From a virus, in the IMG/VR virus record IMGVR_UViG_3300004154_000012: a DNA stretch of 64,000 bases; one strand, written 5' to 3'. The position numbers were made by a program, and so were the translations under genes. The notes below the pieces were generated by a model. That model had not been told where the DNA came from, made no database searches, and saw only the letters and a list, made by a program, of their open reading frames with translations. This document shows positions 1 through 64,000 of the stretch, piece after piece. The first letter of the stretch is position 1. The number at the start of each line of letters is the position of its first letter.

Positions 1-6
1 GTCGCC

Positions 7-288
7 ATGTTCATGGCCGGAACTGCTGCGGCGCAGACGCTCTACCCGCCGATGCCATGCTCCTATTACGCTCAGTCCGCCTATGGGTATGCAGTTGAGC
101 GGGATCGAGGATTCACGAAGGAATCGCGCTTGGCCGAGCTGGACCGGCCGCCGGCGGACAACAAAACCGCCATCGCGATCGAGCGGCAGATGATCGAGGA
201 CCTGTGGACCCGTCGGGACGTCACGCCTGATCAGGCCCTGTCATGGGCGCACGGCTGGTGCGGGTGGCGCGCCCTTCCTCGACGTTAG
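7..288 (+). CDS. hypothetical small protein, possibly secreted; N-terminus may be cut by the window edge
   Basis: 93-aa ORF whose frame stays open back to nt 1. MFMAGTAAAQ looks like the end of a signal peptide. Third codon positions are mostly G/C. It is the only plus-strand gene here, convergent with 285..623, and their stop codons overlap. Confidence 0.35.
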   Translation: MFMAGTAAAQTLYPPMPCSYYAQSAYGYAVERDRGFTKESRLAELDRPPADNKTAIAIERQMIEDLWTRRDVTPDQALSWAHGWCGWRALPRR

Positions 289-623
289 GCCCCCGCGTCA
301 GGGTCGATGATCGACACCAATTCCCCGTCGGGATTCTCCACCCGCCTGTCCGGGTGGGGAAAACGCGCGTTCGCCTGATATTCCAGAAACGCCGCACGCA
401 AGGTCTCCTCCAACCCCGCCGGCGGCACCATGGCCGCCGTTTCCGGATCCTGATAGTTGCCCAGCATGCCAAGCTGGTCCGGGCCATACCCGGCACGCTT
501 TAGGAGCGCCTTGACCGGCCACCAGTAGACCCCGAACAGCTTGTACCGTTGCGGCTCGATCTGGAGTTGGGAGAGCACGTTCCGCAGCGCTGCGTGGACA
601 TCCATCATCAGTGTCTGGCTCAT
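285..623 (-). CDS. hypothetical protein, last gene of the leftward packaging/head-accessory operon
   Basis: 112-aa ORF. Its start overlaps the stop of the 2126-aa gene by 4 nt. No motif recognised. Confidence 0.45.
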   Translation of the reverse strand: MSQTLMMDVHAALRNVLSQLQIEPQRYKLFGVYWWPVKALLKRAGYGPDQLGMLGNYQDPETAAMVPPAGLEETLRAAFLEYQANARFPHPDRRVENPDGELVSIIDPDAGA

Positions 624-3600
624 TTCGACAGCTCCTCATGCAGAGCGGCAGCCGCCTCATCGGTGCGCATCGCGTTCAACAGGAAGTCGCGCACAGAAAC
701 CCCGCTATCCGTGGTGCGGTAGGCGTTCCCGCGCTTGGCCACCCGGAACACCTCCGGATGCACCTTATCGTCGTTGAAGCTGGACAGCGGCACCACCTCC
801 TTAATGGGATGATCCAGAACGCCTAGCGCCTTGGCCTTGCGCGCAAGGGCCCGCGCTGTTTCCTCCGGCCACGCCTTGTCCTCCAGAGCGCCATTGGCGG
901 GGCGCGACAGGTCAAGGGTTGGCAGCGCTGACCGTACGGCGTCGTGGAAGGTCGGCGAGTCCTCGATGTTGGCCAGCGCCCGGCGATGCACTTCCTGGTC
1001 CGCTTCGGCTCGCGCCGACGGGTCGAACAGGTTGTGCATGATCGACGCCCACGGATTCCCTCGATCGGCTCCATATTCGAAGCCTGGATATGCCGGCTCG
1101 ATCCCAACCGCCTTCGCGCCTCCATACGTGGTGCGCCGACCTTCCGCATACCGCGTTTTAATCTTCCGCTTGAGCGCAGCCCGCACATAGCCCTCAATCG
1201 CCAGCCTCCGCCCTTCATCCGTCGGCACGATCAGGTCGTGTGTCCCAATCATCCTGCGACCGTCGAAACTGGCGTACGCCACAGGGTTTCCTGCCGCATC
1301 GATCATGCCATACGGACCGCTGTGCCCATGATCGCGATAATTTCGGATCGCATCCTTGAGTTGGAACTGGAGCGTGGGAGCCATTCGCTCCAGCATGTCT
1401 TTCGGCAGATGCTTCAGGGCCGCCGGTGTCGTGGCGGTGCCGACGCCGGATACCGCCTTAGCTTCAGCCGCCACCTGAATCTCCGCAGCCTCCGCGTCCT
1501 CGTCATAGCCGAACGGCGTCACTCCCGACTTCATTTTCCCGATCGGAATATCCAAGGTGTGGCCGTCCGCCCGCCCCCATTGACGGCAGTGCAGCTTGCC
1601 ATCCTCCAGGTCGACGCTCGTGACCACCCACTTCGACGGGGTGCTGCTCCAATTCACCGGCGCTTCCGAGCCTCCGACCATCTCGAAAGCTCTGTTCTTC
1701 GCCCAGGCGTGGTTCGTCACCGGCTCGATCAGGGCTGGCTCGCCACCATCCAGAAGGTCCTTGTGGTTGAAGTAGCGGCTATCGCGCAGAGCCTCGCGCA
1801 GCAAGGCCATTTTGACGGCGAGACGATCGGCTGCCCTCCCCTTTGCGCCAGAAGCATTCAGTTTTTTGAGACTGGCCGTCATCTCTTGGAAGCGACCGAA
1901 CATGTCAACCGCGCGGCCCCTCTCCTCCGCCGTCTTCCGCTCCGCCGCGGCGGCCTTGTCCGCCTCGTATTTTGCCCGCGCCTCCTCCGGGTGCGCCGCA
2001 AGCATGATGAGCATGTCCTGGCGGGAAAACGCCCCCTCGCGCGCCAGGTTCTCCACCCGATCGCCGCCGTTCCACAGCAGGTCCTGCCAGTCCTTCTTGG
2101 ACAGGATCGTCTGGTACCGGTAGCCATCGAACGACCCTTTGGCCATATACGTGTGGATGCGGACCGCCTCGCGGGTGTTCCCTTGCCGAAGCCCTCGACC
2201 GTTGCGTTGTTGCAGGGTCGAAGGCTCCCAGGGCAGATCGCAGTGATGAAGGTCCGTCGTCATCTTCTGGAGGTTGACGCCCTCCTCCATCGTCTTGTTG
2301 CCAATCACCACCTTCAGTTTGCCACTGTTGAAGTCGTCGGAAATCCTCTGCCGCGCGGCAGAGGTGGAAGCGGCCTTGGCGTTGATGATGCCGATCTGGT
2401 CGCGCGGGATGCCCGCCGCCACCAGGGCCGTGGCGATCTTCTCGTGCGCGGCGACAGCTTCGCAGAACACCACCTGCCCGCCATCGGTCGAGAGCTTGGC
2501 GACGTTCGCCGCCACAGCCTCGATCTTCGGCGAGCGCGCGCCCTTGTGCTGCGGGCCCAACAGCTCCAGGTCGAGCGACGCCTTCCCCATCTTGTCCATG
2601 ATGGAGAAAATATGGGCATCGCCGGTATCGTCACCGCTGGCCTTATCCGCAGCCGCTTGGCGCAGTTCCTGATAGACCGCCTCCTGTTCCGAGGTCATGT
2701 CGATCAGGTGCTGGTGGTCCTGGCGCGCGGGAAGCTGGAGGCCGACGTCGGCCGCCGTCTTCCGGTCGATGAAGCGGCGCATCACCTCCCGTAGCTCGCC
2801 GAGGTTCTTGAAGCCAGCCGTCACCAACGCTTCCTCGACTTGGCCGTCGACGGTCAGAATCGTGTCCTCCTTGAACTCGCAGAAGCGGTCCAGGAAATCC
2901 TCGCTGTTTTTGATGCCCATGCGCTCGAAAGCTTCCGGCGCGATGTGCGACAGCATCGAATAGATTTCGAGCGGGCTGTTCTTGGTCGGGGTGGCGGTCA
3001 GCATGTAGATGCCCTTGCCGCCGTTGGCGTCCCGCAACGAGCGCGACTTGAAATAAGTGTCCTGCGCCCGGTTCGATAACCCGGAACCGCCCAGGAACTT
3101 CGGCGACTCGCCGAAGCGATTCCGCGCCGCATAGAGGTTCTTGTATGCCTGCCCCTCGTCCATCAGCAGCATGTCGATGCCGAGGTCGTTGAAATAGACC
3201 GTCCCCTCCCGCTTGCCGAACTCGCGCTTCGCCAGCGCCTGTTCGTGCGCTGTCCTGATCTGGTTCAGCCGCTTGTCACCGGCATTGCCCAGCTTGTCGC
3301 CACGCTTGGTCCAGAAATCGTCGTTCGCATACTGCCCCTTGGTGATCGGGTCGACATCCAGATCATTCCAGGCCGGTTGCGAGATGAACACGAAATCATA
3401 TTCGTTCTGCTGCAACTCGTGATACTTGCGTCGGCGTGTCTCTTCATTGTCTGATTTCGAGACGAGGTTGCCGACTTTGTCGCGCGAGTAGGTTTCGCCG
3501 ATCACCAGGACCTTGGAGCCGGGAAACCAGAACTCCGCCTCCTTCACCCAATTCGCCAGCACCGACTTCGGCACCACGAAGGTCGGGCGCTTCGCCTGCC

Positions 3601-6600
3601 CAGTGACCTTCGCCAGCTTCGCCAGCATCAGCCCTCGACCGGTCTTTCCCAGACCAACATCGGCGGCGATGATCCCCTTGCCGGCCTCCAGCGCCCAGCG
3701 CAGACCAGCAAAGTGGTAGCCGTTGACGTCAAGGGCGGGGTTCAGGCCGGGAATCGCTATCGGCGCGTCGCTGTAGGCCTTCGGCACGAAGCCGCGATAG
3801 GTGCGATTATACGCCTCCTCGACTTGGTCGCGCCATTCTGAGCCCAGCAGCCAGTCGCGGAACTCCTTTTGCAGCCGCGCGACCTTATCCCGATCATCCT
3901 TCCGCACGCCAGCGCGGTTCAGGAACTTCTCCACCAGCTCCGCGTCGTGGTTGAAACCATCGGGGCGAAGCCTATAGAGGCCATCATCATAGCTGACGTC
4001 GACCGCGCCCGGCGCCCAGGACGCGCCCGGATGCTTCTCCATGAAAGTCGCCCGGCGCGCAGCGAACCACGCCGTCAACACCGTCGGCTTGATGAAGCCG
4101 CTGTTGAGGGAGATTTCCACGTCCTCCAACGACTGCGGCGCAATCGCCTCCTCCAGCGCCGCCACCTGTCGCTGGTACTTCCCACGGTAGGCATCGGACA
4201 GGCCCTCATGCGCCAGGGCAGCCTTAGCCGCGTCGTACCGCTGCCACAGGTCCCCCGAGAGGTAAGCATCCATCGTCGTCCAGGTCTGCCCGTCCGGATC
4301 CACAGCAAAGGCTGGTGACGCGAACAGGTGGTCGAGCACAGCCTCCCGGTCGCCATGCCCCCAGGCCGCGGCGAGCTGGTCTACCGTGAAGCCGCCGGAC
4401 TCCAGCGCGATCTTCGTCGCGATGGTGTCGAGGTCGGCTCCGCCAGCCTCGCGGGTTCGGCCGGTGACGAGGTCGGAATAGGTGCCGTCGTCATGCACGG
4501 CGCCCAGCAGGCGCGCGACGCGCCGACGGGCCCGATCAACGTCATAGGCATGGTCTTCGTCGCTCCGCCCCTTTTCCCGCAGGAGGATAGGTGCCTGAAG
4601 CCACTGCCGGAGGTCCTTGTTTCGGTGCGGCGCGCCGTGCGTCGCCACATAGTCGTCCAGCAGTTCGGCGAGTTGGGCGCGGGCGAACCGCGGGTCCTTG
4701 GCCCGGCCGTCCGCCAAGTCCTCCAGCAGTTCCGCGATGCGGTGCGCATCTTCGACCGCTGCGGGAGTTTCCTCCTCCGTCCGATGCCAGCGCGGCGGGT
4801 CGCCCTGGAGGATGTAACGCTCCCCGTTCACCACCTTGACGTCACCCGGCTTGGCGACCTGGTAGGGGTTCTTCAGCGCCGCGTTGACCGCGCGCCGCTT
4901 GGCTGCGGTGTCATCGCCCAGGTGTTTCAAAATCTGCGTTACAGTTGGCGACGTGCCGCCCATGTCCTCCGGCCGCCACGCGGCCAGCGCCTCCGGCACC
5001 CCCTCCATTGAGCCGCTGACGGTGATGTCCTGACCGATGCCGGCCTTGGCCCGCCACCCTTCCTCCAGGCGGCCCATGACGTGGCCAGCGCCGCGGCCAT
5101 CGCTGAAGTACGTGCCGCCCAGCATGTCAGCGTCCCACACGCCCAGCGCTTGAAGTTGGTCCTGCGTCAGGGTGGAAAGCGCGCCGGCCACATCCTGTGG
5201 ACGCTTCCGGAAGATCACGATGTCGCTGGTGACTGCCGTGTGTGCGGCGGAGAAGGCGGTGTTCGGGAGTCGATGAGCGCCCAGGAACTCTCCTTTACGC
5301 ATCAGGCGCTCGCGCACAGCGCGGCCATTCTGCGAGTCCATCAGGCCGGTGGGCACAATCAGCGCGACCAGCCCGCCATCGCGGCATTTGTCGAGAGCGG
5401 TGTCCACGAAATACGCCTCTGCCGTGGCCAAGTCCGGCTTGTCGTCTTTCACCACCGATCCGCGCAGGCCAAACGGCACGTTGCCGATCACGGCGTCGTA
5501 TTGCCGGCCATCCTGTGTTGCAAACCGCTCCAGGGACGCGGTGTGGACCTCGTGACCGGCCTGGGTGTGGAGGATGCGGGCGATGCGGCTGGAGATGGGG
5601 TCCATCTCCACCGCCGTCACGCGCGCCCCGGCCGGGGCGGTGTGGAGGAAAGCACCGGTGGCGCTGGACGGCTCCAGGACCTCCCCGCCGGTGAAGCCCA
5701 GGTTGGTCAGCATCGACCACATGGCCCCGGCGACGGCCGGATCGGTGTAGAACTCGTTCAAGGAATCGCCGACGCCACCGCGGCCGGTATACTGCGCCAG
5801 GACGGCGCGGTCCTCTGCCGTCATCTGGTCATCGGTTTTGTCCTTCAGAATCGCCAGCGCCCGTGCGTTCGCCGCCTTCCGTGCCTTCTTGGTCGTGCCG
5901 GTGGGGACACCCCACTGGAGCGGCTTTGCTTCTGCGCTGGCACCCTCGTTTGTGGGGGATGCAGATGGCGCCGCATTCTCCTTCGACCATGCCGCAGCGT
6001 TGGCCAGGGCCTTGCGTGCATTGGCGAACCAGACCTTCCGGCCCATGTCAGTGGTGCCTTGATGCAAGGCATTGCCCATGGCCTCCCGGACCTTGTGCTT
6101 CGGAATGCCAAGCACATCCTGAACCGCTGGAGACAACCATTCGAAGCGGGCGCTTCGCGGATTCAGGTTGAGCAGTTTGAGGTCCGCGTCGCTCAACTCC
6201 TGACCTGCCAGAAGACGTTCGCGAATGTCCGCTTTGTGGCGGGCCGACGTCTCCGCCTGTTTCGCCGAATGCAGGCGGTTGCTGTGCCACTGTCGCGCTT
6301 CAGCGACCGCCGCCTCCCGCGTGGCTTGGAAGTTGCCCAGCGGCTCGCCAGCGGCGTCCTTCACACGCCATTTCCCAGCGGCGAGGCCGCGCCCGTCCTG
6401 GTACAGACGCGCGCCCACCGGGAGACCGTCTACGTTCTCCAGTTCCTCCCCCTCATGCGGAACGTCTGGAGCGGGTTCGGGCGCGGGCATGGGATCACTT
6501 CCGCCATCAGCCGGCGCACGGAGGCCCAGCAGCGCCTCCACTTGGTGGATGTGGAGTCCCCCGATCTGCGCCATGAGCTGCACCGCCCGCGCGCGCTCCA

Positions 6601-7000
6601 TCGGCTTGGCGGCCTTCAGCTTCGCCGTCAGCGCATCCTTCCCGGCGTGCGCGGTGATGAACTCGGCCAGCTTCCGCAAGCCGTCGCCGACCGGAGCGAC
6701 AGCGTCGGACGGTTTCCTGGCGGGGGCAGGGGCAGCGTCACCGAACAGGGTCGGCTGCACTGCGGTCGGCTTGGGAGAGTCGAAGAGAGAGGCCTGTGCC
6801 GGACCAACCGCCGACGCCTGCCGTTTGTGCCGGACGCCGCGGTGGGGCGCCACATAGGTCCCCCGCTTGGTCGTATAGCCGGTGACGTCGACAGGTGTGG
6901 CGAACAGGTCGGAGGAGGCGCCTCCGGGGATGGCAGCCTTGAGAAGGATAATCACTGGACAGTCCCGCGCGTGATGGCCATGCGCGGAGTGTGCTGTCAC
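620..7000 (-). CDS. giant polyvalent protein: N6-adenine DNA methyltransferase plus SNF2/DEAD-like helicase (DarB-like)
   Basis: 2126-aa ORF. SAM-binding EPSSATGAFL and catalytic IGNVPFG motifs. Helicase Walker A ADVGLGKTG, DExx box LLMDEGQAYKN, TATP, and motif VI QQRNGRGLRQGN. The start is ambiguous: GTG 7000 (inside the GTCGTGAC motif) or GTG 6955. Confidence 0.9.
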   Translation of the reverse strand: MTAHSAHGHHARDCPVIILLKAAIPGGASSDLFATPVDVTGYTTKRGTYVAPHRGVRHKRQASAVGPAQASLFDSPKPTAVQPTLFGDAAPAPARKPSDAVAPVGDGLRKLAEFITAHAGKDALTAKLKAAKPMERARAVQLMAQIGGLHIHQVEALLGLRAPADGGSDPMPAPEPAPDVPHEGEELENVDGLPVGARLYQDGRGLAAGKWRVKDAAGEPLGNFQATREAAVAEARQWHSNRLHSAKQAETSARHKADIRERLLAGQELSDADLKLLNLNPRSARFEWLSPAVQDVLGIPKHKVREAMGNALHQGTTDMGRKVWFANARKALANAAAWSKENAAPSASPTNEGASAEAKPLQWGVPTGTTKKARKAANARALAILKDKTDDQMTAEDRAVLAQYTGRGGVGDSLNEFYTDPAVAGAMWSMLTNLGFTGGEVLEPSSATGAFLHTAPAGARVTAVEMDPISSRIARILHTQAGHEVHTASLERFATQDGRQYDAVIGNVPFGLRGSVVKDDKPDLATAEAYFVDTALDKCRDGGLVALIVPTGLMDSQNGRAVRERLMRKGEFLGAHRLPNTAFSAAHTAVTSDIVIFRKRPQDVAGALSTLTQDQLQALGVWDADMLGGTYFSDGRGAGHVMGRLEEGWRAKAGIGQDITVSGSMEGVPEALAAWRPEDMGGTSPTVTQILKHLGDDTAAKRRAVNAALKNPYQVAKPGDVKVVNGERYILQGDPPRWHRTEEETPAAVEDAHRIAELLEDLADGRAKDPRFARAQLAELLDDYVATHGAPHRNKDLRQWLQAPILLREKGRSDEDHAYDVDRARRRVARLLGAVHDDGTYSDLVTGRTREAGGADLDTIATKIALESGGFTVDQLAAAWGHGDREAVLDHLFASPAFAVDPDGQTWTTMDAYLSGDLWQRYDAAKAALAHEGLSDAYRGKYQRQVAALEEAIAPQSLEDVEISLNSGFIKPTVLTAWFAARRATFMEKHPGASWAPGAVDVSYDDGLYRLRPDGFNHDAELVEKFLNRAGVRKDDRDKVARLQKEFRDWLLGSEWRDQVEEAYNRTYRGFVPKAYSDAPIAIPGLNPALDVNGYHFAGLRWALEAGKGIIAADVGLGKTGRGLMLAKLAKVTGQAKRPTFVVPKSVLANWVKEAEFWFPGSKVLVIGETYSRDKVGNLVSKSDNEETRRRKYHELQQNEYDFVFISQPAWNDLDVDPITKGQYANDDFWTKRGDKLGNAGDKRLNQIRTAHEQALAKREFGKREGTVYFNDLGIDMLLMDEGQAYKNLYAARNRFGESPKFLGGSGLSNRAQDTYFKSRSLRDANGGKGIYMLTATPTKNSPLEIYSMLSHIAPEAFERMGIKNSEDFLDRFCEFKEDTILTVDGQVEEALVTAGFKNLGELREVMRRFIDRKTAADVGLQLPARQDHQHLIDMTSEQEAVYQELRQAAADKASGDDTGDAHIFSIMDKMGKASLDLELLGPQHKGARSPKIEAVAANVAKLSTDGGQVVFCEAVAAHEKIATALVAAGIPRDQIGIINAKAASTSAARQRISDDFNSGKLKVVIGNKTMEEGVNLQKMTTDLHHCDLPWEPSTLQQRNGRGLRQGNTREAVRIHTYMAKGSFDGYRYQTILSKKDWQDLLWNGGDRVENLAREGAFSRQDMLIMLAAHPEEARAKYEADKAAAAERKTAEERGRAVDMFGRFQEMTASLKKLNASGAKGRAADRLAVKMALLREALRDSRYFNHKDLLDGGEPALIEPVTNHAWAKNRAFEMVGGSEAPVNWSSTPSKWVVTSVDLEDGKLHCRQWGRADGHTLDIPIGKMKSGVTPFGYDEDAEAAEIQVAAEAKAVSGVGTATTPAALKHLPKDMLERMAPTLQFQLKDAIRNYRDHGHSGPYGMIDAAGNPVAYASFDGRRMIGTHDLIVPTDEGRRLAIEGYVRAALKRKIKTRYAEGRRTTYGGAKAVGIEPAYPGFEYGADRGNPWASIMHNLFDPSARAEADQEVHRRALANIEDSPTFHDAVRSALPTLDLSRPANGALEDKAWPEETARALARKAKALGVLDHPIKEVVPLSSFNDDKVHPEVFRVAKRGNAYRTTDSGVSVRDFLLNAMRTDEAAAALHEELSK

Positions 7001-7003
7001 GAC
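6996..7003 (-). promoter_or_regulatory. GTCGTGAC junction motif copy
   Basis: Minus strand reads GTCGTGAC-AGCACACTCCGCGC-ATG, 14 nt to ATG 6981. That ATG opens a 9-codon mini-ORF, not the giant ORF. Confidence 0.6.
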
Positions 7004-7054
7004 GGATTCGAGGCGCCCCAGGCGAACAGGTCCTGCTGCGCCGTCTCCCGGCGC

Positions 7055-7735
7055 TCATCGGTCGCGATAGCGAGGCTGCGCGCGGTGGCGTGCTCCGTCA
7101 TGCGCTTGCACCATGGCCCGCAGGAACAGAATCGAGCCGGCCTTGAGAAGGCGCGGCGCATCCCGAGTGGTCAGGACCTGCCGCTTGAACTCCACAACTG
7201 GCATTTCGGCGACACTGCCGAAAAACCGTGGGTCGTCGTACATACCGGCGAACGCCGCCCTGGCCTCCTCCTCGGTGTTGAAGCCCAGCAGGGCCTTCTG
7301 CTCGTCCTTCACGATGAAGGCGGGCGGCGCCATCGTGGTCACGACGTAGACAGTCGGCGCGTCCGGGTTCGGCCCCACCAGACAGTCGAAATGGTCGCCG
7401 TCGATGCCGAGCGTGCCCCGGATATAGCCGTAATGGTGCTGCATGGAGATGGCCCACTCGTGGCCACCGCAGTCCACACCCCGTCGGATGGAGCCCCGTG
7501 GGTTCTCGATCGTGATGTCGAGGCCCTGGAACTGGAGACGGTGCTTGCGGTAGTTCCCAGCGTCGAGCTGCGCTGACGTCGGAGCGTGGTCGACGTCGCG
7601 CGATGCCGCGTGAACGCGGAGGGAGATGGCGCGATCCTCCGCCGCCATCGCGACAGGATCGCCGCCGGTGCGGCGTGCGAGGAGCCGCTGATAGCGGGCC
7701 TCGATGTCGGATTTGCAGAGGAGGAGGATCGTCAT
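7055..7735 (-). CDS. head-accessory protein with inorganic-pyrophosphatase-like core (tentative)
   Basis: 226 aa. GNYRKHRLQFQGLDITIENPRGS block, and GIDGDHFDCLVGP resembles the PPase DGDPxDxLV metal site. The C-terminus carries LLKAGSILFLRAMVQAHDGARHR, a module shared with neighbouring genes. Confidence 0.6.
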   Translation of the reverse strand: MTILLLCKSDIEARYQRLLARRTGGDPVAMAAEDRAISLRVHAASRDVDHAPTSAQLDAGNYRKHRLQFQGLDITIENPRGSIRRGVDCGGHEWAISMQHHYGYIRGTLGIDGDHFDCLVGPNPDAPTVYVVTTMAPPAFIVKDEQKALLGFNTEEEARAAFAGMYDDPRFFGSVAEMPVVEFKRQVLTTRDAPRLLKAGSILFLRAMVQAHDGARHRAQPRYRDR

Positions 7736-7749
7736 GCCGGCAGTGTGCC

Positions 7750-7757
7750 GTCACGAC
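7750..7757 (-). promoter_or_regulatory. GTCGTGAC junction motif copy
   Basis: GTCGTGAC-GGCACACTGCCGGC-ATG, exactly 14 nt to ATG 7735. No Shine-Dalgarno in the spacer. The motif starts 7 nt after the MuF-like stop codon. Confidence 0.65.
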
Positions 7758-7763
7758 GGCGGA

Positions 7764-8954
7764 TCACCTCTTGGCTGCGGCCGCCTCGAATTGCTGGCGC
7801 TTGGATTCCGCGATCTTGCCCTTCAGCCAGGACTCGAACTCCGGCGACACCTCGGGCGGCCGCTCGCTGACCGGCGTCCAGGTCCCGCGACAATGCGGAT
7901 GCTGGACGCCGGCGGCCGGCCACCACATCTCCTCCGGCTCCCGCTCCACCAACTCCCCGCCCTCACGCTTGCGCGGTGCCGCCGACCGGCCGACGTTCGT
8001 CTTGCCGACCCACACCTCTTTCCAGCCGTCCTTGTCCGGCTTGTCCGCCGACACGACGGTCAGCACCAGACCGTTGATCGACTTGCAAAAGTCGCACGCG
8101 CCGCGATAGGCCTCCATCCGCTTGACGCGCTGGCCCGGCGTCTGCGCGGCGATGAAGCCCTGGCAGGTGCATTCCCCCGCCTCCGTCACCGCGATCCGGC
8201 GGAAGTCCCGGTTCAGGATCCCGAACGTGTCGAACAGTTCCTGCCGCAGCGCGCCGGTGGTGCCCTCCTTCTGGCCCAGCACCATCGCCTGGAGGTTTTC
8301 CCGCACGATCCGCTTCATGCGCGACCGCGCGCCCTCTGTGACGTCGGAAATATGCTGCGCCGCGCGTTCCTTCGCGAAGATCAGGATGGCGTGCTCCGTC
8401 GGGGTCAGCACGCGCGGCGGAACATGGGCGAACCGCGTGGGCAGCATCTCCGCCAGCGCGTGGATGGTCGCGTGGTCCGGCTGATGGGCCTCCATGACGG
8501 CCTGGACCTTGCCGGCCATGGCCGCCCGCACCGTCAGGTATTCGGCCTCCGTCTGGATCACCTCATCGGGCAGGTAGCGCTGCACCAGGTAATCGACCAG
8601 CAGCATCCAGTCCTCCAGCGTGTAGCTGGATGGAGGCTTGGCCTCCAGCCGCATCCGGACTTCCTGGAATCGCGTCTCGTCCCAGCGCAGCCAGGGCGGC
8701 AGGGACTTGGCCAACTCGCCGATCGGCTCCCCGGTCAGCGCTTTCGCCAGCGCGTCCTGGAGCGCCTGGAGGAGGCGTTGGAGCCGGCGCGTCACATCCT
8801 CGACGTGCTCCGTGATGTATGGGTTGTCGTGTCTGGCCCAAACACCATCAGCGTCGCCGGAGGGATTCTCCGACAACGCTTTATAGAGCTGGTCAAGATG
8901 ATGGTCGCAATGGCAGGCCGGAACGGCCCCTATATCAATCAAGAGGGGCGGCAT
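7764..8954 (-). CDS. MuF / SPP1 gp7-like head morphogenesis protein
   Basis: 396 aa, immediately after the portal-proximal gene. C-terminal CDFCKSINGLV ... HPHCRGTW matches the HPNCRC-type signature of MuF-family proteins. Confidence 0.75.
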   Translation of the reverse strand: MPPLLIDIGAVPACHCDHHLDQLYKALSENPSGDADGVWARHDNPYITEHVEDVTRRLQRLLQALQDALAKALTGEPIGELAKSLPPWLRWDETRFQEVRMRLEAKPPSSYTLEDWMLLVDYLVQRYLPDEVIQTEAEYLTVRAAMAGKVQAVMEAHQPDHATIHALAEMLPTRFAHVPPRVLTPTEHAILIFAKERAAQHISDVTEGARSRMKRIVRENLQAMVLGQKEGTTGALRQELFDTFGILNRDFRRIAVTEAGECTCQGFIAAQTPGQRVKRMEAYRGACDFCKSINGLVLTVVSADKPDKDGWKEVWVGKTNVGRSAAPRKREGGELVEREPEEMWWPAAGVQHPHCRGTWTPVSERPPEVSPEFESWLKGKIAESKRQQFEAAAAKR

Positions 8955-8955
8955 G

Positions 8956-10716
8956 TCACCGCCCCTTACGCAGGAAGAAGATTATTCGGCCGCCTGCGGG
9001 TAGGGCTTTCTGGAGGCCTTCGCCGCGACCATCTTTTTCAGCCAGTCCGGGCGCTCGATCGACGTCCGGTTGGCCAGCGGGCGGCTGTCCATCGAGTCCA
9101 TCTTCTCCATCTGCTCCGGCGTCAGCTTGGTCATTGCCCATCTCCGAAATCAGCTTGGGCGGTTGGCCCTTGTCAACATTATTGTCCCTAAAGCTCCAAA
9201 CGTCCACCAGAGATTTAACAGCGTCGAAAGACGCTTCGTTCCCGGTGTTGCCCAATACCACCTCAGGCGGTACGAACCGGCCGGTAGGCCCAAGGAAGCG
9301 CTCGATTGCACGCTTGGCGGCTTCCTGGCGCGGCAGATGCATATAATGTGCCTCCACCCGATAGCCGGCGGCCTGGAAGCCCTTCACGTTCTTGACCGCC
9401 TTCTCCTTTGTTTTCATGGTGGCGTCGTGGACGATGTTCAAGCCAAGATCCATTGCTGCCAGCGTGATTTCATCGAACAGTTCACCAGACTCTTCGTGAA
9501 CCTGAAAAGCGTTCCAGCCCTGATACTCCGGCAGCATGCCTTTGATTTCATCGGCATCCAGAACGATGACCTTCTTCGGATCGTAGACCTTCCCTTTAAA
9601 CCAGCTCTTGCCAGAACCGCCACGGCCGCCGAGCACCGTGAATGTCGGTGACTGTCCGTCCCCTGGCGTGGCCGCCTCCACGGCTGCCTGGTTCAGGAAG
9701 TGCTCAAAGATTTTGCCATGCAACGCCCGCCGCTCCTCGGTCCACCGGCCGTTGACCTTGTGTTGCTTGATGGTCTCCGGCAGGGCGGCAATGCGCTTTT
9801 GCACATCGGCAATCTTCTCCGCAGTGTCCGCTGGGAAACCCTTTAGAATGTCATCGACGGTCGCGTTCGGGTCGTTGGTCTTCGTGAAGTAGTCCGCCGC
9901 GGTGAACTTGTCCGGCGGAATTGTGCCATCACCACCGCCATCACCGCCGCCGCCGGCGGACGGCTTGGCCTCTACATTGTTATCTGCCGCCTTGTCCTGC
10001 TTGTCGGGCGTGGCATCGCCGGCATCGCCGGCGGAGGGGCTAAGGAGGTGCTCGTGGCGGACTTGGTGTTCCCGCCCGGTATGATCCTGCAAGGTGACTC
10101 CGTCCGTACCGCTGGCAACGATCTTCCCTTCACCCTGGACATCACCGTGCCGGAACGGGACGACGTCGCCATGCTTCATTGGCGTCGGACCCTTGTCGTT
10201 GGCCGGCTCCTCTTGAACCGTGCGGGTCCAGCGCTTCGTCTGATGCCCCGCCTTGTCGGTGACGTCCTTCAGCGCCAAGCCTGCGCGCTGGGCGATCGGA
10301 GCCGCCTTCAGGAACAGGATGCGGGTATCAGGAATCATGGTCGCCTCATTAGTCATGCTCTTTTGGAGGCGGTCGAGCCCGCCCAACAACGGATCGTCCC
10401 GCCCCGGTACCGTCGGCACCGGGGCGTCGGTAGTGTCCGGCAGCGCGCCAGTGACGAAGCGGCGGCACCCCTTGTCATCCTCCAGCAGGGCGCCGTCAGC
10501 CCCCTGGTCGATAATCCGCATCCGTTGAGTCATGCGCGTCTTATGACCGAGGTATGCGTCCCAGTGCAACTGATGGGATTTTCCTCGGTCGCAACGGGCC
10601 GTCATGCCGTCCTTGCCATGCGCAACCACCTTCACGGCCATCGGCCCATGCTGTGGATGCCGCACATAGACCTCATCGCCGGGCTCGACGTCCGGCCGCT
10701 GCGGCCGCTTGCTCAT
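8956..10716 (-). CDS. head-associated protein with C-terminal zeta-toxin-like P-loop kinase domain
   Basis: 586 aa. Walker A LGGRGGSGKSWF followed by VLDADEIK ... IVHDATMKTKEKA, the layout typical of zeta/AAA_33 kinases. The N-terminal half has two GD-x-V ... G-x-DG-x-T SH3-like repeats and an ILFLKA module. The gene lies between portal and MuF. Confidence 0.75.
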   Translation of the reverse strand: MSKRPQRPDVEPGDEVYVRHPQHGPMAVKVVAHGKDGMTARCDRGKSHQLHWDAYLGHKTRMTQRMRIIDQGADGALLEDDKGCRRFVTGALPDTTDAPVPTVPGRDDPLLGGLDRLQKSMTNEATMIPDTRILFLKAAPIAQRAGLALKDVTDKAGHQTKRWTRTVQEEPANDKGPTPMKHGDVVPFRHGDVQGEGKIVASGTDGVTLQDHTGREHQVRHEHLLSPSAGDAGDATPDKQDKAADNNVEAKPSAGGGGDGGGDGTIPPDKFTAADYFTKTNDPNATVDDILKGFPADTAEKIADVQKRIAALPETIKQHKVNGRWTEERRALHGKIFEHFLNQAAVEAATPGDGQSPTFTVLGGRGGSGKSWFKGKVYDPKKVIVLDADEIKGMLPEYQGWNAFQVHEESGELFDEITLAAMDLGLNIVHDATMKTKEKAVKNVKGFQAAGYRVEAHYMHLPRQEAAKRAIERFLGPTGRFVPPEVVLGNTGNEASFDAVKSLVDVWSFRDNNVDKGQPPKLISEMGNDQADAGADGEDGLDGQPPAGQPDVDRAPGLAEKDGRGEGLQKALPAGGRIIFFLRKGR

Positions 10717-12479
10717 TCGCCCACCGTGTAGATCACGGTCGACGCCGCCAACGCCTTGCCGAAATCGCCGCCGCCGTTCCCGCCCCCGAACTCGCCACCA
10801 GCCGGATCGGCACCGACGTTCCTATCCGGCTCGTCCTGCCCATCGACATCGCCCTGGTCGGGCTCATCCTGGCCATCGCCTCCAGCATCGTCGGGCGCCG
10901 CGCCAAAATCCACGCCAGCGCCGCCGCCAAAGTCTCGGCCCTGCTGCGCCGGCTGCTGCATCTGCATCCATGGCCCGATCAGCGAGGGGTTCAGCGGGGC
11001 CGCTCCGAGCTTATCGTCCGGATGCGCCTCATAGCCCATCTCCGCCCGCAGCTCGTCCACGGTCAGCACCAGCTTTTTGTTCTCCCAATCCCGCGCTTCG
11101 TCCTTCACGTCGAGGCCCAACCAGCGGAAGCAATACTTGTCGCTGAACTCCGAAACGATGAAGTCCGAGAACACTGACTCGAAATAGGACAGCAGAGGCC
11201 TCAGCCCTTTGTCCTTGCTATCGGCCAGTTTTTCAGCCGTATCGGACCCTGAAAGACTTGATTTTTGCGCGCTGAATGATTCGAAATTGATTTCATCCGG
11301 CGACATGCCGTAGATCGCGCAGATGATCGACGTCAGGAACGTCATCCATTTCGCGAAGTACATTTCATTGTACTCGATGCCGAAACGCTCAAAAGACGCC
11401 TTACTCTCTTGATCCTTCGACACCATGACAGGCAAGGCCCACGCGTTGTTGACGCCCTTCACCATGGCGTTCCAGTAACGCTTGAAGGCGTTCAGGTCCT
11501 CCTGCCCATAGTCGCCGGTCAGATGGAGGAGGCCCTTCGGAATCGCGTTTTGGTCGAACCCGGCGATGTTGTAGTTCATGGCGTTCAGGAACCCGGTGAC
11601 GGTGCGGATCAGCAGCTCCGTCTCGCCCAGGCCGTAGCCGGCCAGTCGCACATCGGACCGCGGATTCCGGGGCTCGTAGATGAGCTGGTCGCGGGTGTAG
11701 GCGGTGGCGATGCGACCTTGCACCACCTGGAGGGCGTAGATTTCGTCGTCGCCCTGGTAGTCGTCCTCCGCGCACAGGCGGATGGTCGCGCCGTCGACCG
11801 CATAGAAGCCGTCCATGCCCAGCGTGCGGTCGCGCTTGAACTCCGTCTCGATCGGCGCGCTGTCCATGGTCAGGCTGTCGCGGACCATCTTCGCCATGAA
11901 CTGGCTGAAATTGTCGCGCCGCAGCAGCTTGCGCTTGCGCGGGTTGAACTCCCATCCGCAGTTGGCGAAGAACTTCGCCAAGAGTTGCGTGCTCTCCTTC
12001 TCATCCGGCGTCAGCTTGTGCGTCTTGTCGACGTGCCGGATCTCGAAACCAGGGCCGCCGTCCTCGCTGATTTGGGTGAAGCGGCTCACCTGTCGGATGC
12101 GGGTCAACACGACGGCGTTCAGCACCGGGGTCTGGTCGACCATGGCCCGCAAACCGTCGAAGCCGAGCGGCGACGGCTTCTCCCAATAGTCGCCGTAGGC
12201 CTGGATTTGCAGGTTGTCGAGTTGTACCGACTGCATGCCGCGCGCCGGAGGCGGTCGCGTCCGACCGGGAAACTCGACGGCTTGCCCGCGCGCTTTCGCC
12301 AGCAGGCCCTGTTCCTCGAAAGAGGCGGCGATGAAGTCGATCACCGGCCGCATATGGTCAGCGGGGATCAGGTCGGACGCGGTTGGCCGATGCGCCTGTT
12401 GCAGCTCGGCATTGGCGTCATAGCGCTCGGCAGCCGGAGCGGCGGAATCGAACGCAATCTGGCGGGCATCATCGGTCAT
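10713..12479 (-). CDS. portal protein (assigned by position and size)
   Basis: 588-aa ORF directly downstream of terL and upstream of the MuF-like gene. Acidic Gly/Asp-rich C-terminal tail. The family cannot be verified without a search. Confidence 0.7.
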   Translation of the reverse strand: MTDDARQIAFDSAAPAAERYDANAELQQAHRPTASDLIPADHMRPVIDFIAASFEEQGLLAKARGQAVEFPGRTRPPPARGMQSVQLDNLQIQAYGDYWEKPSPLGFDGLRAMVDQTPVLNAVVLTRIRQVSRFTQISEDGGPGFEIRHVDKTHKLTPDEKESTQLLAKFFANCGWEFNPRKRKLLRRDNFSQFMAKMVRDSLTMDSAPIETEFKRDRTLGMDGFYAVDGATIRLCAEDDYQGDDEIYALQVVQGRIATAYTRDQLIYEPRNPRSDVRLAGYGLGETELLIRTVTGFLNAMNYNIAGFDQNAIPKGLLHLTGDYGQEDLNAFKRYWNAMVKGVNNAWALPVMVSKDQESKASFERFGIEYNEMYFAKWMTFLTSIICAIYGMSPDEINFESFSAQKSSLSGSDTAEKLADSKDKGLRPLLSYFESVFSDFIVSEFSDKYCFRWLGLDVKDEARDWENKKLVLTVDELRAEMGYEAHPDDKLGAAPLNPSLIGPWMQMQQPAQQGRDFGGGAGVDFGAAPDDAGGDGQDEPDQGDVDGQDEPDRNVGADPAGGEFGGGNGGGDFGKALAASTVIYTVGE

Positions 12480-12493
12480 GATGACAGGGTAGC

Positions 12494-12501
12494 GTCACGA
12501 C
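12494..12501 (-). promoter_or_regulatory. GTCGTGAC junction motif copy
   Basis: GTCGTGAC-GCTACCCTGTCATC-ATG, exactly 14 nt to portal ATG 12479. No SD in the spacer. Confidence 0.65.
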
Positions 12502-12524
12502 CGGACCGGGCGCGCACCTGCGCT

Positions 12525-12553
12525 GGTAGGTTGCTACCTACCTACTTAGCTAC
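12525..12553 (+). promoter_or_regulatory. dispersed GCTACCTACCTAGCTA-type element, copy a
   Basis: GGTAGGTTGCTACCTACCTACTTAGCTAC between the terL stop (12550) and the portal start. Contains GGTAGG-N6-CCTACC symmetry. Confidence 0.6.
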
Positions 12554-14595
12554 TCGCGTGGAATGAACACGACGCACGCCGGGTCCTTCGGCGCCACCGA
12601 GAAATGACGCTCGGTGCACTGCCCATCAACGAAGGCGGTGCATCGCCCGCACACCCCGGCCGGCAGATCGTCAATCAGCTTGACGACGTTGGCCGGCAGG
12701 CCCGGCATGGCCTCCACCAGTTTCTGAGCCACGGCCGCCTGTGGCCTCACGTCGGGCATGATGAAGGTGTTCGTGCCGTGTGCGCGCGCCCAGGCGACAT
12801 CGCACAGCATATTCGCGTATGAAAAGTGCGGGTCGATCCCCACCTTCTTGACCGACCGGCGGAAGGCGTTGGTCTCGTCATCCTTCTCCGCCACCAGCGC
12901 CGTCTTGGTGAAGTGGAGGAATGCGCGCGGCAGGACCGGCACCGTCTGCCGCACCCCCTTCTCCCGCACCTCCTGCACAAGCCCCTGACGGTCGGGGAAG
13001 AGGCAGATGGTCTGCGTGAGGCGGGCCATGGCGACCTGCATGCACTTGTACTGGTCGAGCCGGACGGTATAGCGGTCGCGCTCGGCCTCGGCGGTGCGGC
13101 GCTCGGACACATCGAGCCGTGGTGCATCCCCCCACTGGATCATGCCCTCCTTCAGCGACCCGTAAGAATCGCAGATGAAGACCTTGCCCTTGTGGCGGTT
13201 GGCGAAGCGCTTGGCGTCGTTGTAGTTCGGGTTGATTTCGACCACGCACGCCGCGACGCCATAGGTCTCCATCAGCTCCGAGCAGCGGGCGAAGGGATTT
13301 TCACTGTAGACCTCCTCAACATGGATCACCGCCTGCCGACCGTCGGGCAGGCGCTCTTTGATGATCACGCAGTTGAAATTGCCCATCTGGTCGATGCCCA
13401 TGAACGTGCCTTGCGCCCGCGTCTTCCAGACAAGCCCGGCGGCAATGCCGGTCTTCTCGCACGCGGCCAAATGCTCCAGCGTCACCGGGACTTGGCTGGG
13501 ATCGAGGTATGGCTTGCCCAGCTTTCGATTGTAAAAATTCTTCAGGTCCGTGGCAGAGTTGTAGGCATACAGGATTTCGCCGGCGGAAATTGTCGGGGAG
13601 AGGAACTGCGGGAAATGGATGCTGCGGATGCGGAGCGGCCGATCCTTCTTCGGAATCGCGTAGTCGATCGGCTGGTCTGCGTCTGGATTGTCCGCGATCC
13701 AGGCCCCCCGCTGCGGATCATCGATCCAGTGACCAGCCTCGCACACATACCGATCAGCGTGTCGGATCGGGTCCCATTTGATGCAGGCTGGGAAATAATC
13801 GTCCAGAGGTTTGCGCCGGCCGCACTCCGGGCATTCGGTGTGGAACCGGTATTGCGACCCTCGCTTGTACCAGTGGTTAATATCGGAATCTGGCCAGTTG
13901 GCCGTCGAGCCCATCAGCACGAAGCGGATCGGGGAAGCCGACAGACGTTCCAGCGTCTTCTCCATCTGTTCCAGGCTCATTTCCTGGACTTCATCGAAGG
14001 AGAGGACATCCATCGGGATCGACTCCGTGGTCGCCCGGCCGGAGGTCCACGAGAAGATGAACAACGCCTCACCAACGCGCCGACGGGTCACGTTGCCTTC
14101 GCCCGCCTTGCGGCCGCTGCCATCCTGCGCCTCATGCGTCATCAAGGCATGGACGGAGGGGACCGACCGGACGATCGGCATGAAGCGCTCGGTCGACTTC
14201 ACCCCGGCGAGGTTCATGTCGGGCAAGAACATGCCCACGGTGGCCGGGCCGAACCGGAGGCCCAGGTAGATGGTGGCCAACATCTCCATGACGGTAAATC
14301 CGACCTGCGCGCACTTCTGGAGGACCAGCACGAAACGATAGGCCTCGTCCTCCGTGCTGGGGACCTGGTCATAAATCCAGGCCATGGCCGGGCGGTCATC
14401 CAGCTTGAAGGCCTTCCCGTCGACCTTCATCCCCTCGTCCCCCAGCTTCTCGACCCACTGCCGGAACGTCATGCCGGGCGGGATCGGGCTCTTGAGGGCA
14501 CCGGTGGTCAGGTTCAGTTCGCGCTCCAGAGCCGCGATCATGCGGTTTTGCGCCGCCCGTGATGTCTCCAGAGGGTTCTGCCGCCCGACCGCCAT
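12550..14595 (-). CDS. terL: terminase large subunit (lambda GpA-like)
   Basis: 681 aa. ATPase signature LQKCAQVGFT (GpA-type K-x-A-Q/R-V-G), Walker B VLSFDEVQE, Cys-rich C-terminal tail. Sits between the small terminase and portal. Confidence 0.85.
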   Translation of the reverse strand: MAVGRQNPLETSRAAQNRMIAALERELNLTTGALKSPIPPGMTFRQWVEKLGDEGMKVDGKAFKLDDRPAMAWIYDQVPSTEDEAYRFVLVLQKCAQVGFTVMEMLATIYLGLRFGPATVGMFLPDMNLAGVKSTERFMPIVRSVPSVHALMTHEAQDGSGRKAGEGNVTRRRVGEALFIFSWTSGRATTESIPMDVLSFDEVQEMSLEQMEKTLERLSASPIRFVLMGSTANWPDSDINHWYKRGSQYRFHTECPECGRRKPLDDYFPACIKWDPIRHADRYVCEAGHWIDDPQRGAWIADNPDADQPIDYAIPKKDRPLRIRSIHFPQFLSPTISAGEILYAYNSATDLKNFYNRKLGKPYLDPSQVPVTLEHLAACEKTGIAAGLVWKTRAQGTFMGIDQMGNFNCVIIKERLPDGRQAVIHVEEVYSENPFARCSELMETYGVAACVVEINPNYNDAKRFANRHKGKVFICDSYGSLKEGMIQWGDAPRLDVSERRTAEAERDRYTVRLDQYKCMQVAMARLTQTICLFPDRQGLVQEVREKGVRQTVPVLPRAFLHFTKTALVAEKDDETNAFRRSVKKVGIDPHFSYANMLCDVAWARAHGTNTFIMPDVRPQAAVAQKLVEAMPGLPANVVKLIDDLPAGVCGRCTAFVDGQCTERHFSVAPKDPACVVFIPRE

Positions 14596-14599
14596 GTCG

Positions 14600-15208
14600 T
14601 TACATTCCGAATTGCGCGTTGACCTGCCGGAACTTCATCAAAATGCGCTCGACCAGGGCCGGGTCCTCCTCACGCAGCACCTGGAAAATCGCTTCATGGA
14701 ATCGCTCCACATGCACCACCGCCAGCATGGCCTCTTGGAGCTGGACCACGGTCTGTGCCGAGCGCCGCAGGTGTTCCGACGCCGCCAGCAGCAGCTTCAC
14801 GTTCCGCAGCTTCCCTTCTTCAGTCCGCGAGTGAGCCATGAGCTCCTCGGCGATAGCGATGCACTGCCGCAGCTTGTCGACCACCGACACCACCCCGCCG
14901 GTCTCGACCAGTGTGGAGACATCCGGCATCGGCGGCAGGACCTCGACCGCCTCCCGCGCCGCATCGGCGGCGGGGTCCGCCGTCCGCTGCGCCCGCGCCT
15001 CGGCCTCCCGCTGCACCACCTTGCCGAGGTGGGCGCCAGCGCGGCCGCTCTTCTCCAGAGCGTCCAGCCAGCGATAGAGGGTGCTCTGCCCGATCCCTCG
15101 GGATTTGAACTCGCCGACCAAGCCAGCCCGGTCGAATTGATCGCCGTATTGCTCGATCAGCTTCAGCGCTCGCGCTTCGAACTCTGCCCGATCTTCCTTC
15201 CGCGCCAT
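14600..15208 (-). CDS. terS: terminase small subunit (putative, HTH)
   Basis: Start refined to ATG 15208 (MARKEDRAEF...), which overlaps the TGA of the upstream gene (TGATG). HTH-like GIGQSTLYRWLDALEKS. Directly precedes terL. Confidence 0.6.
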   Translation of the reverse strand: MARKEDRAEFEARALKLIEQYGDQFDRAGLVGEFKSRGIGQSTLYRWLDALEKSGRAGAHLGKVVQREAEARAQRTADPAADAAREAVEVLPPMPDVSTLVETGGVVSVVDKLRQCIAIAEELMAHSRTEEGKLRNVKLLLAASEHLRRSAQTVVQLQEAMLAVVHVERFHEAIFQVLREEDPALVERILMKFRQVNAQFGM

Positions 15209-15765
15209 CAGATTGCCCCACCTTGCCGAAGAGCGTCGATGAAGCTGCGAATGTCGGGAGCCCACGCGCCATAGCGCTTCACGACCGCATTGAACTCCTC
15301 CATGTCGTGTCCGGCGATGGCCCACACGGGCCGACCGTCATCCCGAAATTTGGGTTCGCCTTCTTTATCGAGGGCCACGGTGCAATGCGACAGCTCGTGA
15401 TAGACCAGGATTTCGCGCTGGCGCGGCGTGGCGACGCTCCACCACCCCTTATCAAGGGTGATGATATAGTCCGGCACTCCCTGGAACATGCACGCCAGCA
15501 TCCAGGTGCAGAACGGCTTGGTCGATCCTTGGAAGACGGGCCGCCAGCATTCGCCCAGGATCATGCGTCCTTGGCGCACCTTCGGCTCGCACCGGATGAG
15601 GAACAGCAACCGCGCCTCTCCTTCGCGCAGAAACACGAACTCCGGCAGATCGGCGACCAAGCGCGCGGCAATCTCGCGCGGCTCGTCCTGACCGTCAGTC
15701 GGCAGTTCGAACAACTCCTCGGGCGGCAGCTCCTCATCCACCGAACAGACCTCCATCCACGGCAA
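15208..15765 (-). CDS. putative phage metallopeptidase (HExxH)
   Basis: 185 aa with the zincin-like motif LVYHELSHC. Positioned upstream of terS, as in many phages. Confidence 0.65.
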   Translation of the reverse strand: MPWMEVCSVDEELPPEELFELPTDGQDEPREIAARLVADLPEFVFLREGEARLLFLIRCEPKVRQGRMILGECWRPVFQGSTKPFCTWMLACMFQGVPDYIITLDKGWWSVATPRQREILVYHELSHCTVALDKEGEPKFRDDGRPVWAIAGHDMEEFNAVVKRYGAWAPDIRSFIDALRQGGAI

Positions 15766-16030
15766 CAGGCCCCCTTGCCTTGCGCGTCAACTTGTCCGCC
15801 GCCGTCTCCTCGACCATTTGGGCAAGGATTTCGTAGGGATTGGCCGCCGTGCGCATGGGATTCGGCGCACAGCGGTATCCGGGCACGCCACAGGCGCACA
15901 GCGCGGCGACGCGCCCTTTGGCCTCGACGCCGCAGAGCGAGCATCGGAAGGTGCCATCCCGCTCCAGCACACGCCCGATCCCGCAGTGCCGACAACAGTG
16001 CGGGGTGAGTGTCCAGCCGCTGTCCCTCAC
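15734..16030 (-). CDS. small Cys-rich (zinc-ribbon-like) protein
   Basis: 98 aa with CCRHC...CSLC and CACG...C pairs. Overlaps both neighbours. Start uncertain. Confidence 0.4.
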   Translation of the reverse strand: MRDSGWTLTPHCCRHCGIGRVLERDGTFRCSLCGVEAKGRVAALCACGVPGYRCAPNPMRTAANPYEILAQMVEETAADKLTRKARGPVAVDGGLFGG

Positions 16031-16581
16031 AGGCCCAACTCCAACTGGACCGCAGCGGCAGCCGCCACCCGTGGGTGGCGGACCAGCGGCGCCGCTGGCC
16101 GACTGAACGCCAGAGATCCCGATCCGGTCGCCGCCCTGCCCAGCACCAGCATGCTCTCCGCCGCATTGGTGACGCGGCGCACGACATGGAGGCGCAGTAT
16201 GCCGTCACGGACGATCAGGACCTTGTCGTCATGCAGAATGGCGGTGAGCCGCGGCACGCCGCCTTTTGCGTTCCGCCCCCGCAGTGCCTCGCGCTCACGG
16301 TTGTAGCAGGAGACGCACAGGCGCCCGTTGATGAGACGCGAGGCCTGCCTCTGGCAGCGAGGGCACAGACACTGGAGTGATTCTACGGTGGCCGCAGTCG
16401 CCGGTAGCGGCTTGCCAGCATGGGCTGCCCCGATGGGGCAGGTCCGACAGTGCCAACGACCTTCCCACGGCTCCGGACGCTTGCGCTCCGCCGCTTGCCA
16501 AGACGCAGCGCAGCTCACCTTGGTGAGGCTCAGTGCGCGCCGGTCGCAGCGGAACAGCTCCAGTTCCATGGTTTGCCCCAT
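16027..16581 (-). CDS. Cys-rich protein with multiple CxxC pairs, function unknown
   Basis: Start refined to ATG 16581 (MGQTMELELF), with GGAG 9 nt upstream. Contains CRTC, CPRC and CVSC pairs. First gene downstream of the 16593-16689 regulatory region. Confidence 0.5.
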   Translation of the reverse strand: MGQTMELELFRCDRRALSLTKVSCAASWQAAERKRPEPWEGRWHCRTCPIGAAHAGKPLPATAATVESLQCLCPRCQRQASRLINGRLCVSCYNREREALRGRNAKGGVPRLTAILHDDKVLIVRDGILRLHVVRRVTNAAESMLVLGRAATGSGSLAFSRPAAPLVRHPRVAAAAAVQLELGL

Positions 16582-16592
16582 CGGTGTAACTC

Positions 16593-16689
16593 CGTAGGGC
16601 ATAGGAATATCACTCGGACATAGGGTGACGCAATGCGCCACTCTATTTTTGTCAAGCTGTTATGAATGATTGCATAGGAAAATCCTATG
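16593..16689. promoter_or_regulatory. cluster of C(G/A)TAGGA half-sites
   Basis: CGTAGGG 16593, CATAGGAAT 16600, CATAGGGTG 16619, and the perfect palindrome CATAGGA-AAA-TCCTATG at 16673-16689, which overlaps the holin stop. Minus-strand TTGACA at 16651-16656. Confidence 0.45.
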
Positions 16690-17263
16690 GCTTGCCTTTT
16701 CGCCCAAGCATGCCCAGCAAGTCGAGAGGACTGCCGCCGTTCTTGTCCTTGCTTCGCTGCACCACCGACACGCCCAGCACCGCGAGCGACGTCACCCACG
16801 GGATGGTCATGGCGTCGACCAGAGAGGCGATCCCGGCCAGAATTTCTCGCGCCTCCGTCGCATGCCCCATCATACCGGCGATGGTGGCGCCGACGACAGA
16901 GATACAGACAGCAAACGTCTGCGCCACCCATGCTCGGGCCGACCAGTAGCCCCAATACGGTCGCCAGCGCCGCACGTATTCGTCAGCGCTGTTGGCCTCC
17001 GCGCGGATGGTCTCATTGACGATCCGTAAGCGCTCGGTGTCCTCACGCTCGACAGCCAGTAGCGCGTCGCTCGCAATCTTCTGCGCCTGAAGTAGGAGGG
17101 TGGGATCGGCTTTGAGCGCGGCGACAGCCGCCTCCGGTTCCGTTTGGCCGGTGAGCGCTTGCACGGCCGGCACCAAGGCCCCCGCGACTTTACCGGCTTT
17201 TTCATCGGCCAAGCCGATCAGATTTGGGATTAGCGGCAGCAACGCCATGAGAAAACCGAGCAT
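16685..17263 (-). CDS. holin, 3-TM type (GTA-holin/DUF3154-like)
   Basis: 192 aa. N-terminal amphipathic region, then ANSADEYVRRWRPYWGYW followed by hydrophobic helices, the pattern I associate with 3TM holins. Adjacent to the endolysin gene. Confidence 0.6.
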   Translation of the reverse strand: MLGFLMALLPLIPNLIGLADEKAGKVAGALVPAVQALTGQTEPEAAVAALKADPTLLLQAQKIASDALLAVEREDTERLRIVNETIRAEANSADEYVRRWRPYWGYWSARAWVAQTFAVCISVVGATIAGMMGHATEAREILAGIASLVDAMTIPWVTSLAVLGVSVVQRSKDKNGGSPLDLLGMLGRKGKP

Positions 17264-17321
17264 GATGACCTCACATTGTCAGGTGCATGTTGTGACCGAC
17301 CTCCGCAGAGGCCTTCGGATT

Positions 17322-18185
17322 TCAGTCCAGGTCGCCATCAAACGCGGCGACCGTCTTCGGCCCGACGACACCGTCCGCAACAAGACGATGGTCGATCTGG
17401 AATTTTTCGACTGCGATTTCGGTGGCGCGACCAAATGCTCCATCAAGGGCCAAGTCCGCACCGTGCCGATTGAGCGCGGATTGCAGTCGTTTGACCGCCG
17501 GGCCACGCGCGCCGATGCGCAGCATCGCAACGGCGGACACCGACGACGTCGGGATGGCCTGAACCTGTCGAGCGGCCGTCGCACCCGCCCGCTCGACGGC
17601 TTCAGCGTAAGCGACGGCCAACTTGCTGTCGTACTGGTTCTCACGGTACCGAGCACCGTTGTAGCCCTCGGCGAAGGCTGCCCAATCATGAACGCGAAGC
17701 ACTGGCGCAAGCCCAGCGTGCAGCACAAACACGCCGAATGCCTGGAGTTGGGCGAACTCAGATTCTGCCATGGCCGCGACGAATTCCTCGACATCGGCGA
17801 ATCCGCAGGCGCGACAGTTCGCCCCCAAAACCTGGAACATGCCCCAGGACGCGGATTTCAGCGCCGCGGCGCGATCGAGGCCGACAGCCTCCTCCAGCCG
17901 GAGGTATTCCCCGGCCCCGCCCTTGTAGAGCTTGCGGTTCCAGGACGGCGAGGAGATGCCCGGGTGGGTCTCGTCATGCCGACCTTCGGTCGCGGCCGAG
18001 AACTTGTGCGCCTCAAACAGGATGCGCGGGCGGCCGGAGCCGTCGGAAAGGAAGCCGCCACAGCCGCCGGTCTCGACGGTCAGGACGGCTTGCACGGCGG
18101 GAAGATCGCAGCCCAACAGCGTCGCAACATACTGCATGTCGGCAGCGCCAAGCGGGCGGGCGGCGCCGGAGAAGGGGAGGGGCAT
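17322..18185 (-). CDS. endolysin: N-acetylmuramidase (DUF3380-like) plus C-terminal peptidoglycan-binding domain
   Basis: Start refined to ATG 18185 (GAGG SD). ILFEAHKF, ASWGMFQVLG and AEGYNGARYRENQYDSKL blocks. C-terminal GPAVKRLQSALN...DGAFGRATEIAVEKFQ...DGVVGPKT is PG_binding_1-like. Confidence 0.85.
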   Translation of the reverse strand: MPLPFSGAARPLGAADMQYVATLLGCDLPAVQAVLTVETGGCGGFLSDGSGRPRILFEAHKFSAATEGRHDETHPGISSPSWNRKLYKGGAGEYLRLEEAVGLDRAAALKSASWGMFQVLGANCRACGFADVEEFVAAMAESEFAQLQAFGVFVLHAGLAPVLRVHDWAAFAEGYNGARYRENQYDSKLAVAYAEAVERAGATAARQVQAIPTSSVSAVAMLRIGARGPAVKRLQSALNRHGADLALDGAFGRATEIAVEKFQIDHRLVADGVVGPKTVAAFDGDLD

Positions 18186-18225
18186 AGCAGCCTCGTGAGG
18201 GAGATGGGTACCCCACGAGTGTCGC

Positions 18226-18233
18226 GTCACGAC
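18226..18233 (-). promoter_or_regulatory. GTCGTGAC junction motif copy
   Basis: Starts 3 nt after the upstream TAG. 40 nt to endolysin ATG 18185, with a small hairpin (CTCGTGGGG...CCCTCACGAG) in between. Confidence 0.6.
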
Positions 18234-18236
18234 CGC

Positions 18237-18824
18237 CTATAGGGCGCTGGAGGCTGCTCGGCAGGCCAGCAGCAGCGCGCACCACTGCACCCCGCCCCAC
18301 AGCAGTTCGCCCCAGGCTGTTTCCGCGTCGACGGGCGCCTTGTCGCCGGCCGCACGCCAGGAATCCAGGACGGGCAGTTTCCACGCCAACCAGTAGAGCG
18401 GTCCCTGAAGGAACCCGGCCAGCACCAGCAGCAGCGCCGCCGGGTGGATCACGAAGCCGATGGGGAGGAGCATCCCATACAGCCGCTCGACACCGACGGC
18501 GGACATGGCGTGCAGATCGTCCGAAAGCCGACCGTCGATATGGGCGATGTCCATCCAGCGGCCATGGGTGTTCAGGAGCATCAGAAAGGCAAGCGCAGCC
18601 GTCAGGACGCCAACAGCGACATGGTCGAGCTGGAAGCCGACCAAAACGCCCGTCGGTATGGCCCAAATCAGTCGGGCTGGCAGGGTGCCGCCGGGGATGT
18701 AGCGGCCCAACCAGCCGCCGCGGATGCGATAGAGGATGGCGCCGACGACGAAGGCGCCGAGCAGGTCACGGGCCAGCAGCAGCCAATCGACGCTGAAGAG
18801 GAACGCGAGGATTTTGGGGAACAT
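18237..18824 (-). CDS. polytopic inner-membrane protein, function unknown
   Basis: Start refined to ATG 18824 (GGAGG SD). About 195 aa with several hydrophobic helices (FPKILAFLFSV..., AILYRI..., LIWAIPTGVLVGF...). First gene of the lysis block. Confidence 0.55.
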   Translation of the reverse strand: MFPKILAFLFSVDWLLLARDLLGAFVVGAILYRIRGGWLGRYIPGGTLPARLIWAIPTGVLVGFQLDHVAVGVLTAALAFLMLLNTHGRWMDIAHIDGRLSDDLHAMSAVGVERLYGMLLPIGFVIHPAALLLVLAGFLQGPLYWLAWKLPVLDSWRAAGDKAPVDAETAWGELLWGGVQWCALLLACRAASSAL

Positions 18825-18861
18825 GGTGGCCTCCAAGGAAGAGTTACCCCTCCATGAGGCC

Positions 18862-18869
18862 GTCACGAC
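18862..18869 (-). promoter_or_regulatory. GTCGTGAC junction motif copy
   Basis: 37 nt upstream of ATG 18824. Lies about 75 nt downstream (in the transcription sense) of element copy b. Confidence 0.6.
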
Positions 18870-18944
18870 CCGAACGAGAACGCCATCTTGCACAGGTCCT
18901 TCGCGGCGACCACGCGATCCAGCTCCGCCAGTGGGAGAATAGCA

Positions 18945-18988
18945 ACCTATATACCTATATACCTAGATAGCTACTTACCTAGCTATCT
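18945..18988 (+). promoter_or_regulatory. dispersed element copy b, and candidate recombinase core site
   Basis: Three tandem 8-mers (ACCTATAT, ACCTATAT, ACCTAGAT; 18945-18968), then the inverted repeat AGATAGCTA-cttacc-TAGCTATCT (18965-18988), which contains GCTACTTACCTAGCTA. Abuts the recombinase stop codon. Confidence 0.55.
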
Positions 18989-19608
18989 TAAATCAGCGCC
19001 ACGACTCGCCGCTTGGCATCGGAATCGCCCTCGATGTACCGCTGTGTGGTGGTGAGGTTGGAGTGCCCGGCCAGTTGCTGCACGTCGCGCAGCGAGCCGC
19101 CCGCCTTGCTGATCTGCCGTGCGGCCCGGGTGATGAAGGTCCGCCGACCGGAGTGACTGGAACACCCATGGAAGCCCAAGGCCCGGTACATCGCCTGGAA
19201 AAGCTGGACGATTGAACGGGGCGTCATGGATTGAACGCATGCCGTGCCGGGCTCGTGCGGGTCCTCCCGCACCGCCCGCTCCGACCGCACGAGCGGCCAT
19301 GCCGGCGACGCATCGTCCTCACCCAGCAGCTCCGCAATCGCATCCCGGAGGAGCGGGTGCATCGGCACCAAACGGCCGGAGCCCTTTTTACAGATCCGGT
19401 TCTCCAGGTGGATCACATCATCGACGGCGCCCAGCGCGTCGGTGACGTGATAGCGGCAGAGGCCGGCAATCTCCATCGCGCGGAGCCCGGCCTTCACCGA
19501 CAGCAGCACCACCACCTTGTTGCGCAGCGGGTAGCGCGCGGTCTCGCACCAGGCCAGCATCCGCTCGACCTGTGCATCAGAGAGGATTTTCGCTTGCTTA
19601 CCAGCCAT
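18988..19608 (-). CDS. short tyrosine recombinase, catalytic domain only
   Basis: 206 aa. R in AGLRAMEIAGL, HxxR in HSGRRTF, and LAGHSNLTTTQRY supplying the His and the nucleophile Tyr. No N-terminal arm-binding or SAM-like domain. Confidence 0.8.
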   Translation of the reverse strand: MAGKQAKILSDAQVERMLAWCETARYPLRNKVVVLLSVKAGLRAMEIAGLCRYHVTDALGAVDDVIHLENRICKKGSGRLVPMHPLLRDAIAELLGEDDASPAWPLVRSERAVREDPHEPGTACVQSMTPRSIVQLFQAMYRALGFHGCSSHSGRRTFITRAARQISKAGGSLRDVQQLAGHSNLTTTQRYIEGDSDAKRRVVALI

Positions 19609-19927
19609 GACGCATGTCCTCCGTCAGGCCCGCTGCGCGCAGCCGGTGTTCCGCCGGCACGCGCGCGAATAGTGCCTGAGTGTCGTGGAGATTGCGTTCC
19701 AGATTCTCAGCCAGCTTCCGCAGATCCTGCATAGCCGACACCAAGCCCGTGAACGCGTCGAGCGTGCCTTCAATCATCGCCGCAGCGTCCAAACTGACAG
19801 GATCGCCCCGCTCGCGCAGTTTGGCGCAAAGGTCCGATGCTTCCCCATGCGCTTTGTCTCGCTCGACATCCTCTACACGCGACCGCGTGGAGCCATGCCT
19901 TTTAACTGTCTTCAAAAAGCTCACCAT
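19598..19927 (-). CDS. hypothetical protein
   Basis: 109-aa ORF overlapping the recombinase start by 11 nt. No motif recognised. Confidence 0.4.
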   Translation of the reverse strand: MVSFLKTVKRHGSTRSRVEDVERDKAHGEASDLCAKLRERGDPVSLDAAAMIEGTLDAFTGLVSAMQDLRKLAENLERNLHDTQALFARVPAEHRLRAAGLTEDMRHGW

Positions 19928-20043
19928 GCGTTCATCCTGTGACTGTAGTCCTGTCGGCTCGTTTCCCGCCGGGACGTTGAATAGCCCTTAGAAGATGAAA
20001 GCCTTGGAAACCCTGGACTTTTGACCAGGATCACGCCCGGCTC

Positions 20044-20077
20044 AACTCAGTACAAAATACAGATTATGTCCTGAGTT
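20044..20077. promoter_or_regulatory. 34-bp imperfect palindrome, copy 1 of 2
   Basis: AACTCAGTACAAAATACAGATTATGTCCTGAGTT, AT-rich, in the gap upstream of 19927. Its partner is at 29289-29322. Confidence 0.5.
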
Positions 20078-20108
20078 TACGCCAGACGTCGCTCCTTGTC
20101 ATCTCCTG

Positions 20109-20354
20109 TCACGTTGCAGGCTGATCGCGCTCCCCTCCTGACTTGAATCGCCCGTGGTCGAAGATCACGGCGCCAGCGAACTCGCCGCACACGATCCGAA
20201 AAACGTGGCGACCGCTGGCCAGCCGCTCATGCCCCATGACGAGGCGCGGAAGAGGTTCCCCGCCGCAGCTCCAAAGGCCGTCGCTTGATCGAGCGAGCCA
20301 CACACCGACCCCACCCTTTATCTTGATCCACCTCCACCCTCTTTTCGGCAGCAT
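20109..20354 (-). CDS. hypothetical protein
   Basis: 81-aa ORF in the leftward early operon. No motif recognised. Confidence 0.35.
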   Translation of the reverse strand: MLPKRGWRWIKIKGGVGVWLARSSDGLWSCGGEPLPRLVMGHERLASGRHVFRIVCGEFAGAVIFDHGRFKSGGERDQPAT

Positions 20355-20364
20355 GCGCTCCTCC

Positions 20365-20703
20365 TCAACCCCGGCTGATCGGAGTCATTTTGCCGCAGTG
20401 GTGGCACTTGGTCCGGCTGCGCTCCATCAACCGCCGCATCTCGTCCTGATACTTCGCCCGCGTCTGGTGCCAGCGCGTTTCCTCCAGCGCCAGACGCTTC
20501 AGGACGTACATCGGATTCAGCCGCGTCCCGCATTGCTTGCAGGTGACGGTGTCCTCCTTCTCATTGACGACGAAGGGCCCGAAGTGCGAGCACTCGCCCA
20601 GGCTCTCGACCACCAGGAACGGCGCGTCGGCACCGGGTGGCTCCTTCCGCTTGACCGGCAGAACGAGGACATTGCCAGGGAGTTGGTCATCATCAACCGG
20701 CAT
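20365..20703 (-). CDS. hypothetical zinc-ribbon protein
   Basis: Start refined to ATG 20703 (ATGA overlap with the upstream stop). CKQC...CHHC pairs. Confidence 0.5.
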   Translation of the reverse strand: MPVDDDQLPGNVLVLPVKRKEPPGADAPFLVVESLGECSHFGPFVVNEKEDTVTCKQCGTRLNPMYVLKRLALEETRWHQTRAKYQDEMRRLMERSRTKCHHCGKMTPISRG

Positions 20704-21128
20704 CAGACCGATCCTTCGACACCACCGGGAGCCGTCAGCAACGGTTCGGCACCATCCTTGCGATACCGGTCCTTGAGGCGGACCGAAACGTTGGCATGAC
20801 GCTCCTCCCATTCCCGACGGTGCAGCTCGCTCTCCCTCTCCAGCACCTCCTGTCGCTTGGCCTCCAGCGCGCTATACTCTCCAGCCTCGACCAGAAGCTG
20901 ATAGACCAGAATGCCAGCTTTGGTAGGACGATATCGCGTGTGATTTACGTCGTCTGCGTAATGTTCAACGAGACCACGCCTGAGAAGCCCATGCATTTGG
21001 GTTCCACCGAAGCCGTAGGATGCGATTGCATCGCCTTTACACAGACTCGCTAACGTTTCAACATGACGCTCAGATAGATCAATTCTGAAAGAGCGCCCGA
21101 ACACATAGTTGCGGAAAGCATCATTCAT
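20703..21128 (-). CDS. hypothetical protein
   Basis: 141-aa ORF, coupled to its neighbours by 4-nt overlaps. Confidence 0.5.
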   Translation of the reverse strand: MNDAFRNYVFGRSFRIDLSERHVETLASLCKGDAIASYGFGGTQMHGLLRRGLVEHYADDVNHTRYRPTKAGILVYQLLVEAGEYSALEAKRQEVLERESELHRREWEERHANVSVRLKDRYRKDGAEPLLTAPGGVEGSV

Positions 21129-21598
21129 GCATCACCTCGCCTCGCCTTATTAAGCATCCGCGCGGCCTCACGCATAATAGGGTCTGCCGCGCTCAGACGT
21201 CGGCGCGCGGCATGAAGAGAATCGCGGGAAGACTGTGGGCCGCGACTTCCCATTGTCACCCGGTTGATCTCATTCAGGGCGTCAAGCAGGTCGCGCATGA
21301 CTTCCGCCTCTCGGGAGGTCTCGCCATTGAACCGCAGTCCGCGAGCCTTCATGTCGTTCACACACGCGGCCAATACGGCTTCCGGGTCCGGCTCCTTGGC
21401 GCATACGGCGAGAAGCACTTCACGGTCAACCGGGCCACGGACGATCACGCGACACATGTCCACGACGTGACCGGCAGTCAGGTGGTCATCCACGGATTCC
21501 CTCCTTTGGCTGGGGTGCATAGGCAGCCTAGCCATCACGCTCTCCGGGGTGTCGTCGCCCTGGGTCGCAGCGGGCGTTTCGGGGGTGGGGTTGGTCAT
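21125..21598 (-). CDS. hypothetical protein
   Basis: 157-aa ORF. Its ATG 21598 lies exactly 14 nt after an ATCGTGAC motif variant. Confidence 0.5.
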   Translation of the reverse strand: MTNPTPETPAATQGDDTPESVMARLPMHPSQRRESVDDHLTAGHVVDMCRVIVRGPVDREVLLAVCAKEPDPEAVLAACVNDMKARGLRFNGETSREAEVMRDLLDALNEINRVTMGSRGPQSSRDSLHAARRRLSAADPIMREAARMLNKARRGDA

Positions 21599-21612
21599 GG
21601 CTGGTCCTTTTC

Positions 21613-21620
21613 GTCACGAT
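21613..21620 (-). promoter_or_regulatory. junction motif variant ATCGTGAC
   Basis: ATCGTGAC-GAAAAGGACCAGCC-ATG, 14 nt to ATG 21598. Sits in a 105-nt gap that also holds a degenerate CCTACCTAG element (21674-21688). Confidence 0.5.
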
Positions 21621-21673
21621 TGGTTGGCCCTGCGGCGATGAACGCAGCAAAAAGACCGGCCAATATGAAAATT

Positions 21674-21688
21674 CCTAGGTAGGCAAGC
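21674..21688 (-). promoter_or_regulatory. possible sixth, degenerate copy of the dispersed element
   Basis: Reverse complement reads GCTTGCCTACCTAGG. It lies in the 21599-21703 gap, or in a doubtful 34-codon ORF. Confidence 0.3.
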
Positions 21689-21703
21689 GCGGCTTCCATG
21701 GCG

Positions 21704-22303
21704 TCACCCCTCCGCGCCTTCACCGGCCTTCTCCGCGACGGGAGGGGTGGGGAGGGAAATCCACCCGGCAATCCATTCGTCAGAGAATCCCCCATGACCG
21801 ACTGGGGCCGCGATGTTCCATCCAACATCGAACCCGTCGTCAGCCAATCCGGGGTGACGCAAAGGCAACTGAATTCCCGCAAAATTGCCGGGCATGTCGC
21901 GCCGCATCATAGCCCAGATAGTCGATCCGTCTTTGCGGGCTTCACCGATCGGACGCCACGGCGACGGCGCGGGCGGGGCGGCGGCAAGCATGGCGCGGTG
22001 GCAGAGAACGGCGGCATCGCCCTTGCTGGCGTAACCCGTCTCGCTGCGCCACCTTTCGAGTTCCACAGCCCCTGCCGTCCACATTTCGGGATTTGGCTCG
22101 ACCGGCACCAGCGCCCAACCTTCCTGCACCACCTCGCGGTCGTGCTCCAGGGCGTCGTGGGGGGCCGTCACGCCTTGGGGGTGATTGAGCGCATCCAGAA
22201 CCGAACGGATAGCGGATTCATCTTTCGGATCAAACATGCAGCGGCAAAGCTGTTCATCCAAATGCTTGGTTGCCGCGTACAGCGTCATCGTGTTGTCGTC
22301 CAT
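21704..22303 (-). CDS. hypothetical protein
   Basis: 199-aa ORF in the early operon. No confident motif. Confidence 0.5.
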   Translation of the reverse strand: MDDNTMTLYAATKHLDEQLCRCMFDPKDESAIRSVLDALNHPQGVTAPHDALEHDREVVQEGWALVPVEPNPEMWTAGAVELERWRSETGYASKGDAAVLCHRAMLAAAPPAPSPWRPIGEARKDGSTIWAMMRRDMPGNFAGIQLPLRHPGLADDGFDVGWNIAAPVGHGGFSDEWIAGWISLPTPPVAEKAGEGAEG

Positions 22304-22650
22304 CTCGGCGCTCCTTTGGATTGCATGGCGGTGAGTTCGAGAATCCAGCGTTGAAAGCCGGTCAGCACCGGAGCGACATTTTCATCGTCTGCCCAACCGG
22401 CGAAGCCGACGAACCCATCCGGATTGAAGGTCACGGCCTCCCGGTCGTCGAAATAGAAAGCTTTGCATCGGAGGGCCACGCATCCACGATCAGCCCATTT
22501 GCGGCGCATCCGATAAGTCCGGTCCATCAATCCGGATGCCCGCATTTCGGCGTCGATCAGGCTGATGAGGCGGCGCGCGGTCGCCGGGGTCAGGACTTCG
22601 TAGGTCAGTCCGCTGGATGTCCAGAGTGCGCGCGCGTCATTTCGGGTCAT
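22285..22650 (-). CDS. hypothetical protein
   Basis: 121-aa ORF, overlapping its neighbours. Confidence 0.45.
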   Translation of the reverse strand: MTRNDARALWTSSGLTYEVLTPATARRLISLIDAEMRASGLMDRTYRMRRKWADRGCVALRCKAFYFDDREAVTFNPDGFVGFAGWADDENVAPVLTGFQRWILELTAMQSKGAPRWTTTR

Positions 22651-23123
22651 GACCGATCCCCATCGGTCTGGCGGGGCAGCGTGCCTTCTTTCAGCGCGTC
22701 GAACTCATCCCGCAGCTTGGCCTGTTCGCGGGCGTCGCGGAGGATAGCCTCACCCTCGACGGTCAAGTCCCAAAGCGTTTCGGCTCCCCACTCTTCACGG
22801 GCCTCCTTTTCAGTCCCTGGGATTGGCTCAAGAAGCCCCAAGGCGACAAGCTGCGGGCCACAGACCACGCCGTCGGTGTCCGCCCAAGCCTGGATCATGT
22901 CGAGCTGGTCGATGATTTCCGCTGGTCGGCCCTGGCATTCTTCGCCGCTACCGCATTCACCTTTGGGACCGAGATCGCCCCCGTGACCGCACCATCCGCA
23001 TTCCGCGCAACGAACTGGCGCGTCTTGGTTGATGGCGACCTCGATAAGCACATGCTCCATAGCCGGAATGGCATGGCCGTAATCGGACCCGGTGAAATCT
23101 GATTTCATTGCATTTTCTCTCAA
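22647..23123 (-). CDS. hypothetical acidic protein with a Cys cluster
   Basis: 158 aa with CAECGWCGHGG...ECGSGEEC. Confidence 0.45.
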   Translation of the reverse strand: MRENAMKSDFTGSDYGHAIPAMEHVLIEVAINQDAPVRCAECGWCGHGGDLGPKGECGSGEECQGRPAEIIDQLDMIQAWADTDGVVCGPQLVALGLLEPIPGTEKEAREEWGAETLWDLTVEGEAILRDAREQAKLRDEFDALKEGTLPRQTDGDRS

Positions 23124-23173
23124 GAGGTGATTGCGCCACGTCGCAAAACGCCCTGGACTCGCGTCTTAGTCGG

Positions 23174-23782
23174 CTAGGTTCCGACCTTGTATTTCCCAAC
23201 CTCATCGCCCCATGTATCCCATCCGGGCGCGCCGGAGCGGCAGAACAGTTCCAGGTACGGCCCACCAACCAGCCGCTCGATCCGGCCATAGATCTCATCA
23301 GGCTTGCGGCTGTGCCCCCGCCGCCGAGAGCTGACCCATCTGCGAACATCCGCGTTCAGACGCTTGGGCCTGCCGCGTGTGGCCAACAGGCATTGTTCCG
23401 GATTCGCCCGCGTCCAGTACCCTGCCCCCATGAAATCCGAGCCGTCGGCATTCTCCTTGGTCCAGTAGAAGCCGACAGTTTTGTACGTAAAGCCCCAGGA
23501 CCGTATGACCTCGAACGCCTTGTCCAGCAGCGGGTCAGTCGCCCACATCAGCAGCACGCAGTCATCGGCCGCCAAGCTGGCGACCGGCAGGGCTTTGATC
23601 TGCTCCAGCGACATGCATCGGTAATGCCGATCCGGACTCCGGCCCGCACCCTTCACGCTGTACGACTTCCACCACCATGCCGGATCGGCATAAATCACGG
23701 GGTAACGCTTGCCAGCAGGTAGGTCGGCGAATGGAGGAGGGTGAGGTTGCATTGAAACGTCAGACGTCATGATCCACGACAT
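23174..23782 (-). CDS. MT-A70 family N6-adenine DNA methyltransferase
   Basis: VIYADPAWWW (DPPW-type catalytic motif), CVLLMWAT, GFYWTK, RGHSRKPDE. Confidence 0.85.
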   Translation of the reverse strand: MSWIMTSDVSMQPHPPPFADLPAGKRYPVIYADPAWWWKSYSVKGAGRSPDRHYRCMSLEQIKALPVASLAADDCVLLMWATDPLLDKAFEVIRSWGFTYKTVGFYWTKENADGSDFMGAGYWTRANPEQCLLATRGRPKRLNADVRRWVSSRRRGHSRKPDEIYGRIERLVGGPYLELFCRSGAPGWDTWGDEVGKYKVGT

Positions 23783-25487
23783 CCATCACAGCCCTCATGA
23801 ACTCGGCTGCAAGTTCCGGGTTGATCGCGTTTCCGGCGCCGCGTAGGAGGCCCACACGATGGGGTATCCCTGAAGCCAAAGGGAATGTGCTGGGTGCAAC
23901 TGGCCGCCAGCACTCATCTGTGCAGAAGAGCCAGTCAACAGTTCCCCATCCACCGTGACGCGTGCCGGGCCGTCCATCTTCGTGCGCCGCAACGTTAGAA
24001 GATGGACCGCTTGATTGTTCAGTTGTTCCCCCTTCGTCCCTCCCCCACGATCTGCAAACGGCGTCGCGTTCGCGTGGCGGAAGTCTCTTGCTGCCGGTGT
24101 CGCCCAGCCCACCAAGCGAGCTTGCTGCGCCGTGGACGATCCCGTCATGTTCTCGGTGATCGTCCCGCCGCGCTCCCCGTCCGTCGCGCTGGGCGTTGCC
24201 CACCCGCTCAACGCCGCCATCTGATCCAGAGGCACCCCGGTGTCCGTCGGCCTCGGCGGCAGGCTGCCCCGCGTCCCGTCCCTCGCAGTCGGCGTGCTCC
24301 ACCCTGCCAATTCCACCGTCTTCCGGCTGCTGTCCGTGTTCCCCGCCGCGTTGTACCCCTTCTGTGCAGGCGTCCCCGCCATGGGCGTTGGCCAACCGGC
24401 AATCTGGGCAACCGCATTCAGGCTGACCGTCGCTTTGCTTCCGTCCGGCCGCCTCCCCGTTGAACTGGCATGCTTGGCCGCCTGGTTGCCTGTGGCATTC
24501 CCGACCGTCGGAGTTGGCCAACCCGTCAGCATGGCGAAGTCGTTCAGATTCGCACCGTGTCGCTCCGATCCCGCCGCTCGCTTGGCTTGCCCCCCGCCCG
24601 ATCCGTCTTGCGCTTGGGGGGTGGGCCACGCCGCCAACATCGTGACGTCGTTGAGATTGGCCATGCCATGCCCCTGCCCCTTCTTGAGCGCCACATACTC
24701 TGCGGAGTGTGCCGGGTAATGATCCCGAGCTTGTGGCGTTGGCCAGGACGAAATCAGGGCCGCCTGGCAGAGATCCTGAGGGCTCCCCTTTCTGCTGATT
24801 TCGGTTAAGGCGCCTTCCAGGGTCCTGGTATTCTTCTCCCCATCGGTCGCCCGCGCGGTTGGCCACCCAGTACAGGCGCTGGCGAATGTTTGGAGCGCCT
24901 GCGACAATTTCTCGGCCAGCCCAATCGGCAAAATGACGCATTTCGGAGGCGAGGTTGGGATCTGGACAATGCAGAATGGCCCAGTCCAGCCATTGTGCTG
25001 CCGCTGTGGCTTGCCACTCCAGGCCGACGCCCGGAGAGCACAGATCGGCGGCCCCGCAGGCATATCCCATTGTTTCCAGGTCAGCTTGTACAGCAGAGTA
25101 CCACTCGCGCCCATCCGCGCTCGCAACCTGCTCTCCAGCGATCGTTGAAGGACCGCGCTCGGCGATAAGGTCGAAAAAAGCGGGCCAGAGGTGTCGCTCG
25201 TCTTCATGGCCTTTTCGTTGTCCCGCGCCCGAAAGCGGCTGACACGGGCAGGAGCCGGTCCAGATTGGCCTGTCGTCGGGCCACCCGGCGGAACGGAGGG
25301 CGAGCGACCACCCCCCAACCCCGGCGAAGAAGTGGTGCTGGGTGTATCCGACGAGGTCGTCGGCCCGAACATCGACAATTGAGCGCTCATCCACGTCACC
25401 GGGTGCGATTAGGTTTGCCGCGATCAGATTCCGAAGCCAACGTGCTGCGAAAGGATCGTATTCGTTGTAGTAGGCGCGACTGGTCAC
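23760..25487 (-). CDS. DNA cytosine-5 methyltransferase; frame A, with a long low-complexity middle
   Basis: FFAGVGGW (motif I), GSCPCQPLS (PCQ), AGEQV (ENV-like), GAPNIRQRLYWVA (motif VIII) and, at the extreme C-terminus, RVGLLRGAGNAINP (motif X). Residues about 215-510 are Arg/Gly/Asp/His/Cys-rich. Confidence 0.75.
   Translation of the reverse strand: MTSRAYYNEYDPFAARWLRNLIAANLIAPGDVDERSIVDVRADDLVGYTQHHFFAGVGGWSLALRSAGWPDDRPIWTGSCPCQPLSGAGQRKGHEDERHLWPAFFDLIAERGPSTIAGEQVASADGREWYSAVQADLETMGYACGAADLCSPGVGLEWQATAAAQWLDWAILHCPDPNLASEMRHFADWAGREIVAGAPNIRQRLYWVANRAGDRWGEEYQDPGRRLNRNQQKGEPSGSLPGGPDFVLANATSSGSLPGTLRRVCGAQEGAGAWHGQSQRRHDVGGVAHPPSARRIGRGASQASGGIGATRCESERLRHADGLANSDGRECHRQPGGQACQFNGEAAGRKQSDGQPECGCPDCRLANAHGGDACTEGVQRGGEHGQQPEDGGIGRVEHADCEGRDAGQPAAEADGHRGASGSDGGVERVGNAQRDGRGARRDDHREHDGIVHGAASSLGGLGDTGSKRLPPRERDAVCRSWGRDEGGTTEQSSGPSSNVAAHEDGRPGTRHGGWGTVDWLFCTDECWRPVAPSTFPLASGIPHRVGLLRGAGNAINPELAAEFMRAVMDVVDHDV
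23795..25399 (-). other. 534-codon ORF in the +1 frame, nested in the C5-MTase gene, encoding eight W-P-T-P repeats
   Basis: The repeats begin at residues 179, 219, 258, 294, 336, 367, 400 and 432 (nt about 24080-24867). Composition is more ordinary than frame A over the same nucleotides. Its status is unresolved: overlapping gene, frameshifted segment or by-product. Confidence 0.3.
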
Positions 25488-25939
25488 TGAGAGCTCGCTC
25501 CAGCGCGCAGCCGCGCCAGTTCGGTCACGGCGCCTTCGAATACCAGCGGCAGGGAGACCCTGGAGCGGACCTCCTGCATCATCCCCATCATGATCGCGAG
25601 GGCCACGCCGGCGTCGTCCACCGGCGTGGTGGAGTTGGCGATGGCCTCCTCGACGCGGGACGCCACGCGACGGAACTCCTCCGGGCTCGGATCGGCCAGG
25701 AGCTGGAGGAGCGGGTTCACGGGATAGATGGCCTCGCTCTCCGGGACGTTGACCAAGTCGAGCGGGTGTTCATCGGTGCCCGCATTGCCATCGGCCATGG
25801 TGTGGACCGTCCGCTCGCGGCCCGTGTCGTGAAGGTACAGGGCGATGATCGGGTACAGGCCCAGGCGATCGGCGCAAATGATCCGGGCGGGATAACCGCA
25901 ACGGGTCCGCACGGGCTTGGAGGTGTCGAGCACGTTCAT
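25484..25939 (-). CDS. hypothetical protein
   Basis: Start refined to ATG 25939 (MNVLDTSKP...), 3 nt after the upstream stop. Confidence 0.5.
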   Translation of the reverse strand: MNVLDTSKPVRTRCGYPARIICADRLGLYPIIALYLHDTGRERTVHTMADGNAGTDEHPLDLVNVPESEAIYPVNPLLQLLADPSPEEFRRVASRVEEAIANSTTPVDDAGVALAIMMGMMQEVRSRVSLPLVFEGAVTELARLRAGASSQ

Positions 25940-25941
25940 GG

Positions 25942-26427
25942 TCAATGTCTCCCGTATGTGGACAGCAGCGAGCGGGCGACTTCGCGGCCAAGCTCGGTCA
26001 GGAAGAAGAAGGCGCCGCACCACATGCCGGTGTTGCCATAGGCCTTCTCGCCATGCGGCCCGCTGAACAGCCCGAACTCCCACGACAAGCGGAGCAACCG
26101 GCGACCGTCGGAGGACGACGGATCGGTGCAAAAGTGGTTCCGATAGCCCTCTTTCCCCATAGGGACATCGGAGCCATAGGCATGCGCGATGATGTGGCGT
26201 TCTTTCGGGGTCAGATCGGCAACGAGGCGGTGTTCGTCGGGCAGGAGAACGTCGCTGTCGGGGGCGCGGCAGGCGCGCATATGGGACTTCCTTGCGTCAT
26301 GCGCGCCCACGTCATGCATGACCCGTAGCGTGGCGGCCTTTGCCTGGGCGGACGTGGGCGCGAAGACTGTTTCGCAACCATCGTACCCACGCACGATCAC
26401 CGCATAGGCCTTGCGCAGCCTCGGCAT
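25942..26427 (-). CDS. hypothetical protein
   Basis: Start refined to ATG 26427 (MPRLRKAY...), directly after the XRE gene stop. Confidence 0.5.
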   Translation of the reverse strand: MPRLRKAYAVIVRGYDGCETVFAPTSAQAKAATLRVMHDVGAHDARKSHMRACRAPDSDVLLPDEHRLVADLTPKERHIIAHAYGSDVPMGKEGYRNHFCTDPSSSDGRRLLRLSWEFGLFSGPHGEKAYGNTGMWCGAFFFLTELGREVARSLLSTYGRH

Positions 26428-26429
26428 GG

Positions 26430-26834
26430 TCACGCCTTCTGCGGTTCGCCCGCGACGGCGCTGGGGGCCATGGCGCGGCAGAGGTTGAAGATCGCGGTGC
26501 GGGCGCCGTCGTCCTGGATCAACGACCACTGATGCGCGAGCTTCCGAGCCGCCCGGTCGGTCGTGGCCAGGGTGTCGTCGCCCTGGTGCACGCCATCCAA
26601 CCCGTCGTAGAAGTAGGAGATTGGAACATCGAGGGCGCGGGCGAGCTGGACCAGCGCGCCAGCACTGATGCGGTTGCCGCCACGCTCGTACTTCTGCATC
26701 TGCTGGAACGAAACACCAACTTCGGCGCCAAGCTTCTGTTGGCTGACACCGCGCAGCTCGCGCAGCTCGCGCAACCGGTTCGCAATGTGCTGGTTGGCGA
26801 CCGCAGCGGCTGGGCATTTCAGGGCACGGGACAT
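26430..26834 (-). CDS. XRE-family helix-turn-helix regulator
   Basis: Start refined to ATG 26834. LRELRGVSQQKLGAEVGVSFQQMQKYERGGNRIS is a canonical Cro/CI-type HTH. Confidence 0.8.
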   Translation of the reverse strand: MSRALKCPAAAVANQHIANRLRELRELRGVSQQKLGAEVGVSFQQMQKYERGGNRISAGALVQLARALDVPISYFYDGLDGVHQGDDTLATTDRAARKLAHQWSLIQDDGARTAIFNLCRAMAPSAVAGEPQKA

Positions 26835-26842
26835 GGCGCAAT

Positions 26843-26872
26843 CCTTAGTAGGTAGGTAGCTAGGTATATATG
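26843..26872 (-). promoter_or_regulatory. dispersed element, copy c
   Basis: Reverse complement reads TATATACCTAGCTACCTACCTACTAAGG. It ends at the TAAGGA Shine-Dalgarno of the XRE gene. Confidence 0.6.
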
Positions 26873-26919
26873 GTTTAACCGGCCCACAGGGAGGGTGCGA
26901 GCCGGTCGCCGTTTGGACT

Positions 26920-27921
26920 TTAGTCGCGGCCGGAACGCGGGGTCTCCGGCCTGCCGAGGAACAGCGGCAGGCCGGTCTCCTCGCGGGCCTTCGCGCAGGC
27001 CTGCCGCAGCGCGTCATTGGACACCATGTCGGCACGGTAGAGTTCATAGAACCAGTTCAGGGTCGGGCCGACTTTCCGGTAGCGCAGCCGGACCACGACG
27101 CGGTACCGGGCGCCATGCTCGAAGACCGGGATGGCGATGCAGAAGAGGTTCGGCACATCCAGCTTCTGACCGGCGGAGTCGGTGTGCTCCGTCTCGAAGG
27201 TGATGTTGCCTTCACCGCTGGAGAGGTTCGTCGCCGCGACCACCTTGGCGTTCTCGTGGACCGCCAGACTGCGGGACAGGTCCATCAGGCGCTCGGGGCC
27301 CGCAAACCGGCCGTTGATCAGCGTGGCGAGGCGCTGGAGATGAGCATCGGCCTCCGAAATCTGCCCCTCGAAGGTCGGGGGCGGCAAAATGTCGATGCCA
27401 CGATCCTCCAGAAAGCTCGCGAACTCGGTCTGCGTCATCTTCCGACCGTTGTTCGTCGTCCAGGCCTTCCACTCGTCCGCCAGCGGGAACTCGTACAGGA
27501 CGCGGTGCCGGCCGAACCGGGGCAGGGCATCGGGGCGGAAATCTGTCAGGCCTTCGGTGTCGTCGGGGGCAGGCGGGACGTTGACACGCTCGTGATAGTC
27601 GAGCACGGCCAACAGCGACGGGCTGGGGGCGTTCGCATCGGCGAACAGGGCCGTGTTGTCGTCCTTGAAGCGGTTCGTCAGAGCGATGAAGGAGTCCAGG
27701 TCCTGCATCACAGCCGTGCCTTCGCGGCGATCCGGGCGCTGACGGTATTCCTCCAGGAAGGGCCGGACCGACTTGGCCTCAAGCCCCTTGGGCACGAGCA
27801 TGATCTCGACCTGCTCCTCGTGCCCGGCGACAAAGCCGACGCGCTGGAGAGCCGCGCCTTCGGACATATGCTGAAGAAGAAATTGGCCGAGACCGGCGAG
27901 GTTGCTTTCGGTGGGAACCAT
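26920..27921 (-). CDS. conserved phage protein (DUF2303/YfdQ-like, tentative)
   Basis: 333 aa. The DLDSFIALTNRFKDDNTALFAD...LAVLDYHE pattern resembles YfdQ-type proteins as I recall them. Confidence 0.55.
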   Translation of the reverse strand: MVPTESNLAGLGQFLLQHMSEGAALQRVGFVAGHEEQVEIMLVPKGLEAKSVRPFLEEYRQRPDRREGTAVMQDLDSFIALTNRFKDDNTALFADANAPSPSLLAVLDYHERVNVPPAPDDTEGLTDFRPDALPRFGRHRVLYEFPLADEWKAWTTNNGRKMTQTEFASFLEDRGIDILPPPTFEGQISEADAHLQRLATLINGRFAGPERLMDLSRSLAVHENAKVVAATNLSSGEGNITFETEHTDSAGQKLDVPNLFCIAIPVFEHGARYRVVVRLRYRKVGPTLNWFYELYRADMVSNDALRQACAKAREETGLPLFLGRPETPRSGRD

Positions 27922-27977
27922 AATTTGTCTCGCTGATGAAGGTGACAGGGCAGACCAGCGCCGGACGGCGCCGGCGA

Positions 27978-28343
27978 TTAGACGGCGCGCACGTCGGTTT
28001 CGCGGGCGTTCACGTCGCGGAAGGGCAGTTCCTGCTGCTTGGGGTTCTTCCGGGACAGGTGGTTGCCCGGGGTGGCGTACATGACCGTCTTGCGACGGTA
28101 CTGCTTGGGCTTTGTCACCTTGACGTCGGCCTTCGTTTCGATGACGCCGCTGTCCAGGACGAAATCAAGCTTCAGGACCAGCGTTCCCTTCGGCTTTCCG
28201 CCCTGATTGGCGACGGCGTCATTCAGGGCGGCGACAATTTCGCGCACCTGGTCGGACAGATCATTGGACAGATCGCCATCCTCAAGGGTGGCGATCAACG
28301 AGGCAAAGGACCGGCTGGCCTCGTCAGCGGGGGTTAAGGACAT
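27978..28343 (-). CDS. hypothetical protein
   Basis: Start refined to ATG 28343 (MSLTPADEAS...). 121 aa. Confidence 0.5.
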   Translation of the reverse strand: MSLTPADEASRSFASLIATLEDGDLSNDLSDQVREIVAALNDAVANQGGKPKGTLVLKLDFVLDSGVIETKADVKVTKPKQYRRKTVMYATPGNHLSRKNPKQQELPFRDVNARETDVRAV

Positions 28344-28430
28344 GGAGAACGCGCTCCGGTGGGGGCCAAGGCCCGTGGCGATAGGCGAAGACCACGGCGG
28401 GTCTCCTCCGGCTTGCGCGAGCACCTACTC

Positions 28431-28645
28431 CATAGGAATAATGGCGCTCGCCATTGTGTTTGCCCACAATGCCTATGCTCATTTCCTACGTCAAGGGCGG
28501 TTGCACAATCGTGGAAGATTCCGCTTAGAGGTGCGTATATAGACAAAAAAATGACCGGGTGGCATGCGCCGCCCCGGCCTGGAGGTGTGGGAGAACGATC
28601 GAGGATGCGACCGCGATACATAGGATATTACGGAACTTTCCTACG
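28431..28645. promoter_or_regulatory. early regulatory region with C(G/A)TAGGA half-sites and nested palindromes
   Basis: CATAGGAAT 28431, CCTATG 28472, TTTCCTACG 28483, CATAGGATAT 28619, TTTCCTACG 28637. Palindromes AATGGCG..CGCCATT and CATTGTG-N6-CACAATG. Minus-strand TTGACG at 28489-28494. Confidence 0.5.
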
Positions 28646-28813
28646 CACAATCATTCCGTGGTCGCCGTCAGGAGAATCGCCAGCCGACGCCGTATCGGCA
28701 AACAGCCACGCCAAGTCCCAGCGGTCATGTTCGGCCGTGCCATCCAGATAGGGGTTCGCCGCCCGTAGGAGCCCAGCCTGTCGGGCCGCGACGGCGACGG
28801 CGGCCTCGTTCAC
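28628..28813 (-). CDS. hypothetical small protein
   Basis: 61 aa. GTG start overlaps the upstream TGA (GTGA). Confidence 0.4.
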   Translation of the reverse strand: MNEAAVAVAARQAGLLRAANPYLDGTAEHDRWDLAWLFADTASAGDSPDGDHGMIVRRKVP

Positions 28814-28995
28814 TCTTCAGGCGCCCGGACGGCACAGCGACGGCGAGCCTTCTCCGGCTCATCCGCAACCGGCTTCTCCGCCGCCGGGAAGCGGTAATGG
28901 CGCGCGTTCAGGTCTCGCAGCTTCTGCATGCGTTCGATGCGCTTCCGCTCCAGCTCCGCCGCCAACCCGGCATGCTTGTTGGGCTGCCACGTCAC
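28810..28995 (-). CDS. hypothetical small basic protein
   Basis: GTG 28995 overlaps the TGA of the HTH gene (CTCGTGACG). VTWQPNKHAGLAAELERKRIE... Low support. Confidence 0.3.
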   Translation of the reverse strand: MTWQPNKHAGLAAELERKRIERMQKLRDLNARHYRFPAAEKPVADEPEKARRRCAVRAPEE

Positions 28996-29201
28996 GAGCG
29001 GGCCTCCTGCTGCGCGGCCAGCCATGTATCCAGGTCGGACGCGCGATAGCAGATGCGGCGCTCGCCGATGCGGACGAAGGGCGGGCCACCAGCTTCGGAT
29101 GCGCGAAGGCGCTGGAGGGTCCGACGGCTGATGCGGAGCGATGCGGCGGCCTCGTCCTGCGACAGCAGTTTCAAAGGGGACGCGATTGTCTCGGTGGTCA
29201 T
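28992..29201 (-). CDS. AlpA/excisionase-family HTH DNA-binding protein
   Basis: 69 aa. LLSQDEAAASLRISRRTLQRLRA...FVRIGERRICYRASDLDTWL is the typical AlpA/Xis-type winged HTH. Confidence 0.65.
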   Translation of the reverse strand: MTTETIASPLKLLSQDEAAASLRISRRTLQRLRASEAGGPPFVRIGERRICYRASDLDTWLAAQQEARS

Positions 29202-29241
29202 GGCGTGTCATGTCGTGGCCGATTATGACCCACAGGCTTCC

Positions 29242-29249
29242 GTCACGAC
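29242..29249 (-). promoter_or_regulatory. GTCGTGAC junction motif copy
   Basis: 40 nt upstream of ATG 29201, and 40 nt downstream of the 34-bp palindrome (29289-29322). Confidence 0.6.
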
Positions 29250-29288
29250 CCATCGCGGAATAGCGCCGTCGCGGCCCACTTGCTACCG

Positions 29289-29322
29289 AACTCAGTACGA
29301 AATGTATCTTTTGTACCGAGTT
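29289..29322. promoter_or_regulatory. 34-bp imperfect palindrome, copy 2 of 2
   Basis: AACTCAGTACGAAATGTATCTTTTGTACCGAGTT. It has the same length as 20044-20077 and the same ends (AACTCAGTAC...GAGTT). Confidence 0.5.
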
Positions 29323-29382
29323 GTGGACATGGAAAAGGGGGTGTACCAGCCGTACACCCCCTTTCCAACACCGCGCCGCCAG

Positions 29383-29613
29383 TCAGGTGGCGGGGGTGAA
29401 ATCCAGGAAGTACTCCTTGCCCTGCTCGAACAGGCCGAAGGCGGCGGGGTTGCTGATCGTCATGGTCAGGTTGCCGCCGGGCGTCGCGGTCGACCAGGTG
29501 TAATTCGGGTCGGCCGGGTCGCTGGAGTAGACCGCGTGGAGCTGGGCGGTTTCGGTCTTCCCGTCCTGGGACCGATAGACATAGAAGCAGCGGAATTTGG
29601 CCCGAACGGTCAT
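29383..29613 (-). CDS. hypothetical small protein
   Basis: 76 aa with a strong SD (AAGGAGGGG). Beta-rich composition. No motif recognised. Confidence 0.5.
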   Translation of the reverse strand: MTVRAKFRCFYVYRSQDGKTETAQLHAVYSSDPADPNYTWSTATPGGNLTMTISNPAAFGLFEQGKEYFLDFTPAT

Positions 29614-29686
29614 GATGATGGCCCCTCCTTGGGGCTGCGATGGTGCGTGGGTGCAATGCCTCGATCTTGAGGACCATCAGCTTCGC

Positions 29687-29694
29687 GTCACGAC
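29687..29694 (-). promoter_or_regulatory. GTCGTGAC junction motif copy
   Basis: Begins 6 nt after the terminator feature 29701-29740 (12 nt after the first U of its U-tract). 73 nt upstream of ATG 29613. Confidence 0.6.
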
Positions 29695-29700
29695 CGCTGG

Positions 29701-29740
29701 CCAGAAAAGCATAGGGCCGCCCGGTTGGGGCGGCCCTATG
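29701..29740 (-). terminator. intrinsic terminator
   Basis: Minus strand: CATAGGGCCGCCC-CAACC-GGGCGGCCCTATG (13-bp GC-rich stem) followed by CTTTTCTGG. Confidence 0.65.
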
Positions 29741-29872
29741 GCACGGTCGAGACCATTTCCCGCAAGCGCGCATCTACCCCTGAGAGGGCTCGATGGTCTC
29801 TTTGTTCGCCGCGGCGCCGGCACGCCACCCAGGATCTCCTCTCAGGCCCTGACCGCTCCCATGGGAGCCAGA

Positions 29873-30460
29873 TCAGAAGGTCGTCACGACCGGCCCAGCG
29901 CCATCATCAGCGTTGGCCCGGCGCAGAAGGATGTCCCCGTGGCAGGGGGAGCCCAAGCGACACCAGCAGCCCAAATTGCGCCCGCGGAGCTGGGGCAGGG
30001 CGTCGAGGACACGTCGGGCATGATCGGGAGCCGGCACGAAGGCCAGCACCACCCCCGTCTCCGGGCCGCACGCGAAGGTCTCGCCGCCCGGGTTGCTCAG
30101 GTATCGGTCATAGTAGGCGACTGCGGCCGCGACGTGCTCCGGGTTCTTGGGGTCGATCGGCCGGAACGGATTCCCCAATAGCTTGTTCGTGCGGTCGACC
30201 TTGACGGTTCCGGGCGGCAGCCGGGCACCGCGCCGACGGGAAAGTTGGAGGCGTTGGGGCTGGCCGGTCTCCAGCCCCCCCATGACAAGGGTGCGGCGGC
30301 ATCTCGGACAGGTCACAGCGTCGGGCCTGAGTGTCCATGTCGCACGGACCAGATCAACGGCGCGCGGTTTGACGAAGCACGCCGCTGAAACGCCTCCAGC
30401 ACCGTTGACAGCGGCGGCCATATGGACGATCCGCGTTGGCACCGTGGGGTGGTCATGCAT
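29873..30460 (-). CDS. DUF4326-like protein
   Basis: Start refined to ATG 30460. LLGNPFRP, then ...LRGRNLGCWCRLGSPCHGDILL at the C-terminus, matches the DUF4326 pattern as I recall it. Confidence 0.55.
   Translation of the reverse strand: MHDHPTVPTRIVHMAAAVNGAGGVSAACFVKPRAVDLVRATWTLRPDAVTCPRCRRTLVMGGLETGQPQRLQLSRRRGARLPPGTVKVDRTNKLLGNPFRPIDPKNPEHVAAAVAYYDRYLSNPGGETFACGPETGVVLAFVPAPDHARRVLDALPQLRGRNLGCWCRLGSPCHGDILLRRANADDGAGPVVTTF
29883..29890 (-). promoter_or_regulatory. GTCGTGAC motif copy in the last codons of the DUF4326-like gene
   Basis: Encodes ...PVVTTF*, so it may be coding coincidence or a functional copy ahead of the 260-nt gap. Confidence 0.35.
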
Positions 30461-31064
30461 GAGTTCGCTCCTCCGACCAGGACCGCCACAGCCGCGGTAC
30501 GATGCTGTCCGCGACATAGAGCGGGTGCCTCGGCACTCCATCGTGCGATTCCGCGATGGTGTACAGGTCATGGCCGGCTGCCTGGAGCATGCCGGCGACC
30601 GCCCATCCGCGCTGGCGGAGGGCGGCGACCTTTGGCTTCCCGTAGGCCATCACCACTAGGTCGGCTCGCGCCGCAGCCGTCAAAATGTGGGTATCGTTGT
30701 CCGGCCCGATCGGGTCCTCCACCTCCGCCAAGCGCGCCTGATCCTTGGCGCGGTAGGCGAAGGTATTGGCGACCACCAGCCGACCAAAGGCCCGCGGGAG
30801 GCCCTTCCAGGGCCAGCTCCGCACCTTCCTCGTGATGCCCTTGATCGTCATATCGTCGCGCAGCGGGTCAGCACAGCTCGGGTTCATCATCACGAACATG
30901 GCGGTCAGGCCGCCGAGCGACCATTCACGGGTGAGGAGATAGCGGTAGCAGTCCCGCTCCCCACCGAAGACGGCCGTTCCCTCGACATCGGGCGCCAGCG
31001 GGAACGAGCGCCCACCCGGATCATGAACGTCCGGCAGAAGGCCGGGAATGTTTGGGTTAGCCAT
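30453..31064 (-). CDS. DUF1643-like protein
   Basis: Start refined to ATG 31064 (MANPNIPG...). CYRYLLTREW, FVMMNPSCAD, DPIGPDND, VVMAYGKP and GVPRHPLY blocks. Confidence 0.6.
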   Translation of the reverse strand: MANPNIPGLLPDVHDPGGRSFPLAPDVEGTAVFGGERDCYRYLLTREWSLGGLTAMFVMMNPSCADPLRDDMTIKGITRKVRSWPWKGLPRAFGRLVVANTFAYRAKDQARLAEVEDPIGPDNDTHILTAAARADLVVMAYGKPKVAALRQRGWAVAGMLQAAGHDLYTIAESHDGVPRHPLYVADSIVPRLWRSWSEERTHA

Positions 31065-31129
31065 TACCCCGCTCCCTCCCATACGCCCACCACAGTTTCT
31101 CCGACAGCCGATCTTTCTCGTCCACAAGC

Positions 31130-31311
31130 GGACGGCCTGGCCCGCCTTGGTCAGCCCGACATACTTCGGCGCCGCCCTTTCCGCCCATACGCTCAAGGCG
31201 CGCGGCCTCGCCCATGGCATAGCAGTTGGTGCAGCCGAACGAGACCACAGAACAGCCGGCCAGCGGGTTCCAGGTCGCATCGGCCCACTCGATCCCGGTC
31301 TTGTCACCCAT
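31130..31311 (-). pseudogene. frameshifted 5' fragment of a second DUF5131 (gp37/gp68) gene
   Basis: MGDKTGIEWADATWNPLAGCSVVSFGCTNCYAMGEAARLERMGGKGGA parallels the intact copy at 34876. One extra nt after GGKGGA moves the homologous reading (KYVGLTKAGQ) into the DUF1643 ORF frame. Similarity then ends. Confidence 0.6.
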
Positions 31312-32746
31312 GGGTCTTCTCCTTCGGCTCGGCGTCCGTCGGCAGGGCCACCACCCAACGGTTCTTTTCTTGATCCAGAGTCATCGGCACCACGGCCGCC
31401 GCTTGGCGCACCGCGCGCTCCGGGGAATCGAGTGCTGCAAAGACAATGCGGGCCAGGGCCTCGTCCAGCGGCAAGTCCGGCGCGTTGGCCAGCTCGGACA
31501 GGTCTTCCAGCGTCAGATGCTGTCCGCCGGCCGCCGCAGGCGAAGCCTTCAGCGAGTCCCACAGTGCGATGATCCGCCGAAGGTCGGAGAAGGTGACTTT
31601 CATCGCACCCGACGCAAACCCTTCCGGCTCCTTCGCCCAGCCCACCAGGAGGCGTCGCGCGTGCCGCACGAAAGGATCAATTGCCTCCATGGCCTGGACC
31701 ACGTCGACGGCAGGTGCACTCCACACCATCGGCACCTGGAACTGCCCCGCGTCCTCCTCAATGGTTAGCATCTCGATGTCGTTGGGCTTCACCGGACCCT
31801 TGATAAAGGCTGCGGTAGGTGCTTTCAGCGCTTCCACCGCGCGCTCCATCCCCGCGACACGCACGAGCAACAGGTCGCGCTCTGCCTCCGCGTCCACGCA
31901 GCGCAGCACCACCCATCGCTCCAGCAGTTCCAGACGCTCCTTGTGCTTCGCCTCCGCCACCACTTTGAAGGCTCGACAGCGGCCGGGATAGCACCCGCCC
32001 AGCTCCTCGCGCAGACGCATCACCAGCTTCGGAGACGCATCCCCGTCGCCGTGCTCGACCCACAGGCGCTCCAGCTCGTCAGCAGCGGCATGCATGACCG
32101 TCACCCGGTCGCCGGCCTGCCGCTCCAGCTCGGTCGCCCGCCCTTCGGCCGCCTCCAGGCGCTCCAGCAACCAGACCACCAGGTCGGCATGGTCGGGCCA
32201 TTCCATGGCCCGGCCCGTGGCAGCCTGCCAACGCTCAATGGCCCGCACGTCCGCCCGTTGGCGCAGATCGAAGGACGCCGTCAGGTCGTCGGCCCGCGCC
32301 TCCGCCCGGCGCCGACGGTACATCTCGCACAACCGCGCATCCTCCAATTCCATGGTGCGGCGGCCCAATGCAGCCTCTGCGGCCCCCAGGTCGATCCGGA
32401 GGTCGGTGATGGTCCGCTCCAGGACCTGCCGACGCTGGACCTGCCGATTGCTCGCCTCACGCATCGCGTCGACACAACCGGCATGGGCCCTCCGCTCCTT
32501 CGCCAGATGCGCCAGCAGCACCCCCAACGCATTCGCCAGCACGAGCCCGCTCACGTCGGGGTGGAGGAAGCGGGGGACGAGCGCCGCTATCTCCTCCAGG
32601 TCGGATTCCGTCAGATCCTCCGGCCACTCGTTTCGCCGGCGCTTCGCCGGGTTGATGTACCAGCGCTGGAAAGCGTCGAAAGTCTTCCGCGCGGGGGCGT
32701 CCGCGACGGGCGCCACGGAAGGGGCGGCAGAGGGGACGGCGGTCAT
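31304..32746 (-). CDS. hypothetical coiled-coil protein
   Basis: About 480 aa (start ATG 32746, ATGA overlap). Long Arg/Glu/Ala-rich heptad-like stretches. No enzymatic motif. Confidence 0.55.
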   Translation of the reverse strand: MTAVPSAAPSVAPVADAPARKTFDAFQRWYINPAKRRRNEWPEDLTESDLEEIAALVPRFLHPDVSGLVLANALGVLLAHLAKERRAHAGCVDAMREASNRQVQRRQVLERTITDLRIDLGAAEAALGRRTMELEDARLCEMYRRRRAEARADDLTASFDLRQRADVRAIERWQAATGRAMEWPDHADLVVWLLERLEAAEGRATELERQAGDRVTVMHAAADELERLWVEHGDGDASPKLVMRLREELGGCYPGRCRAFKVVAEAKHKERLELLERWVVLRCVDAEAERDLLLVRVAGMERAVEALKAPTAAFIKGPVKPNDIEMLTIEEDAGQFQVPMVWSAPAVDVVQAMEAIDPFVRHARRLLVGWAKEPEGFASGAMKVTFSDLRRIIALWDSLKASPAAAGGQHLTLEDLSELANAPDLPLDEALARIVFAALDSPERAVRQAAAVVPMTLDQEKNRWVVALPTDAEPKEKTHG

Positions 32747-33462
32747 CAAGCGGCACTCCAAAGGGGGGTGAGATAGAACCCGGCGGCCGCCAGCCGTTGG
32801 CGCGCCCGGCGGGCGTGCTTGCGTGCTGTGGCCCCGCAGCGGTCGATGAGGGTGTTGTTGTGGTCGCCATGGGCTTCGCCGTCATCGAGGAGGCGGCGCA
32901 CAAGCGTGTTGTAGCCAAGGTCGTACCCACCGTTATCCGGATAGGTCCAAACCCGGCTGTCGAGGAGGTCCTGGTTAAGCAAGGCCACCAAGTGGAGCGG
33001 GGTAACGATCGTCCGGCCGACAAAGCCACCCAAAACGATGTTCTGCGCCCGGTCCAGTTCAGGCCGCCATGCCTCCTCCGGCAGCCCCATGAAGGGCGCG
33101 GACCATGCGCCTTCGAGGTTGGCCAGCACCTCCTCGATGAACTCGCGGTCGGTGACGGGATCCGTGGCAATAGCCTTGGCCAGCTCCCACGCCAGCCGGG
33201 CCGGCAGCGCCTTCTCGATCCGCGCGACCAAATCAGCCGAAATGGCCATCATGGTCATGCCCTCCAGAACTTGCACGGCGGCAGGCGGCCCAGACGGCCC
33301 AGCGGTCAGATGCTCGGCCACGGCCAGATCGGCAGCACCCCGGGCTAAGAAGGAGCGCTCAACCATGCCGCAGGCGAGGTCACTGAAGCGCTGGAGCGCT
33401 TGCGGATCGCCGACGTCGGGCACGCTTATGGTGCCGGTGGGGGCGAGGTTGATATGCTTCAT
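32746..33462 (-). CDS. hypothetical protein
   Basis: 238-aa ORF preceded by a 200-nt AT-richer gap. Confidence 0.5.
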   Translation of the reverse strand: MKHINLAPTGTISVPDVGDPQALQRFSDLACGMVERSFLARGAADLAVAEHLTAGPSGPPAAVQVLEGMTMMAISADLVARIEKALPARLAWELAKAIATDPVTDREFIEEVLANLEGAWSAPFMGLPEEAWRPELDRAQNIVLGGFVGRTIVTPLHLVALLNQDLLDSRVWTYPDNGGYDLGYNTLVRRLLDDGEAHGDHNNTLIDRCGATARKHARRARQRLAAAGFYLTPLWSAA

Positions 33463-33664
33463 GGGTCAATTCCCGTTAGGAATGGGTAAAGGACAGTTGT
33501 CCGCCTTGGAAAAGTGCCGATTTTCCATATATCATATTAGACGTTTTTGCTCGGCGGCAGAAAACCAGGGTTTACAAGGGGTCCAGAGATTATGAAGGTC
33601 GGTTGAAGATAGGACTATAATCAGCCACCATATCTTGGGGGTGGGGTGTCTCGCCGCCCCTCCG

Positions 33665-34876
33665 TCACCCGCTGGCCAGCGTCGGCACAGAGGACTGCGT
33701 CCCTATGCGTGCAACTTCCGCGACGAAGTAAACCGGAGGCATTTCGTCGTGGGTGCGACCATCCAATTCCTGGCCGGCGAGCCTCTTCCCCACTCGATAG
33801 ACCGTGTGCAACGCTGCACTGTCGTGGTTGGAGCGGATGGCCTCACTGCGGCGCGGGCCGTCGGGGTAGGCAAGGTCCGTCAAGCGGTAGAGCGCGCCGT
33901 CGTTGGCCAGCGCGAAGGCCTCGATCGGCTTCAGTGCGCCATCTTTGTCGCGCGGCCCGTACAAGCCCCAGCTCCCCCACTGCTTGAACAGGAAGGCGAC
34001 GCCGGCACGCGCGCAGGCATCACGAACCGCCCGCACCCAATCGGGATGCATCGGGCGCGGCCCGTTCTCTCCGCCGACGATCACCCAATCCAGTCGAGTC
34101 AGGCCGTCGGCGCCGCCGTGCCACCCTCGCAAGGCATTCATCGTCACCGGCGGCTTCCCACGCTCCGGCGCATCCGACGGCTTCAACACGACCCTGGTAA
34201 GGTCAACCAGTCTCAACAAAGGCTCCATGCTGACAAATCGCACAGCCGCCAGCGTGCGCAACAGGTCCGGGATACGCTCATCGGCGCGCGGCTGGTCCTC
34301 CACCGACACGCCCAACCAGACGTTCGGAACCGGCCATGCCGAGCGGTCGGCTTCGCTCGGGCGCCGCGGCCGTAACCCGAAGGCGCCCCGCAGATCGTCA
34401 ACCGAGTGGCGCGGGATCACCGAGACGCCGTCAGGACCGGTGCAACTCGCAATCGCACGCTCCCACGAGAACCCGGCGATGTAGGCCCGCATGCGAGCCG
34501 ATCGCTTGGTCAAAACCTGGAATGTGTGCCGAGCCGCGAGCGCCATCACGACGAACACGCGGTCAATCGCCTCATCGGGCACGGACTCGTGGAACAGGTC
34601 GGACATGGAGTTCACGAAGATGCGCCGAGCCCGGCCCCAACGCAGCGGCTGGGACAGCGACGGCGAATGCAGCCGAACCTCTCCTGTCCAGACCGGGCCC
34701 GCCTTGCTCGCCTTGGTCAGCCCGGCATATTTCGCCCCGCCCTTTCCGCCCATCCGCTCCAGCCGGGCGGCCTCCTTCATGGCGTAGCAGTTGGTGCAAC
34801 CGGGCGAGACCAAGGAACAGCCAGCCAGCGGATTCCAGGTCGCATCGGTCCACTCGATTCCGGTTTTGTCACCCAT
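33665..34876 (-). CDS. DUF5131 (phage Gp37/Gp68) family protein, three-Cys motif
   Basis: Start refined to ATG 34876. MGDKTGIEWTDATWNPLAGCSLVSPGCTNCYA is the family hallmark. NSMSDLFHE follows. Confidence 0.75.
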   Translation of the reverse strand: MGDKTGIEWTDATWNPLAGCSLVSPGCTNCYAMKEAARLERMGGKGGAKYAGLTKASKAGPVWTGEVRLHSPSLSQPLRWGRARRIFVNSMSDLFHESVPDEAIDRVFVVMALAARHTFQVLTKRSARMRAYIAGFSWERAIASCTGPDGVSVIPRHSVDDLRGAFGLRPRRPSEADRSAWPVPNVWLGVSVEDQPRADERIPDLLRTLAAVRFVSMEPLLRLVDLTRVVLKPSDAPERGKPPVTMNALRGWHGGADGLTRLDWVIVGGENGPRPMHPDWVRAVRDACARAGVAFLFKQWGSWGLYGPRDKDGALKPIEAFALANDGALYRLTDLAYPDGPRRSEAIRSNHDSAALHTVYRVGKRLAGQELDGRTHDEMPPVYFVAEVARIGTQSSVPTLASG

Positions 34877-34945
34877 GGGGTTGTCCCTTCTGGTTCGGTG
34901 TGAGGGCGAGGAGGCCGTCCAGGTCATAGCCGTGCTCGGCCAAGA

Positions 34946-35239
34946 TCATCGGCAACCGGGAGGTGGGTACCGCTGACAGCAAACCGGCGGCGTGCGCTCC
35001 GTCATAACGCGATGCACCCGCGCCAGCATCTCGGCGTGGGTCCGGTGGAGCGGCGCGCGGCACTGGTTGGCGGCCGTCGATGCCGCGATGAACAGGAAGA
35101 TCCAGGTATCATCCAGCGCCGACGCCAGATCAGCGGCAAGACGGGGCCAGTCGCCCCCAAAATGGCCGCTTATGCATTGTTTTTCCGAGAAATTTCCCGT
35201 TTCTCTCCCATTTTCCCGAACACTTCCCATTTTTCCCAT
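34946..35239 (-). CDS. hypothetical small protein with Lys/Glu/Gly-rich N-terminus
   Basis: Third positions are G/C-rich from DWPRLAADL onward. The start (35251, 35239 or 35230) lies inside a purine-rich tract. Confidence 0.35.
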   Translation of the reverse strand: MGKMGSVRENGRETGNFSEKQCISGHFGGDWPRLAADLASALDDTWIFLFIAASTAANQCRAPLHRTHAEMLARVHRVMTERTPPVCCQRYPPPGCR

Positions 35240-35247
35240 TTCCTTTC

Positions 35248-35835
35248 TCATTCTCGGCCGGCGTCTTGGACGCGCCGCAGATTTGGAAGCTGGACGACGT
35301 TCGCCGACCGCTCGTGCGAGGGGGCGCTGGCCTCCACGATCACGCGGAGCCGGTCGCGGGTTTTGAACTGTTCGGCGCACAGCCGCTGGCATTCCGCCCG
35401 GATGCCCGCCGGGGTCGGTCGCTTTTCCTCGCGGTTGATCCAGCGCCGACAGGCGTCCGTGACCACCCAATCGGGAAACTCGCCCAGCGCTTCGTGCCAG
35501 TCGTGTGCAACCACGCGCTGGAGCTGGACCGCCTGTTCCGCCCGGCTGGCCACGGTCGGTTGGTAATAGTGCTTGAGCATGCTGGCGACGCGTCCGGACA
35601 GCGCATGCGGCTCCATGGGGACGAGCGCCCGTTCGTAGACCGCCAAAGCCGACCGGCAGTCCTCCAGCACCGCCACAGGCAGCGTCGGCGGCGGTCGCCA
35701 GTCTTCGACGGTCCCCAAGTATTCCCCATCGTCACTGAACCGGCTGCGACCCGGGCGTCCGGTCATCAGCGGCTGCACCGAAGCCGGCAAGGAGGGCGTC
35801 GTCGGACGTGAAACGGCGGGCGTCAGGTCGGGCAT
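35248..35835 (-). CDS. hypothetical protein
   Basis: 195-aa ORF. The start is uncertain (ATG 35766 is an alternative) because 35835 overlaps the upstream gene by about 100 nt. Confidence 0.4.
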   Translation of the reverse strand: MPDLTPAVSRPTTPSLPASVQPLMTGRPGRSRFSDDGEYLGTVEDWRPPPTLPVAVLEDCRSALAVYERALVPMEPHALSGRVASMLKHYYQPTVASRAEQAVQLQRVVAHDWHEALGEFPDWVVTDACRRWINREEKRPTPAGIRAECQRLCAEQFKTRDRLRVIVEASAPSHERSANVVQLPNLRRVQDAGRE

Positions 35836-36607
35836 CGGTCTTCACCTCGGGCATGGGGGCGTTGCGTTCCGCAATCGCTCGCAGGATCGGCTTGTCGAAA
35901 TACTTCAGGCTGTCGGGAGGGGCTGGATCGGCGCGGTCCCGCATCACCCGGCGGACCACGCGGAGGATCAGTTCCTCGTCCGCGCCTTGGTTGAGCCAGG
36001 TCGTGATGCGAGTGTAGTCACCGAACCAGTTCGGGTTATCGGCCACGCCCAAGATTGTCGCGACCTCCTTCCCCACACGGAAGGCGTCACCGGCAGGCGG
36101 AGAAGCCGAATGCAATCCTGGAGGGGTCAGGGGCGTTGGTTCGGGCGCGCGCGCTTCACCACCACGTTCCTTCCCTTCCCTTCCCTTCCCTTCCCTTCCC
36201 GGAAGGGGGGTGTCCGGCGCGTGCCCGACGCGTGGATCACGCGTGCCGCACGCGTCGTCATCGGACGGCGACTGGACGGCGACGGGCGGAGACGGCAATT
36301 TCGACGCCGCTTCGCGGTTGTTGATGACCTGGTGCGTCGTAAAGGTCGGGATATAGGCGTAGGTAATGTCTCTAACCTCATAGAGAACAATGAGCTTTTG
36401 CCGGATCAACTGTCCGCACAGCTCTTCGATGTCGCAGTTGTCAGCGGGGAGGTACCGCATCTTCAGGGTCATGGGGCGCCACCGCATCCGGCCTTCGCGG
36501 TCGGCCTCGCACCAGGTGGCGATGAACAGAATCCGGGCGAGTGGGTGGAGCGAAACGACGTCCTCGCTGGTGAAGAAGTCGGGCTTGATCGAGCGGATAC
36601 GGGCCAT
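35732..36607 (-). CDS. conserved phage protein, possible replication organizer (DnaD-like C-terminus)
   Basis: MARIRSIKPDFFTSEDVVSLHPLARILFIATWCEADREGR is a widespread prophage N-terminal block. The two halves are joined by a Gly/Lys/Arg/Glu linker encoded by a pentanucleotide repeat. Confidence 0.55.
   Translation of the reverse strand: MARIRSIKPDFFTSEDVVSLHPLARILFIATWCEADREGRMRWRPMTLKMRYLPADNCDIEELCGQLIRQKLIVLYEVRDITYAYIPTFTTHQVINNREAASKLPSPPVAVQSPSDDDACGTRDPRVGHAPDTPLPGREGKGREGKERGGEARAPEPTPLTPPGLHSASPPAGDAFRVGKEVATILGVADNPNWFGDYTRITTWLNQGADEELILRVVRRVMRDRADPAPPDSLKYFDKPILRAIAERNAPMPEVKTDARPDARRFTSDDALLAGFGAAADDRTPGSQPVQ
36167..36200. repeat. pentanucleotide microsatellite (TTCCC)6 plus a partial unit, inside a CDS
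   Basis: The plus strand reads ttcc then ttccc x6, encoding GREGKGREGKER on the minus strand. Confidence 0.9.
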
Positions 36608-37590
36608 CAGCAGCAGCCCCCTTCCGGCGCGTCGAGCGTGGCGAACAGAGGCGTGTCGGAACCGTCCGGCACGCCATCGCCACTCGTGGGCGACGCGTCA
36701 TTCACGCGCGGCTCACGCGTGGTGGCAGGTGGAGCGCCGATCAAATCATGCTCCATGCGGTCGAGTTGGTGCCGGAGGAGATTGATCCGGTCCCGCACCT
36801 CTTCCGCATCGGCGCCGGGCTTCAATCGGCCGATGCGCCGATGCGCCTCCTCCATGGCCTGCCAGTCGGGCCATTTGTCCGCTTCCATGCCCAGCACAGC
36901 GGCAAGCGCCGCCCATGTCTTCTGCACCCGCCGTCCGTTGTAGGACAGGTTTTGGATAGCCCGTGTGAGCGCGTAGCTGCCATCCTCCTTGTCCGGCCGA
37001 CCGATGAGCCCCAGCAGCTCCGCAGCGGCCTTACGCACAGTGTCCGCGTTTTGGAACAGATCAGCGATGTCGCCGCCGATCTGCCTGGATACTGTATCTG
37101 CGGAACGCCAGCGGTTGATGTTGCGCGGCTCAATCGCCCGCCGCTTCTCCTGCCGCTCCAGACCGTCCCACATCAGCTTCTGCCACGCGGGCAGCGGCAG
37201 ATTCTCCATCACCTTTAGCGTTGGGGCCTTCACCATCCGCCAGCCGGCAGGGCCCCGCGCCATCAGCCCACAGCCATGAGGGATGTCGCCCTTTCCAACC
37301 AGCCCAGCCGGCACGGCGAAAACGACGGCACATGCGTAGGACAGGTAGCTCTGCCATTTTCCAGACGTGACGTCCGAACGAAAATCCGGGACGCTGACCT
37401 TCACCTCATAGGCGAGTGGCGCGAACAGGCTGTAGGTCCTGGGAATCGTGTAGACGTCAGGCCGCGGCGACCCGCTGGGGCCGAGTTGCATGTTGGTCCA
37501 CACCAGCCGCTCGGGCCCGTCCAGATGCGCCGCCAGATCGGCCGCGAGGTCATCGTGCTTCCATTTGATGGACGCCAGCGGGTCGGTCAT
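36607..37590 (-). CDS. PD-(D/E)xK-like (MmcB-like) nuclease-fold protein, tentative
   Basis: 327 aa. RPDVYTI...AYEVKVSVPDFRSDVTSGKW fits a D...E-x-K restriction-endonuclease-like core. Confidence 0.5.
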   Translation of the reverse strand: MTDPLASIKWKHDDLAADLAAHLDGPERLVWTNMQLGPSGSPRPDVYTIPRTYSLFAPLAYEVKVSVPDFRSDVTSGKWQSYLSYACAVVFAVPAGLVGKGDIPHGCGLMARGPAGWRMVKAPTLKVMENLPLPAWQKLMWDGLERQEKRRAIEPRNINRWRSADTVSRQIGGDIADLFQNADTVRKAAAELLGLIGRPDKEDGSYALTRAIQNLSYNGRRVQKTWAALAAVLGMEADKWPDWQAMEEAHRRIGRLKPGADAEEVRDRINLLRHQLDRMEHDLIGAPPATTREPRVNDASPTSGDGVPDGSDTPLFATLDAPEGGCC

Positions 37591-38909
37591 GGTCCGGCAC
37601 CATCGAAGCGAGCGCCGTTAACGTGCATGGCGAACTGCGGTCGCCCCTCGAAGCGAAGAGCGGCACCCTGCACGGATCTCAGCATCACCTCAGACGAGAG
37701 ATGACGACGCCCGAGTTCTTCCGCGACCATACCAGTCACGTTGCTCCCGGCCATCGGATCGTAGACCAGCTCCCCAGGCGCCGTGCAGGTCAAGATGATC
37801 GACCGCGGCACCTCTGCCGGGAACCGAGCGCTGTGCACCGGCAGGCCCGCGGCACGGCACCGGCGGCTGTAAGTGTCCGAGCCAGGGGCGCCGGCGGCGA
37901 CGATCAGGTTGCCGGGGAGGGCGCCATCGCCCTTCGGTTCGAACGCTGCCTCGCGAATGTCGTAACCGGAGGGGCGCATTCCCTTTTCCCGCTTGGCCTT
38001 TGCCCACCAACGCTGCGTGCTGGGACTGAACGGGACCGGCGGCAACCGCGTGATGTCCCAGGATGGATTCGCCGTCTTCGAGAGCAGGACGACATGCTCG
38101 ACCTGGTTCTTCGGCCGAACCTTCTTCGCGGCGGTCCACTGGATGTTGCCGACCTTGGTTGGGGAGAACCACGGCATCCTGCCGGCGAGGTGGAAGCCGC
38201 AGTCGTCGATCGCGTTCAGCACGTAGCGCTCGACATAGGGGCTGAGCGCCGGACTGCCCGGCACATGGACATCGCCCAAGTTCAGGGCCAGCGTGCCGGT
38301 GTCGGTCAGCAGGTCGCGCCACAGCAGTGTCAGGCGTTTCATCCAGTCCAGCCATGCCGGAACATCCACGCGACCGTAATCGCGCGAGACCACAGGATAA
38401 GGCGGGCTGGTCAGGATGAGGTTGACCGACTCCCGCTCTATCACCGACGCGGCGTCCTCGGCATGCGCCCATAGAGCCACCCCGAGGTCGGTCGAGTAGA
38501 TCAGCAGCGTGACGCCGCGCCGGGCGCGCAGCAGCTTCGCGTGACCGGGATCGGCCAGTTCCCAGATCCCGCGCGTGCCGTCGGCGATCAGCCCTTCCAT
38601 CACGGCAGTCTGACGCGCCCAACGAACCTGCTGCTCGAACACGACATAGCTCTGGCCATCGCCGCAGGTCCGGCGCTCCTGGCGGAGATCAACCGGCACG
38701 CCCAAGCGCTCGGCGAGTTGGTGGTAGAGGTCGCGGGGCCGGGCTTTGTCGCCGGCGTCCTCCAGCGTTTCCAGGAGTGGGAGTTGCAACATGCCCTGAA
38801 GCGACGCCTTGCTCGTGCGCTTTCGGGCTTCGGCTTCGACGGTTTCACCGCGACGGACCCGGCGGGCACGGGCCCTCATGGCGGCTTGGCTTGGAACGGA
38901 ATCGGTCAT
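37587..38909 (-). CDS. beta-class N6-adenine/N4-cytosine DNA methyltransferase with N-terminal winged-helix (Mrr_N-like)
   Basis: Start refined to ATG 38909 (ATGA overlap). LILTSPPYP catalytic motif precedes the SAM motif VYDPMAGSNVTG (beta order). Confidence 0.85.
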   Translation of the reverse strand: MTDSVPSQAAMRARARRVRRGETVEAEARKRTSKASLQGMLQLPLLETLEDAGDKARPRDLYHQLAERLGVPVDLRQERRTCGDGQSYVVFEQQVRWARQTAVMEGLIADGTRGIWELADPGHAKLLRARRGVTLLIYSTDLGVALWAHAEDAASVIERESVNLILTSPPYPVVSRDYGRVDVPAWLDWMKRLTLLWRDLLTDTGTLALNLGDVHVPGSPALSPYVERYVLNAIDDCGFHLAGRMPWFSPTKVGNIQWTAAKKVRPKNQVEHVVLLSKTANPSWDITRLPPVPFSPSTQRWWAKAKREKGMRPSGYDIREAAFEPKGDGALPGNLIVAAGAPGSDTYSRRCRAAGLPVHSARFPAEVPRSIILTCTAPGELVYDPMAGSNVTGMVAEELGRRHLSSEVMLRSVQGAALRFEGRPQFAMHVNGARFDGAGP

Positions 38910-40009
38910 GCCTGGTCCCTCACTCGCAGAGCCCATAGACGCTTGAGCATGTCGGAGGTGGAGCTGCCTTCAGCAGGTCGTACTGGCGCCCCCCCCCGGC
39001 TGGTCAGCGCCCAATCGACCATCGCGTCGATGTTGCAATAGCGGTACGCGTGGGCAGCGTCGCCGCCTTCGCCATCAGCGTGGTGGAGCAGGGTCGAGAA
39101 GCCCCGCTTGCTGGCCTGCCCGACCAGCCGCTCCATTTTGCGGATGCGGTCGATGTGTTCAGGCCAGCGAGCGGCCGCGTTGGCGATTTCGCCCTTGCCT
39201 GAATTGATGCAGAGCATACAGCCGACCCTGGAACACCCCAGCGAATACAGGCGGTTCAGCTTGACCCCGCGCGCCCGGATGAAATCGACCGTCTGTTGAG
39301 CGGTCCAGTCGACGATCGGCCGGACGATCTCCCATCCCTCGGGTGTCCATTCGCGCGCGGCGGCGTTGCGCCTCGCCTCGCTTTCGTCTCGGCGAACACC
39401 CTGCCAGCTCTCCAGTCGATGACCCTGCCGGATCAGGTCGACCATGTAGTCGTCAAGCGGGTAGCGCTTGAGGTGCTGCGTGCAGAATTGAGCCTTCCGC
39501 GACGGGAAGCGGCCCTTCCAAAGGCAAAGATCGAGGAAGGGGACGCCCGTCGGGTGCAGAACCTCCAGGGCGCGAGCCACGACCTCCGCAGCTTCGTCGG
39601 CCGACATCGGCCGGAGGGCCGCCGACCAGACCCACCCCCCTATCACGGAGCCAAGATAGGGGTTGACCGGGGGCGGCGGCTCCAGATCGTCTTCCTCGAC
39701 CGCCCCCAGACGCACCCACTTGCCCGACTTGCCGTTGACCAGCTTGCCGGGCCATTTCTCGGCGACATAGACGCGCTTGCGGGCGATGTCGTTGGCGAAG
39801 TCGGCCTTCACCACGTCGATCCGAGCGTTCAACCAGAGCGGCAGGTAATTTAACAGGTAATCAAGCGTTATTTCATGTTCATGTCCAGTATCCGCAAAAA
39901 CGAAGCGGCAGCGTTCTTGACCATATTCTTCAATGGCGCGGAGGGCCGTCGCGGTGCTGTCTTTTCCGCCCGAAACCGAGACAACAGCAATGGGTTGAGC
40001 GCGGCTCAT
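38906..40009 (-). CDS. PAPS-reductase / PP-loop ATPase family protein
   Basis: VVSVSGGKDSTATAL is a PP-loop (SGGKDS). 367 aa. Translationally coupled to the methyltransferase. Confidence 0.85.
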   Translation of the reverse strand: MSRAQPIAVVSVSGGKDSTATALRAIEEYGQERCRFVFADTGHEHEITLDYLLNYLPLWLNARIDVVKADFANDIARKRVYVAEKWPGKLVNGKSGKWVRLGAVEEDDLEPPPPVNPYLGSVIGGWVWSAALRPMSADEAAEVVARALEVLHPTGVPFLDLCLWKGRFPSRKAQFCTQHLKRYPLDDYMVDLIRQGHRLESWQGVRRDESEARRNAAAREWTPEGWEIVRPIVDWTAQQTVDFIRARGVKLNRLYSLGCSRVGCMLCINSGKGEIANAAARWPEHIDRIRKMERLVGQASKRGFSTLLHHADGEGGDAAHAYRYCNIDAMVDWALTSRGGAPVRPAEGSSTSDMLKRLWALRVRDQA

Positions 40010-40071
40010 AACGTTTTCCTGGCATCAAAGTTGATATGAGCACTGGGATTGCCAGCGCTGGAGAGACCGCT

Positions 40072-40452
40072 TCAGGCCACCTCCTCGATGACGATCACGG
40101 TCTTCTGCGCGCGCCGGTCCGCGGCCTTCACCGCCACCACCTCCAGCTCCAGGCAGGAGGGGCTGTCGTCGGCAACGAGGCCGAGACCGTGCGGGTGCCG
40201 AACGGAGAGCGGAAGTAGGCAGTCGATGACTTGCTTAGCGCCGCCAACCATGCCGTCATAGTCAGGCGTGCGGGTCGAATGCCGCTCGATCCGCACCTTC
40301 GCGCGACCGTACGGTTTCTCCGGCCGCTGTCCGGAGGTCGCGGCCCGGATCAACCACGCAAAGCGCGCGGCAAGTTTCCGGCGCTTCGACCAGTGCATGC
40401 GGAGCACGACATTCAGAAGTGGTGTAGGCTCGTCCAGCTCGAAGCGGATCAT
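40072..40452 (-). CDS. RusA-like Holliday junction resolvase
   Basis: Start refined to ATG 40452. PDYDGMVGGAKQVIDCL...GLVADDSP matches the RusA acidic motif spacing. Confidence 0.65.
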   Translation of the reverse strand: MIRFELDEPTPLLNVVLRMHWSKRRKLAARFAWLIRAATSGQRPEKPYGRAKVRIERHSTRTPDYDGMVGGAKQVIDCLLPLSVRHPHGLGLVADDSPSCLELEVVAVKAADRRAQKTVIVIEEVA

Positions 40453-40802
40453 CCCACCGCCTCCGTTCCAACCGTCCTTAGCGTCAGCACCGACACCGCG
40501 GCCTGCATCAGGTCTCCAGCCAGTTCCAGCGCGCGGTAAGGCGTCAGCAGGACAACCTGCGGCTCGCGATCGCCATAGACGCACAATGAAGGTGGGGTGG
40601 TGCCGTTCGGCTGCACCACCAGAATGCGGGTGGCGTCATCAACGACGGCTCGCGCCGGCGTCTCGCGTGCCTGCCGCTCGTATTTGTCCATCCATGCCAG
40701 CACCGCCGCTTCGGTCGCCGCGCGCAGCTTCCGACCGGTGCGGAGTTGGAAGACGAAGGCCGGATCCTTGAGGGCCAACCTTCCGAATTTCGTCGGGGAC
40801 AT
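40449..40802 (-). CDS. Cro-like early regulator (putative HTH)
   Basis: Start refined to ATG 40802 (GGGAG SD). MSPTKFGRLALKDPAFVFQLRTGR. Divergent from the CI-like gene. Confidence 0.5.
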   Translation of the reverse strand: MSPTKFGRLALKDPAFVFQLRTGRKLRAATEAAVLAWMDKYERQARETPARAVVDDATRILVVQPNGTTPPSLCVYGDREPQVVLLTPYRALELAGDLMQAAVSVLTLRTVGTEAVG

Positions 40803-40984
40803 AGGGTACTCCCGTAGGAACACCTCAACTCTTTTGCATAGGTTCGTCATGGATCGTAGGATTACCCCACGCTAGGCGTGCCGACAAGCCCGTTCCTATG
40901 GGTTGCGGCGACCCTCGATTGGAAATACCTTCGGAACCATGTATTGAGACGCTCCTACAGGGGCCAAACAGACAGGATGAACGA
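40803..40984. promoter_or_regulatory. divergent immunity promoter/operator region
   Basis: CGTAGGAA 40813, CATAGGTT 40837, CGTAGGAT 40855, palindrome CACGC-TAG-GCGTG 40868-40880, TTCCTATG 40893, CTCCTACAG 40953. Confidence 0.55.
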
Positions 40985-41653
40985 ATGTCGCAGCCGCTGG
41001 AGCCCCAGCGTCAGCTCGTGCTCGACCGCGTGCAGGAGCTGGGCCTTACTCTCAATGGGGTTAGCCGAGCGATCGGTCGCAACGCCGCCTATCTGCACCA
41101 GTTCGTTCACCGAAAGACACCGCGTTACCTGCCAAGAGATACCCGCGAGGCGCTGGCCGTTGTGCTTGGTGTACGGGAGGAGGTTCTGCGGTTTCCGGAC
41201 GAGCCAGCCCCTCCCCCGGCGTTGATGAGCGCGCGGACCTCACTGGCGCGGACACGAACCTTTGGGATTGCGAACCGGCCGACCCACCTGGAGGAAGCCC
41301 CGCGCGATGTTCCCCTGTTTCGTGAAACCGACCAGATTGAGCCTGCCATGGCGAGGGAGGCCGCTCTACGGCCGACCCATCTGCCAGCCGCTGGACCTCT
41401 GGTCGCGGTGTGGATCACCCGCCACTCGGGCCGCCTACGCCCTGGCGACCTTGCGTACATCAGCTTGTCTCAGCCGCCGCGACCTGGCGACATCGTTGTT
41501 GTGCTGAAGGACAAGCGGATTGCGGCCATTGGCGATCTGGTCGGGTTGACTAACGGAACCGCCTCTGTGCTCGCTGAGAGCGGGCGCGATCCGGAGGACT
41601 TCTCACGCGATTCGGTGGAGATCTGCAAGGTACTGGCTGTCACTCTTGCGTAG
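40985..41653 (+). CDS. CI-like repressor: N-terminal HTH plus S24/LexA-like C-terminal domain
   Basis: Start refined to ATG 40985. LNGVSRAIGRNAAYLHQFV HTH. The C-terminal LRPGDLAYISLSQPPRPGDIVVVL...KVLAV has an S24-like beta pattern, but I could not see a clear Ser-Lys dyad. Confidence 0.65.
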   Translation: MSQPLEPQRQLVLDRVQELGLTLNGVSRAIGRNAAYLHQFVHRKTPRYLPRDTREALAVVLGVREEVLRFPDEPAPPPALMSARTSLARTRTFGIANRPTHLEEAPRDVPLFRETDQIEPAMAREAALRPTHLPAAGPLVAVWITRHSGRLRPGDLAYISLSQPPRPGDIVVVLKDKRIAAIGDLVGLTNGTASVLAESGRDPEDFSRDSVEICKVLAVTLA

Positions 41654-41755
41654 AAATTTTCTGTCGTTCTGTTTCTGTTCCACCATCTGCCGCGACATTT
41701 TCACAATGTTGTTAACCCCAGGCTGACCCCCCAGGCGTTTTCTTTCGGCCATCAT

Positions 41756-41792
41756 CGTAGGATTTTACAATATCACTATTGTTGATCCTACG
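41756..41792. promoter_or_regulatory. operator-like palindrome CGTAGGAT-N21-ATCCTACG
   Basis: Perfect 8-bp arms flank an AT-rich spacer (TTTACAATATCACTATTGTTG), 56 nt upstream of the 41848 gene. Confidence 0.55.
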
Positions 41793-41847
41793 CCTTCCTC
41801 GTAGTCTGTCGGGCTAGAAATCGCCCACGCCAGACAAAGGAAAGACA

Positions 41848-42516
41848 ATGCTGGCAACCGTACCGACTCCCACGGAATCAGGTGCTGCGGTCAAGACTGG
41901 CACCCTGCCGATTGGCCCGATCAACACCCGCACGGTGTCGGCTCGCCTCGGTATTTCGGTTGCCTCTCCCGACATTACGCTCGACGGCCGCCCCTGTGGC
42001 CGGATTGTCAGGGAGGTCCAGGGGGCTCGTGGGGTGTGGGTCGCCACGTTGACTGACGTGGAAGGGCACCGTGGCGGGTTGATCGAGAATGGCTCCTTCG
42101 CCGAGGTCCAAAAGCAGGTGGTCCTGAAGGTGGTCGACATTTTACGTCGCCACTATCCAGACGCAGATTGGGGGGCGTTGACGCTGAATGCTACACCCGG
42201 CGAGCTGGCCGCAATCCGCGACGGCACGCGACGCGTGCTCCGATATGCATATGCCGCGCGTTTCAGCGGCAAAGCCTGTCCGGTGGGTCGCCATGTGATT
42301 ATCGCTAATTACTACCTGAGACGGCAGGATAGAGAATATCTGCATGGGAAAATTGTCGAAGCGAAGAAGGTTCCGCGTGAAAAAGTTGTTGCGGAAGACC
42401 CTAACTTGCGCTGGAGCTTTCCAAATGACAAATCAATAGCAGAGATATACTTTGATCTTTGTCCTTATGGATCGGCCTCAATAGAATTGTCTGAAGAAAT
42501 TCAGCACGAAAGCTGA
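41848..42516 (+). CDS. hypothetical protein, moron downstream of the repressor
   Basis: 222 aa, co-oriented with the CI-like gene. The 3' third is visibly AT-richer than its surroundings. No motif recognised. Confidence 0.55.
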   Translation: MLATVPTPTESGAAVKTGTLPIGPINTRTVSARLGISVASPDITLDGRPCGRIVREVQGARGVWVATLTDVEGHRGGLIENGSFAEVQKQVVLKVVDILRRHYPDADWGALTLNATPGELAAIRDGTRRVLRYAYAARFSGKACPVGRHVIIANYYLRRQDREYLHGKIVEAKKVPREKVVAEDPNLRWSFPNDKSIAEIYFDLCPYGSASIELSEEIQHES

Positions 42517-42553
42517 CGCCACGTTTACCAACAGGGCTGATGCCGTCCAGTCC

Positions 42554-42588
42554 GCTAGGTAGGTTGGTAGCGACCTAGCTAGTTACCT
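42554..42588 (-). promoter_or_regulatory. dispersed element, copy d
   Basis: Reverse complement of 42554-42571 reads GCTACCAACCTACCTAGC. CTAGGT-N12-ACCTAG symmetry. About 25 nt upstream of ATG 42614. Confidence 0.55.
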
Positions 42589-42613
42589 GCAATCCTATCA
42601 GTTCGAAGGATCT

Positions 42614-42808
42614 ATGATGGCCAAGCCCAGGTATCTCAATCAGCGCGAGGCCGCGAGGTACATCGGCCTATCGGAGCGGCATCTGCGCCACCTGGAGACC
42701 CGTGGTGAGGGGCCTCTCAGCGCCAAGATTGGACGCAGCAAGCGGTATGATGTTGCGGACCTGGATGCGTGGATGGAAGAGAGGAAGGCGCCGCACACGG
42801 GCGATTAG
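42614..42808 (+). CDS. AlpA/MerR-like HTH protein
   Basis: 64 aa. YLNQREAARYIGLSERHLRHLETRGEGP...RYDVADLDAWM. Confidence 0.6.
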   Translation: MMAKPRYLNQREAARYIGLSERHLRHLETRGEGPLSAKIGRSKRYDVADLDAWMEERKAPHTGD

Positions 42809-43134
42809 ATTGAACCGGCCTGCGCCTTGCCGGGATCAATTTCAGGCCGTGACAGATCGACGAGAGCATCAGCCACGAGCAGCCAATGTCGCTCGCTTTC
42901 CTCGCCTGCTACGCGAGCGTGGCGCAGGGCGATTGATATGCGTATGCAAGCGGTCAGTCGTCCATCCGGGCATGACTGAAGGTGGGATTCGAGTTCCTCT
43001 TCAATCTCTACGAGTTCCATGAACACTTTGTCGTGGTGTGCAGAGTCTTCTGCTGGCACCTGAACCACGCTGGCCAGCGCATCGGTGCGCGCCTGCAATA
43101 TCTTCCACTTGTCCCACAGCCGCTCGACCACCAC
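42805..43134 (-). CDS. hypothetical protein
   Basis: 109-aa ORF, convergent with 42614..42808 (4-nt overlap). Confidence 0.4.
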   Translation of the reverse strand: MVVERLWDKWKILQARTDALASVVQVPAEDSAHHDKVFMELVEIEEELESHLQSCPDGRLTACIRISIALRHARVAGEESERHWLLVADALVDLSRPEIDPGKAQAGSI

Positions 43135-43358
43135 CCGATACCCCCACCGCCTTGATGTCCAATCTGACCCATTGGGATGCGTGGGATTATCCTATAGGCG
43201 GCAGGTTGTTTCGTCATAGTTAAAATGTGTTGCGAAATCCGACGCGTGCATCGGGTTCACCCCACCCGCGTATCGCAATGCCCTGCGACACAGCAGCACA
43301 TCCTTAGGTGCCTAAGTTATTACAGGAATGTAATCCACGCAACAATGGAGCGGCAGGC

Positions 43359-43391
43359 GTTAGAAAGTTAGATTCTCTTGTTAGAAAGTTA
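43359..43391 (+). repeat. two 12-bp direct repeats, GTTAGAAAGTTA
   Basis: Copies at 43359-43370 and 43380-43391 (21-nt register), in the AT-rich part of the origin region. Palindromes CTTAGGTGCCTAAG (43303-43316) and ATTACAGGAATGTAAT (43319-43334) lie just upstream. Confidence 0.7.
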
Positions 43392-43435
43392 CAGGGCTGA
43401 AAACATCCATATTTCCAGCATGTTATGATGGTTTG

Positions 43436-43522
43436 AGGTTCGCGAAATACCGACGGTAGGTTCGCGAAATACCGATCCTTGAGGTTCGCGAAATACCGAC
43501 GGTAGGTTCGCGAAATACCGAT
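43436..43522 (+). repeat. oriV iterons: four copies of the 19-mer AGGTTCGCGAAATACCGA(C/T)
   Basis: Copies start at 43436, 43458, 43482 and 43504 (spacing 22/24/22 nt), directly 3' of repA. Confidence 0.9.
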
Positions 43523-43523
43523 C

Positions 43524-43541
43524 TAATCCACATATCCACAG
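43524..43541 (+). promoter_or_regulatory. two DnaA-box-like 9-mers
   Basis: TAATCCACA and TATCCACAG abut the last iteron (consensus TTATCCACA). Confidence 0.5.
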
Positions 43542-43582
43542 AGCAGGACGGCTTGTCGCTGTTTAGAAATCTGATGTGTGAA

Positions 43583-44443
43583 CTACTTCACTTGACGTAC
43601 GTGCGTATGCGGTTCTCTAGCGACGCGCGGCTCGAACAGGACTGTCGCGCGGTCTAGGATGTTGCGTCGGCCGATCGGAGTGATAAGGCTGATTCGGTAT
43701 GTCGGCAGGTTGTCGGCTTCGATGATCCGGCGCAGGTCGCTCGCGAAGAGCTTCAACGGTCGCGCGGTGCCGACCTTGTCGGCCAGTTTGCCGAGCCCAA
43801 TGGTCCATTCTTGCTGGTTGCCGAGGTGTTTACGCGCCAGCTCGTACAGCCGCCGTTCCAGGCCGCCAGTGAGGCCGAAATAATCGCGGCTGATAGCCAG
43901 GATGCGACGCTCTTCCACCAGAGCCCTGAACATCCACTCGTTGAGGGTAACTTCAATAGCAGTCATGACCCGCTTGCCGACCCGAGTGTCCCGCTCCACC
44001 ACCCGGTAGGTTTCGATCCAACCGAAGCCTCGGCGCTCGCGCTGATCTGCGGCTTCGATCGTCGTCTTGATATGCGTGCTTCGCAGCCTGTCCAGCGCGT
44101 CCAACAGCAGTTCATAGGCCCGCTTGCCGGTGCCACGGCCCGTGACTTTCAGCAGATCATGCGCCGCGAATTGGACTTTCCTGTCGACTGGCGCACCACG
44201 CTCCAGGCGGTCATTGAGGAGGCTGACGACGTAGATCATCACGTCCTTGTCCCATATCGTCGCGACGCCCTTGGCTCCAGGCTCGATGCGGATAGAGACC
44301 TTGCCGTCACAGAACTCCATCGGCGTCATTCGCGGTCGCTTCTCCAAGCTGAAGAACGGGAACTCCAACAGAGCGCGATCCTGTCGCAACGGCGTGTTGA
44401 CCACGCTGTCCAGAAAGAGGTCCACCTGCTGTTCCGTAGTCAT
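43583..44443 (-). CDS. repA: plasmid replication initiator RepA (RPA family)
   Basis: Start refined to ATG 44443. LLEFPFFSLEKRP, GVATIWDKDVMIYVVS and RRLYELARKHLGNQQEW are hallmark blocks. Iterons lie on both sides. Confidence 0.85.
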   Translation of the reverse strand: MTTEQQVDLFLDSVVNTPLRQDRALLEFPFFSLEKRPRMTPMEFCDGKVSIRIEPGAKGVATIWDKDVMIYVVSLLNDRLERGAPVDRKVQFAAHDLLKVTGRGTGKRAYELLLDALDRLRSTHIKTTIEAADQRERRGFGWIETYRVVERDTRVGKRVMTAIEVTLNEWMFRALVEERRILAISRDYFGLTGGLERRLYELARKHLGNQQEWTIGLGKLADKVGTARPLKLFASDLRRIIEADNLPTYRISLITPIGRRNILDRATVLFEPRVAREPHTHVRQVK

Positions 44444-44457
44444 GCTCCACTCCGCTG

Positions 44458-44538
44458 AAGTTCGCGATGTACCGACTCCGCAGCGCGGGGCGGGAATAGG
44501 TTCGTGATGTTCCGACCTCAGGTTCGCGTTATACCGAC
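44458..44538 (+). repeat. three degenerate iterons in the repA promoter region
   Basis: AAGTTCGCGATGTACCGAC (44458), AGGTTCGTGATGTTCCGAC (44498), AGGTTCGCGTTATACCGAC (44520). Confidence 0.8.
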
Positions 44539-44576
44539 TCTGTCCTTCCGGTCGCAAGCTCCTCATGCGATGCGAC

Positions 44577-44603
44577 ACCTACCTACCTAGCTATTTACCT
44601 CTA
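44577..44603 (+). promoter_or_regulatory. dispersed element, copy e (parA upstream)
   Basis: ACCTACCTACCTAGCTATTTACCTCTA, just upstream of a CATAAT hexamer (44608) and about 47 nt before the parA GTG. Confidence 0.6.
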
Positions 44604-44650
44604 TGGTCATAATGAGGTATCGTGTGGGTTCAACTGGAGGAGGTCTGATA

Positions 44651-45355
44651 GTGGCCGCAGAAATTGTAGTCGTTGGGAACGAGAAAGGTGGTGCGGGTAA
44701 AACCACAAACGCCTTCAATTTGGCCGCACAAGCGGTGACAGCCGGGCGCGATGTTCTGCTTCTGGACGCTGATCCTCGCCAAGAAAGCGTGTCGAAGCTT
44801 GTGGGCGCCCGGAAAGACTTTCACCCTGAAGCACCGACCATCCCTTGCGTCGCGCTGACGGGGAAGGACATCCGACCGGAGTTGCGTGACCAAGCCAAGC
44901 GCTATGAACTCCTGATCATCGACACCGGCGCTCAGGATTCGCCGGAGCTTCGAGCCGCCGTGACCCTGGCTGACACGCTGCTGATTCCCACGCCGGCTGA
45001 TCCGCTGGAGCTGTGGGAACTTCCGAAGTTGGAAGCGCTGTATGAGGCGGCCCGGATGCTCAATCCCAAGCTCCGGCCCGTCATCGTCATCAACCGGATC
45101 CCGTTCCAGAACATCGCGTCCGCGCCCGGGGAGGTCATGGACTGGATGCGTGAGCATGTGCCCGGGCTACCTCTCGACCATGTCGTGTCGACGGTCGGTC
45201 GGGCCGCCTATGGCCGCGCCGCGGCCGAAGGCCTCGCTGTGCACGAGGTCCAAAAGAGAGACACCAAGGCTGTCACCGAGATGCGGCGTCTTTATCGTGC
45301 GGTTTTCCAATCGCTCGCCCAGCAAGAGGAGGATGTGGTCCATGGCCGTTCCTAA
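44651..45355 (+). CDS. parA: ParA partition ATPase (small, type Ib-like)
   Basis: Start refined to GTG 44651 (GGAGGAGG SD). Deviant Walker A GNEKGGAGKTT. No N-terminal HTH. Confidence 0.9.
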   Translation: MAAEIVVVGNEKGGAGKTTNAFNLAAQAVTAGRDVLLLDADPRQESVSKLVGARKDFHPEAPTIPCVALTGKDIRPELRDQAKRYELLIIDTGAQDSPELRAAVTLADTLLIPTPADPLELWELPKLEALYEAARMLNPKLRPVIVINRIPFQNIASAPGEVMDWMREHVPGLPLDHVVSTVGRAAYGRAAAEGLAVHEVQKRDTKAVTEMRRLYRAVFQSLAQQEEDVVHGRS

Positions 45356-45638
45356 AGGCGGCGTGCCGCGCCGCGAACCTGCGGTAGACAACAGAAACGA
45401 CGACACTGCGGCAACGGCGTTCATTGCCGGCGCTTCCGGCAAAGAAGTCTACCCGTGGCAGCGCCCGGGAGTTCGCAACGACTTAGGAAAACAAACCAAC
45501 GTCACCATGCCAGAACGGCTCATGATGCAGATTGAATGGCTTTCCAATAGCAGTAAATCTACGAAGAAGGCGGTTATCGAGCGCGCGCTTCGCGAGTATG
45601 TGGAACGCGAACTATGCCGCTTGGGGATCGAGCCGTAG
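45342..45638 (+). CDS. ParG-like ribbon-helix-helix partition/centromere-binding protein (putative)
   Basis: ATG 45342 overlaps the parA end. The C-terminal NVTMPERLMMQIEWLSNSSKSTKKAVIERALREYV fits an RHH fold, with a disordered basic N-terminus. Confidence 0.6.
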   Translation: MAVPKGGVPRREPAVDNRNDDTAATAFIAGASGKEVYPWQRPGVRNDLGKQTNVTMPERLMMQIEWLSNSSKSTKKAVIERALREYVERELCRLGIEP

Positions 45639-45716
45639 GAACTGCGTTGTTAGCATAGGGGAATGCCTATTTACTTTCAGCGACTTCCCGCGACTATCTC
45701 ACCCTCGAAATCGGTC

Positions 45717-45742
45717 GCGCCGCCTCCGGCTTGGAGCGGCGC
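45717..45742 (+). terminator. GC-rich hairpin after the par operon (no clear U-tract)
   Basis: GCGCCGCCTCC-GGCTT-GGAGCGGCGC with one bulge. Confidence 0.35.
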
Positions 45743-45783
45743 TGATCGGAGATGCTGACACAACGCCATAAAGGAAGATTGCC

Positions 45784-46149
45784 GTGGAGCAATTAATGTT
45801 ATCAGATGAACAAATAAATGAATCCGCATTTCTAGCGTTCGGAGCACCATCACAAGAGAACCCAAATTCAACGCTCGCCGGAATAGGGCCGGTTATTGCG
45901 GGAAAAGATGATAAAGGAAATGCTGTTTACTACGTCGAGTTGTTGTATGACGATGGCCGCGTGGAGCGGCGCGTTTGGCCGAAGCCGGCCGGAAGGTTCG
46001 ATCGAGCGGCAAAAAATGCGGCCTATTACGCTCGGACGGCTCTCGCCAACTCTCACCGCGCGGAAGGGGTGGTGCTGTGCCACGACACGCACAGTTTCCG
46101 CGGCCTGGTCGTGGTGCTGGGCCGCCAGCGTGGGGGCAAGGAAGGGTAA
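45784..46149 (+). CDS. hypothetical protein (AT-richer 5' end)
   Basis: 121 aa. GTG start with AAGGAAG SD. No motif recognised. Confidence 0.45.
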   Translation: MEQLMLSDEQINESAFLAFGAPSQENPNSTLAGIGPVIAGKDDKGNAVYYVELLYDDGRVERRVWPKPAGRFDRAAKNAAYYARTALANSHRAEGVVLCHDTHSFRGLVVVLGRQRGGKEG

Positions 46150-46174
46150 GGGTCCGACGAGTAGCCTGGAGCCG

Positions 46175-46621
46175 TTACGGTGGACTACCGATAGGGACAG
46201 ACGGCACCTTCATGCCCTGACGCTGCATTTCAGAGCGGAGTTCGAGCAGTTCGAATCCCAGCTTGGTCACTTTCTCCTCTGCTGTCTTGCGGGCGGCGCG
46301 TTCCTCGTCCAACTCCTCACGCAGTTTGGCGGTGTCGTCCCGCAAGGTATTGACGACCTCCATGAGCTGTTTGAACGCAGCTTCGCGATCAACGCTGTCC
46401 TGGCGCTTGGCTTCCGTGTCGGCCTGGCGCGCCGCGACCAGGCCGTCGGTCTTTACCTTCTGGCGCTGGTAGAGGGAATTTAGCGCCTGTGTCACGACCA
46501 CGCTGACAAAGGCCCAGACTGCGGTGCCATCCAAGAGCTTCGAAAAATCCACAGCACCGATCCCAGCTTGATCTGCGCCCTTCTGGCGTGAGGTCAGAGT
46601 GCCGTCACGACCGCTTGACAC
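46175..46621 (-). CDS. membrane-anchored coiled-coil protein; start uncertain
   Basis: AVWAFVSVVVTQAL hydrophobic helix, then a heptad-like Glu/Lys/Arg-rich C-terminus. The true start may be GTG 46552. Confidence 0.4.
   Translation of the reverse strand: MSSGRDGTLTSRQKGADQAGIGAVDFSKLLDGTAVWAFVSVVVTQALNSLYQRQKVKTDGLVAARQADTEAKRQDSVDREAAFKQLMEVVNTLRDDTAKLREELDEERAARKTAEEKVTKLGFELLELRSEMQRQGMKVPSVPIGSPP
46604..46611 (-). promoter_or_regulatory. GTCGTGAC junction motif copy
   Basis: GTCGTGACGGCACTCTG, the extended consensus. Lies downstream of the 16-bp hairpin and upstream of the likely start of the 46175 gene. Confidence 0.55.
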
Positions 46622-46697
46622 AGCCGTCCTGGCCAGCTCGCCGCAATGTCGATTTCACAAATCGCCGCCTCAGACGGCGCCGCGTCGAGCGGGGTCA

Positions 46698-46737
46698 GCT
46701 TCCGATCAACTGGCCTCACGACCAGTTGATCGGAAGC
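46698..46737 (-). other. perfect 16-bp stem-loop spanning a stop codon
   Basis: GCTTCCGATCAACTGG / CCAGTTGATCGGAAGC with an 8-nt loop. One arm encodes the last residues (LPINWS*) of 46716..47366. The loop plus two stem bases holds GTCGTGAG. No U-tract. Confidence 0.5.
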
Positions 46738-47366
46738 AGGGCGTTCAGCGCCGCGAGGTCGTTGTCGTCGACAGCTTTGGTCGCTTTGACCGAGATGCCA
46801 CGTCGCTTGGCCTCGATGCGGGCGTTGATCAGAGTCCACTGCGCCTCGGTGGCGGCGACGCTCGCTGCGACAGCAGCGGGCGTGTCGTTGGTTTCCTCGG
46901 CCTCGGCGACGATGTAGGGGTAGCTCGCTGGATCGGGGTTCGGATCGGACAGGTAGCGCTTGGCTTCGTCAGCCTTGGCCTGATAAGTCGAAGTTTGGCC
47001 AACCACGACCGTGATATACAGGCTCCGCTGCTCGCCGGCCTCGCGGTTGGCAGTGTCGATGATCTCCAGGGCGCGGGCCTGCAACAGCGCCAGTTCCGCG
47101 CCAGCGCGCTCAGTGGCGTTCTCGTAAAGCTCGACGATCTCATAGGCTTGATGCCATCGGCCATTGGAGTCGATTTTAGGGGCGACCTCGCGCGCCGTTT
47201 GTGTTGGCCCGACGATGGGCGCTGGAACGGTGAACACCTCGTCGATTCCCAACAGGTCGAGGACACTTTGGTCCCACTCATGAGGCAGCGCCCCTGGGAA
47301 TCTGCTTGCGGCCTGTTCTCTGGTGATCGGATACTCGCCGGTGGCGCGGTCTCGATACACGCTCAT
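46716..47366 (-). CDS. putative tail-fibre assembly/chaperone-like protein (by position)
   Basis: 216-aa ORF immediately after the distal tail-fibre gene. Confidence 0.45.
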   Translation of the reverse strand: MSVYRDRATGEYPITREQAASRFPGALPHEWDQSVLDLLGIDEVFTVPAPIVGPTQTAREVAPKIDSNGRWHQAYEIVELYENATERAGAELALLQARALEIIDTANREAGEQRSLYITVVVGQTSTYQAKADEAKRYLSDPNPDPASYPYIVAEAEETNDTPAAVAASVAATEAQWTLINARIEAKRRGISVKATKAVDDNDLAALNALLPINWS

Positions 47367-47377
47367 ATCCTGGTTCC

Positions 47378-49279
47378 TTATGCCGAGGCCCAGCCGACAT
47401 ATGTCGCCGAGCCGGATGCGTTGATTATTCCGCCCGCCACGGCGTTGAAGCCGCCGGTAATCGGGTCGATGCTGTCGGCGTTGCTTTCAGCCGTAATCGT
47501 GTTGAGCGAAAACACTGGATCGCCAGTCGGGACAATGCCGCGAGCCGTGTCGAAGACGACCCAATCTCCTGCGACGTCGGTGCGCTTGATCATCACGAGC
47601 CGAGGTGTGAATCCCAGCGAAACGTAGACGTCCGATATTGAGCCGATATACGCGAAAGCCTTGCACAACCCTGGCGTATCGCCGAACAGATAAGCGGAGT
47701 AGACGACCCCGCTGGAATTGGTTGCGCTGACGCCAACGCTGAACACCGCATCAGTTGGCACAGTGTTGTTCCAGGCGGTGCTGCTTGCGGTAAAAATGTC
47801 GCTGCTGTTGAGGATCCCGTAATACCCAGCCCCTTGCGCCTTGTGGTAGACGTACCAGTTTCCCGAGCCTCTGGGTTTCACGATAAACATTCCAGGCACA
47901 GACATCAGGGAGTGAGCAAGTGTTCTTGCTGTGCCGCTGCCGACGAAACAAACCTCATCGAAGAATCCAGGCGCACGCTTCAACGCATAGGTTATCTGGG
48001 CAGACCCGTTTGTATTCATGAACGAGCCGGAGAACCCATAACCGCCAATCACATCGAACAATACTGATGCGCTTCCAGTTTGTTCGGAGTTTGCATTGCC
48101 AGTTTCGACTAGCTTGTTGTTTCCGTAAAGTCGCGAGACAATTGCCGGCGATGCGCCTCCAGCGCGGTAAAACGTCAACAAGAAATCTGCCGGAAACCCC
48201 GGAGCGGTCACTGTCCCCGCCGCGCCAGTGCCAGTACGAGCAACCGGGCAAAATACCCTGCTTGCGCCAATAAGGCTGGCGGGCTTGTTTGGGCGGCGAA
48301 TTGCCATGTAGGCAACCACAACTCCCGGATCGTATCCCCCCGCCTTCGCGATAAATCCTTTTGCCGAGGGACACTGCCAGGAAGGACTTACACCATACTC
48401 CGAGGCACTGCTATTAACAAAAAAGATGCGCTCTGCCGTCATATAGCATCCGCGACTAACGTCATGCAAAATCCAGTTAGAACTAATGGAAATTGGCCTT
48501 GTCAATAGGAACTGGATTTCACCACCAAGGTCAATTTCTTGGTCGGAGCTGGTTTGAGTGAAGGAGCCACACTGCACAAGCCAGTCTGAACTTGTGCTGT
48601 GCGCCCATGCGTAGACGACATACACGCCAGACGACACTGAAGAATGAATAACCGCGTTCGCTCCGTCAATATAGACGGATGCGCCTACTGCCGCCGACAT
48701 AGTATTCAGAAAAAGTGATTGGCCGGACGTTCCGCCTGCTCCAGTGAGAACCCGATGAGCAACACGCCAGTCACCAGGAATGTTCGTGGGCTTGGACACG
48801 AACATTCCGATAGTTCCAAGTTCAGAAAAATTAATGACAGTATTGCTTCCATTGGTATGGGTCACAAGGCGCTGAGAGAAAAACTTAGGGGCATTGCGGA
48901 AGGTCAAGGCAACATAATCACCTCCATATAGCGTCCCTGTGTTCCCATTCACTCCATAACCACCGTTTGTAACATCTGAAACCGTCATTCCAGTGTTGTC
49001 GTAAGCAGACACTCCGTAAGGAGCATCATTTATCTGAGCTTGCGCATCGGGGGTTGACAGCCTCATGCTTACACCACGCAAGCTGTCAAAACTTTCCATA
49101 GAGGCATTAGAATTACGGCTCTTAATCAGAGTCATAAAGCCTTTTGTTCGGTCAATTCCGTCCGTCAGTACTTGTGTCACGCCATTCCCCGTGTACGTGT
49201 AAGATGAGAACACATCATTGACGTAGACGGTGTCTTTGGCTTTCGTCGCGAACTCCTGTTCGATGAGAGCGGGGATCAT
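47378..49279 (-). CDS. tail fibre / receptor-binding protein
   Basis: 633 aa, Gly/Ser/Thr/Asn-rich and beta-rich. Visibly AT-richer between about 48300 and 49250. Follows a fibre-shaft gene. Confidence 0.6.
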   Translation of the reverse strand: MIPALIEQEFATKAKDTVYVNDVFSSYTYTGNGVTQVLTDGIDRTKGFMTLIKSRNSNASMESFDSLRGVSMRLSTPDAQAQINDAPYGVSAYDNTGMTVSDVTNGGYGVNGNTGTLYGGDYVALTFRNAPKFFSQRLVTHTNGSNTVINFSELGTIGMFVSKPTNIPGDWRVAHRVLTGAGGTSGQSLFLNTMSAAVGASVYIDGANAVIHSSVSSGVYVVYAWAHSTSSDWLVQCGSFTQTSSDQEIDLGGEIQFLLTRPISISSNWILHDVSRGCYMTAERIFFVNSSASEYGVSPSWQCPSAKGFIAKAGGYDPGVVVAYMAIRRPNKPASLIGASRVFCPVARTGTGAAGTVTAPGFPADFLLTFYRAGGASPAIVSRLYGNNKLVETGNANSEQTGSASVLFDVIGGYGFSGSFMNTNGSAQITYALKRAPGFFDEVCFVGSGTARTLAHSLMSVPGMFIVKPRGSGNWYVYHKAQGAGYYGILNSSDIFTASSTAWNNTVPTDAVFSVGVSATNSSGVVYSAYLFGDTPGLCKAFAYIGSISDVYVSLGFTPRLVMIKRTDVAGDWVVFDTARGIVPTGDPVFSLNTITAESNADSIDPITGGFNAVAGGIINASGSATYVGWASA

Positions 49280-50064
49280 GGCTTCACGTCCTTGGCGATC
49301 GACAGCTTGACAACGCTTCCGTCACCTTTGCGACGGAATAGGATTTCATCAACACCGGACGCTGTCAGCGTCCCGATCCCGACCGTTAAGCCACCGGAAG
49401 CCGCGTAGTTGGTCGGAAACGCGACGGCATAGGCCCCGCCGTTGGTCAGGCGCAGAAGAAAGTAGCTTTCACCGGCGGTCGGGGCGTTGGAAAGCACCAT
49501 GGAGGTGATGGCGGCGGTCGCCGTGTGGCTAAACACAGTTCCGGTCGCCCAATCCAGCGTGAGGGTTCCGTTGGAGAACGTTGACGTTCCTGGAGTCAAC
49601 GCCGACAACGACCGCCATTTCGCCGCCGCTGTCGTCGCATCGACGAGGGTGAACTCTTCATTGGTCGTCGTGTTGATCCAGCGCGTTCCGATCGGATAGC
49701 CATCGTCGCTGGTCGTCGGGTTGGCCGAGGCGGTAACGTAGAGCTTGTTGGCGATCACTGCGCGCGTGACATTCGTTAAGTCCCTGGTCGCCTTAGTCGC
49801 AAGCGCGTTGGTGATGGCCGTCGAGAAATTGACATCATTGCCCAGCGCCGCAGCCAGTTCGTTGAGCGTGTCGAGCGCCGCTGGGGCACTGGCCACAAGC
49901 GCTGCTATGGCCGCCTCGACGCTCATCAGCGACGCCTTGGTCTCCAGCGCAGCGTCGATGGCGGTCAGCGCCAATCGTAGCCGATCAGCGTCGTCCGCGA
50001 GCTGGTTCGCGCTGTTCGGTAGCGGCCAGTTGTTGTGGGGCGTCCGATCATCAATGATGGTCAT
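49276..50064 (-). CDS. tail fibre protein (shaft/adaptor)
   Basis: NWPLPNSANQLADDADRLRLAL...ALDTLNELAAALGNDVNFS is a motif common in phage tail-fibre N-termini. Confidence 0.6.
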   Translation of the reverse strand: MTIIDDRTPHNNWPLPNSANQLADDADRLRLALTAIDAALETKASLMSVEAAIAALVASAPAALDTLNELAAALGNDVNFSTAITNALATKATRDLTNVTRAVIANKLYVTASANPTTSDDGYPIGTRWINTTTNEEFTLVDATTAAAKWRSLSALTPGTSTFSNGTLTLDWATGTVFSHTATAAITSMVLSNAPTAGESYFLLRLTNGGAYAVAFPTNYAASGGLTVGIGTLTASGVDEILFRRKGDGSVVKLSIAKDVKP

Positions 50065-50077
50065 ATCTCACCATCCC

Positions 50078-51295
50078 TTACGTGACGTAGGCGCGGAGCT
50101 TGCGCGCCCGAGGCCGATGGATCGCAGACCCGCTCAGAGTCAGCTTGATCCGCGTGTTGACGGCGGTGAACGCTGTCAGCGTGTAGGTGCGCTCTTCCCA
50201 GCCATTGTCTACCGGTGCGGCCAGCGACAGGGTGAGGGGTGTCCAAGTGGCGCCGTCGGCGGCCAGCGCTTGCACCTGGACCGTGGATGTCCCGGGGGTG
50301 AAGGTCTCCAGAGACACAGTGACCTTGACGCCGCTTCCGGCCGGAATGGCGCGGCTGACGTAGGTGCCGGTGTCCTTGATCTTGCCCAGGATCGGCTGGA
50401 CGCCCGGGAACAGCACAGGCGACCGCAGCGCCGATCCTTTCAGCACTGCTGACACCGAGACGGCGCCAGTCACCGTGGTCGGCAGGCTGGCGACCTGTCC
50501 GCTGGCCACACGAACTTGGCTGTTGTCAGGCAGGGTGAACAAGAAGTCTACGTTGCAGTCTGCGGCAGGCCGCTCGACGCTGGCGACCGCGATAAGGTCG
50601 GAGGCATCGGTCGCCGAGATGGAGCCCAGAGGCACCGTTGCGGTCAGGCTGTTGAACCGGGCGCCCAGAAGCCGGAACGCCAAGTCGCGGTCGTTGTGGG
50701 GCGTCCAGGTTGAAGCGTTGGAACTGGAGAGCAAGACGCCGATCTGGTAGGGCTGTTCAGTGATCCAACCGCTCGCCGGATCATACTTGCCAAGCTCCGC
50801 CACCGCCAGCGCGTGGTCCGCGTCGTCGGTCAGCACGACGATCGCATACTCGGCGTTCGCGTCCACCCACAGCAGCGGGAATGTGACCCTTGTCGGCACG
50901 CCGCCTAACAGGATATCGCTGGCCTTGATGATGCCCTGCGCCAAGATGTCGCCATTCGGCACGCCGTTGACGACGTTGCGGATCTGAACCAGGACCGGCG
51001 CGTCGCCACCCTTGACAGTGAACCACAGGTCGACACCGCCGATGTGTCGGCCTGTGCTCAGGGCGAAGGTCTGCGCCAGTGGGTCGTGCCAGTTGCGTTC
51101 GATCGTCAGCACGCGACGGCGCGTTTCGTTGGTGATCTTGTTGCTGCCCACGAAGGTCGCTGTCCCATAGGACCCGCCAGCGCCGAAGAACTCGACCTTC
51201 TTGCTGCCGCCGGGGACATTGGGTGGAATCTGGAACGAGCCGGTGACGACGCCCGCCGAGTTTGCTTGCCGCTTTGCCATGTAAACCTCCCTCAA
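50078..51295 (-). CDS. virion structural protein (tail/baseplate-distal)
   Basis: 405-aa ORF in the structural operon. No specific motif. Confidence 0.5.
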   Translation of the reverse strand: MREVYMAKRQANSAGVVTGSFQIPPNVPGGSKKVEFFGAGGSYGTATFVGSNKITNETRRRVLTIERNWHDPLAQTFALSTGRHIGGVDLWFTVKGGDAPVLVQIRNVVNGVPNGDILAQGIIKASDILLGGVPTRVTFPLLWVDANAEYAIVVLTDDADHALAVAELGKYDPASGWITEQPYQIGVLLSSSNASTWTPHNDRDLAFRLLGARFNSLTATVPLGSISATDASDLIAVASVERPAADCNVDFLFTLPDNSQVRVASGQVASLPTTVTGAVSVSAVLKGSALRSPVLFPGVQPILGKIKDTGTYVSRAIPAGSGVKVTVSLETFTPGTSTVQVQALAADGATWTPLTLSLAAPVDNGWEERTYTLTAFTAVNTRIKLTLSGSAIHRPRARKLRAYVT

Positions 51296-53271
51296 ACCGG
51301 CGTGACATCAATGCCGTCGAACAGCAGCTTGGTCAGAACTTCGTTTGGCCCGAAGCCGTCAGCGCTGAAAGTAACGGTGATTTGGCGCAGGAACGTGTCT
51401 TGGGTCTGGCTGGACACCACGACGTCCGTATCCTCGACCACGCGTGATCCGATGAGCGTGCTGTTTCCCGGCACGAAATGGCCGGTTTCGAGGAAGCGCT
51501 GCGTGCTGTCGGACGTGAAAGTAGTGACCGTCTGCGTCCAGTAGTCCACTTCGGGCATCAGCGTGATCCGCGCAGGCACTGGCGAGAACGCCTGATACGG
51601 GTTAATTTTCATGCTGCCGGAGCGCTTAGGCTGTTCCAGCACTGGTTCCAGCACGAAATCGAGGACAACGCGTGAGGACCCGCGAGGATCGGAGATGTCC
51701 GCATCGATCGCGAGCATGAGTTGGCCGTTGAAGATGGCCGCCGTCTGAGCAATACCCTGATCGCGCAAATCGTCGTCCAGGAATGGGTCGGCAAAGACGC
51801 CTTTTTTCGAGGACGGGTCCGAGAGCGACACGTTGATCTGGAGCGCTTGTAGGCTGACGAGTTGATAAAGATTGTCGATCTGCGTCCGCATCATCTCCAG
51901 TTCATTCATCGGAATCGCGCGGATGGCGTTGCTGACCAGCAGCCGGTCAGCGCCCCAGGTCTGCTTGACGGTGGCGACCGGCAGCAGGCCGGAAGGAACG
52001 GTCGGCGATTGAAGGTTGCTGTCGCTGGCCACGCCCGTCAGCCACACAGCCTCACCCTCGCCATTGAGGCACAGGCGGTCGAGGCGCGGCAACGCCCATT
52101 GGTACGTCGTGTTGATCAGCGTCCCGGGCACCGCGCTGGTGACGGTGAAGCCGGTGGTGTCCGGCGATGACGGCGTAACCGTCTTGATATAGCGGTACAC
52201 CACCTTGTAGGCGCTGCCCGGGGCAATTTCGGCGCCCGGCAAGGACCAATCCAGTTTGTCGGATGTCAGTTTATAGTCGGTGCCCTGAACATAGGTGGTG
52301 CCGCCGGTGAAGGCCGCCCCGTTCCAGGTGCCGGCCTGGTTCACGGCGACGATGGAGACGACGGGCGTATCCGGCAGCGCGTCGAGGGCGCCAGCAAATC
52401 CGCCGTGCGTGACGTCGACCACTTTCTCTGCGGTGATGGCGACTTGGTCGATGGATACGACCGGCCCATGGTTCAGGTTCACGCGCTCAGCGCCACCGAC
52501 CGCGGTGTGCGGCTCGCTGATGACGGTCTTCAGGTCCGGCGCAGCCGCATAAACCAAGCGCTGCGCGTGTGTCAGCCGCACCTCGCGACCGTTGATGCGC
52601 GCCTCGCCTTCCTGGAGAGAATAGACTTGTTCACCAGTTCCCAGGTCGGCGAGTTGGGTGAGTTTCAGGCCGGAGGAGACGTAGTAGCCGCCGGCTGACT
52701 GCCGGTCGTAGCGTTCGATCGCAACCGACACGCCGTCGATCTGTGGAGGCGGCTCCTTGGTCTGGATGACGCCGTTGACCACGGTGTAGACCGGATAAAA
52801 CTCGCCGGTTTTCCCGTCGCCTTGGTAGCCCCAGGCCGTGTCGACGCGCAGGCGGGCGGCGCCGGGCTCGGAATAGTTCAGAACGTCTTGTGCAGGATCC
52901 TTGAGGCTCGGGTCCTCCAGTTCCGTCACCACCACGTCAGTGAGGTAGACGCCAACATACACCGTGCCGTTGACCGGGATGGTGAAGCTGCTCGGAGGGA
53001 CGCCACGCACGGCGCCCCGCAGATAAAGCGCGCCACTCTCGGCGATGGCCGCCCCGGTGTCGGGGTTGACGATCAACTGCGCATCCCGAATCAATGCGCC
53101 ATCCTTGAACAGCACGTCGCCGATCTGGCGCAAGCGGTTGATCGCCGCTTCCTGGGTCTCGTTCAGCTCCGCCGACTGGACGACGTGGCCGGTGCGGTAA
53201 AGCAGTCGTTCGTACAGGCGGTGATCGCCAGTCCCCCAGCGGCTGAAATAATCCTGTAGCTCGTTGGCCAT
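51292..53271 (-). CDS. virion structural protein (tail/baseplate-distal)
   Basis: 659-aa ORF with a 4-nt overlap with the next gene. Confidence 0.5.
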   Translation of the reverse strand: MANELQDYFSRWGTGDHRLYERLLYRTGHVVQSAELNETQEAAINRLRQIGDVLFKDGALIRDAQLIVNPDTGAAIAESGALYLRGAVRGVPPSSFTIPVNGTVYVGVYLTDVVVTELEDPSLKDPAQDVLNYSEPGAARLRVDTAWGYQGDGKTGEFYPVYTVVNGVIQTKEPPPQIDGVSVAIERYDRQSAGGYYVSSGLKLTQLADLGTGEQVYSLQEGEARINGREVRLTHAQRLVYAAAPDLKTVISEPHTAVGGAERVNLNHGPVVSIDQVAITAEKVVDVTHGGFAGALDALPDTPVVSIVAVNQAGTWNGAAFTGGTTYVQGTDYKLTSDKLDWSLPGAEIAPGSAYKVVYRYIKTVTPSSPDTTGFTVTSAVPGTLINTTYQWALPRLDRLCLNGEGEAVWLTGVASDSNLQSPTVPSGLLPVATVKQTWGADRLLVSNAIRAIPMNELEMMRTQIDNLYQLVSLQALQINVSLSDPSSKKGVFADPFLDDDLRDQGIAQTAAIFNGQLMLAIDADISDPRGSSRVVLDFVLEPVLEQPKRSGSMKINPYQAFSPVPARITLMPEVDYWTQTVTTFTSDSTQRFLETGHFVPGNSTLIGSRVVEDTDVVVSSQTQDTFLRQITVTFSADGFGPNEVLTKLLFDGIDVTPV

Positions 53272-53281
53272 TATAAGGTCC

Positions 53282-53764
53282 TCACAGGGTCAGCACGAAC
53301 TCGAAGCTTTGCCGGGTGGCGCCGCTGCGCACGATTTTCGGGATGCGTTGCAGAGCCAGAAGCGTGCCTGGACTGTTCAGGTCAGCCGACGCGAAATATG
53401 TTTGACCGGGCGGCAAGCTGCCCTTGACGACGGTGCCGATGAAGACGCCGACCTCGCGGATGTTCGCGGCGGCAGCATCGGCGTAGTCGAAGTTGAATCG
53501 GACGTAGAGGTGATTTGTCGGCGTCACGCTCTCGGCATAGCGGCCGGTCGGCACGATGATTTCGCCGGTGGGGTTCGGGATGCAGTATTTCAGCACCGAG
53601 ACCGCGCGCCTTCCCAGCTCTTGCACGAGCGCGGCAGCAGAGGTGGGTTCAGACTCCGGCGTGGTGTCCCACACCGCATTGCCCGCGCCCCACGCGAGGT
53701 GGATGGGCTGGGCCGCAACAGCAATGGCAATCGCTGTGCGGCCGCTCGTCGTCAGGATAGCCAT
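53282..53764 (-). CDS. virion structural protein
   Basis: Start refined to ATG 53764 (GGAG SD). 160 aa. Confidence 0.5.
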   Translation of the reverse strand: MAILTTSGRTAIAIAVAAQPIHLAWGAGNAVWDTTPESEPTSAAALVQELGRRAVSVLKYCIPNPTGEIIVPTGRYAESVTPTNHLYVRFNFDYADAAAANIREVGVFIGTVVKGSLPPGQTYFASADLNSPGTLLALQRIPKIVRSGATRQSFEFVLTL

Positions 53765-53807
53765 TATGATCGACTCCAAGGGCAAGCACCTTTGAGCCGA
53801 TCATGGC

Positions 53808-53815
53808 GTCACGAC
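53808..53815 (-). promoter_or_regulatory. GTCGTGAC junction motif copy
   Basis: 20 nt after the upstream TGA, and 43 nt before ATG 53764. Confidence 0.6.
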
Positions 53816-53835
53816 ATTCAGAATTAGACCGATCA

Positions 53836-54225
53836 TCACCACACGATGGCGTCGACTTCCTCAATGGTTGCTGCTGCGTCAATGGCCCCAATGAGCGTAT
53901 TGAGCTTCGTTCTCACCCCCGTCACGTCCTCATTGAACTTCACCCCAATGAGGGGATCCAGAAGAGCGCCCGGCATCCCAGCAAAGATGCTGACGTGAAA
54001 TTTGTTGATTCTGCTAATCGACATGGTTGCTTGGGCCGTCACGGCTTTGCGCTTCAGAATCTTGGCCTGGTCCAGGGGTGACGCAGCGGCATCAATGGTC
54101 AACGAGAACGGCGCCAAGGCAACCTCAGACGATGGGACCAGGACAGCAAGCCCGGCTTGCACCATCAGAACCCACTCATCACCCATCAACCCATTACTGA
54201 TACGATTCAGATCATTAATCTTCAT
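53836..54225 (-). CDS. hypothetical structural protein
   Basis: 129-aa ORF, AT-richer than its neighbours. Confidence 0.45.
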   Translation of the reverse strand: MKINDLNRISNGLMGDEWVLMVQAGLAVLVPSSEVALAPFSLTIDAAASPLDQAKILKRKAVTAQATMSISRINKFHVSIFAGMPGALLDPLIGVKFNEDVTGVRTKLNTLIGAIDAAATIEEVDAIVW

Positions 54226-55754
54226 GGCGCTTCAACCTCTATGAACAGGGCATTACCGTCACCATCCATCAATTGCTCGGCATTGTTGTCGGTGAGAGGG
54301 GTCGTAATAAGTGTGATGATTCTCGCGCTCACGATCGGATTGGGATAGGTAACGTGCCCCCATCGCCGCGAATCCCAACCGCCCGTCCAACCGCTCCCGT
54401 AGACATGCGGCGTTTCTACGTAAACGATGACCTCCACCCATGCGCTGGCAGCGTTAGCCAGCGGATCGACCTCACCGAAAATCCACTGTTCCGGAGACAC
54501 GTCGATTTGTAGGGGGTAGTCGAGAGCATCAATGCTTAGCGAGAACGGCACGCGCTCCGTCACCCACTCCAGGATCGGGCGCCAGTCCAGACCCCATTCG
54601 TAATCCGACAGGCGGCCCGAGTGGGACAAGCGCATAGGAGCGCCGCGCTCACGCCGCATCCGCCCAGGTAGGCGCGCCTGCGCCGTGCCTAGCGGGGCTT
54701 GTTCGCTGAGGACGATCTCGCCACGGCAGAACGTCCTTCGGGTGCTGATGGTCGAAGGGTTCGGCAGCGCGTCGTTCGACCCTGCCCAGGCGTCAAAGAT
54801 TGCGAACTGCGGATTTTTTCGCCGGAACGTGCCTGACGGGTAGAAGTTGTAGCCGAGAATGTGACCGTCGTAGTCCTTGATTCTCCAGGAGTAGACGTCC
54901 TCGCCGCCGAAGGAAACGCCGGTACCGGCGTTGATGGCTACAGGGTAGGGCGACGGCAGCGTCACAGGCGGGATCAGCAGAGTTCCGGCTGGCCGGTCAA
55001 GCTCCGCCTCCCGCATGATGGAGTCCCAATCCAGAAACTCCGGAGAGACGAGCTGGAGGGTGTGATAGCAGAACTCCCGACCGTCTGGCAGGCGATCAGG
55101 GCCGCCCAGGCGGGAGCGGCCCAGCACCATCATTTCGCGCCAGGGCTCCCGTGTCTGCACGCTGACGCCCAACATCTGCTTGATGTTGGAGCGCATCGCC
55201 ACGGGGTTCGACCGCGGACGCCGAGGCTCCCACACAACGCGCGCGGCCAAATCGGGGTCGATCTCGCTGGAGCGACGGCGCAGGCCGAAGTAGCTGGCCC
55301 ACAGCTCCAGCCAATCGCCTTCCGCTGTTGGCACCGAGAGTTGCTTCAGCGCTTCGGTGATGTCCGCTTTGGCCGTGTCCAGAACCCGGCCGACAGCATC
55401 TGTCCACCCCCATAGAATGGAGGTGTAGGCGTGGAGATGGTCCCCGTTGCTGGAATCCTGGTCCCCGGAGCCCGGCAGCAGGGCCTGTGCGCCGATGCGG
55501 TCCAATTCGGGATCCGTGTAGGCGATCTCCACGCCAGCCGCCGCCAGCTCCACCCGCACCTGTCCGATGCTGCTGTCGGCCAGAGGCAACACCAAGTCCG
55601 GTTGCGCCGGTCGACTGACCGTCAGTGTGTCGCCGGCAACTGTCCAACGCAGGCCGCCCGCGGACCTCAGGCGCAATGCCAGCACCGATCCCGGATTCCG
55701 ATTAAAGACCCGATGAAGTCGCGACAGCAGGCGGATTTGCATCAGCGCGCTCAT
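54222..55754 (-). CDS. baseplate/tail protein (gpI-position)
   Basis: Start refined to ATG 55754 (ATGA overlap with the baseplate J-like stop). Confidence 0.5.
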   Translation of the reverse strand: MSALMQIRLLSRLHRVFNRNPGSVLALRLRSAGGLRWTVAGDTLTVSRPAQPDLVLPLADSSIGQVRVELAAAGVEIAYTDPELDRIGAQALLPGSGDQDSSNGDHLHAYTSILWGWTDAVGRVLDTAKADITEALKQLSVPTAEGDWLELWASYFGLRRRSSEIDPDLAARVVWEPRRPRSNPVAMRSNIKQMLGVSVQTREPWREMMVLGRSRLGGPDRLPDGREFCYHTLQLVSPEFLDWDSIMREAELDRPAGTLLIPPVTLPSPYPVAINAGTGVSFGGEDVYSWRIKDYDGHILGYNFYPSGTFRRKNPQFAIFDAWAGSNDALPNPSTISTRRTFCRGEIVLSEQAPLGTAQARLPGRMRRERGAPMRLSHSGRLSDYEWGLDWRPILEWVTERVPFSLSIDALDYPLQIDVSPEQWIFGEVDPLANAASAWVEVIVYVETPHVYGSGWTGGWDSRRWGHVTYPNPIVSARIITLITTPLTDNNAEQLMDGDGNALFIEVEAP

Positions 55755-56848
55755 GCCCACTCCACCAGCAAGGTTCCGGGCATCAGAACCGCACTGGAGG
55801 GGCAATGCACAACCAGCGTCGGGGTGGCGATGTTGGCTCCTTGGACGGTCTGGAGTGGCAGCACCGCGTTGACCAAGTCAACGGGTCGCAGGTCGCCGCC
55901 GCTGCGGGTTGAGCGGATGACGCTCGCCAGCGCCGCCGCAATCTGCGCTCTGGTCTCGTCGGTCTGGTACAATGCTGTAACCTGCGCCTCGACCGTCACA
56001 TTAACCCGCAGTTCAGCCATTGCGACCACATCGACGCGCATTCCCGCCGGCCGGTAGCCGGGAACCAACTTGCCCTTTGCGTCCTCGTACCCCTCAATGA
56101 TGTTCCTGGCTGCCTGAGCGAGTTGGGCCGAGGTGTTGCCGACGCCGTTATGGATGTAGACCGCAACATGCCCGACCCCCTCCTGGACCGCCACGCGCGC
56201 CACGCGCTCCAGCGTTGTCGTGCCCGCAACGTCTGTTACACTCGCCAGCCGAGCCGCGTAGGCCAGCGAGCCGATCGTTCCGCGCGCCAATGAACGTATG
56301 AACTCAGCGAAACGCAGCTTACGCTCCGCTTCAGTCTCTTCGCCTCGACCGTTGGCCAGCGCCGCCGGGTTTGTGACACTGAGCACCCCTTCCACCGTGG
56401 AGACCAGGTGCGACACAGCGCCCGGCAGGGCGTTGCTGGCGGGGCCGACAGTGATGGCGGTAATCAGGACATCGACAGCGTTTTGCCCGACTGCGATGCT
56501 CGCGGCCTCCACCGTCTGGTATTCAATGTTGGAATCGCTGGCGACGCGCGTTCCGAGCGGGATTTCGATCCCATTATGGCCGTTGGCTCCGGTGAAGCGC
56601 GCCAGGCCAGCCGCCGGAACGGCTGGCAGCAAGGGGAAGTCGAACGACCGATAGATCGCCGTCGGAATGCCTTCGACCAAGCCGGCCAGATACTGCTGAT
56701 AGAGTTCGTCGATCTCGACGGCCGGCGCCTCGATCATGGTGCGTGCGACCGAGCCGACGTTGAAATCGGTGATTCTTGGGGAGGTCGCCCGCATATGATT
56801 GACCATGCCGGCCACGATCGACAGGAAATCCTTAATTTGAAAGGGCAT
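55751..56848 (-). CDS. baseplate J-like protein
   Basis: 365 aa. Position after the gp25/W-like gene, and N-terminal FQIKDFLSIVAGMVNHMRA..., fit gpJ/gp6-type wedge proteins. Confidence 0.6.
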   Translation of the reverse strand: MPFQIKDFLSIVAGMVNHMRATSPRITDFNVGSVARTMIEAPAVEIDELYQQYLAGLVEGIPTAIYRSFDFPLLPAVPAAGLARFTGANGHNGIEIPLGTRVASDSNIEYQTVEAASIAVGQNAVDVLITAITVGPASNALPGAVSHLVSTVEGVLSVTNPAALANGRGEETEAERKLRFAEFIRSLARGTIGSLAYAARLASVTDVAGTTTLERVARVAVQEGVGHVAVYIHNGVGNTSAQLAQAARNIIEGYEDAKGKLVPGYRPAGMRVDVVAMAELRVNVTVEAQVTALYQTDETRAQIAAALASVIRSTRSGGDLRPVDLVNAVLPLQTVQGANIATPTLVVHCPSSAVLMPGTLLVEWA

Positions 56849-57458
56849 TGCTCATCCCTACCGGCAGGTGCTGACCGTCCACGGTGATTGCGGTGGCGGA
56901 CACGGCGACGGCGTCCCCGGTGATCGTGGCCGAGGTGTTTTCGACGCGCGCGACGCGCCGGTCCGTGCCCAGGGTGCTCGCGACGAATGCCGCCGCGAGC
57001 TGGTTGTTCACCTCGTCCGCTCCGCGACCGATCAGCGCACGTACCGAGCAGCCATACCGTGCATGGAAAAGCAGCTCCCCCGGTTCCGTCGCCAGCGCGT
57101 GGCGCAGCGCCTGGAGCAGGTTGTCCGTGCCGGCCACGAGCGCCATGTCGCCGCTAGCGGTCGCCTCAATTTGACCCCGCGCCAGAGCGATATCGCGACC
57201 GAACACACTGTCGGCGGCCGCCACCCCCGTCGGTGTGGGAGCGCTGGCAGGCAGCATGATCGGATCGCCGGACAGCAAGACAGTGGGACCGGCGGACGCG
57301 GGATCGTCGGTGATGTAGGGCGGAAGAAGCTTGTTGATCTGCGCGAGGTCCGGCCATCGGCTGGCGTCGCCCAACTCGCGCGCGGCGATGGCCTGGAGGC
57401 TGTCGCCAACCCGCGTCTCGGCGCGCCGGTAGCCGGCCAGAGACTTCGTCCAGCTCAT
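56832..57458 (-). CDS. LysM plus GPW/gp25-like baseplate wedge protein
   Basis: N-terminal RVGDSLQAIAARELGDASRWPDLAQINKL (LysM-like). C-terminal LLQALRHALATEPGELLFHARYGCSVRALIG (gp25-like). Confidence 0.6.
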   Translation of the reverse strand: MSWTKSLAGYRRAETRVGDSLQAIAARELGDASRWPDLAQINKLLPPYITDDPASAGPTVLLSGDPIMLPASAPTPTGVAAADSVFGRDIALARGQIEATASGDMALVAGTDNLLQALRHALATEPGELLFHARYGCSVRALIGRGADEVNNQLAAAFVASTLGTDRRVARVENTSATITGDAVAVSATAITVDGQHLPVGMSNALSN

Positions 57459-58585
57459 GACACGGTAACTCCTGCCGGCAGGGCCGCCAGTGCCTGTGTG
57501 GCCACCGCCGGGATCAGGGTGAGGGGATCGCGCCGCAGCGTGTCCAGCGCGTCACGCCCGCCAGCGGACACCGTCAGCCGCGAGGACACTGGAGGGAACA
57601 TGCTGTTGAACGGGTTCTTCTGCTGTTCGGCGAAAGTCGACCAGGGTCGACCGCCGCCGGTGGATGAGCAGGAGCTGGCGCCGAACAGATCATCGTACGA
57701 GCGGAAGTAGCGGCCAGTGTCGAATCCGTGATTGATCGTGCATGAGATGTCGTTCATGGCGCTGGCGGCCCGCATGAGGACGCTCTTGATCGAAAAGGAG
57801 GTCTGCGCCCGAGCCAGAGCGGCGAACCCGTTTCGGGTCGCTTCCGACACCAACTGGACCGTCTGGAGGATCGGAGCCGTCAGTTCGTCAACCAGCCCGC
57901 CACCCGCGTCGATCGTGTCCAGCACAAGCTGCACGCACCCTTGGACGAACGCACAGACATCCGTGACAATGTCGACAATGTCCGAGTACAGTTGCTTGAT
58001 GTCGGAGATGATCCCGCCGATTTCATCAAATAGATTTTCGAGACCAAGCTTGGCCGCAAGCCAGCGCAACGGATTGAAGAGCGCGCCGGTAATCGCATCG
58101 TTGATGCTTCCCGGCTTTGCCGCATCATCCAGAACCACCAATTGGATTTGGTACCTCATCAACAGCGGTGAAGATTTCGACCGCCGCAAGCTGAACGATT
58201 TCGGAGCCACCAGCGCGGTGATTTTGTCGAGCGTGTCGGCAAAGAACAGCTTTACATTGTCCGGGTCCTGCCCGCGAGCGGCAGCTACCGCGCGCCGTTC
58301 GTGCCAGTCCGTGAACACGGTGGCGCGCAGTTTTTCGAATTGCGCAGCCCCATCGCCGCCCACGCCACCGCGCCAGCCAGTATGGCCGGCGAGCGTGATG
58401 GACTGCACCCCACGGTCAAAAGAATCCACCCAGGCACCGCCCAGCGTCTGCTGAACGGCCAACCTGGAGGGTTCCTGCCGGGTCAGCTCTTCGGGGCGGA
58501 TCACGAAGTTCCATGTCTTCGTGCCGCCACCGCCGCCTTCCAGGTAGAAGCCGATCTTGCGGTGTTTTTGGGATGGAGGCGCCAT
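57455..58585 (-). CDS. virion structural protein
   Basis: 376-aa ORF. ATG 58585 lies exactly 14 nt after the GTCGTGAT motif variant (GGAGG in the spacer). Confidence 0.5.
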   Translation of the reverse strand: MAPPSQKHRKIGFYLEGGGGGTKTWNFVIRPEELTRQEPSRLAVQQTLGGAWVDSFDRGVQSITLAGHTGWRGGVGGDGAAQFEKLRATVFTDWHERRAVAAARGQDPDNVKLFFADTLDKITALVAPKSFSLRRSKSSPLLMRYQIQLVVLDDAAKPGSINDAITGALFNPLRWLAAKLGLENLFDEIGGIISDIKQLYSDIVDIVTDVCAFVQGCVQLVLDTIDAGGGLVDELTAPILQTVQLVSEATRNGFAALARAQTSFSIKSVLMRAASAMNDISCTINHGFDTGRYFRSYDDLFGASSCSSTGGGRPWSTFAEQQKNPFNSMFPPVSSRLTVSAGGRDALDTLRRDPLTLIPAVATQALAALPAGVTVS

Positions 58586-58599
58586 ACCTCCATCCTGCC

Positions 58600-58607
58600 A
58601 TCACGAC
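58600..58607 (-). promoter_or_regulatory. junction motif variant GTCGTGAT
   Basis: GTCGTGAT-GGCAGGATGGAGGT-ATG, 14 nt to ATG 58585. Begins 2 nt after the spike gene TGA. Confidence 0.5.
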
Positions 58608-58609
58608 CG

Positions 58610-59401
58610 TCAGCCGCTGCCCGGCCCGGTGGAGCCACTCTGTGCGTCAGGGTGGGTGTGCGTCTTCAGCCCGACGCCGTCGGCTGTGACGTTGCCGTTG
58701 GCCACCGTCACGTTGCCCTGGATGGCGGCGGCGACGCCTTCGCCGCCGGAGCCGGACATGCCGCCCTGGTAGGTCAGCAGCCCGTTCACCGTCACCGCCC
58801 CGGTGAAGGTCGATTGCGGCGCGTCGACGGTGACAGCCGGCGTGGTGATTGTGACCGAGGTGTCAGCGACCATGGTGGCGGTTCCGCCCGGCGTCACCGT
58901 CAACTTGAAGCCGGCGGTCGCCACCGTGATCTGCGCCGGGGCGTTTCCTGGCAGGGTCCAGCCGCCGGCGGCCTTCCCGCCAAGGTCCTCGTGGTCGCCG
59001 GTGCCGATGCGCAGATAGGCGCCGCCCGAGTGGAAAATTTCCACCGAGCCGTCCGGTCCAACAGTCCAGTAGGTACCGGAGGGGTGCCGACGCATCTCCC
59101 GATTCTGTTCGGTGAACCCCATCTCGCCGGTTAGCGGGTTCACCCAGCCGACGACGATAGGAACCCCCTCCAGGAAGCCGCACAGGGCGAGGAGAGTGCG
59201 GCCGCCCCGGCTGTACCCGCCGGCGTCCGCCTCGTTGGCGGGACGCGGCACGTCCGGCACATCCCATGATCCGGCGTCCGAGCTGGCAGAGCCGGTGGCG
59301 ACCAGGACATTCACCGCCCGCCAACCGTCGTCAACGAACACCAAGTCGACCCGCCGGCGCGACGGATGCACGGCGACCACCTGTGCGATGCGCAGGCTCA
59401 T
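58610..59401 (-). CDS. baseplate central spike (gpV/gp45-like)
   Basis: Start refined to ATG 59401 (ATGA overlap). N-terminal OB-like RIAQVVAVHPSRRRVDLVF. Beta-helical VT-rich repeats and an apex GLKTHTHPD (HxH). Confidence 0.65.
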   Translation of the reverse strand: MSLRIAQVVAVHPSRRRVDLVFVDDGWRAVNVLVATGSASSDAGSWDVPDVPRPANEADAGGYSRGGRTLLALCGFLEGVPIVVGWVNPLTGEMGFTEQNREMRRHPSGTYWTVGPDGSVEIFHSGGAYLRIGTGDHEDLGGKAAGGWTLPGNAPAQITVATAGFKLTVTPGGTATMVADTSVTITTPAVTVDAPQSTFTGAVTVNGLLTYQGGMSGSGGEGVAAAIQGNVTVANGNVTADGVGLKTHTHPDAQSGSTGPGSG

Positions 59402-60813
59402 GTATAAGGCCCTCTGCGTCCTTCGTCCCAATAGGGATTGGAGGTGTGCTTGGCGCGCGCCAGGAAGCCGGTGCCGCGCTCGATCGTGATGTCGCTCGTC
59501 CAGGTGCGCAGCGCCGCAATGGTGTGCGTCACGCGCGTCACATAGCCTTCGGCCGTCAGCCCGCCGCGCTCCAGCCGCAGATACCGGCCGGGCCGCAAAT
59601 CCTCGCTTCCCTTCACCGTCGCCATGACATCTTCCAAGACGCTGTTGTCGCGGTTCATGGCCTTGAGCTGCTGTCCGCGGGTGATGTGCCACTGGACATA
59701 TTTCTCGCCCATGCTGGGCCGCAGGGCAGGCGCCGCCGCGGTCAGAGGAATCGGAATGTCCGGCACCAACCGAGACGGCACTTCCATCTTCTTGATCCCG
59801 TACAGGTCCTCGCGGCTGTTCGGGTGCGTCAAATCGAGTTGCATCCCCTCCCGAAGGGATTGCCGGTTGAGCCAAGCGTTGGTGTCGAGGGAAGATGACC
59901 CTGGCGGCACCCAATACCAGTTGGCCACCCGTCCGTCCGTCCGGCTGGCCGACCAAGTGACCACATCGTCATCGGTGAGGGTGACGCTGCCTGGATCCTT
60001 AGCCCCCGGCATGATGAGCTTGCCGTAGAGGTCCTTGTACGGGGCAGGACGGAAGCGCACGACCGGCCCGTCCTCCTCATCCTCGACATACAGCTCGTTC
60101 CAGGGGCGGTCGGCATAGGTCTCCATCAGCCGCCACACCGGCCCATTCATAGGCGCGATCATGCCGGGGGTGAGAGAGCCGTCCGTTACCGAAGCATCCA
60201 CCCTGAACCCTTTCGCCACCTTCCCGGACACCGCAAACAGGCCGCGGACCTTCGGATTTGCCACCTCCTTGATGACCGATTCCATGAACTCCCCGATCCG
60301 CATGACCTTGACGGCCATGCCTGTCGTGGTCTGGAGCATGAACTGGCTCAGGAACGGCTGGTCGGTCAGCCACGCCATTTCGAAGAAGATTTGGTTGATC
60401 TGGAGGAGCTTCCCCGAATCTTGACCCGAGATGACAACGGTCCGTTGAGGTTCGCCATTTGCGCCCATGGATTCGGCGCGATGCACGGTCGAGACGAACC
60501 CGCGCATGATGAGTGGGAGCTTGTCCGCGTTGGTCGGCGCCCGGGCCGCCCGGATTTCGACCATGTCCATCGGCTCCGCCAGCGCGTAGAGCGTGTCGAA
60601 CCCATCGCGCGACCCGTCTGCGAAACTGATGCTGAACGCCCCAGCCGGATCCGCGAGGCCCTTGACGGTGCGCACCGCTCCGCCGTCGCCCAGGTATGGC
60701 GTCAAGTCGATGTCGCGCGCGGCCGCAGCGTGCCGCTCGGCGACACCGTCTCGTCTGGCAACCAGCTTGATCAGCCGGATCTGGAACTGGGGGGTATAGG
60801 TCCGAACCGTCAC
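59398..60813 (-). CDS. baseplate hub / tail tip protein (by position)
   Basis: GTG 60813 overlaps the tape-measure TGA (GCGTGACGG). 471 aa between the tape measure and the spike. Confidence 0.5.
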   Translation of the reverse strand: MTVRTYTPQFQIRLIKLVARRDGVAERHAAAARDIDLTPYLGDGGAVRTVKGLADPAGAFSISFADGSRDGFDTLYALAEPMDMVEIRAARAPTNADKLPLIMRGFVSTVHRAESMGANGEPQRTVVISGQDSGKLLQINQIFFEMAWLTDQPFLSQFMLQTTTGMAVKVMRIGEFMESVIKEVANPKVRGLFAVSGKVAKGFRVDASVTDGSLTPGMIAPMNGPVWRLMETYADRPWNELYVEDEEDGPVVRFRPAPYKDLYGKLIMPGAKDPGSVTLTDDDVVTWSASRTDGRVANWYWVPPGSSSLDTNAWLNRQSLREGMQLDLTHPNSREDLYGIKKMEVPSRLVPDIPIPLTAAAPALRPSMGEKYVQWHITRGQQLKAMNRDNSVLEDVMATVKGSEDLRPGRYLRLERGGLTAEGYVTRVTHTIAALRTWTSDITIERGTGFLARAKHTSNPYWDEGRRGPYT

Positions 60814-63548
60814 GCAAGCCCCCACGGCCGTGGCGCTCCGACCTGAGTAACCGGCAGGTGTTCGACGCTCTCCACCGTGCCGTCCTGCCCCTCCCGCACA
60901 ACGCGCAACGGGTCGATCCGAAAGGAGAGGCTCGTGCTCCCAACGGCGGTCGGCGATGCCCCACCTGGAGCGGGGGTTCCCGTTGGCGGCCCTTCCATGC
61001 GCGGGATCATCGGTGTCTGTCCGCCGTCCTGCTGCGGCAGCAGCATGGGAGCCGTTACGGGCGCGCCAGCGCTCGGTTGGTACGGGAATCCGAACTTCGC
61101 CCCAAAGAGCCGCTTCCACTGGCCGACGTTCATCCCCTTGAGGTACGGATTTGCTGTGACGGCATCCTCGGATAGAACGTTTTCCATCAACTCCGTGTCG
61201 CCGGCTTGCATGACCTTTGGCCCGCCCCCGGCGCCGAAATGCCAGCCTGCATAGAGCGACAGCGGCGTCACATCGACTCCAGCCCCCTTCAAACTGGGGA
61301 CCAAGTCCTTGTTGATGTGCAGGGACGCCATGTCCCGGCTGAATTCCTTGTTGAAGCGCAAGGCCAGAATCTCGTCTTCGGTCATGCCCGCGACGCGGTC
61401 GCCTGCATGCTTCCGGACGGTGTTCAGCCATGTTCCTTTCGTGAATTGGTGCCACCCGCGGGCGCTGCTGCCCGGCGCGACCATTGCCGCACCGTTCGCG
61501 CTCTCGACCCGCTCCAGAGCGAGCAGATAATCGACGCTGGCCGTCTGTTCGGAGGAGAGAGAACCGGGTGCGGGCGCCGGTCCGACAGTCGGATCGGGCG
61601 CGCCAGGTGCTCGCGGAGGCGTTGGAGGAATTGCGTTGGGATTCACTGCCGCCGGCGGGGGGGGCGGGGTGAAGGGAAGCACGGAACCGGGGCCGGTCGG
61701 AGGCACGAGTTGGGCCGAGCCGGGCGTGCTGAAACGCGTGTTCCAGGCTCCCACCATGCTGCTGATGCCATCGGCCAGTTGCCGAATGTCGTTGCGCAGC
61801 GGTAGGAGCTGTTCACCGACGCTGGTCAGCGCATTGGTCAGCGCCGCAGTGGCATCAATCGTCTTCTGCCCCTCTGTCTTTTCCAGACCGTATTGCGCCA
61901 GAAGGCGGACCATCTCCTCGCGCAGCCCATCCCCGCTCAACCCGATCAGTTTGGCCGCATCCGTCTCTGCGACGTCCTTGCGGCCCATGATCCTCTGGCG
62001 CCAATCGTCCAGTCCGGCATCGTCCGCATGCGAGACTGCGGCGATGTCGTTGATGGCGCCGGCATTGACGGTGGACAGCGACAGGCCAGCGCGCCCCAGC
62101 ACACGCTCCACCTGCCCGATTTCGCCATAGTGCATCTGGTCCAGCGCGGCTGCCTGCCGCATGTTGATGCCCATCTGGAGCGACATCGCGTTCCAGCGCC
62201 GGTACGGATCGTCCTTGTTTTCCTCTGCGGTGCCGAACATGCGGTTGACCTGTTCCCGCATGATCTCGAAGTTCGTGGCATCGTCCGCCACGCCGACGTC
62301 GCGCGGCTTACCGAAGGCGCCGCCTTCCAGAAGGTACTGGAGCTTGTAGGGATCGGTCACACCGTGCCGGGCGAAGGCGTTCATGGTGACGTATTTCGAC
62401 GCTTCGCCGAAAGCGCCGCCCTGCGTTACAGCCGCGTTGATGCGGTTGATCAGCTCTTCCGCCCCGCCCCCCTTCAGCCCAGGCAGGCCGGTGGCGTTCA
62501 AACCGGCGTACATCGCGGCGAAGCTCTCGGCTCCCGTGCCGGTGACGGCGCTGCGGCTCATGTGCTCAGACCAGCGCAGCACCGCCTGCATGGTCTCCTG
62601 CACCTGCCCGGTCATCCCGCCGCTCTGCGCCGCATCCGCGATCATCGCGGCGAACCGCTTGGGGTCTTCGCCAAGGAAAGCGGCCCGGCCCATACCCTGG
62701 ACGACAGCCGACGGATCGAGGCCGTAGCCACGGGCAAAACCGGCGCCGAACCGCACCTGATCCTGGATGTTGCCGGCACGCGTCTCGTTGGTCAGGTTGG
62801 CCCAGGCGAGGCTGAGGCGCTGCGCCTCTTGATAGGTCAGCCCCAGACCGTCCGTGGTCTTTCGCACTGACAACAACAGCTTGTCGAAGTCGGTGGAGCC
62901 GTCCCGCAATGTGCGATACAGCCCGTCGTTCGCCCTGCTCTCCTCCGACGCGTTCTCCATGGCCGTCGAGAACGCGGAGCCGATGGCCTGGAGCCCGCCG
63001 ATCAGCATCATGTAAGGCATGGCGCCGCGGCCAAGAGACATGGCCGCAGACATCATTCCTCCGCCGTTGGAGCCGCCGCCCGGGGTTCCTCCCCCCCCAG
63101 GACCGCCTCCACCGGGCGTTCCGCCGCCCGGCTCTCCTCCTCCGGGCCCCCCACCTCCACCCGGAGCGCCACCGCCAGGAGCTGGCGGCGGAGGAGGGGC
63201 ATAGCGTGACCCCTGGAGGATGTACCGACCGGCGGTTCGGAAGTGCCGAACGCGGTCCCCTTCATCTGGGAAAGCCTGCGCGTGCTGGTCATACCAGCCC
63301 AGCCAATCATTGGCGCCGATTCCGCGCACGGCTGCCGCCGTCTGGCCACGGCCCATGCGTTGCAAACTCTCATAATTCGTCTGCAACCGCTTCAGATCCT
63401 CCGAAACCGCCTTTAGTTCCGGATGCGACAGGTCGAGGTCTGCAAAGGCCTTGCCTTCTTGCCCAGCACGGCGCAGAGCAGTGCGGATTTGCTCGAAGGC
63501 GCTGGTGACGCTGGAAGCGTCAGCGGAAATCGGTATACGGACGGACAC
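60810..63548 (-). CDS. tape measure protein with lytic transglycosylase-like domain
   Basis: 912 aa. Gly/Pro low-complexity run near the N-terminus, long helical middle, and ALERVESANG...SARGWHQFTKGTW (SLT-like catalytic Glu) near the C-terminus. Confidence 0.75.
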   Translation of the reverse strand: MSVRIPISADASSVTSAFEQIRTALRRAGQEGKAFADLDLSHPELKAVSEDLKRLQTNYESLQRMGRGQTAAAVRGIGANDWLGWYDQHAQAFPDEGDRVRHFRTAGRYILQGSRYAPPPPPAPGGGAPGGGGGPGGGEPGGGTPGGGGPGGGGTPGGGSNGGGMMSAAMSLGRGAMPYMMLIGGLQAIGSAFSTAMENASEESRANDGLYRTLRDGSTDFDKLLLSVRKTTDGLGLTYQEAQRLSLAWANLTNETRAGNIQDQVRFGAGFARGYGLDPSAVVQGMGRAAFLGEDPKRFAAMIADAAQSGGMTGQVQETMQAVLRWSEHMSRSAVTGTGAESFAAMYAGLNATGLPGLKGGGAEELINRINAAVTQGGAFGEASKYVTMNAFARHGVTDPYKLQYLLEGGAFGKPRDVGVADDATNFEIMREQVNRMFGTAEENKDDPYRRWNAMSLQMGINMRQAAALDQMHYGEIGQVERVLGRAGLSLSTVNAGAINDIAAVSHADDAGLDDWRQRIMGRKDVAETDAAKLIGLSGDGLREEMVRLLAQYGLEKTEGQKTIDATAALTNALTSVGEQLLPLRNDIRQLADGISSMVGAWNTRFSTPGSAQLVPPTGPGSVLPFTPPPPPAAVNPNAIPPTPPRAPGAPDPTVGPAPAPGSLSSEQTASVDYLLALERVESANGAAMVAPGSSARGWHQFTKGTWLNTVRKHAGDRVAGMTEDEILALRFNKEFSRDMASLHINKDLVPSLKGAGVDVTPLSLYAGWHFGAGGGPKVMQAGDTELMENVLSEDAVTANPYLKGMNVGQWKRLFGAKFGFPYQPSAGAPVTAPMLLPQQDGGQTPMIPRMEGPPTGTPAPGGASPTAVGSTSLSFRIDPLRVVREGQDGTVESVEHLPVTQVGAPRPWGLA

Positions 63549-63589
63549 GGCTTTGGCCCATGCGGTGAGGCTGCATGGGCCAGCATGCC

Positions 63590-63597
63590 GTCACGAC
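63590..63597 (-). promoter_or_regulatory. GTCGTGAC junction motif copy
   Basis: 41 nt upstream of tape-measure GTG 63548. A 9-bp hairpin (GGCCCATGC...GCATGGGCC) fills the spacer. Confidence 0.6.
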
Positions 63598-63611
63598 GAC
63601 GGGCAGGCCGA

Positions 63612-63938
63612 TCATTCGTAAGTTTCGTCCGCCACCTCCTGCCATTCGGTGGGATCATCGGACGCGCTTGCCGCAGCATCCATCTCCGCAAACTCTGCGT
63701 CGAAGTCTGGATTGATCGCCTCGTCTCTTAGCTTTGGATCATCACAGAACCGATGTGCCCACCAGTCAACCAGCATTTCATCGGTGCCCGTGTCCAGGAA
63801 GCGAGGGTCGCTTGGAGAGAGGTTGTACCGCCGTCGGAACAGGAACTCTACGGTTCCACTTAGTTCCAATCCCCAAGCCCGCGCGTTACGGCTTAGCTGC
63901 GCGGCGAAAGGTCTCCTCCTCGCCGAGGAGCCTCCCAT
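63612..63938 (-). CDS. hypothetical acidic protein, possible tail assembly chaperone (by position)
   Basis: 108-aa ORF directly upstream of the tape measure, with an acidic C-terminus. The start may lie further upstream. Confidence 0.4.
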   Translation of the reverse strand: MGGSSARRRPFAAQLSRNARAWGLELSGTVEFLFRRRYNLSPSDPRFLDTGTDEMLVDWWAHRFCDDPKLRDEAINPDFDAEFAEMDAAASASDDPTEWQEVADETYE

Positions 63939-64000
63939 GAACCTTGTAGAGGGTGGCGACGTCGTCGGCGTCGAGCGGGTCGAGCGTTTCGACGTTCCAA

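Follow-up and report, generated by a model that had tools for sequence, protein, structure and literature searches.

Probable cargo genes behind the portal gene

The late head genes of a viral DNA stretch of 64,000 nucleotides (IMG/VR record IMGVR_UViG_3300004154_000012; the whole stretch is called the window here) raise a question: why do a kinase, an InPase and a giant methyltransferase-helicase follow the portal gene, where head-assembly genes would be expected? The original prediction was that these proteins form a Dar-like set of effectors that is packaged in the capsid and injected with the DNA. Every open reading frame that it named was recovered in place on the minus strand. The late head genes run along this strand in the order terminase, portal and then five cluster genes, which face a small gene on the opposite strand:

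12550-14595, minus, large terminase of the GpA type (PF05876, E 2.9e-15; phrog_675, E 5e-77)
10713-12479, minus, portal (PF04860, phrog_12)
8956-10716, minus, 586-aa cargo protein (Zeta_toxin PF06414 at residues 351-490, E 2.2e-21, 76.7 bits)
7764-8954, minus, 396-aa MuF-like minor head protein (convergent, weaker evidence)
7055-7735, minus, 226-aa stand-alone InPase (PF18823, E 1.1e-39)
620-6955, minus, DarB-like protein, ~2111 aa; the reading frame is open to 7000, 2126 aa (N6_Mtase, SNF2-rel_dom, Helicase_C)
285-623, minus, 112-aa Ulx-like protein (phrog_1629, 'Ulx-like anti-restriction', E 5.6e-11)
1-288, plus, convergent small gene with its N-terminus cut by the window edge (JGI gene call in L005, 10336-10647)

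GC3 values of 0.72-0.87 mark the terminase, portal and cluster reading frames as coding. Neighbouring genes have overlapping or abutting start and stop codons at the portal/586-aa, 586-aa/396-aa and 2126-aa/112-aa junctions, with a 4-nt overlap between the Ulx-like start and the DarB-like stop; promoter and terminator scans were uninformative. The terminase, with which the late head operon starts within the window, is 70% identical to that of Pseudomonas phage Dolphis. The portal ends in an acidic, Gly-rich tail with DFG repeats (final residues ...DFGKALAASTVIYTVGE), and its motif, [LM]xK[AS] plus a hydrophobic strand, is conserved throughout the lineage.

The 586-aa protein consists of two Tudor/SH3-like beta domains, a zeta-toxin-type kinase and a disordered tail. 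In alignment with zeta toxin 1gvn, the Walker A motif (GGRGGSGKS) and the Asp of VLDADE are conserved, and Foldseek matches of the AF2 model are 1gvn (E 7.5e-9), PezT and AvrRxo1. The N-terminal module occurs in relatives either alone or joined to other C-terminal domains. For the 396-aa protein, the predicted MuF likeness survives in a reduced form: the window protein itself has no Pfam or PHROG match, but weaker evidence converges on this assignment. Its homologues carry the UniRef name 'Phage head morphogenesis domain' and weakly match PF06152 (6/28) or PF04233 (2/28), and MuF and minor capsid proteins dominate the Foldseek BFVD matches. In Yersinia phage fHe-Yen8-01 the orthologue is annotated 'particle associated protein'; no other relative has labels of this kind, and the slot of this phage is minimal and without cargo. 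Among PHROGs, the window InPase matches the InPase segments within giant DarB-like and minor-head families.

The large protein had been likened to DarB, and by sequence comparison it is a true homologue of P1 DarB. It matches phrog_11801 (1263 bits) and phrog_10089 ('DarB-like antirestriction'), and in tblastn searches the DarB proteins of P1, P7, D6 and RCS47; identity to P1 DarB is ~31% across the MTase, SNF2 and Helicase_C regions. Its motifs include LEPSSATGAF, GNVPFG, DVGLGKT, DEGQ and QQRNGRGLRQG, and the unusual motif IV GNVPFG is identical in both proteins. The reading frame predicted for this gene exists (620-7000), but its start is most likely 6955, giving 2111 aa: this is where JGI calls the gene and where all orthologues open with M-IILLK. 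We note that DEGQ stands in helicase motif II in place of DE[AG]H, which we list against a packaged effector. The 112-aa product, which had been left anonymous, matches the Ulx-like anti-restriction PHROG and, compared directly with Ulx of P1 and D6, shows weak similarity; an Ulx-like gene lies directly downstream of the DarB-like gene in 11/11 evaluable loci, and in P1 and D6 as well.

A variable slot between portal and protease

To read past window position 1 we used the source contig, which is 100% identical to the window over the overlap. There the cluster goes on with a 1537-aa helicase and a DdrB-like metallopeptidase, and the prohead protease is reached 9.7 kb past position 1. Because the contig runs on to this protease, the head genes are displaced, not missing. 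Their apparent replacement was thus an effect of the window edge (scaffold and capsid lie downstream by synteny), and the cluster holds more than the four cargo genes first counted. The metallopeptidase has a WHELGH site in common with the C-terminal zincin of DdrB (blastp E 2e-8). The convergent gene is real, but it is a moron-like insertion and not the end of the late operon, which resumes with the 1537-aa helicase. Its product is 103 aa long in the source contig (MHTIVVAAVAMFMAGTAAAQ...), had no match in family searches and looks like a signal-peptide protein.

The element is a ~82-kb myovirus-type phage with plasmid-type replication and partition genes (Rep and ParA) and several other DNA methyltransferases. 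Its relatives include Bordetella phage PHB04, Pseudomonas phage Dolphis and Morganella phage Mecenats66, and its host probably belongs to the Rhodospirillales or Acetobacteraceae. We surveyed the portal-to-protease interval in ~110 related loci and found that it ranges from 1.7 kb (MuF only) to >19 kb. The MuF-like gene is the only constant, present even in minimal loci; every other cargo gene is dispensable in some relative. The interchangeable genes encode the Tudor-like module with zeta-type kinase, the InPase, the DarB-like MTase-SNF2 protein with Ulx, the 1537-aa SF2 helicase, an HD hydrolase and the DdrB-like zincin, and in relatives also ART-PolyVal, LPD1/LPD3 and PAPS-reductase proteins. 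They are co-oriented and tightly packed, with the same layout in PHB04. The interval is a variable cargo slot filled from the polyvalent-protein domain repertoire.

A short tag shared by unrelated cargo proteins

Many cargo proteins carry a short peptide in which Lys or Arg comes after 4-5 hydrophobic residues, often with LxK[A/S] in front. We found it in the first 25 aa of 43/384 slot reading frames versus 4/853 elsewhere (p 1e-18) and in the last 15 aa of 21/384 versus 3/853, an enrichment in the slot put at ~27-fold, although these counts take in orthologues of the same proteins across many loci and the p-values overstate independence. The enrichment was repeated in a second collection, of GTDB genomes (15/126 versus 2/411). 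The tag occurs on ~10 types of protein with different lengths, domains or downstream sequences, and codons vary among its copies. It lies in predicted disordered segments. These tags, and a second kind of motif in the DarB-like protein, lie in the window as follows:

10300-10320, minus, internal tag TRILFLKAA of the 586-aa protein, residues 133-139, in a disordered linker (pLDDT <50)
8965-8985, minus, C-terminal tag of the 586-aa protein, LQKALPAGG-RIIFFLRK-GR (14-member alignment)
7712-7729, tag at the N-end of the InPase, MTILLLCKS
7115-7132, tag near the C-end of the InPase, GSILFLRAM
6938-6955, minus, N-terminal tag of the DarB-like protein, V/M-IILLKA (orthologue comparison)
6743-6796, minus, candidate beta-clamp-binding motifs of the DarB-like protein, QASLF and QPTLF (both Qxx[LM]F), in its Pro/Ala-rich N-terminal region

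The internal tag is present in 13/14 aligned members of the 586-aa family, the remaining one being N-terminally truncated, and 9/14 end in LxK[AS] plus a hydrophobic-basic segment, whether their C-terminal domain is a zeta kinase or another. All DarB-like orthologues of the lineage start M-[IL][IL]L[FL]xK. Sequence comparison did not find the tag in DarB of P1 or D6 or in DC1 gp67, and term searches of PMC5512222 and Pfam found no mention of it. A short hydrophobic-basic end tag on unrelated cargo proteins looks new; it might just as well serve as a protease site, as an interaction strand or as an element of the fold.

The Qxx[LM]F motifs are concentrated at the DarB-like N-terminus: across 23 orthologues, 38 fall in the first 150 aa and 2 in the remaining 35,849 aa. 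In 9/11 orthologues of the helicase, a QLxLF-type motif also stands right at the C-terminal end. They resemble the published beta-clamp-binding consensus Q-L-x-L-F (PMC4549789), and their conservation in both proteins looks new. Such motifs would suit enzymes coupled to replication no less than ejected ones.

Probable packaged effectors and the alternatives

We consider it reasonably probable that the region is a head-operon cargo slot whose enzymes are made late, packaged into the capsid via the tag and ejected with the DNA. By analogy with P1, capsid loading and injection are the most likely fate of the cargo: LC-MS/MS has identified P1 DarB, Ulx and DdrB as proteins of the virion head, the latter two help to load DarB, and the first 30 residues of DarB serve capsid targeting (PMC9024508, PMC12810830). 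The terminal peptide would be a functional analogue of this signal and would recruit cargo into the procapsid, with Ulx needed for loading the DarB-like enzyme. After ejection, the latter might translocate along the incoming DNA and methylate or shield it against type I restriction, while the kinase, InPase and helicase could have as targets the host's pools of nucleotides or cell-wall precursors, signalling nucleotides or DNA during the first minutes of infection. Through their QLxLF motifs, the DarB-like protein and the helicase may dock on the host beta sliding clamp. Against packaging counts that our homology search found no homologues of DarA, Hdf or DdrA, which P1 requires for loading the other Dar proteins (PMC12810830).

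The enzymes might instead be expressed late and stay unpackaged, methylating or remodelling replicating phage DNA in the producing cell. Tethered to the replisome through QLxLF, they would let progeny DNA leave already protected. The motifs do occupy the usual places of clamp motifs, the helicase C-terminus and the disordered DarB-like N-terminus, and the other methyltransferases would make self-modification part of the phage's biology. We nevertheless find this unlikely: DarB of P1 works in cis out of the virion (PMC5512222), Ulx and DdrB, both with homologues here, are known for their part in bringing DarB into capsids, the genes are found between portal and protease and not among the replication genes, and a tag common to enzymatically unrelated proteins is hard to square with a replisome role. 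Somewhat less probable still is packaging mainly as structural or scaffolding parts (internal core, head-size determinants) with largely vestigial enzymatic domains. Catalytic motifs are kept in the MTase, SNF2, zeta kinase (Walker A, Asp) and zincin (HELGH), and structural components would not be expected to be dispensable, as all cargo genes but MuF are. This stands against the wide conservation of the Tudor-like module and MuF beside the portal, the LxKA-plus-hydrophobic-strand motif shared by portal tail and cargo ends, which suggests an assembled internal complex, and the precedent of P1, where DarA and Hdf are such components and Dar proteins affect head morphogenesis.

We give very little credence to a host-benefiting defence or addiction island of a phage-plasmid, in which a DISARM/BREX/Zorya-like methyltransferase-helicase and a zeta toxin, expressed from the prophage, would exclude other phages or stabilise the plasmid. 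Zeta toxins (1gvn) are among the classic addiction toxins of plasmids, ParA and Rep genes are present in the element, and the helicase and MTase domains partly match the DrmD, BrxH, ZorD, DpdE and MADS models. However, these matches span 70-290 residues at ~60 bits or less against curated cut-offs of 500-1100 bits, whereas the phage DarB-like PHROG scores 1263 bits. No partner genes of such systems and no antitoxin of the epsilon/PezA type are present; the kinase gene shares nucleotides with the portal stop codon and adjoins the start of MuF, and the genes are co-oriented in a late structural operon in every relative, lytic isolates included.

Packaged, ejected cargo remains our preferred explanation, and the Dar-like reading finds in silico support in the DarB, Ulx and DdrB-like proteins, the head-operon location and the polyvalent-protein domains. 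It does not amount to a full P1 Dar system, because no DarA, Hdf or DdrA homologue was detected. The cluster had also been thought uncharacterised, which is true in part: the PHB04 orthologues already carry the labels Ulx-like and DNA methyltransferase in PHROGs and RefSeq, DarB-Ulx pairs outside P1 were published earlier with the same hypothesis (PMC11437467), and a description of the domain set appeared in 2017. Much of the general idea is known already.

Comparison with known systems

In P1, the shared features are a homologous DarB (N6-MTase with GNVPFG plus SNF2 ATPase, about 2100-2250 aa), an Ulx gene directly after the DarB gene, a DdrB-type zincin domain with the WHELGH site, plasmid-type maintenance genes, and proximity to the portal gene (in P1, darB adjoins prt, which is on the opposite strand). 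The portal, terminase and other structural genes of the window element are unrelated to those of P1. P1 has two separate dar operons; here a single operon lies between portal and protease, with a zeta-type kinase, an InPase and a second, 1537-aa helicase as extra cargo. The N-terminal capsid-targeting signal of P1 DarB is not conserved, and a lineage-specific ILFLK-type tag and QLxLF motifs are found instead.

The T4 internal proteins (IPI-III, Alt) are alike in concept, as a short terminal peptide sends diverse cargo into the prohead; they have capsid-targeting sequences, and the ejected cargo counters host defences (PMC9024508, PMC5512222). They differ in having no sequence relationship to the cargo described here, whose tag can lie at either end or internally.

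Polyvalent proteins (Iyer, Burroughs, Anand, de Souza, Aravind 2017; PMC5512222), for example the 4650-aa DarB-like gp67 of Burkholderia phage DC1 (Bcep22-like), are likewise linked to portal and MuF packaging genes. Their catalogue, which covers virion- or conjugation-delivered proteins, includes the InPase, a zeta-like kinase that is associated with or fused to MuF, the MTase-SNF2 dyad and the zincin MPTase, as well as the ART-PolyVal, LPD1 and LPD3 domains seen in relatives of the window phage. The window InPase and MTase segments both align to one giant profile, phrog_10089. In polyvalent proteins the domains follow one another in one polypeptide, whereas here most are encoded by genes of their own and each product has its own terminal tag.

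Among isolated phages, Bordetella phage vB_BbrM_PHB04 (gp025-gp035, NC_047861) is the closest relative that has this slot. Its gp034 is without the zeta kinase, an HD hydrolase and a NinI-like phosphatase are added upstream of MuF, the DdrB-like zincin is absent, and an integrase is encoded, whereas the window element has Rep and ParA genes. The same tags are present, and the order is the same: portal, Tudor-like protein, MuF, InPase, DarB-like protein (53% identity), Ulx-like protein, 1518-aa helicase and protease.

Gene order of the late operon

We annotated the late head operon in the window together with its continuation in a JGI metagenome contig, Ga0209373_10000348 (82,171 bp; locus L005), which matches window positions 1-10623 at 100% identity, encodes the Ulx-like protein, and runs on past window position 1. 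The operon lies on the minus strand of the window. In transcription order, the genes are as follows:

12550-14595, minus strand: GpA-type large terminase, first in transcription order
10713-12479, minus strand: portal
8956-10716, minus strand: 586-aa protein with Zeta_toxin (PF06414, E 2e-21) in its C-terminal half
7764-8954, minus strand: 396-aa MuF-like protein
7055-7735, minus strand: 226-aa InPase (PF18823, E 1e-39)
620-7000, minus strand: 2126-aa ORF with N6_Mtase, SNF2-rel_dom and Helicase_C (DarB-like)
285-623, minus strand: 112-aa ORF (Ulx-like)
1-288, plus strand: convergent 103-aa gene with a signal-peptide-like N terminus, complete in the contig
L005 10682-15295, operon strand, just beyond the left edge of the window: 1537-aa SF2 helicase (phrog_62)
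L005 15332-16405, minus strand: reverse trio of 110-aa, 65-aa and 158-aa (HD hydrolase) proteins
L005, between the trio and the 447-aa protein: several small genes
L005 17561-18904, ~7-8 kb beyond window position 1 and just upstream of the prohead protease: 447-aa protein with a C-terminal zincin domain
L005, after the 447-aa protein: prohead protease (phrog_1028)

GC3 values of 0.72-0.87 from the terminase to the 112-aa ORF indicate that all of these ORFs are coding. Overlaps of 4 nt join the portal to the 586-aa gene and the 2126-aa to the 112-aa ORF, and the 586-aa and 396-aa genes overlap or abut. Pfam assignments, GC3 and gene order together confirm the ORFs named in the original prediction and their zeta-kinase, InPase and MTase-SNF2 domains. 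The existence of the large ORF also stands, but its length of 2126 aa probably does not: the start is most likely at 6955, giving 2111 aa, because a public gene call begins there and every orthologue opens with M-IILLK. The InPase and DarB-like genes share a frame, with one TGA and 33 sense codons between them (7000-7057). We considered a fusion by stop-codon readthrough; only 1 of 17 other loci is alike, and the arrangement is probably due to chance.

Accessory genes had been thought to replace the head-assembly genes after the portal. The contig overturns this reading, as it reaches the prohead protease beyond the window; the head genes are displaced by ~19 kb of insertions rather than lost. 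At the right end of the window (54-64 kb), the baseplate and tape-measure genes show synteny with gp002-gp010 of Bordetella phage vB_BbrM_PHB04 (hereafter PHB04), and the protease, scaffold, capsid, adaptors, sheath and tube are therefore expected in the remaining ~18 kb of the contig. Likewise, the convergent gene at which the operon was said to end is real, but the operon continues past it, with the 1537-aa helicase resuming on the operon strand. The small opposite-strand genes within the late operon (the 103-aa gene and the 110/65/158-aa trio) look like morons. A 70-aa protein in a comparable position in PHB04 (gp024) has a signal-peptide-like N terminus similar to that of the 103-aa protein. 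Promoter and terminator scans gave the same counts as in shuffled sequence and were uninformative.

The slot encodes a DarB-Ulx pair and other polyvalent-type enzymes

The large protein has the defining composition of P1 DarB, with at least ~2000 aa, an N6-adenine methyltransferase and an SNF2-type helicase. It scored 1263 bits on phrog_11801 and also matched phrog_10089 ("DarB-like antirestriction"). A tblastn comparison with P1 DarB gave three collinear blocks (E 2e-53, 3e-41 and 3e-26), and DarB of P7, D6, RCS47 and SJ46 was recovered in the same way. Motif IV (GNVPFG) is identical to that of P1 DarB; the SNF2 part has canonical motifs I and VI, with DEGQ as motif II. The 112-aa protein matched phrog_1629 (E 5.6e-11), with a marginal direct BLAST match to P1 Ulx (E 0.045); its gene lies directly 3' of the DarB-like gene in 11/11 evaluable loci, the same darB-then-Ulx order as in P1 and D6. 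Outside the window, the C terminus of the 447-aa protein matches the zincin domain of P1 DdrB (blastp E 2e-8; WHELGH common to both). This match is confined to the zincin, and P1 DdrB also has a ParB-like N-terminal part. We found no orthologue of the 447-aa protein among 80 IMG/VR loci.

Other components of the P1 system were sought at two levels of sensitivity. P1 DarA and Hdf gave no tblastn match in the window, L005 or PHB04, and the DarA, Hdf and DdrA PHROGs were absent among profile matches for the window and contig proteins. One P1 DdrA match, at window 6857-6979, falls opposite the coding strand of the DarB-like gene, and we treated it as spurious. The portal, terminase, 586-aa and 396-aa proteins have no similarity to P1 genes, which speaks against kinship of the structural genes. 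P1 Pro, considered as a relative of the kinase, is the P1 protease.

The zeta-toxin-like kinase domain predicted for the 586-aa protein is borne out by profile, motifs and predicted fold, structure prediction having been among the checks originally proposed. The protein scored 76.7 bits against PF06414 (cut-off 22.3), and alignment to zeta toxin 1gvn showed that the Walker A motif GxxGSGK[ST] and the catalytic Asp of the D-x-D motif are kept. Its AF2 model (pLDDT 71) has a pair of Tudor/SH3-like beta domains and the kinase domain, with disordered linkers. The best Foldseek match was 1gvn (E 7.5e-9), and PezT (2p5t) and AvrRxo1 (4z8q) were also recovered; the profile, the Walker A and Asp residues, and the fold all place the protein in the zeta toxin/PezT/AvrRxo1 family. 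In relatives, the N-terminal module occurs alone or joined to other C-terminal domains. By eye, one such alternative domain (in P0122, P0123 and P0128) appeared RelA/SpoT-like, an impression that Pfam did not match.

These domains raise two other readings of the cluster, as a toxin-antitoxin system or as a host-type defence system. The kinase would fit the former, but it is the C-terminal domain of a larger protein, and no epsilon/PezA-type antitoxin lies beside its gene, which overlaps the portal stop, abuts the MuF start and has no small neighbour. For the latter (DISARM, BREX, Zorya, Dpd or MADS), we found partial matches to the helicase-C and MTase cores of at most ~60 bits against cut-offs of 500-1100, and the partner genes of these systems were absent. 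We rejected both readings. The cluster instead matches the delivered polyvalent proteins of virions and conjugation systems, in which the DarB-type MTase-SNF2 dyad, InPase and MuF-fused zeta-like kinases have already been described (Iyer et al. 2017, PMC5512222): here InPase (PF18823), Zeta_toxin and the MTase-SNF2 dyad adjoin the portal and MuF genes. With regard to multi-domain polypeptides (2-15 effector domains), MTase and SNF2 are combined in the DarB-like protein and the 586-aa protein arguably qualifies; the InPase, Ulx and HD hydrolase stand alone.

The 396-aa protein is probably a divergent MuF-type protein

The window copy of the 396-aa protein gave zero matches in Pfam, PHROG and NCBIfam, and its PDB sequence and fold searches returned no match. 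Among 28 homologues, sub-threshold matches were seen to PF06152 (6/28, best E 2.8e-4) and PF04233 (2/28, best E 0.013), and UniRef names homologues "Phage head morphogenesis domain". Foldseek searches of BFVD with the AF2 model (pLDDT 76) listed mostly MuF-like, minor capsid and head-morphogenesis proteins, at E 1e-3 to 1e-1 and low TM scores. The gene is the constant, conserved gene after the portal, and its orthologue in Yersinia phage fHe-Yen8-01 is annotated "particle associated". Several lines point to a minor head protein of divergent MuF type, outside strict PF04233/PF06152 membership: synteny, UniRef names, the weak profile matches of a minority of homologues, the Foldseek list and the fHe-Yen8-01 annotation favor the original MuF-like assignment, and an above-threshold family-profile match does not accompany them.

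A hypervariable cargo slot in a widespread lineage

We surveyed the portal-to-protease interval, here called the slot, in 80 IMG/VR loci and ~30 GTDB genome loci encoding the 396-aa family. The nearest isolates are Bordetella phage PHB04, Pseudomonas phages Dolphis, Jeremy and Touem01, Aeromonas phage ST4, Yersinia phage fHe-Yen8-01, Escherichia phage ECML-606-1, Enterobacter phage phiT5282EW and Morganella phage Mecenats66. PHB04 is the closest isolate with the same slot, and its layout is that of the window: portal, gp034, further genes, MuF-like gp030, InPase gp028, MTase gp027 (53% identical), gp026 (annotated "Ulx-like anti-restriction"), gp025 (a 1518-aa helicase), protease and capsid. 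Dolphis and fHe-Yen8-01, in contrast, have a minimal slot with only the portal, MuF-like gene and protease. Across the surveyed loci, the interval ranges from 1.7 kb to >19 kb and modules are freely combined (MuF only, with InPase, with helicase, or the full set); ART-PolyVal, LPD1, LPD3 and PAPS-reductase proteins occupy the slot in relatives.

The lineage is widespread: its metagenomic relatives number in the hundreds, isolated phages are known on Bordetella, Pseudomonas, Yersinia, Escherichia, Aeromonas and Morganella, and members occur as prophages or plasmids in Acetobacteraceae and Burkholderiales. The closest genomic relatives (Rhodospirillales, Acetobacteraceae, Azospirillum, Novacetimonas, Rhodovarius) lie on ~90-kb contigs, one annotated as a plasmid, or within large chromosomal contigs. 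Megablast against a plasmid collection gave no match.

The window also encodes Rep, ParA, a recombinase, an endolysin, further methyltransferases and tail fibres. Rep (phrog_23447) on the minus strand and a ParA-like partition ATPase on the plus strand form a divergent pair at 43583-45355, where GC is the lowest in the window (0.55-0.59). This pair is a plasmid-type maintenance module, and the Rep/ParA gene content is consistent with a phage-plasmid lifestyle. A short tyrosine-recombinase-like gene (18988-19608, 206 aa, phrog_216) lies near the endolysin (17322-18230) and may serve dimer resolution, like Cre in P1, rather than integration. At least three methyltransferases are encoded in the window, among them a large one outside the late operon (23760-25487, 575 aa, phrog_363) and one of 449 aa directly downstream of a 367-aa PAPS-reductase-like protein (phrog_424; 37587-40009 for the two). 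One relative also has a PAPS_reduct domain in its slot, on a cargo protein that bears the tag described below (L056, 11110-12333). Aligned linearly with the 82,171-bp contig, the window overruns the contig end. Its source is therefore either a copy rotated around the circle or a separate assembly of this genome; 64,000 plus 18,171 bp would suit a complete genome that is circular or terminally redundant.

Slot proteins share a short terminal tag

Proteins of the slot carry a short peptide of 4-5 hydrophobic residues plus Lys/Arg, which we call the tag. In the window it reads VIILLK at the N terminus of the DarB-like protein, MTILLLCK and SILFLR in the InPase, and RILFLK and RIIFFLRK in the 586-aa protein, in whose family LxK[A/S] precedes the tag. 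In the contig it reads AILFL in the helicase and LILFLKR and KILFMR in downstream small proteins, and PHB04 orthologues bear the same tags. The N terminus of the 1537-aa helicase shows ILFL followed by RWITVHPNG, and the 447-aa protein carries KILFMRG together with a GDLF motif.

Among the IMG/VR loci, the tag was found in the first 25 residues of 43/384 slot ORFs versus 4/853 ORFs elsewhere and in the last 15 residues of 21/384 versus 3/853, and the independent genome set gave 15/126 versus 2/411 and 8/126 versus 2/411, all figures that are inflated by repeated counting of orthologues of the same protein. The tag occurs on about ten types of protein, which differ from one another in length, in domain content or in the sequence downstream, and its position coincides with predicted disordered segments. 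We found no Pfam model for the tag or leader, and the tag is not present in DarB of P1 or D6 or in DC1 gp67, the DarB-like protein of Burkholderia phage DC1.

We note that the portals of this lineage (window 10713-10920; L009-L088) have a long acidic, Gly-rich C-terminal tail with repeated DFG motifs. The tail ends in a motif like [LM]xK[AS]FGLP[VI][FY]x[IV]E (DFGKALAASTVIYTVGE in the window), and this end, FGKA plus a hydrophobic strand, resembles the LxKA-plus-hydrophobic-strand ends of cargo proteins.

Clamp-like motifs in the DarB-like protein and the helicase

The DarB-like proteins contain Qxx[LM]F motifs. Those of the window protein read QASLF and QPTLF; orthologues have QLALF or QLGLF. 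In 23 DarB-like proteins, 38 such motifs fall within the first 150 residues versus 2 in the other 35,849 residues. In 9/11 orthologues of the 1537-aa helicase, the extreme C terminus is Qxx[LM]F-COOH (...EEEEQTSLF in the contig of the window). The bacterial beta-clamp-binding consensus is Q-L-x-L-F, usually terminal (PMC4549789), and peptides of this type, in a terminal or disordered region, occur in both proteins.

Discussion

What could the tag and the QLxLF-like motifs do? A repeated DNA element or recombination linker does not account for the tag, as its eight copies differ in codons. From its distribution across slot proteins, we infer that the tag is a lineage-specific capsid-targeting or docking signal; it may instead be a protease site or a folding element. 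The QLxLF-like motifs are candidate clamp-binding sites, judging from their match to the consensus, and are also compatible with enzymes working at the replication fork; our literature search found no reports tying Dar-type proteins to the beta clamp.

Combining the targeting and clamp readings, we tentatively propose a model that we regard as possible rather than probable: the lineage may load its cargo modularly via the tag, and, after ejection, QLxLF may direct the DarB-like protein and 1537-aa helicase to the host beta sliding clamp. Under this model, 4-5 hydrophobic residues plus Lys/Arg, often after LxK[A/S] and at either protein end, would suffice for procapsid loading of any enzyme. 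Loading might proceed by the tag pairing, strand to strand, with MuF or with the C-terminal tails of the 12 portal subunits, whose build is similar. Such generic loading, if it operates, would explain the free exchange of unrelated effectors in the slot. Once ejected, the DarB-like MTase-translocase and the helicase would be brought to the host clamp by their QLxLF motifs.

To our knowledge, only a few model phages (P1, T4 and N4) are known to deliver anti-defence proteins from the capsid, and cargo selection is understood for very few. The lineage described here offers a natural experiment: a single conserved slot takes many swappable cargoes, and these have a candidate address tag in common. 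Should the tag prove to be a loading signal, (i) chosen proteins could be packaged into phage particles, as has been done with the P1 DarB signal; and (ii) packaged effectors could be predicted from sequence. The QLxLF motifs, in turn, offer a testable idea of the site at which DarB-type enzymes would act on DNA entering the cell. If neither the tag nor the clamp reading holds, the cluster adds one more ordinary member to the DarB/polyvalent-effector class. Both observations are specific, cheaply testable and potentially useful. The effector idea itself is not new; the shared tag and clamp-like motifs look new.

In P1, mass spectrometry identified DarB, Ulx and DdrB as head proteins, and loading of DarB is aided by Ulx and DdrB; the Dar proteins are co-ejected and guard against type I restriction (PMC9024508, PMC12810830). 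DarA, Hdf and DdrA are base components needed to load the other P1 Dar proteins (PMC12810830). DarB-Ulx pairs have been published, with the same packaging hypothesis, for unrelated Thermus myoviruses (PMC11437467). The original prediction of capsid-packaged, Dar-like effectors is therefore well grounded, although its general idea was already known; DarB/Ulx homology and the polyvalent domain set favor it, and the failure to find DarA, Hdf and DdrA counts against a close P1 parallel. On balance, we think it reasonably likely that the cargo proteins enter the virion and leave it on ejection, and that the DarB-Ulx pair counters restriction. We regard the cluster as a variant of the DarB/polyvalent-effector theme that is split over several genes and set in the hypervariable cargo slot of a little-studied lineage.

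Follow-up and report, generated by a model that had tools for sequence, protein, structure and literature searches.

The octamer GTCGTGAC, which recurs in the 64,000-nucleotide viral stretch analysed here (IMG/VR record IMGVR_UViG_3300004154_000012; hereafter the window), is probably the upstream box of a phage-specific class of promoters without a -35 element. Sequence statistics establish this element together with its geometry, conservation and gene associations. In the mechanism that we propose, the octamer would occupy about -22 to -15 and would be followed, two bases downstream, by a degenerate -10 hexamer retaining only the two bases which are flipped out by a sigma70-type factor (A-11 and T-7). 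Counting from the end of the octamer, this T is at +8, and transcription would start 7-8 nt past it, at +15/+16. Where an ATG is located exactly at the start site the mRNA would be leaderless, and where the gene is further away it would have a short leader, in many cases including a Shine-Dalgarno-like sequence. We infer that RNA polymerase initiates at the element, with the host sigma70 holoenzyme supplying the -10 recognition and a phage-encoded protein reading the octamer instead of the -35 contact. A promoter or transcription-start element was the first of the candidate roles listed in the first-pass annotation of this DNA, and it is the one to which all the comparative evidence points.

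On the plus strand of the window the octamer reads GTCACGAC. The 13 matches previously reported on this strand were all recovered at their positions, and the other orientation gave none. By comparison, dinucleotide-preserving shuffles (n = 100, both strands) gave a mean of 2.93 copies and a maximum of 7, and the expectation for the minus strand under a third-order Markov model was 2.05 copies. The strong strand bias would also suit a polar DNA motif unrelated to initiation, such as a repressor operator, a signal for recombination or packaging, or a Chi/KOPS-like sequence, and the octamer has palindromic outer bases (GTC..GAC), as expected where a DNA-binding protein acts as a dimer. However, orientation motifs of the Chi/KOPS type occur throughout coding sequence, while the copies described here are intergenic and stand at a constant spacing to a -10-like hexamer and to the ATG. 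Moreover, the study of the headful pac site of the relative Mecenats66 contains neither "promoter" nor "motif". We consider a role of this kind very improbable.

The putative promoters are placed at the start of operons for packaging, head, tail, lysis and anti-restriction and of some for DNA modification; in the window, the genes headed by the motif are those of the portal, the endolysin, the tape measure, the baseplate and the DarB-like protein. None of the plus-strand plasmid or lysogeny genes is headed by the octamer, as had been noted before, nor is any replication gene in the region from 46.5 to 30 kb. This absence from replication, plasmid and lysogeny genes argues for late or middle promoters. 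The window phage is a candidate plasmid-type prophage, with DarB-Ulx, RepA and ParA, and no nucleotide matches to the window were found in the plasmid collection.

The element is kept at the homologous junctions of relatives. The same octamer was found upstream of late genes, on the strand of the genes, in about 130 related contigs as well as in the cultured phages Dolphis and ECML-606-1; there were 213 sense and 29 antisense copies in the 2.07 Mb of relatives, 10 versus 1 in Dolphis and, for GTCGTGA[CT], 10 versus 1 in the E. coli phage ECML-606-1, where GTCGTGAT is the common variant. In Dolphis the motif heads the terminase, the protease, baseplate J and the lysis cassette, and the annotated CDS starts of gp8, gp117 and gp1 (the terminase, which runs across the record ends) are at spacers of 15, 14 and 14 nt (N15, N14 and N14), respectively; the ECML-606-1 gene 26406-27248 also starts at N14. 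At the portal junction, the octamer is at N14/15 in some relatives and at about 30 nt, with GGAGG, in others. Many of the copies in relatives are preceded by T tracts. Contigs from Alpha-, Beta- and Gammaproteobacteria, with GC contents of 41-73%, carry the octamer unchanged, which speaks for a conserved protein as its reader.

The octamer belongs to a longer element, GTCGTGAC-GCC-A-N3-T-G, whose full form can be written as GTCGTGAC-(G)(C)-cAnnnT. In the information profile of 106 unique copies, A was present at +4 in 90 and T at +8 in 90, followed by G at +1 (74 copies) and A at +15 (51 copies). The 40 nt upstream of the octamer showed no conservation and no -35 element in these copies. In a manual count of the window's junction copies, G at +1 and T at +8 each appeared in 12 of 13, confirming the flanks first described; the conserved A at +4 had been overlooked, and together with T at +8 it makes a -10-like hexamer in which the two bases take the positions of -11A and -7T of a sigma70-type -10. 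Position -12 is mostly C, as against the T usual for sigma70, and this counts against the proposed mechanism. Variants of the octamer are confined to positions 1-2 (GG, CT, AT, TA) and 8 (C/T), with an invariant CGTGA core. The consensus lacks the GG and GC located 10 nt apart (-24/-12) that sigma54 promoters have. The -10 signature was kept in both classes of spacing to the start codon (59/64 and 73/95), and the architecture did not differ between start codons at 14 nt and those at 30-60 nt.

Regarding this spacing, an ATG is located at 14 or 15 nt from the octamer, that is, 6 or 7 nt past T+8, in 44 of 103 unique copies (GTG in 0 and TTG in 1), with a background of 0-4 per offset. All but one of these 44 ATGs open at least 73 codons; in the background, 32% of ATGs open at least 100. 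A Shine-Dalgarno-like sequence was found in 1/44 of the N14/15 class versus 23/50 of the leadered class. The features of leaderless promoters are thus present: a start codon at the predicted start site, the use of AUG only and no Shine-Dalgarno. The best reading of the 14-nt class, with the start site deduced from the geometry, is that it would give leaderless mRNAs, and the missing Shine-Dalgarno and the exclusive use of ATG would be explained by the lack of a leader where the ATG is at the predicted start site. Leaderless mRNAs are poorly translated in E. coli, and leaderless portal and terminase mRNAs would therefore be unusual in the enterobacterial members, which counts against this reading. 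In the window, the ATGs at 6981, 7735, 12479, 21598 and 58585 are 14 nt past the octamer, and the starts at 18824, 18185, 29201, 53764 and 63548 are at 37-43 nt, both as first annotated. The spacing of about 40 nt had been taken as a second quantum, a view which does not hold, since leadered spacers in relatives span 16-109 nt; by its spacers, this class appears only as a loose group of short leaders.

The exact ATG distance in about 40% of the copies, with no Shine-Dalgarno in those spacers, could also be understood if the motif worked in RNA, either as a processing site at which polycistronic transcripts are trimmed or as the site of a translation activator which replaces the Shine-Dalgarno 14 nt from the AUG, and the copies are placed between genes of possible long operons. 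Both roles had been proposed previously and are a poor fit, considering that the -10 signature and the orientation are kept whatever the distance to the start codon. In over half of the copies the start codon is 16-109 nt away, with a Shine-Dalgarno-like sequence in about half of these, and they have the same A at +4 and T at +8, bases that match DNA recognition by sigma and would be unneeded in an RNA site. Besides, one copy follows a strong terminator, and predictions starting at +14 gave no significant RNA structure. Taking these observations into account, an RNA function seems improbable. Stem-loops in the leaders had been suspected by eye and were discarded: neither class was unusually stable when 40 nt were folded from +14 (mean z 0.4-0.8), and the hairpins noticed by eye begin within the -10 region.

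The elements of the window and the genes of the two candidate readers are listed in Table 1. For the portal element, the predicted start site is the A of ATG 12479, giving a leaderless mRNA, and the same is predicted for the 226-aa virion-associated protein encoded at 7055-7735 (PHROG matches). ATG 6981 does lie 14 nt from an octamer as annotated, but it is not the start of the 2,100-aa DarB-like gene. The TGA of the mini-ORF which it opens overlaps the in-frame GTG 6955, likely the start of that gene (620-6955; DarB-like methyltransferase/helicase). In the case of the tape-measure-like gene, whose product is homologous to Dolphis gp21, transcription is predicted to start near 63575, leaving a leader of about 27 nt; a 645-nt overlap of this ORF with the next tail gene proved to be an artefact of choosing the first possible start codon. 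The ORF 46175-46552, possibly downstream of another element, had no match in family searches. The terminator reported directly upstream of the 29694 copy was confirmed (13-bp stem at 29740-29710, then a T tract), and after this strong terminator a new transcript must start. Four of the 13 exact copies (7338, 46491, 29883 and 18862) lack part or all of the -10 signature, which speaks against the promoter reading; those at 7338 and 46491 are probably not functional. As for the one-mismatch copy at 21613, its ATG is at 14 nt as claimed, but the copy is doubtful, with no T at +8 and AAGGA upstream of the ATG.

Table 1. Positions of promoter-like elements, octamer copies, terminator and candidate reader genes in the window (N6, six nucleotides of any kind).
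Feature	Position	Strand	Details
Promoter-like element GTCGTGAC-AG-CACACT-N6-ATG	6981..7003	-	Heads 9-codon mini-ORF 6952-6981
Exact octamer without -10-like A/T	7338..7345	-	Inside coding sequence 7055-7735
Promoter-like element GTCGTGAC-GG-CACACT-N6-ATG	7735..7757	-	14-nt spacer without Shine-Dalgarno
Promoter-like element before portal gene	12479..12501	-	Octamer 12494-12501, hexamer TACCCT 12486-12491
191-aa Cys8 zinc protein, candidate reader	16027..16602	-	Eight conserved cysteines, motif CVSCYNRERE..GRNAKGG
Promoter-like element GTCGTGAC-GC-GACACT	18211..18233	-	GAGG leader to ATG 18185, endolysin 17322-18185
Weaker element, exact octamer, T at +8, C at +4	18847..18869	-	37 nt before ATG 18824, 195-aa protein, GGAGG Shine-Dalgarno
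Doubtful one-mismatch copy ATCGTGAC, A at +4, no T at +8	21598..21620	-	ATG 21598 at N14, AAGGA Shine-Dalgarno-like run
69-aa HTH_17 (MerR/excisionase-type) DNA-binding protein, candidate reader	28992..29201	-	First gene after 29249 element
Promoter-like element GTCGTGAC-GG-AAGCCT	29227..29249	-	40 nt before ATG 29201 of HTH_17 gene
Promoter-like element GTCGTGAC-GC-GAAGCT	29672..29694	-	After terminator; GGAGG leader to ATG 29613, 76-aa protein 29383-29613
Intrinsic-terminator-like hairpin	29710..29740	-	13-bp stem, 10 G-C pairs, T tract; ends about 15 nt upstream of 29694 octamer
Weaker element, exact octamer, T at +8, C at +4	29868..29890	-	In last codons of DUF4326 gene 29873-30571
Exact octamer without -10-like A/T	46491..46498	-	Inside open frame
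Promoter-like element GTCGTGAC-GG-CACTCT	46589..46611	-	Downstream gene uncertain: possible GTG 46552, ORF 46175-46552
Promoter-like element GTCGTGAC-GC-CATGAT	53793..53815	-	GGAG leader to ATG 53764, virion structural protein 53282-53764
One-mismatch element GTCGTGAT-GG-CAGGAT-N6-ATG	58585..58607	-	Before 376-aa baseplate-module protein 57455-58585
Promoter-like element GTCGTGAC-GG-CATGCT	63575..63597	-	Before tape-measure-like gene, GTG 63548

A key aspect of the proposed mechanism is the protein that would read the box. Scans with PHROGs, Pfam and NCBIfam of about 60 proteins, the window being about two thirds of the genome, revealed no sigma factor and no MotA/AsiA-like or Lpa-like protein. 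A phage RNA polymerase, as needed for T7-like single-subunit promoters, was found neither in the annotation of the complete Dolphis genome nor in PHROGs/Pfam scans of the large window ORFs, and the 949-aa ORF of ECML-606-1 had no NCBIfam match; taken together, this is a weak test. With no activator in the scans, it can be argued that the host RNA polymerase holoenzyme reads the promoter unaided, the octamer acting as a spacer or extended -10-type element for sigma region 3 or the beta-prime zipper and the timing being set otherwise, e.g., by repressor release or replication. The -10-like A/T signature suits sigma70, and sigma70 and the core RNA polymerase are conserved across the host Proteobacteria. 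Nevertheless, the TG of the octamer is at -18/-17, whereas extended -10 promoters (TGn) have it at -15/-14, positions which here are C and G (hexamer at +3..+8). In addition, an 8-bp element that stays constant at the late-gene junctions of one lineage over such a range of GC has the look of a private code, and the set of genes that it leaves unheaded (plus-strand plasmid and lysogeny genes, and replication genes) also speaks against a general host signal. We regard recognition by the host enzyme alone as unlikely.

Returning to a phage-encoded reader, the lead candidate, still speculative and with odds clearly against it, is a Cys8 zinc protein. No other non-structural protein is common to the window, Dolphis and ECML-606-1, leaving aside one DNA methyltransferase that the window shares with ECML-606-1. 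Since this is co-occurrence inside one lineage, it does not represent independent evidence. In two distant relatives the zinc-protein gene lies within a motif-headed operon; in the window it is preceded by an AT-rich gap, with no GTCGTGAC directly upstream. No relative was found in Pfam, NCBIfam, PDB or BFVD except for a single BFVD match, probably a truncated Dolphis homologue; there was no PDB sequence match and, for its confidently predicted fold (AF2 pLDDT 86), no Foldseek PDB match with E <0.5. Covariation between box variants and the zinc protein was also considered and rejected, as the variants did not form distinct specificity classes. The second candidate, speculative too and rather doubtful, is the HTH_17 protein; in L070 and L079, too, an HTH_17 gene follows the motif, at 44-52 nt. 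One homologue of the zinc protein, P0090, is fused to an HTH_17 domain. On the model built from these data, the Cys8 protein might tentatively be taken as the founder of a new class of phage transcription factors, which would bind GTCGTGAC at -22 to -15 and let sigma70 start without a -35 at the AUG; the small HTH_17 protein would possibly join it on the box.

If the promoter reading is true, these elements would give a lineage of ~90-kb myoviruses and phage-plasmids, widespread but unstudied, its first transcription map; the lineage counts among its members cultured phages of Pseudomonas, E. coli, Enterobacter, Bordetella, Aeromonas, Yersinia and Morganella. Exact start sites would be predicted and gene starts corrected (the DarB-like gene of the window, Dolphis gp82), and leaderless mRNAs would be seen to be a possible routine means of expressing late genes of proteobacterial phages. 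The dedicated reader implied by the constancy of the octamer would, if found, bring a new activator or sigma-remodelling mechanism, and the element itself is a possible short orthogonal promoter for use across Proteobacteria. Should the Cys8 protein be the reader, promoter and activator would form a compact module working in hosts from Azospirillum to E. coli and expressing late genes via leaderless mRNAs. ECML-606-1, as the E. coli member, allows direct testing of the promoter reading.

It had been stated that no element with this sequence was described, and in the literature searched this stands: text searches for the octamer returned only primers and unrelated sequences, and promoters are not a subject of the papers on Dolphis, Mecenats66 and PHB04. 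The architecture, however, is known from the late promoters of P1, whose activity needs Lpa and the host cofactor SspA. As here, these have a -10 and no -35, with a short near-palindromic box just upstream of the -10, and the P1 annotation (GenBank AF234172) shows multiple copies heading late operons of the kinds headed here, namely portal, lysis, tail/tape measure, packaging and dar. The P1 box AAGTGACTT has the core GTGAC in common with GTCGTGAC, while the flanks of the box differ. Comparing the AF234172 sites with the 106 copies, the 9-bp inverted repeat near -22 with its 4-nt spacing was not matched: the distance from box to hexamer is 4 nt in P1 and 2 nt here, and when both are aligned on GTGAC the core is 4 bp nearer the -10 here. 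The hexamer is TAnnnT in P1 and a degenerate cAnnnT here. Searches for Lpa (PF25716; tblastn and an HMM of 12 homologues) in the window, complete Dolphis and ECML-606-1 found none, P1's own being the only one recovered; the family is limited to enterobacterial P1-like elements. P1 was likewise discarded as a close relative, since tblastn of all P1 ORFs matched only DarB in the window and Lpa is absent. The window phage does not belong to the P1 system.

At the Mu Mor/C and P2 Ogr promoters, too, a phage factor takes the place of the -35 contact and the -10 is read by host sigma70. Activator boxes in such systems lie at about -30 for MotA, which acts together with sigma appropriation by AsiA, about -30 to -55 for Mu C/Mor and about -55 for Ogr. 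The boxes of T4 middle, Mu Mor/C and P2 Ogr promoters are thus distant, in contrast to the one described here, which abuts the -10, and no homologues of MotA/AsiA, Mor/C or Ogr were detected in PHROGs or Pfam scans of the window. AsiA/MotA works by the same division between phage factor and host sigma70 (PMC7403470). In Thermus phage P23-45, promoters of the middle and late classes are -35-independent as well and depend on the sequence immediately upstream of the -10 (PMC7403470). That sequence is an extended -10 of the TG type read by the host sigma, with gp39 disabling -35 recognition, whereas in the present element, a specific 8-mer, the TG stands three bases further upstream.

The placement of the start codon gives a last point of comparison. 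P1 late mRNAs are leadered, and here about 40% of the promoters place the AUG at the predicted start site. Leaderless promoters, such as lambda PRM for cI and those widespread in Actinobacteria, start at the A of the AUG, have no Shine-Dalgarno and require AUG. With respect to these, what would distinguish the present elements is that the arrangement is systematic within a single class of proteobacterial phage promoters and serves late genes, among them portal, terminase and protease.

An exact search of the window found 13 copies of GTCACGAC, all on the plus strand and none in the opposite orientation, which bore out the coordinates and single orientation given in the first-pass annotation. 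Nearly all the genes lie on the minus strand, where every copy reads GTCGTGAC. The enrichment claimed there was also confirmed, since dinucleotide-preserving shuffles of the window gave a mean of 2.93 copies and a maximum of 7 for both strands together; a third-order Markov model expected 2.05 minus-strand copies. The terminator described before the 29694 copy is real, being formed by a 13-bp stem at 29740-29710 and a T tract. The palindrome TTCGCGAA is about 6-fold enriched in the window.

Two proteins served to collect relatives: portal gave 57 contigs from IMG/VR and 8 from GTDB, including Azospirillaceae and Rhodospirillales MAGs and the 90-kb scaffold19 of Pararobbsia silviterrae, and a conserved zinc protein gave 63 from IMG/VR. 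The complete annotated relatives were Dolphis, a phage of Pseudomonas, and ECML-606-1, a phage of E. coli. Over 2.07 Mb of relatives' contigs, there were 213 copies of GTCGTGAC in the orientation of the genes against 29 in the reverse. The strand ratio was 10:1 in Dolphis, as it was in ECML-606-1 once GTCGTGAT was allowed, and the same octamer was kept in contigs of 41% to 73% GC. Judging from an information profile of 106 unique copies, the element extends beyond the octamer: counting from its end, +1 was G in 74 copies, +2 and +3 were C in 60 each, +4 was A and +8 was T in 90 each, +9 was G in 53 and +15 was A in 51, and no position was conserved in the 40 nt upstream. The hexamer cAnnnT, two bases past the octamer, would match the look of a degenerate sigma70-type -10 of which the second and sixth positions alone are kept. 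These are the two -10 bases that sigma flips out. Of the window copies, the one at 21613 is doubtful as a genuine element, having no downstream T and an AAGGA of its own, and the downstream signature is missing from the two internal copies, 7338 and 46491.

If T at +8 is taken as -7, transcription would begin at +15/+16 from the octamer. Start-codon offsets were scored on 103 unique copies, in which ATG followed a 14-nt spacer 28 times and a 15-nt spacer 16 times, with 0-4 at neighbouring offsets; the same peak was present in an earlier set of 95. At these two spacers GTG was absent and TTG occurred once, 43 of the 44 ATGs opened at least 73 codons (32% of background ATGs open at least 100), and a Shine-Dalgarno-like sequence was seen in 1 of the 44. 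Deposited starts agree independently with this spacing: Dolphis gp8 (protease) starts at 15 nt, gp117 at 14 nt, gp1 (terminase, with the record's two ends joined) also at 14 nt, and the ECML-606-1 gene 26406-27248 at 14 nt. Leaderless mRNAs are recognised by just these traits: AUG is the only start codon used, it coincides with the predicted +1, and no Shine-Dalgarno sequence precedes it. On these sequence grounds it is likely that the 14-nt spacing, found in the window at ATG 6981, 7735, 12479, 21598 and 58585, reflects leaderless transcripts with the start codon at the predicted transcription start. ATG 6981 is not the start of the 2,100-aa DarB-like ORF (620-6955), with which it is out of frame; it opens a mini-ORF of 9 codons (6952-6981), whose TGA overlaps the in-frame GTG 6955 (GTGA), the likely start of the DarB-like ORF. 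In ECML-606-1, near 34469 (sequence piece L139), an ATG-TTT-TGA mini-ORF stands at 14 nt ahead of gene 33563-34447. Both mini-ORFs may be leaderless and hand ribosomes to the downstream gene.

The other copies had spacers of 16-109 nt, mostly 28-43, with a Shine-Dalgarno-like sequence in about half. Both distances proposed for the window were found again, but the one of 37-43 nt (start codons 18824, 18185, 29201, 53764 and 63548) does not form a second quantum and would be merely a set of short leaders. A at +4 with T at +8 was present in 59 of 64 copies of the 14/15-nt class versus 73 of 95 leadered copies, the latter being enriched for A at +15/+16, and at the portal junction some relatives are leaderless where others carry a GGAGG leader of ~30 nt. 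That the element works the same whatever the distance to the start codon favours a DNA-level promoter and counts against an RNA-level translation or processing signal. The phage-specific promoter, one of the roles first proposed, thus gains support from the -10-like signature, the start offsets and the likeness of both spacing classes, and we regard a lineage-wide promoter class without a -35 element as probable.

The sites in the window head the tape measure, baseplate, a virion protein, endolysin, the gene upstream of endolysin, portal, a virion-associated protein and the DarB-like gene, and a three-site cluster at 29.2-29.9 kb heads small genes, including an HTH_17 protein, plus an operon into methyltransferases. 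No site in the window precedes the genes for replication and DNA modification from 46.5 to 30 kb or any plus-strand plasmid or lysogeny gene, the latter as already stated and with all copies in a single orientation. Terminase, the protease/capsid module, baseplate J, the lysis cassette, gp98-99 and gp116-117 are headed in Dolphis, and portal, head, tail and the giant DarB-like gene in ECML-606-1. To judge by these genes, the promoter class would be late or middle. PHROGs, Pfam and NCBIfam scans show the window's phage to be of the myovirus type, with plasmid functions too.

Features of the window and of the regions around the zinc-protein gene in two relatives
Feature	Coordinates	Strand	Remarks
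Ulx-like anti-restriction gene	285-623		directly after DarB-like gene; order as darB-ulx in P1
DarB-like methyltransferase/helicase	620-6955		PHROGs/Pfam/NCBIfam scans
Portal	10713-12479
Large terminase	12550-14595
241-aa protein	14600-15325		HExxH-like motif; between two zinc proteins and terminase gene
Second small Cys-rich protein, 98 aa	15734-16030		overlaps zinc-protein stop
Zinc protein, 191 aa	16027-16602		eight conserved cysteines, motif CVSCYNRERE..GRNAKGG
Endolysin	17322-18185
(ACCTATAT) x 4.6 repeat	18945-18981		between integrase-like gene 18988-19608(-) and 18869 promoter-like element
DNA methyltransferases and replication-initiator-like genes	23-40 kb
Perfect pentanucleotide array (CCTTC) x 6.4	36169-36200		inside replication-initiator-like gene 35732-36607(-); could be a slippage-prone tract
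Second HTH_17-like ORF	42563-42805	+	plasmid/lysogeny region; no GTCGTGAC upstream
About four 22-bp direct repeats (AGGTTCGCGAAATACCGACGGT)	43433-43523		just past RepA-like 3' end, near ParA; probably plasmid iterons or origin
RepA-like gene	43583-44578	-	22-bp iterons adjoining
ParA	44603-45355	+
Baseplate, tail-fibre and tape-measure genes	47-63.5 kb
Dolphis gp82	66941-67213 as annotated		apparently 3' half of a zinc-protein homologue (66641-67213; piece L069 16641-17213); open frame and homology begin ~300 nt upstream of deposited start, which is probably wrong
Dolphis GGTAACC repeat arrays	65875-66640 (L069 ~15875-16640)		flank very AT-rich core directly upstream of zinc-protein gene; looks like an origin or other large regulatory region
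ECML-606-1 GGAACGG repeat arrays	79700-80205 (piece L140 ~29700-30205)		as in Dolphis, same reading

Considering that there is no -35 element and that the octamer is invariant across hosts and GC contents, we infer that a conserved protein reads it in place of the -35 contact. The scans of the window proteins detected no sigma factor, Lpa, MotA/AsiA, Mor/C or Ogr-like protein, and the Lpa profile had no match in the window, Dolphis or ECML-606-1. The zinc protein is the sole non-structural protein common to these three phages (one DNA methyltransferase is also common to the window and ECML-606-1 only). It has >100 homologues, all unannotated, and no Pfam, NCBIfam or PDB relative; its fold was predicted with confidence (pLDDT 86), gave no meaningful structural match in PDB or BFVD, and is possibly one not yet seen in solved structures. 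In all three phages its gene comes after a regulatory gap rich in AT or in iterons, with no GTCGTGAC directly upstream, and in two distant relatives it lies inside a motif-headed operon. The contigs anchored on it held 69 full elements, nearly all on its strand, a co-occurrence that is not independent evidence because the contigs all belong to one broad lineage. One homologue carries a fused HTH_17 domain, and in the window and two distant relatives a motif copy is followed after 40-52 nt by an HTH_17 gene. The zinc and HTH_17 proteins are leads only as readers of the box, and the factor's identity is far less sure than the promoter reading. The 98-aa and 241-aa proteins both travel with the zinc protein in the distant relatives L072 and L074, pointing to a conserved module of three genes.

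The observation stands and has biological meaning: the octamer is extremely conserved across hosts, leaderless late mRNAs would be in routine use among proteobacterial phages if the reading is right, and the box reader is possibly a protein of novel fold with respect to solved structures.

No account of the motif, or of how this phage lineage is transcribed, was found in the searchable literature, and to that extent the statement that no such element had been described is borne out. Among known promoter systems, an extended -10 promoter was ruled out, the TG being at -18/-17; the test for membership among sigma54 promoters was negative, and there was no sign of a phage RNA polymerase promoter. 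Nearest to it stands the P1 late promoter, of which ten are annotated in the GenBank record, with a 9-bp '-22 box' (AAGTGACTT), a 4-nt spacer, TAnnnT and no -35, heading portal, lysis, tail, packaging and dar operons; their activator is Lpa (PMC8198154). No P1 protein except DarB has a BLAST-level homologue in the window. The architecture and gene distribution are the same and the pentamer GTGAC is common to both, whereas the box differs, lies 2 nt from the hexamer here and 4 nt in P1, and is followed here by a more degenerate -10; Lpa (PF25716), absent here, is restricted to enterobacterial P1-like elements, and P1 late promoters do not put AUG at +1. Given these differences, the element is best described as P1-late-promoter-like, one that by analogy would work as the P1 late promoter does while standing outside its family.
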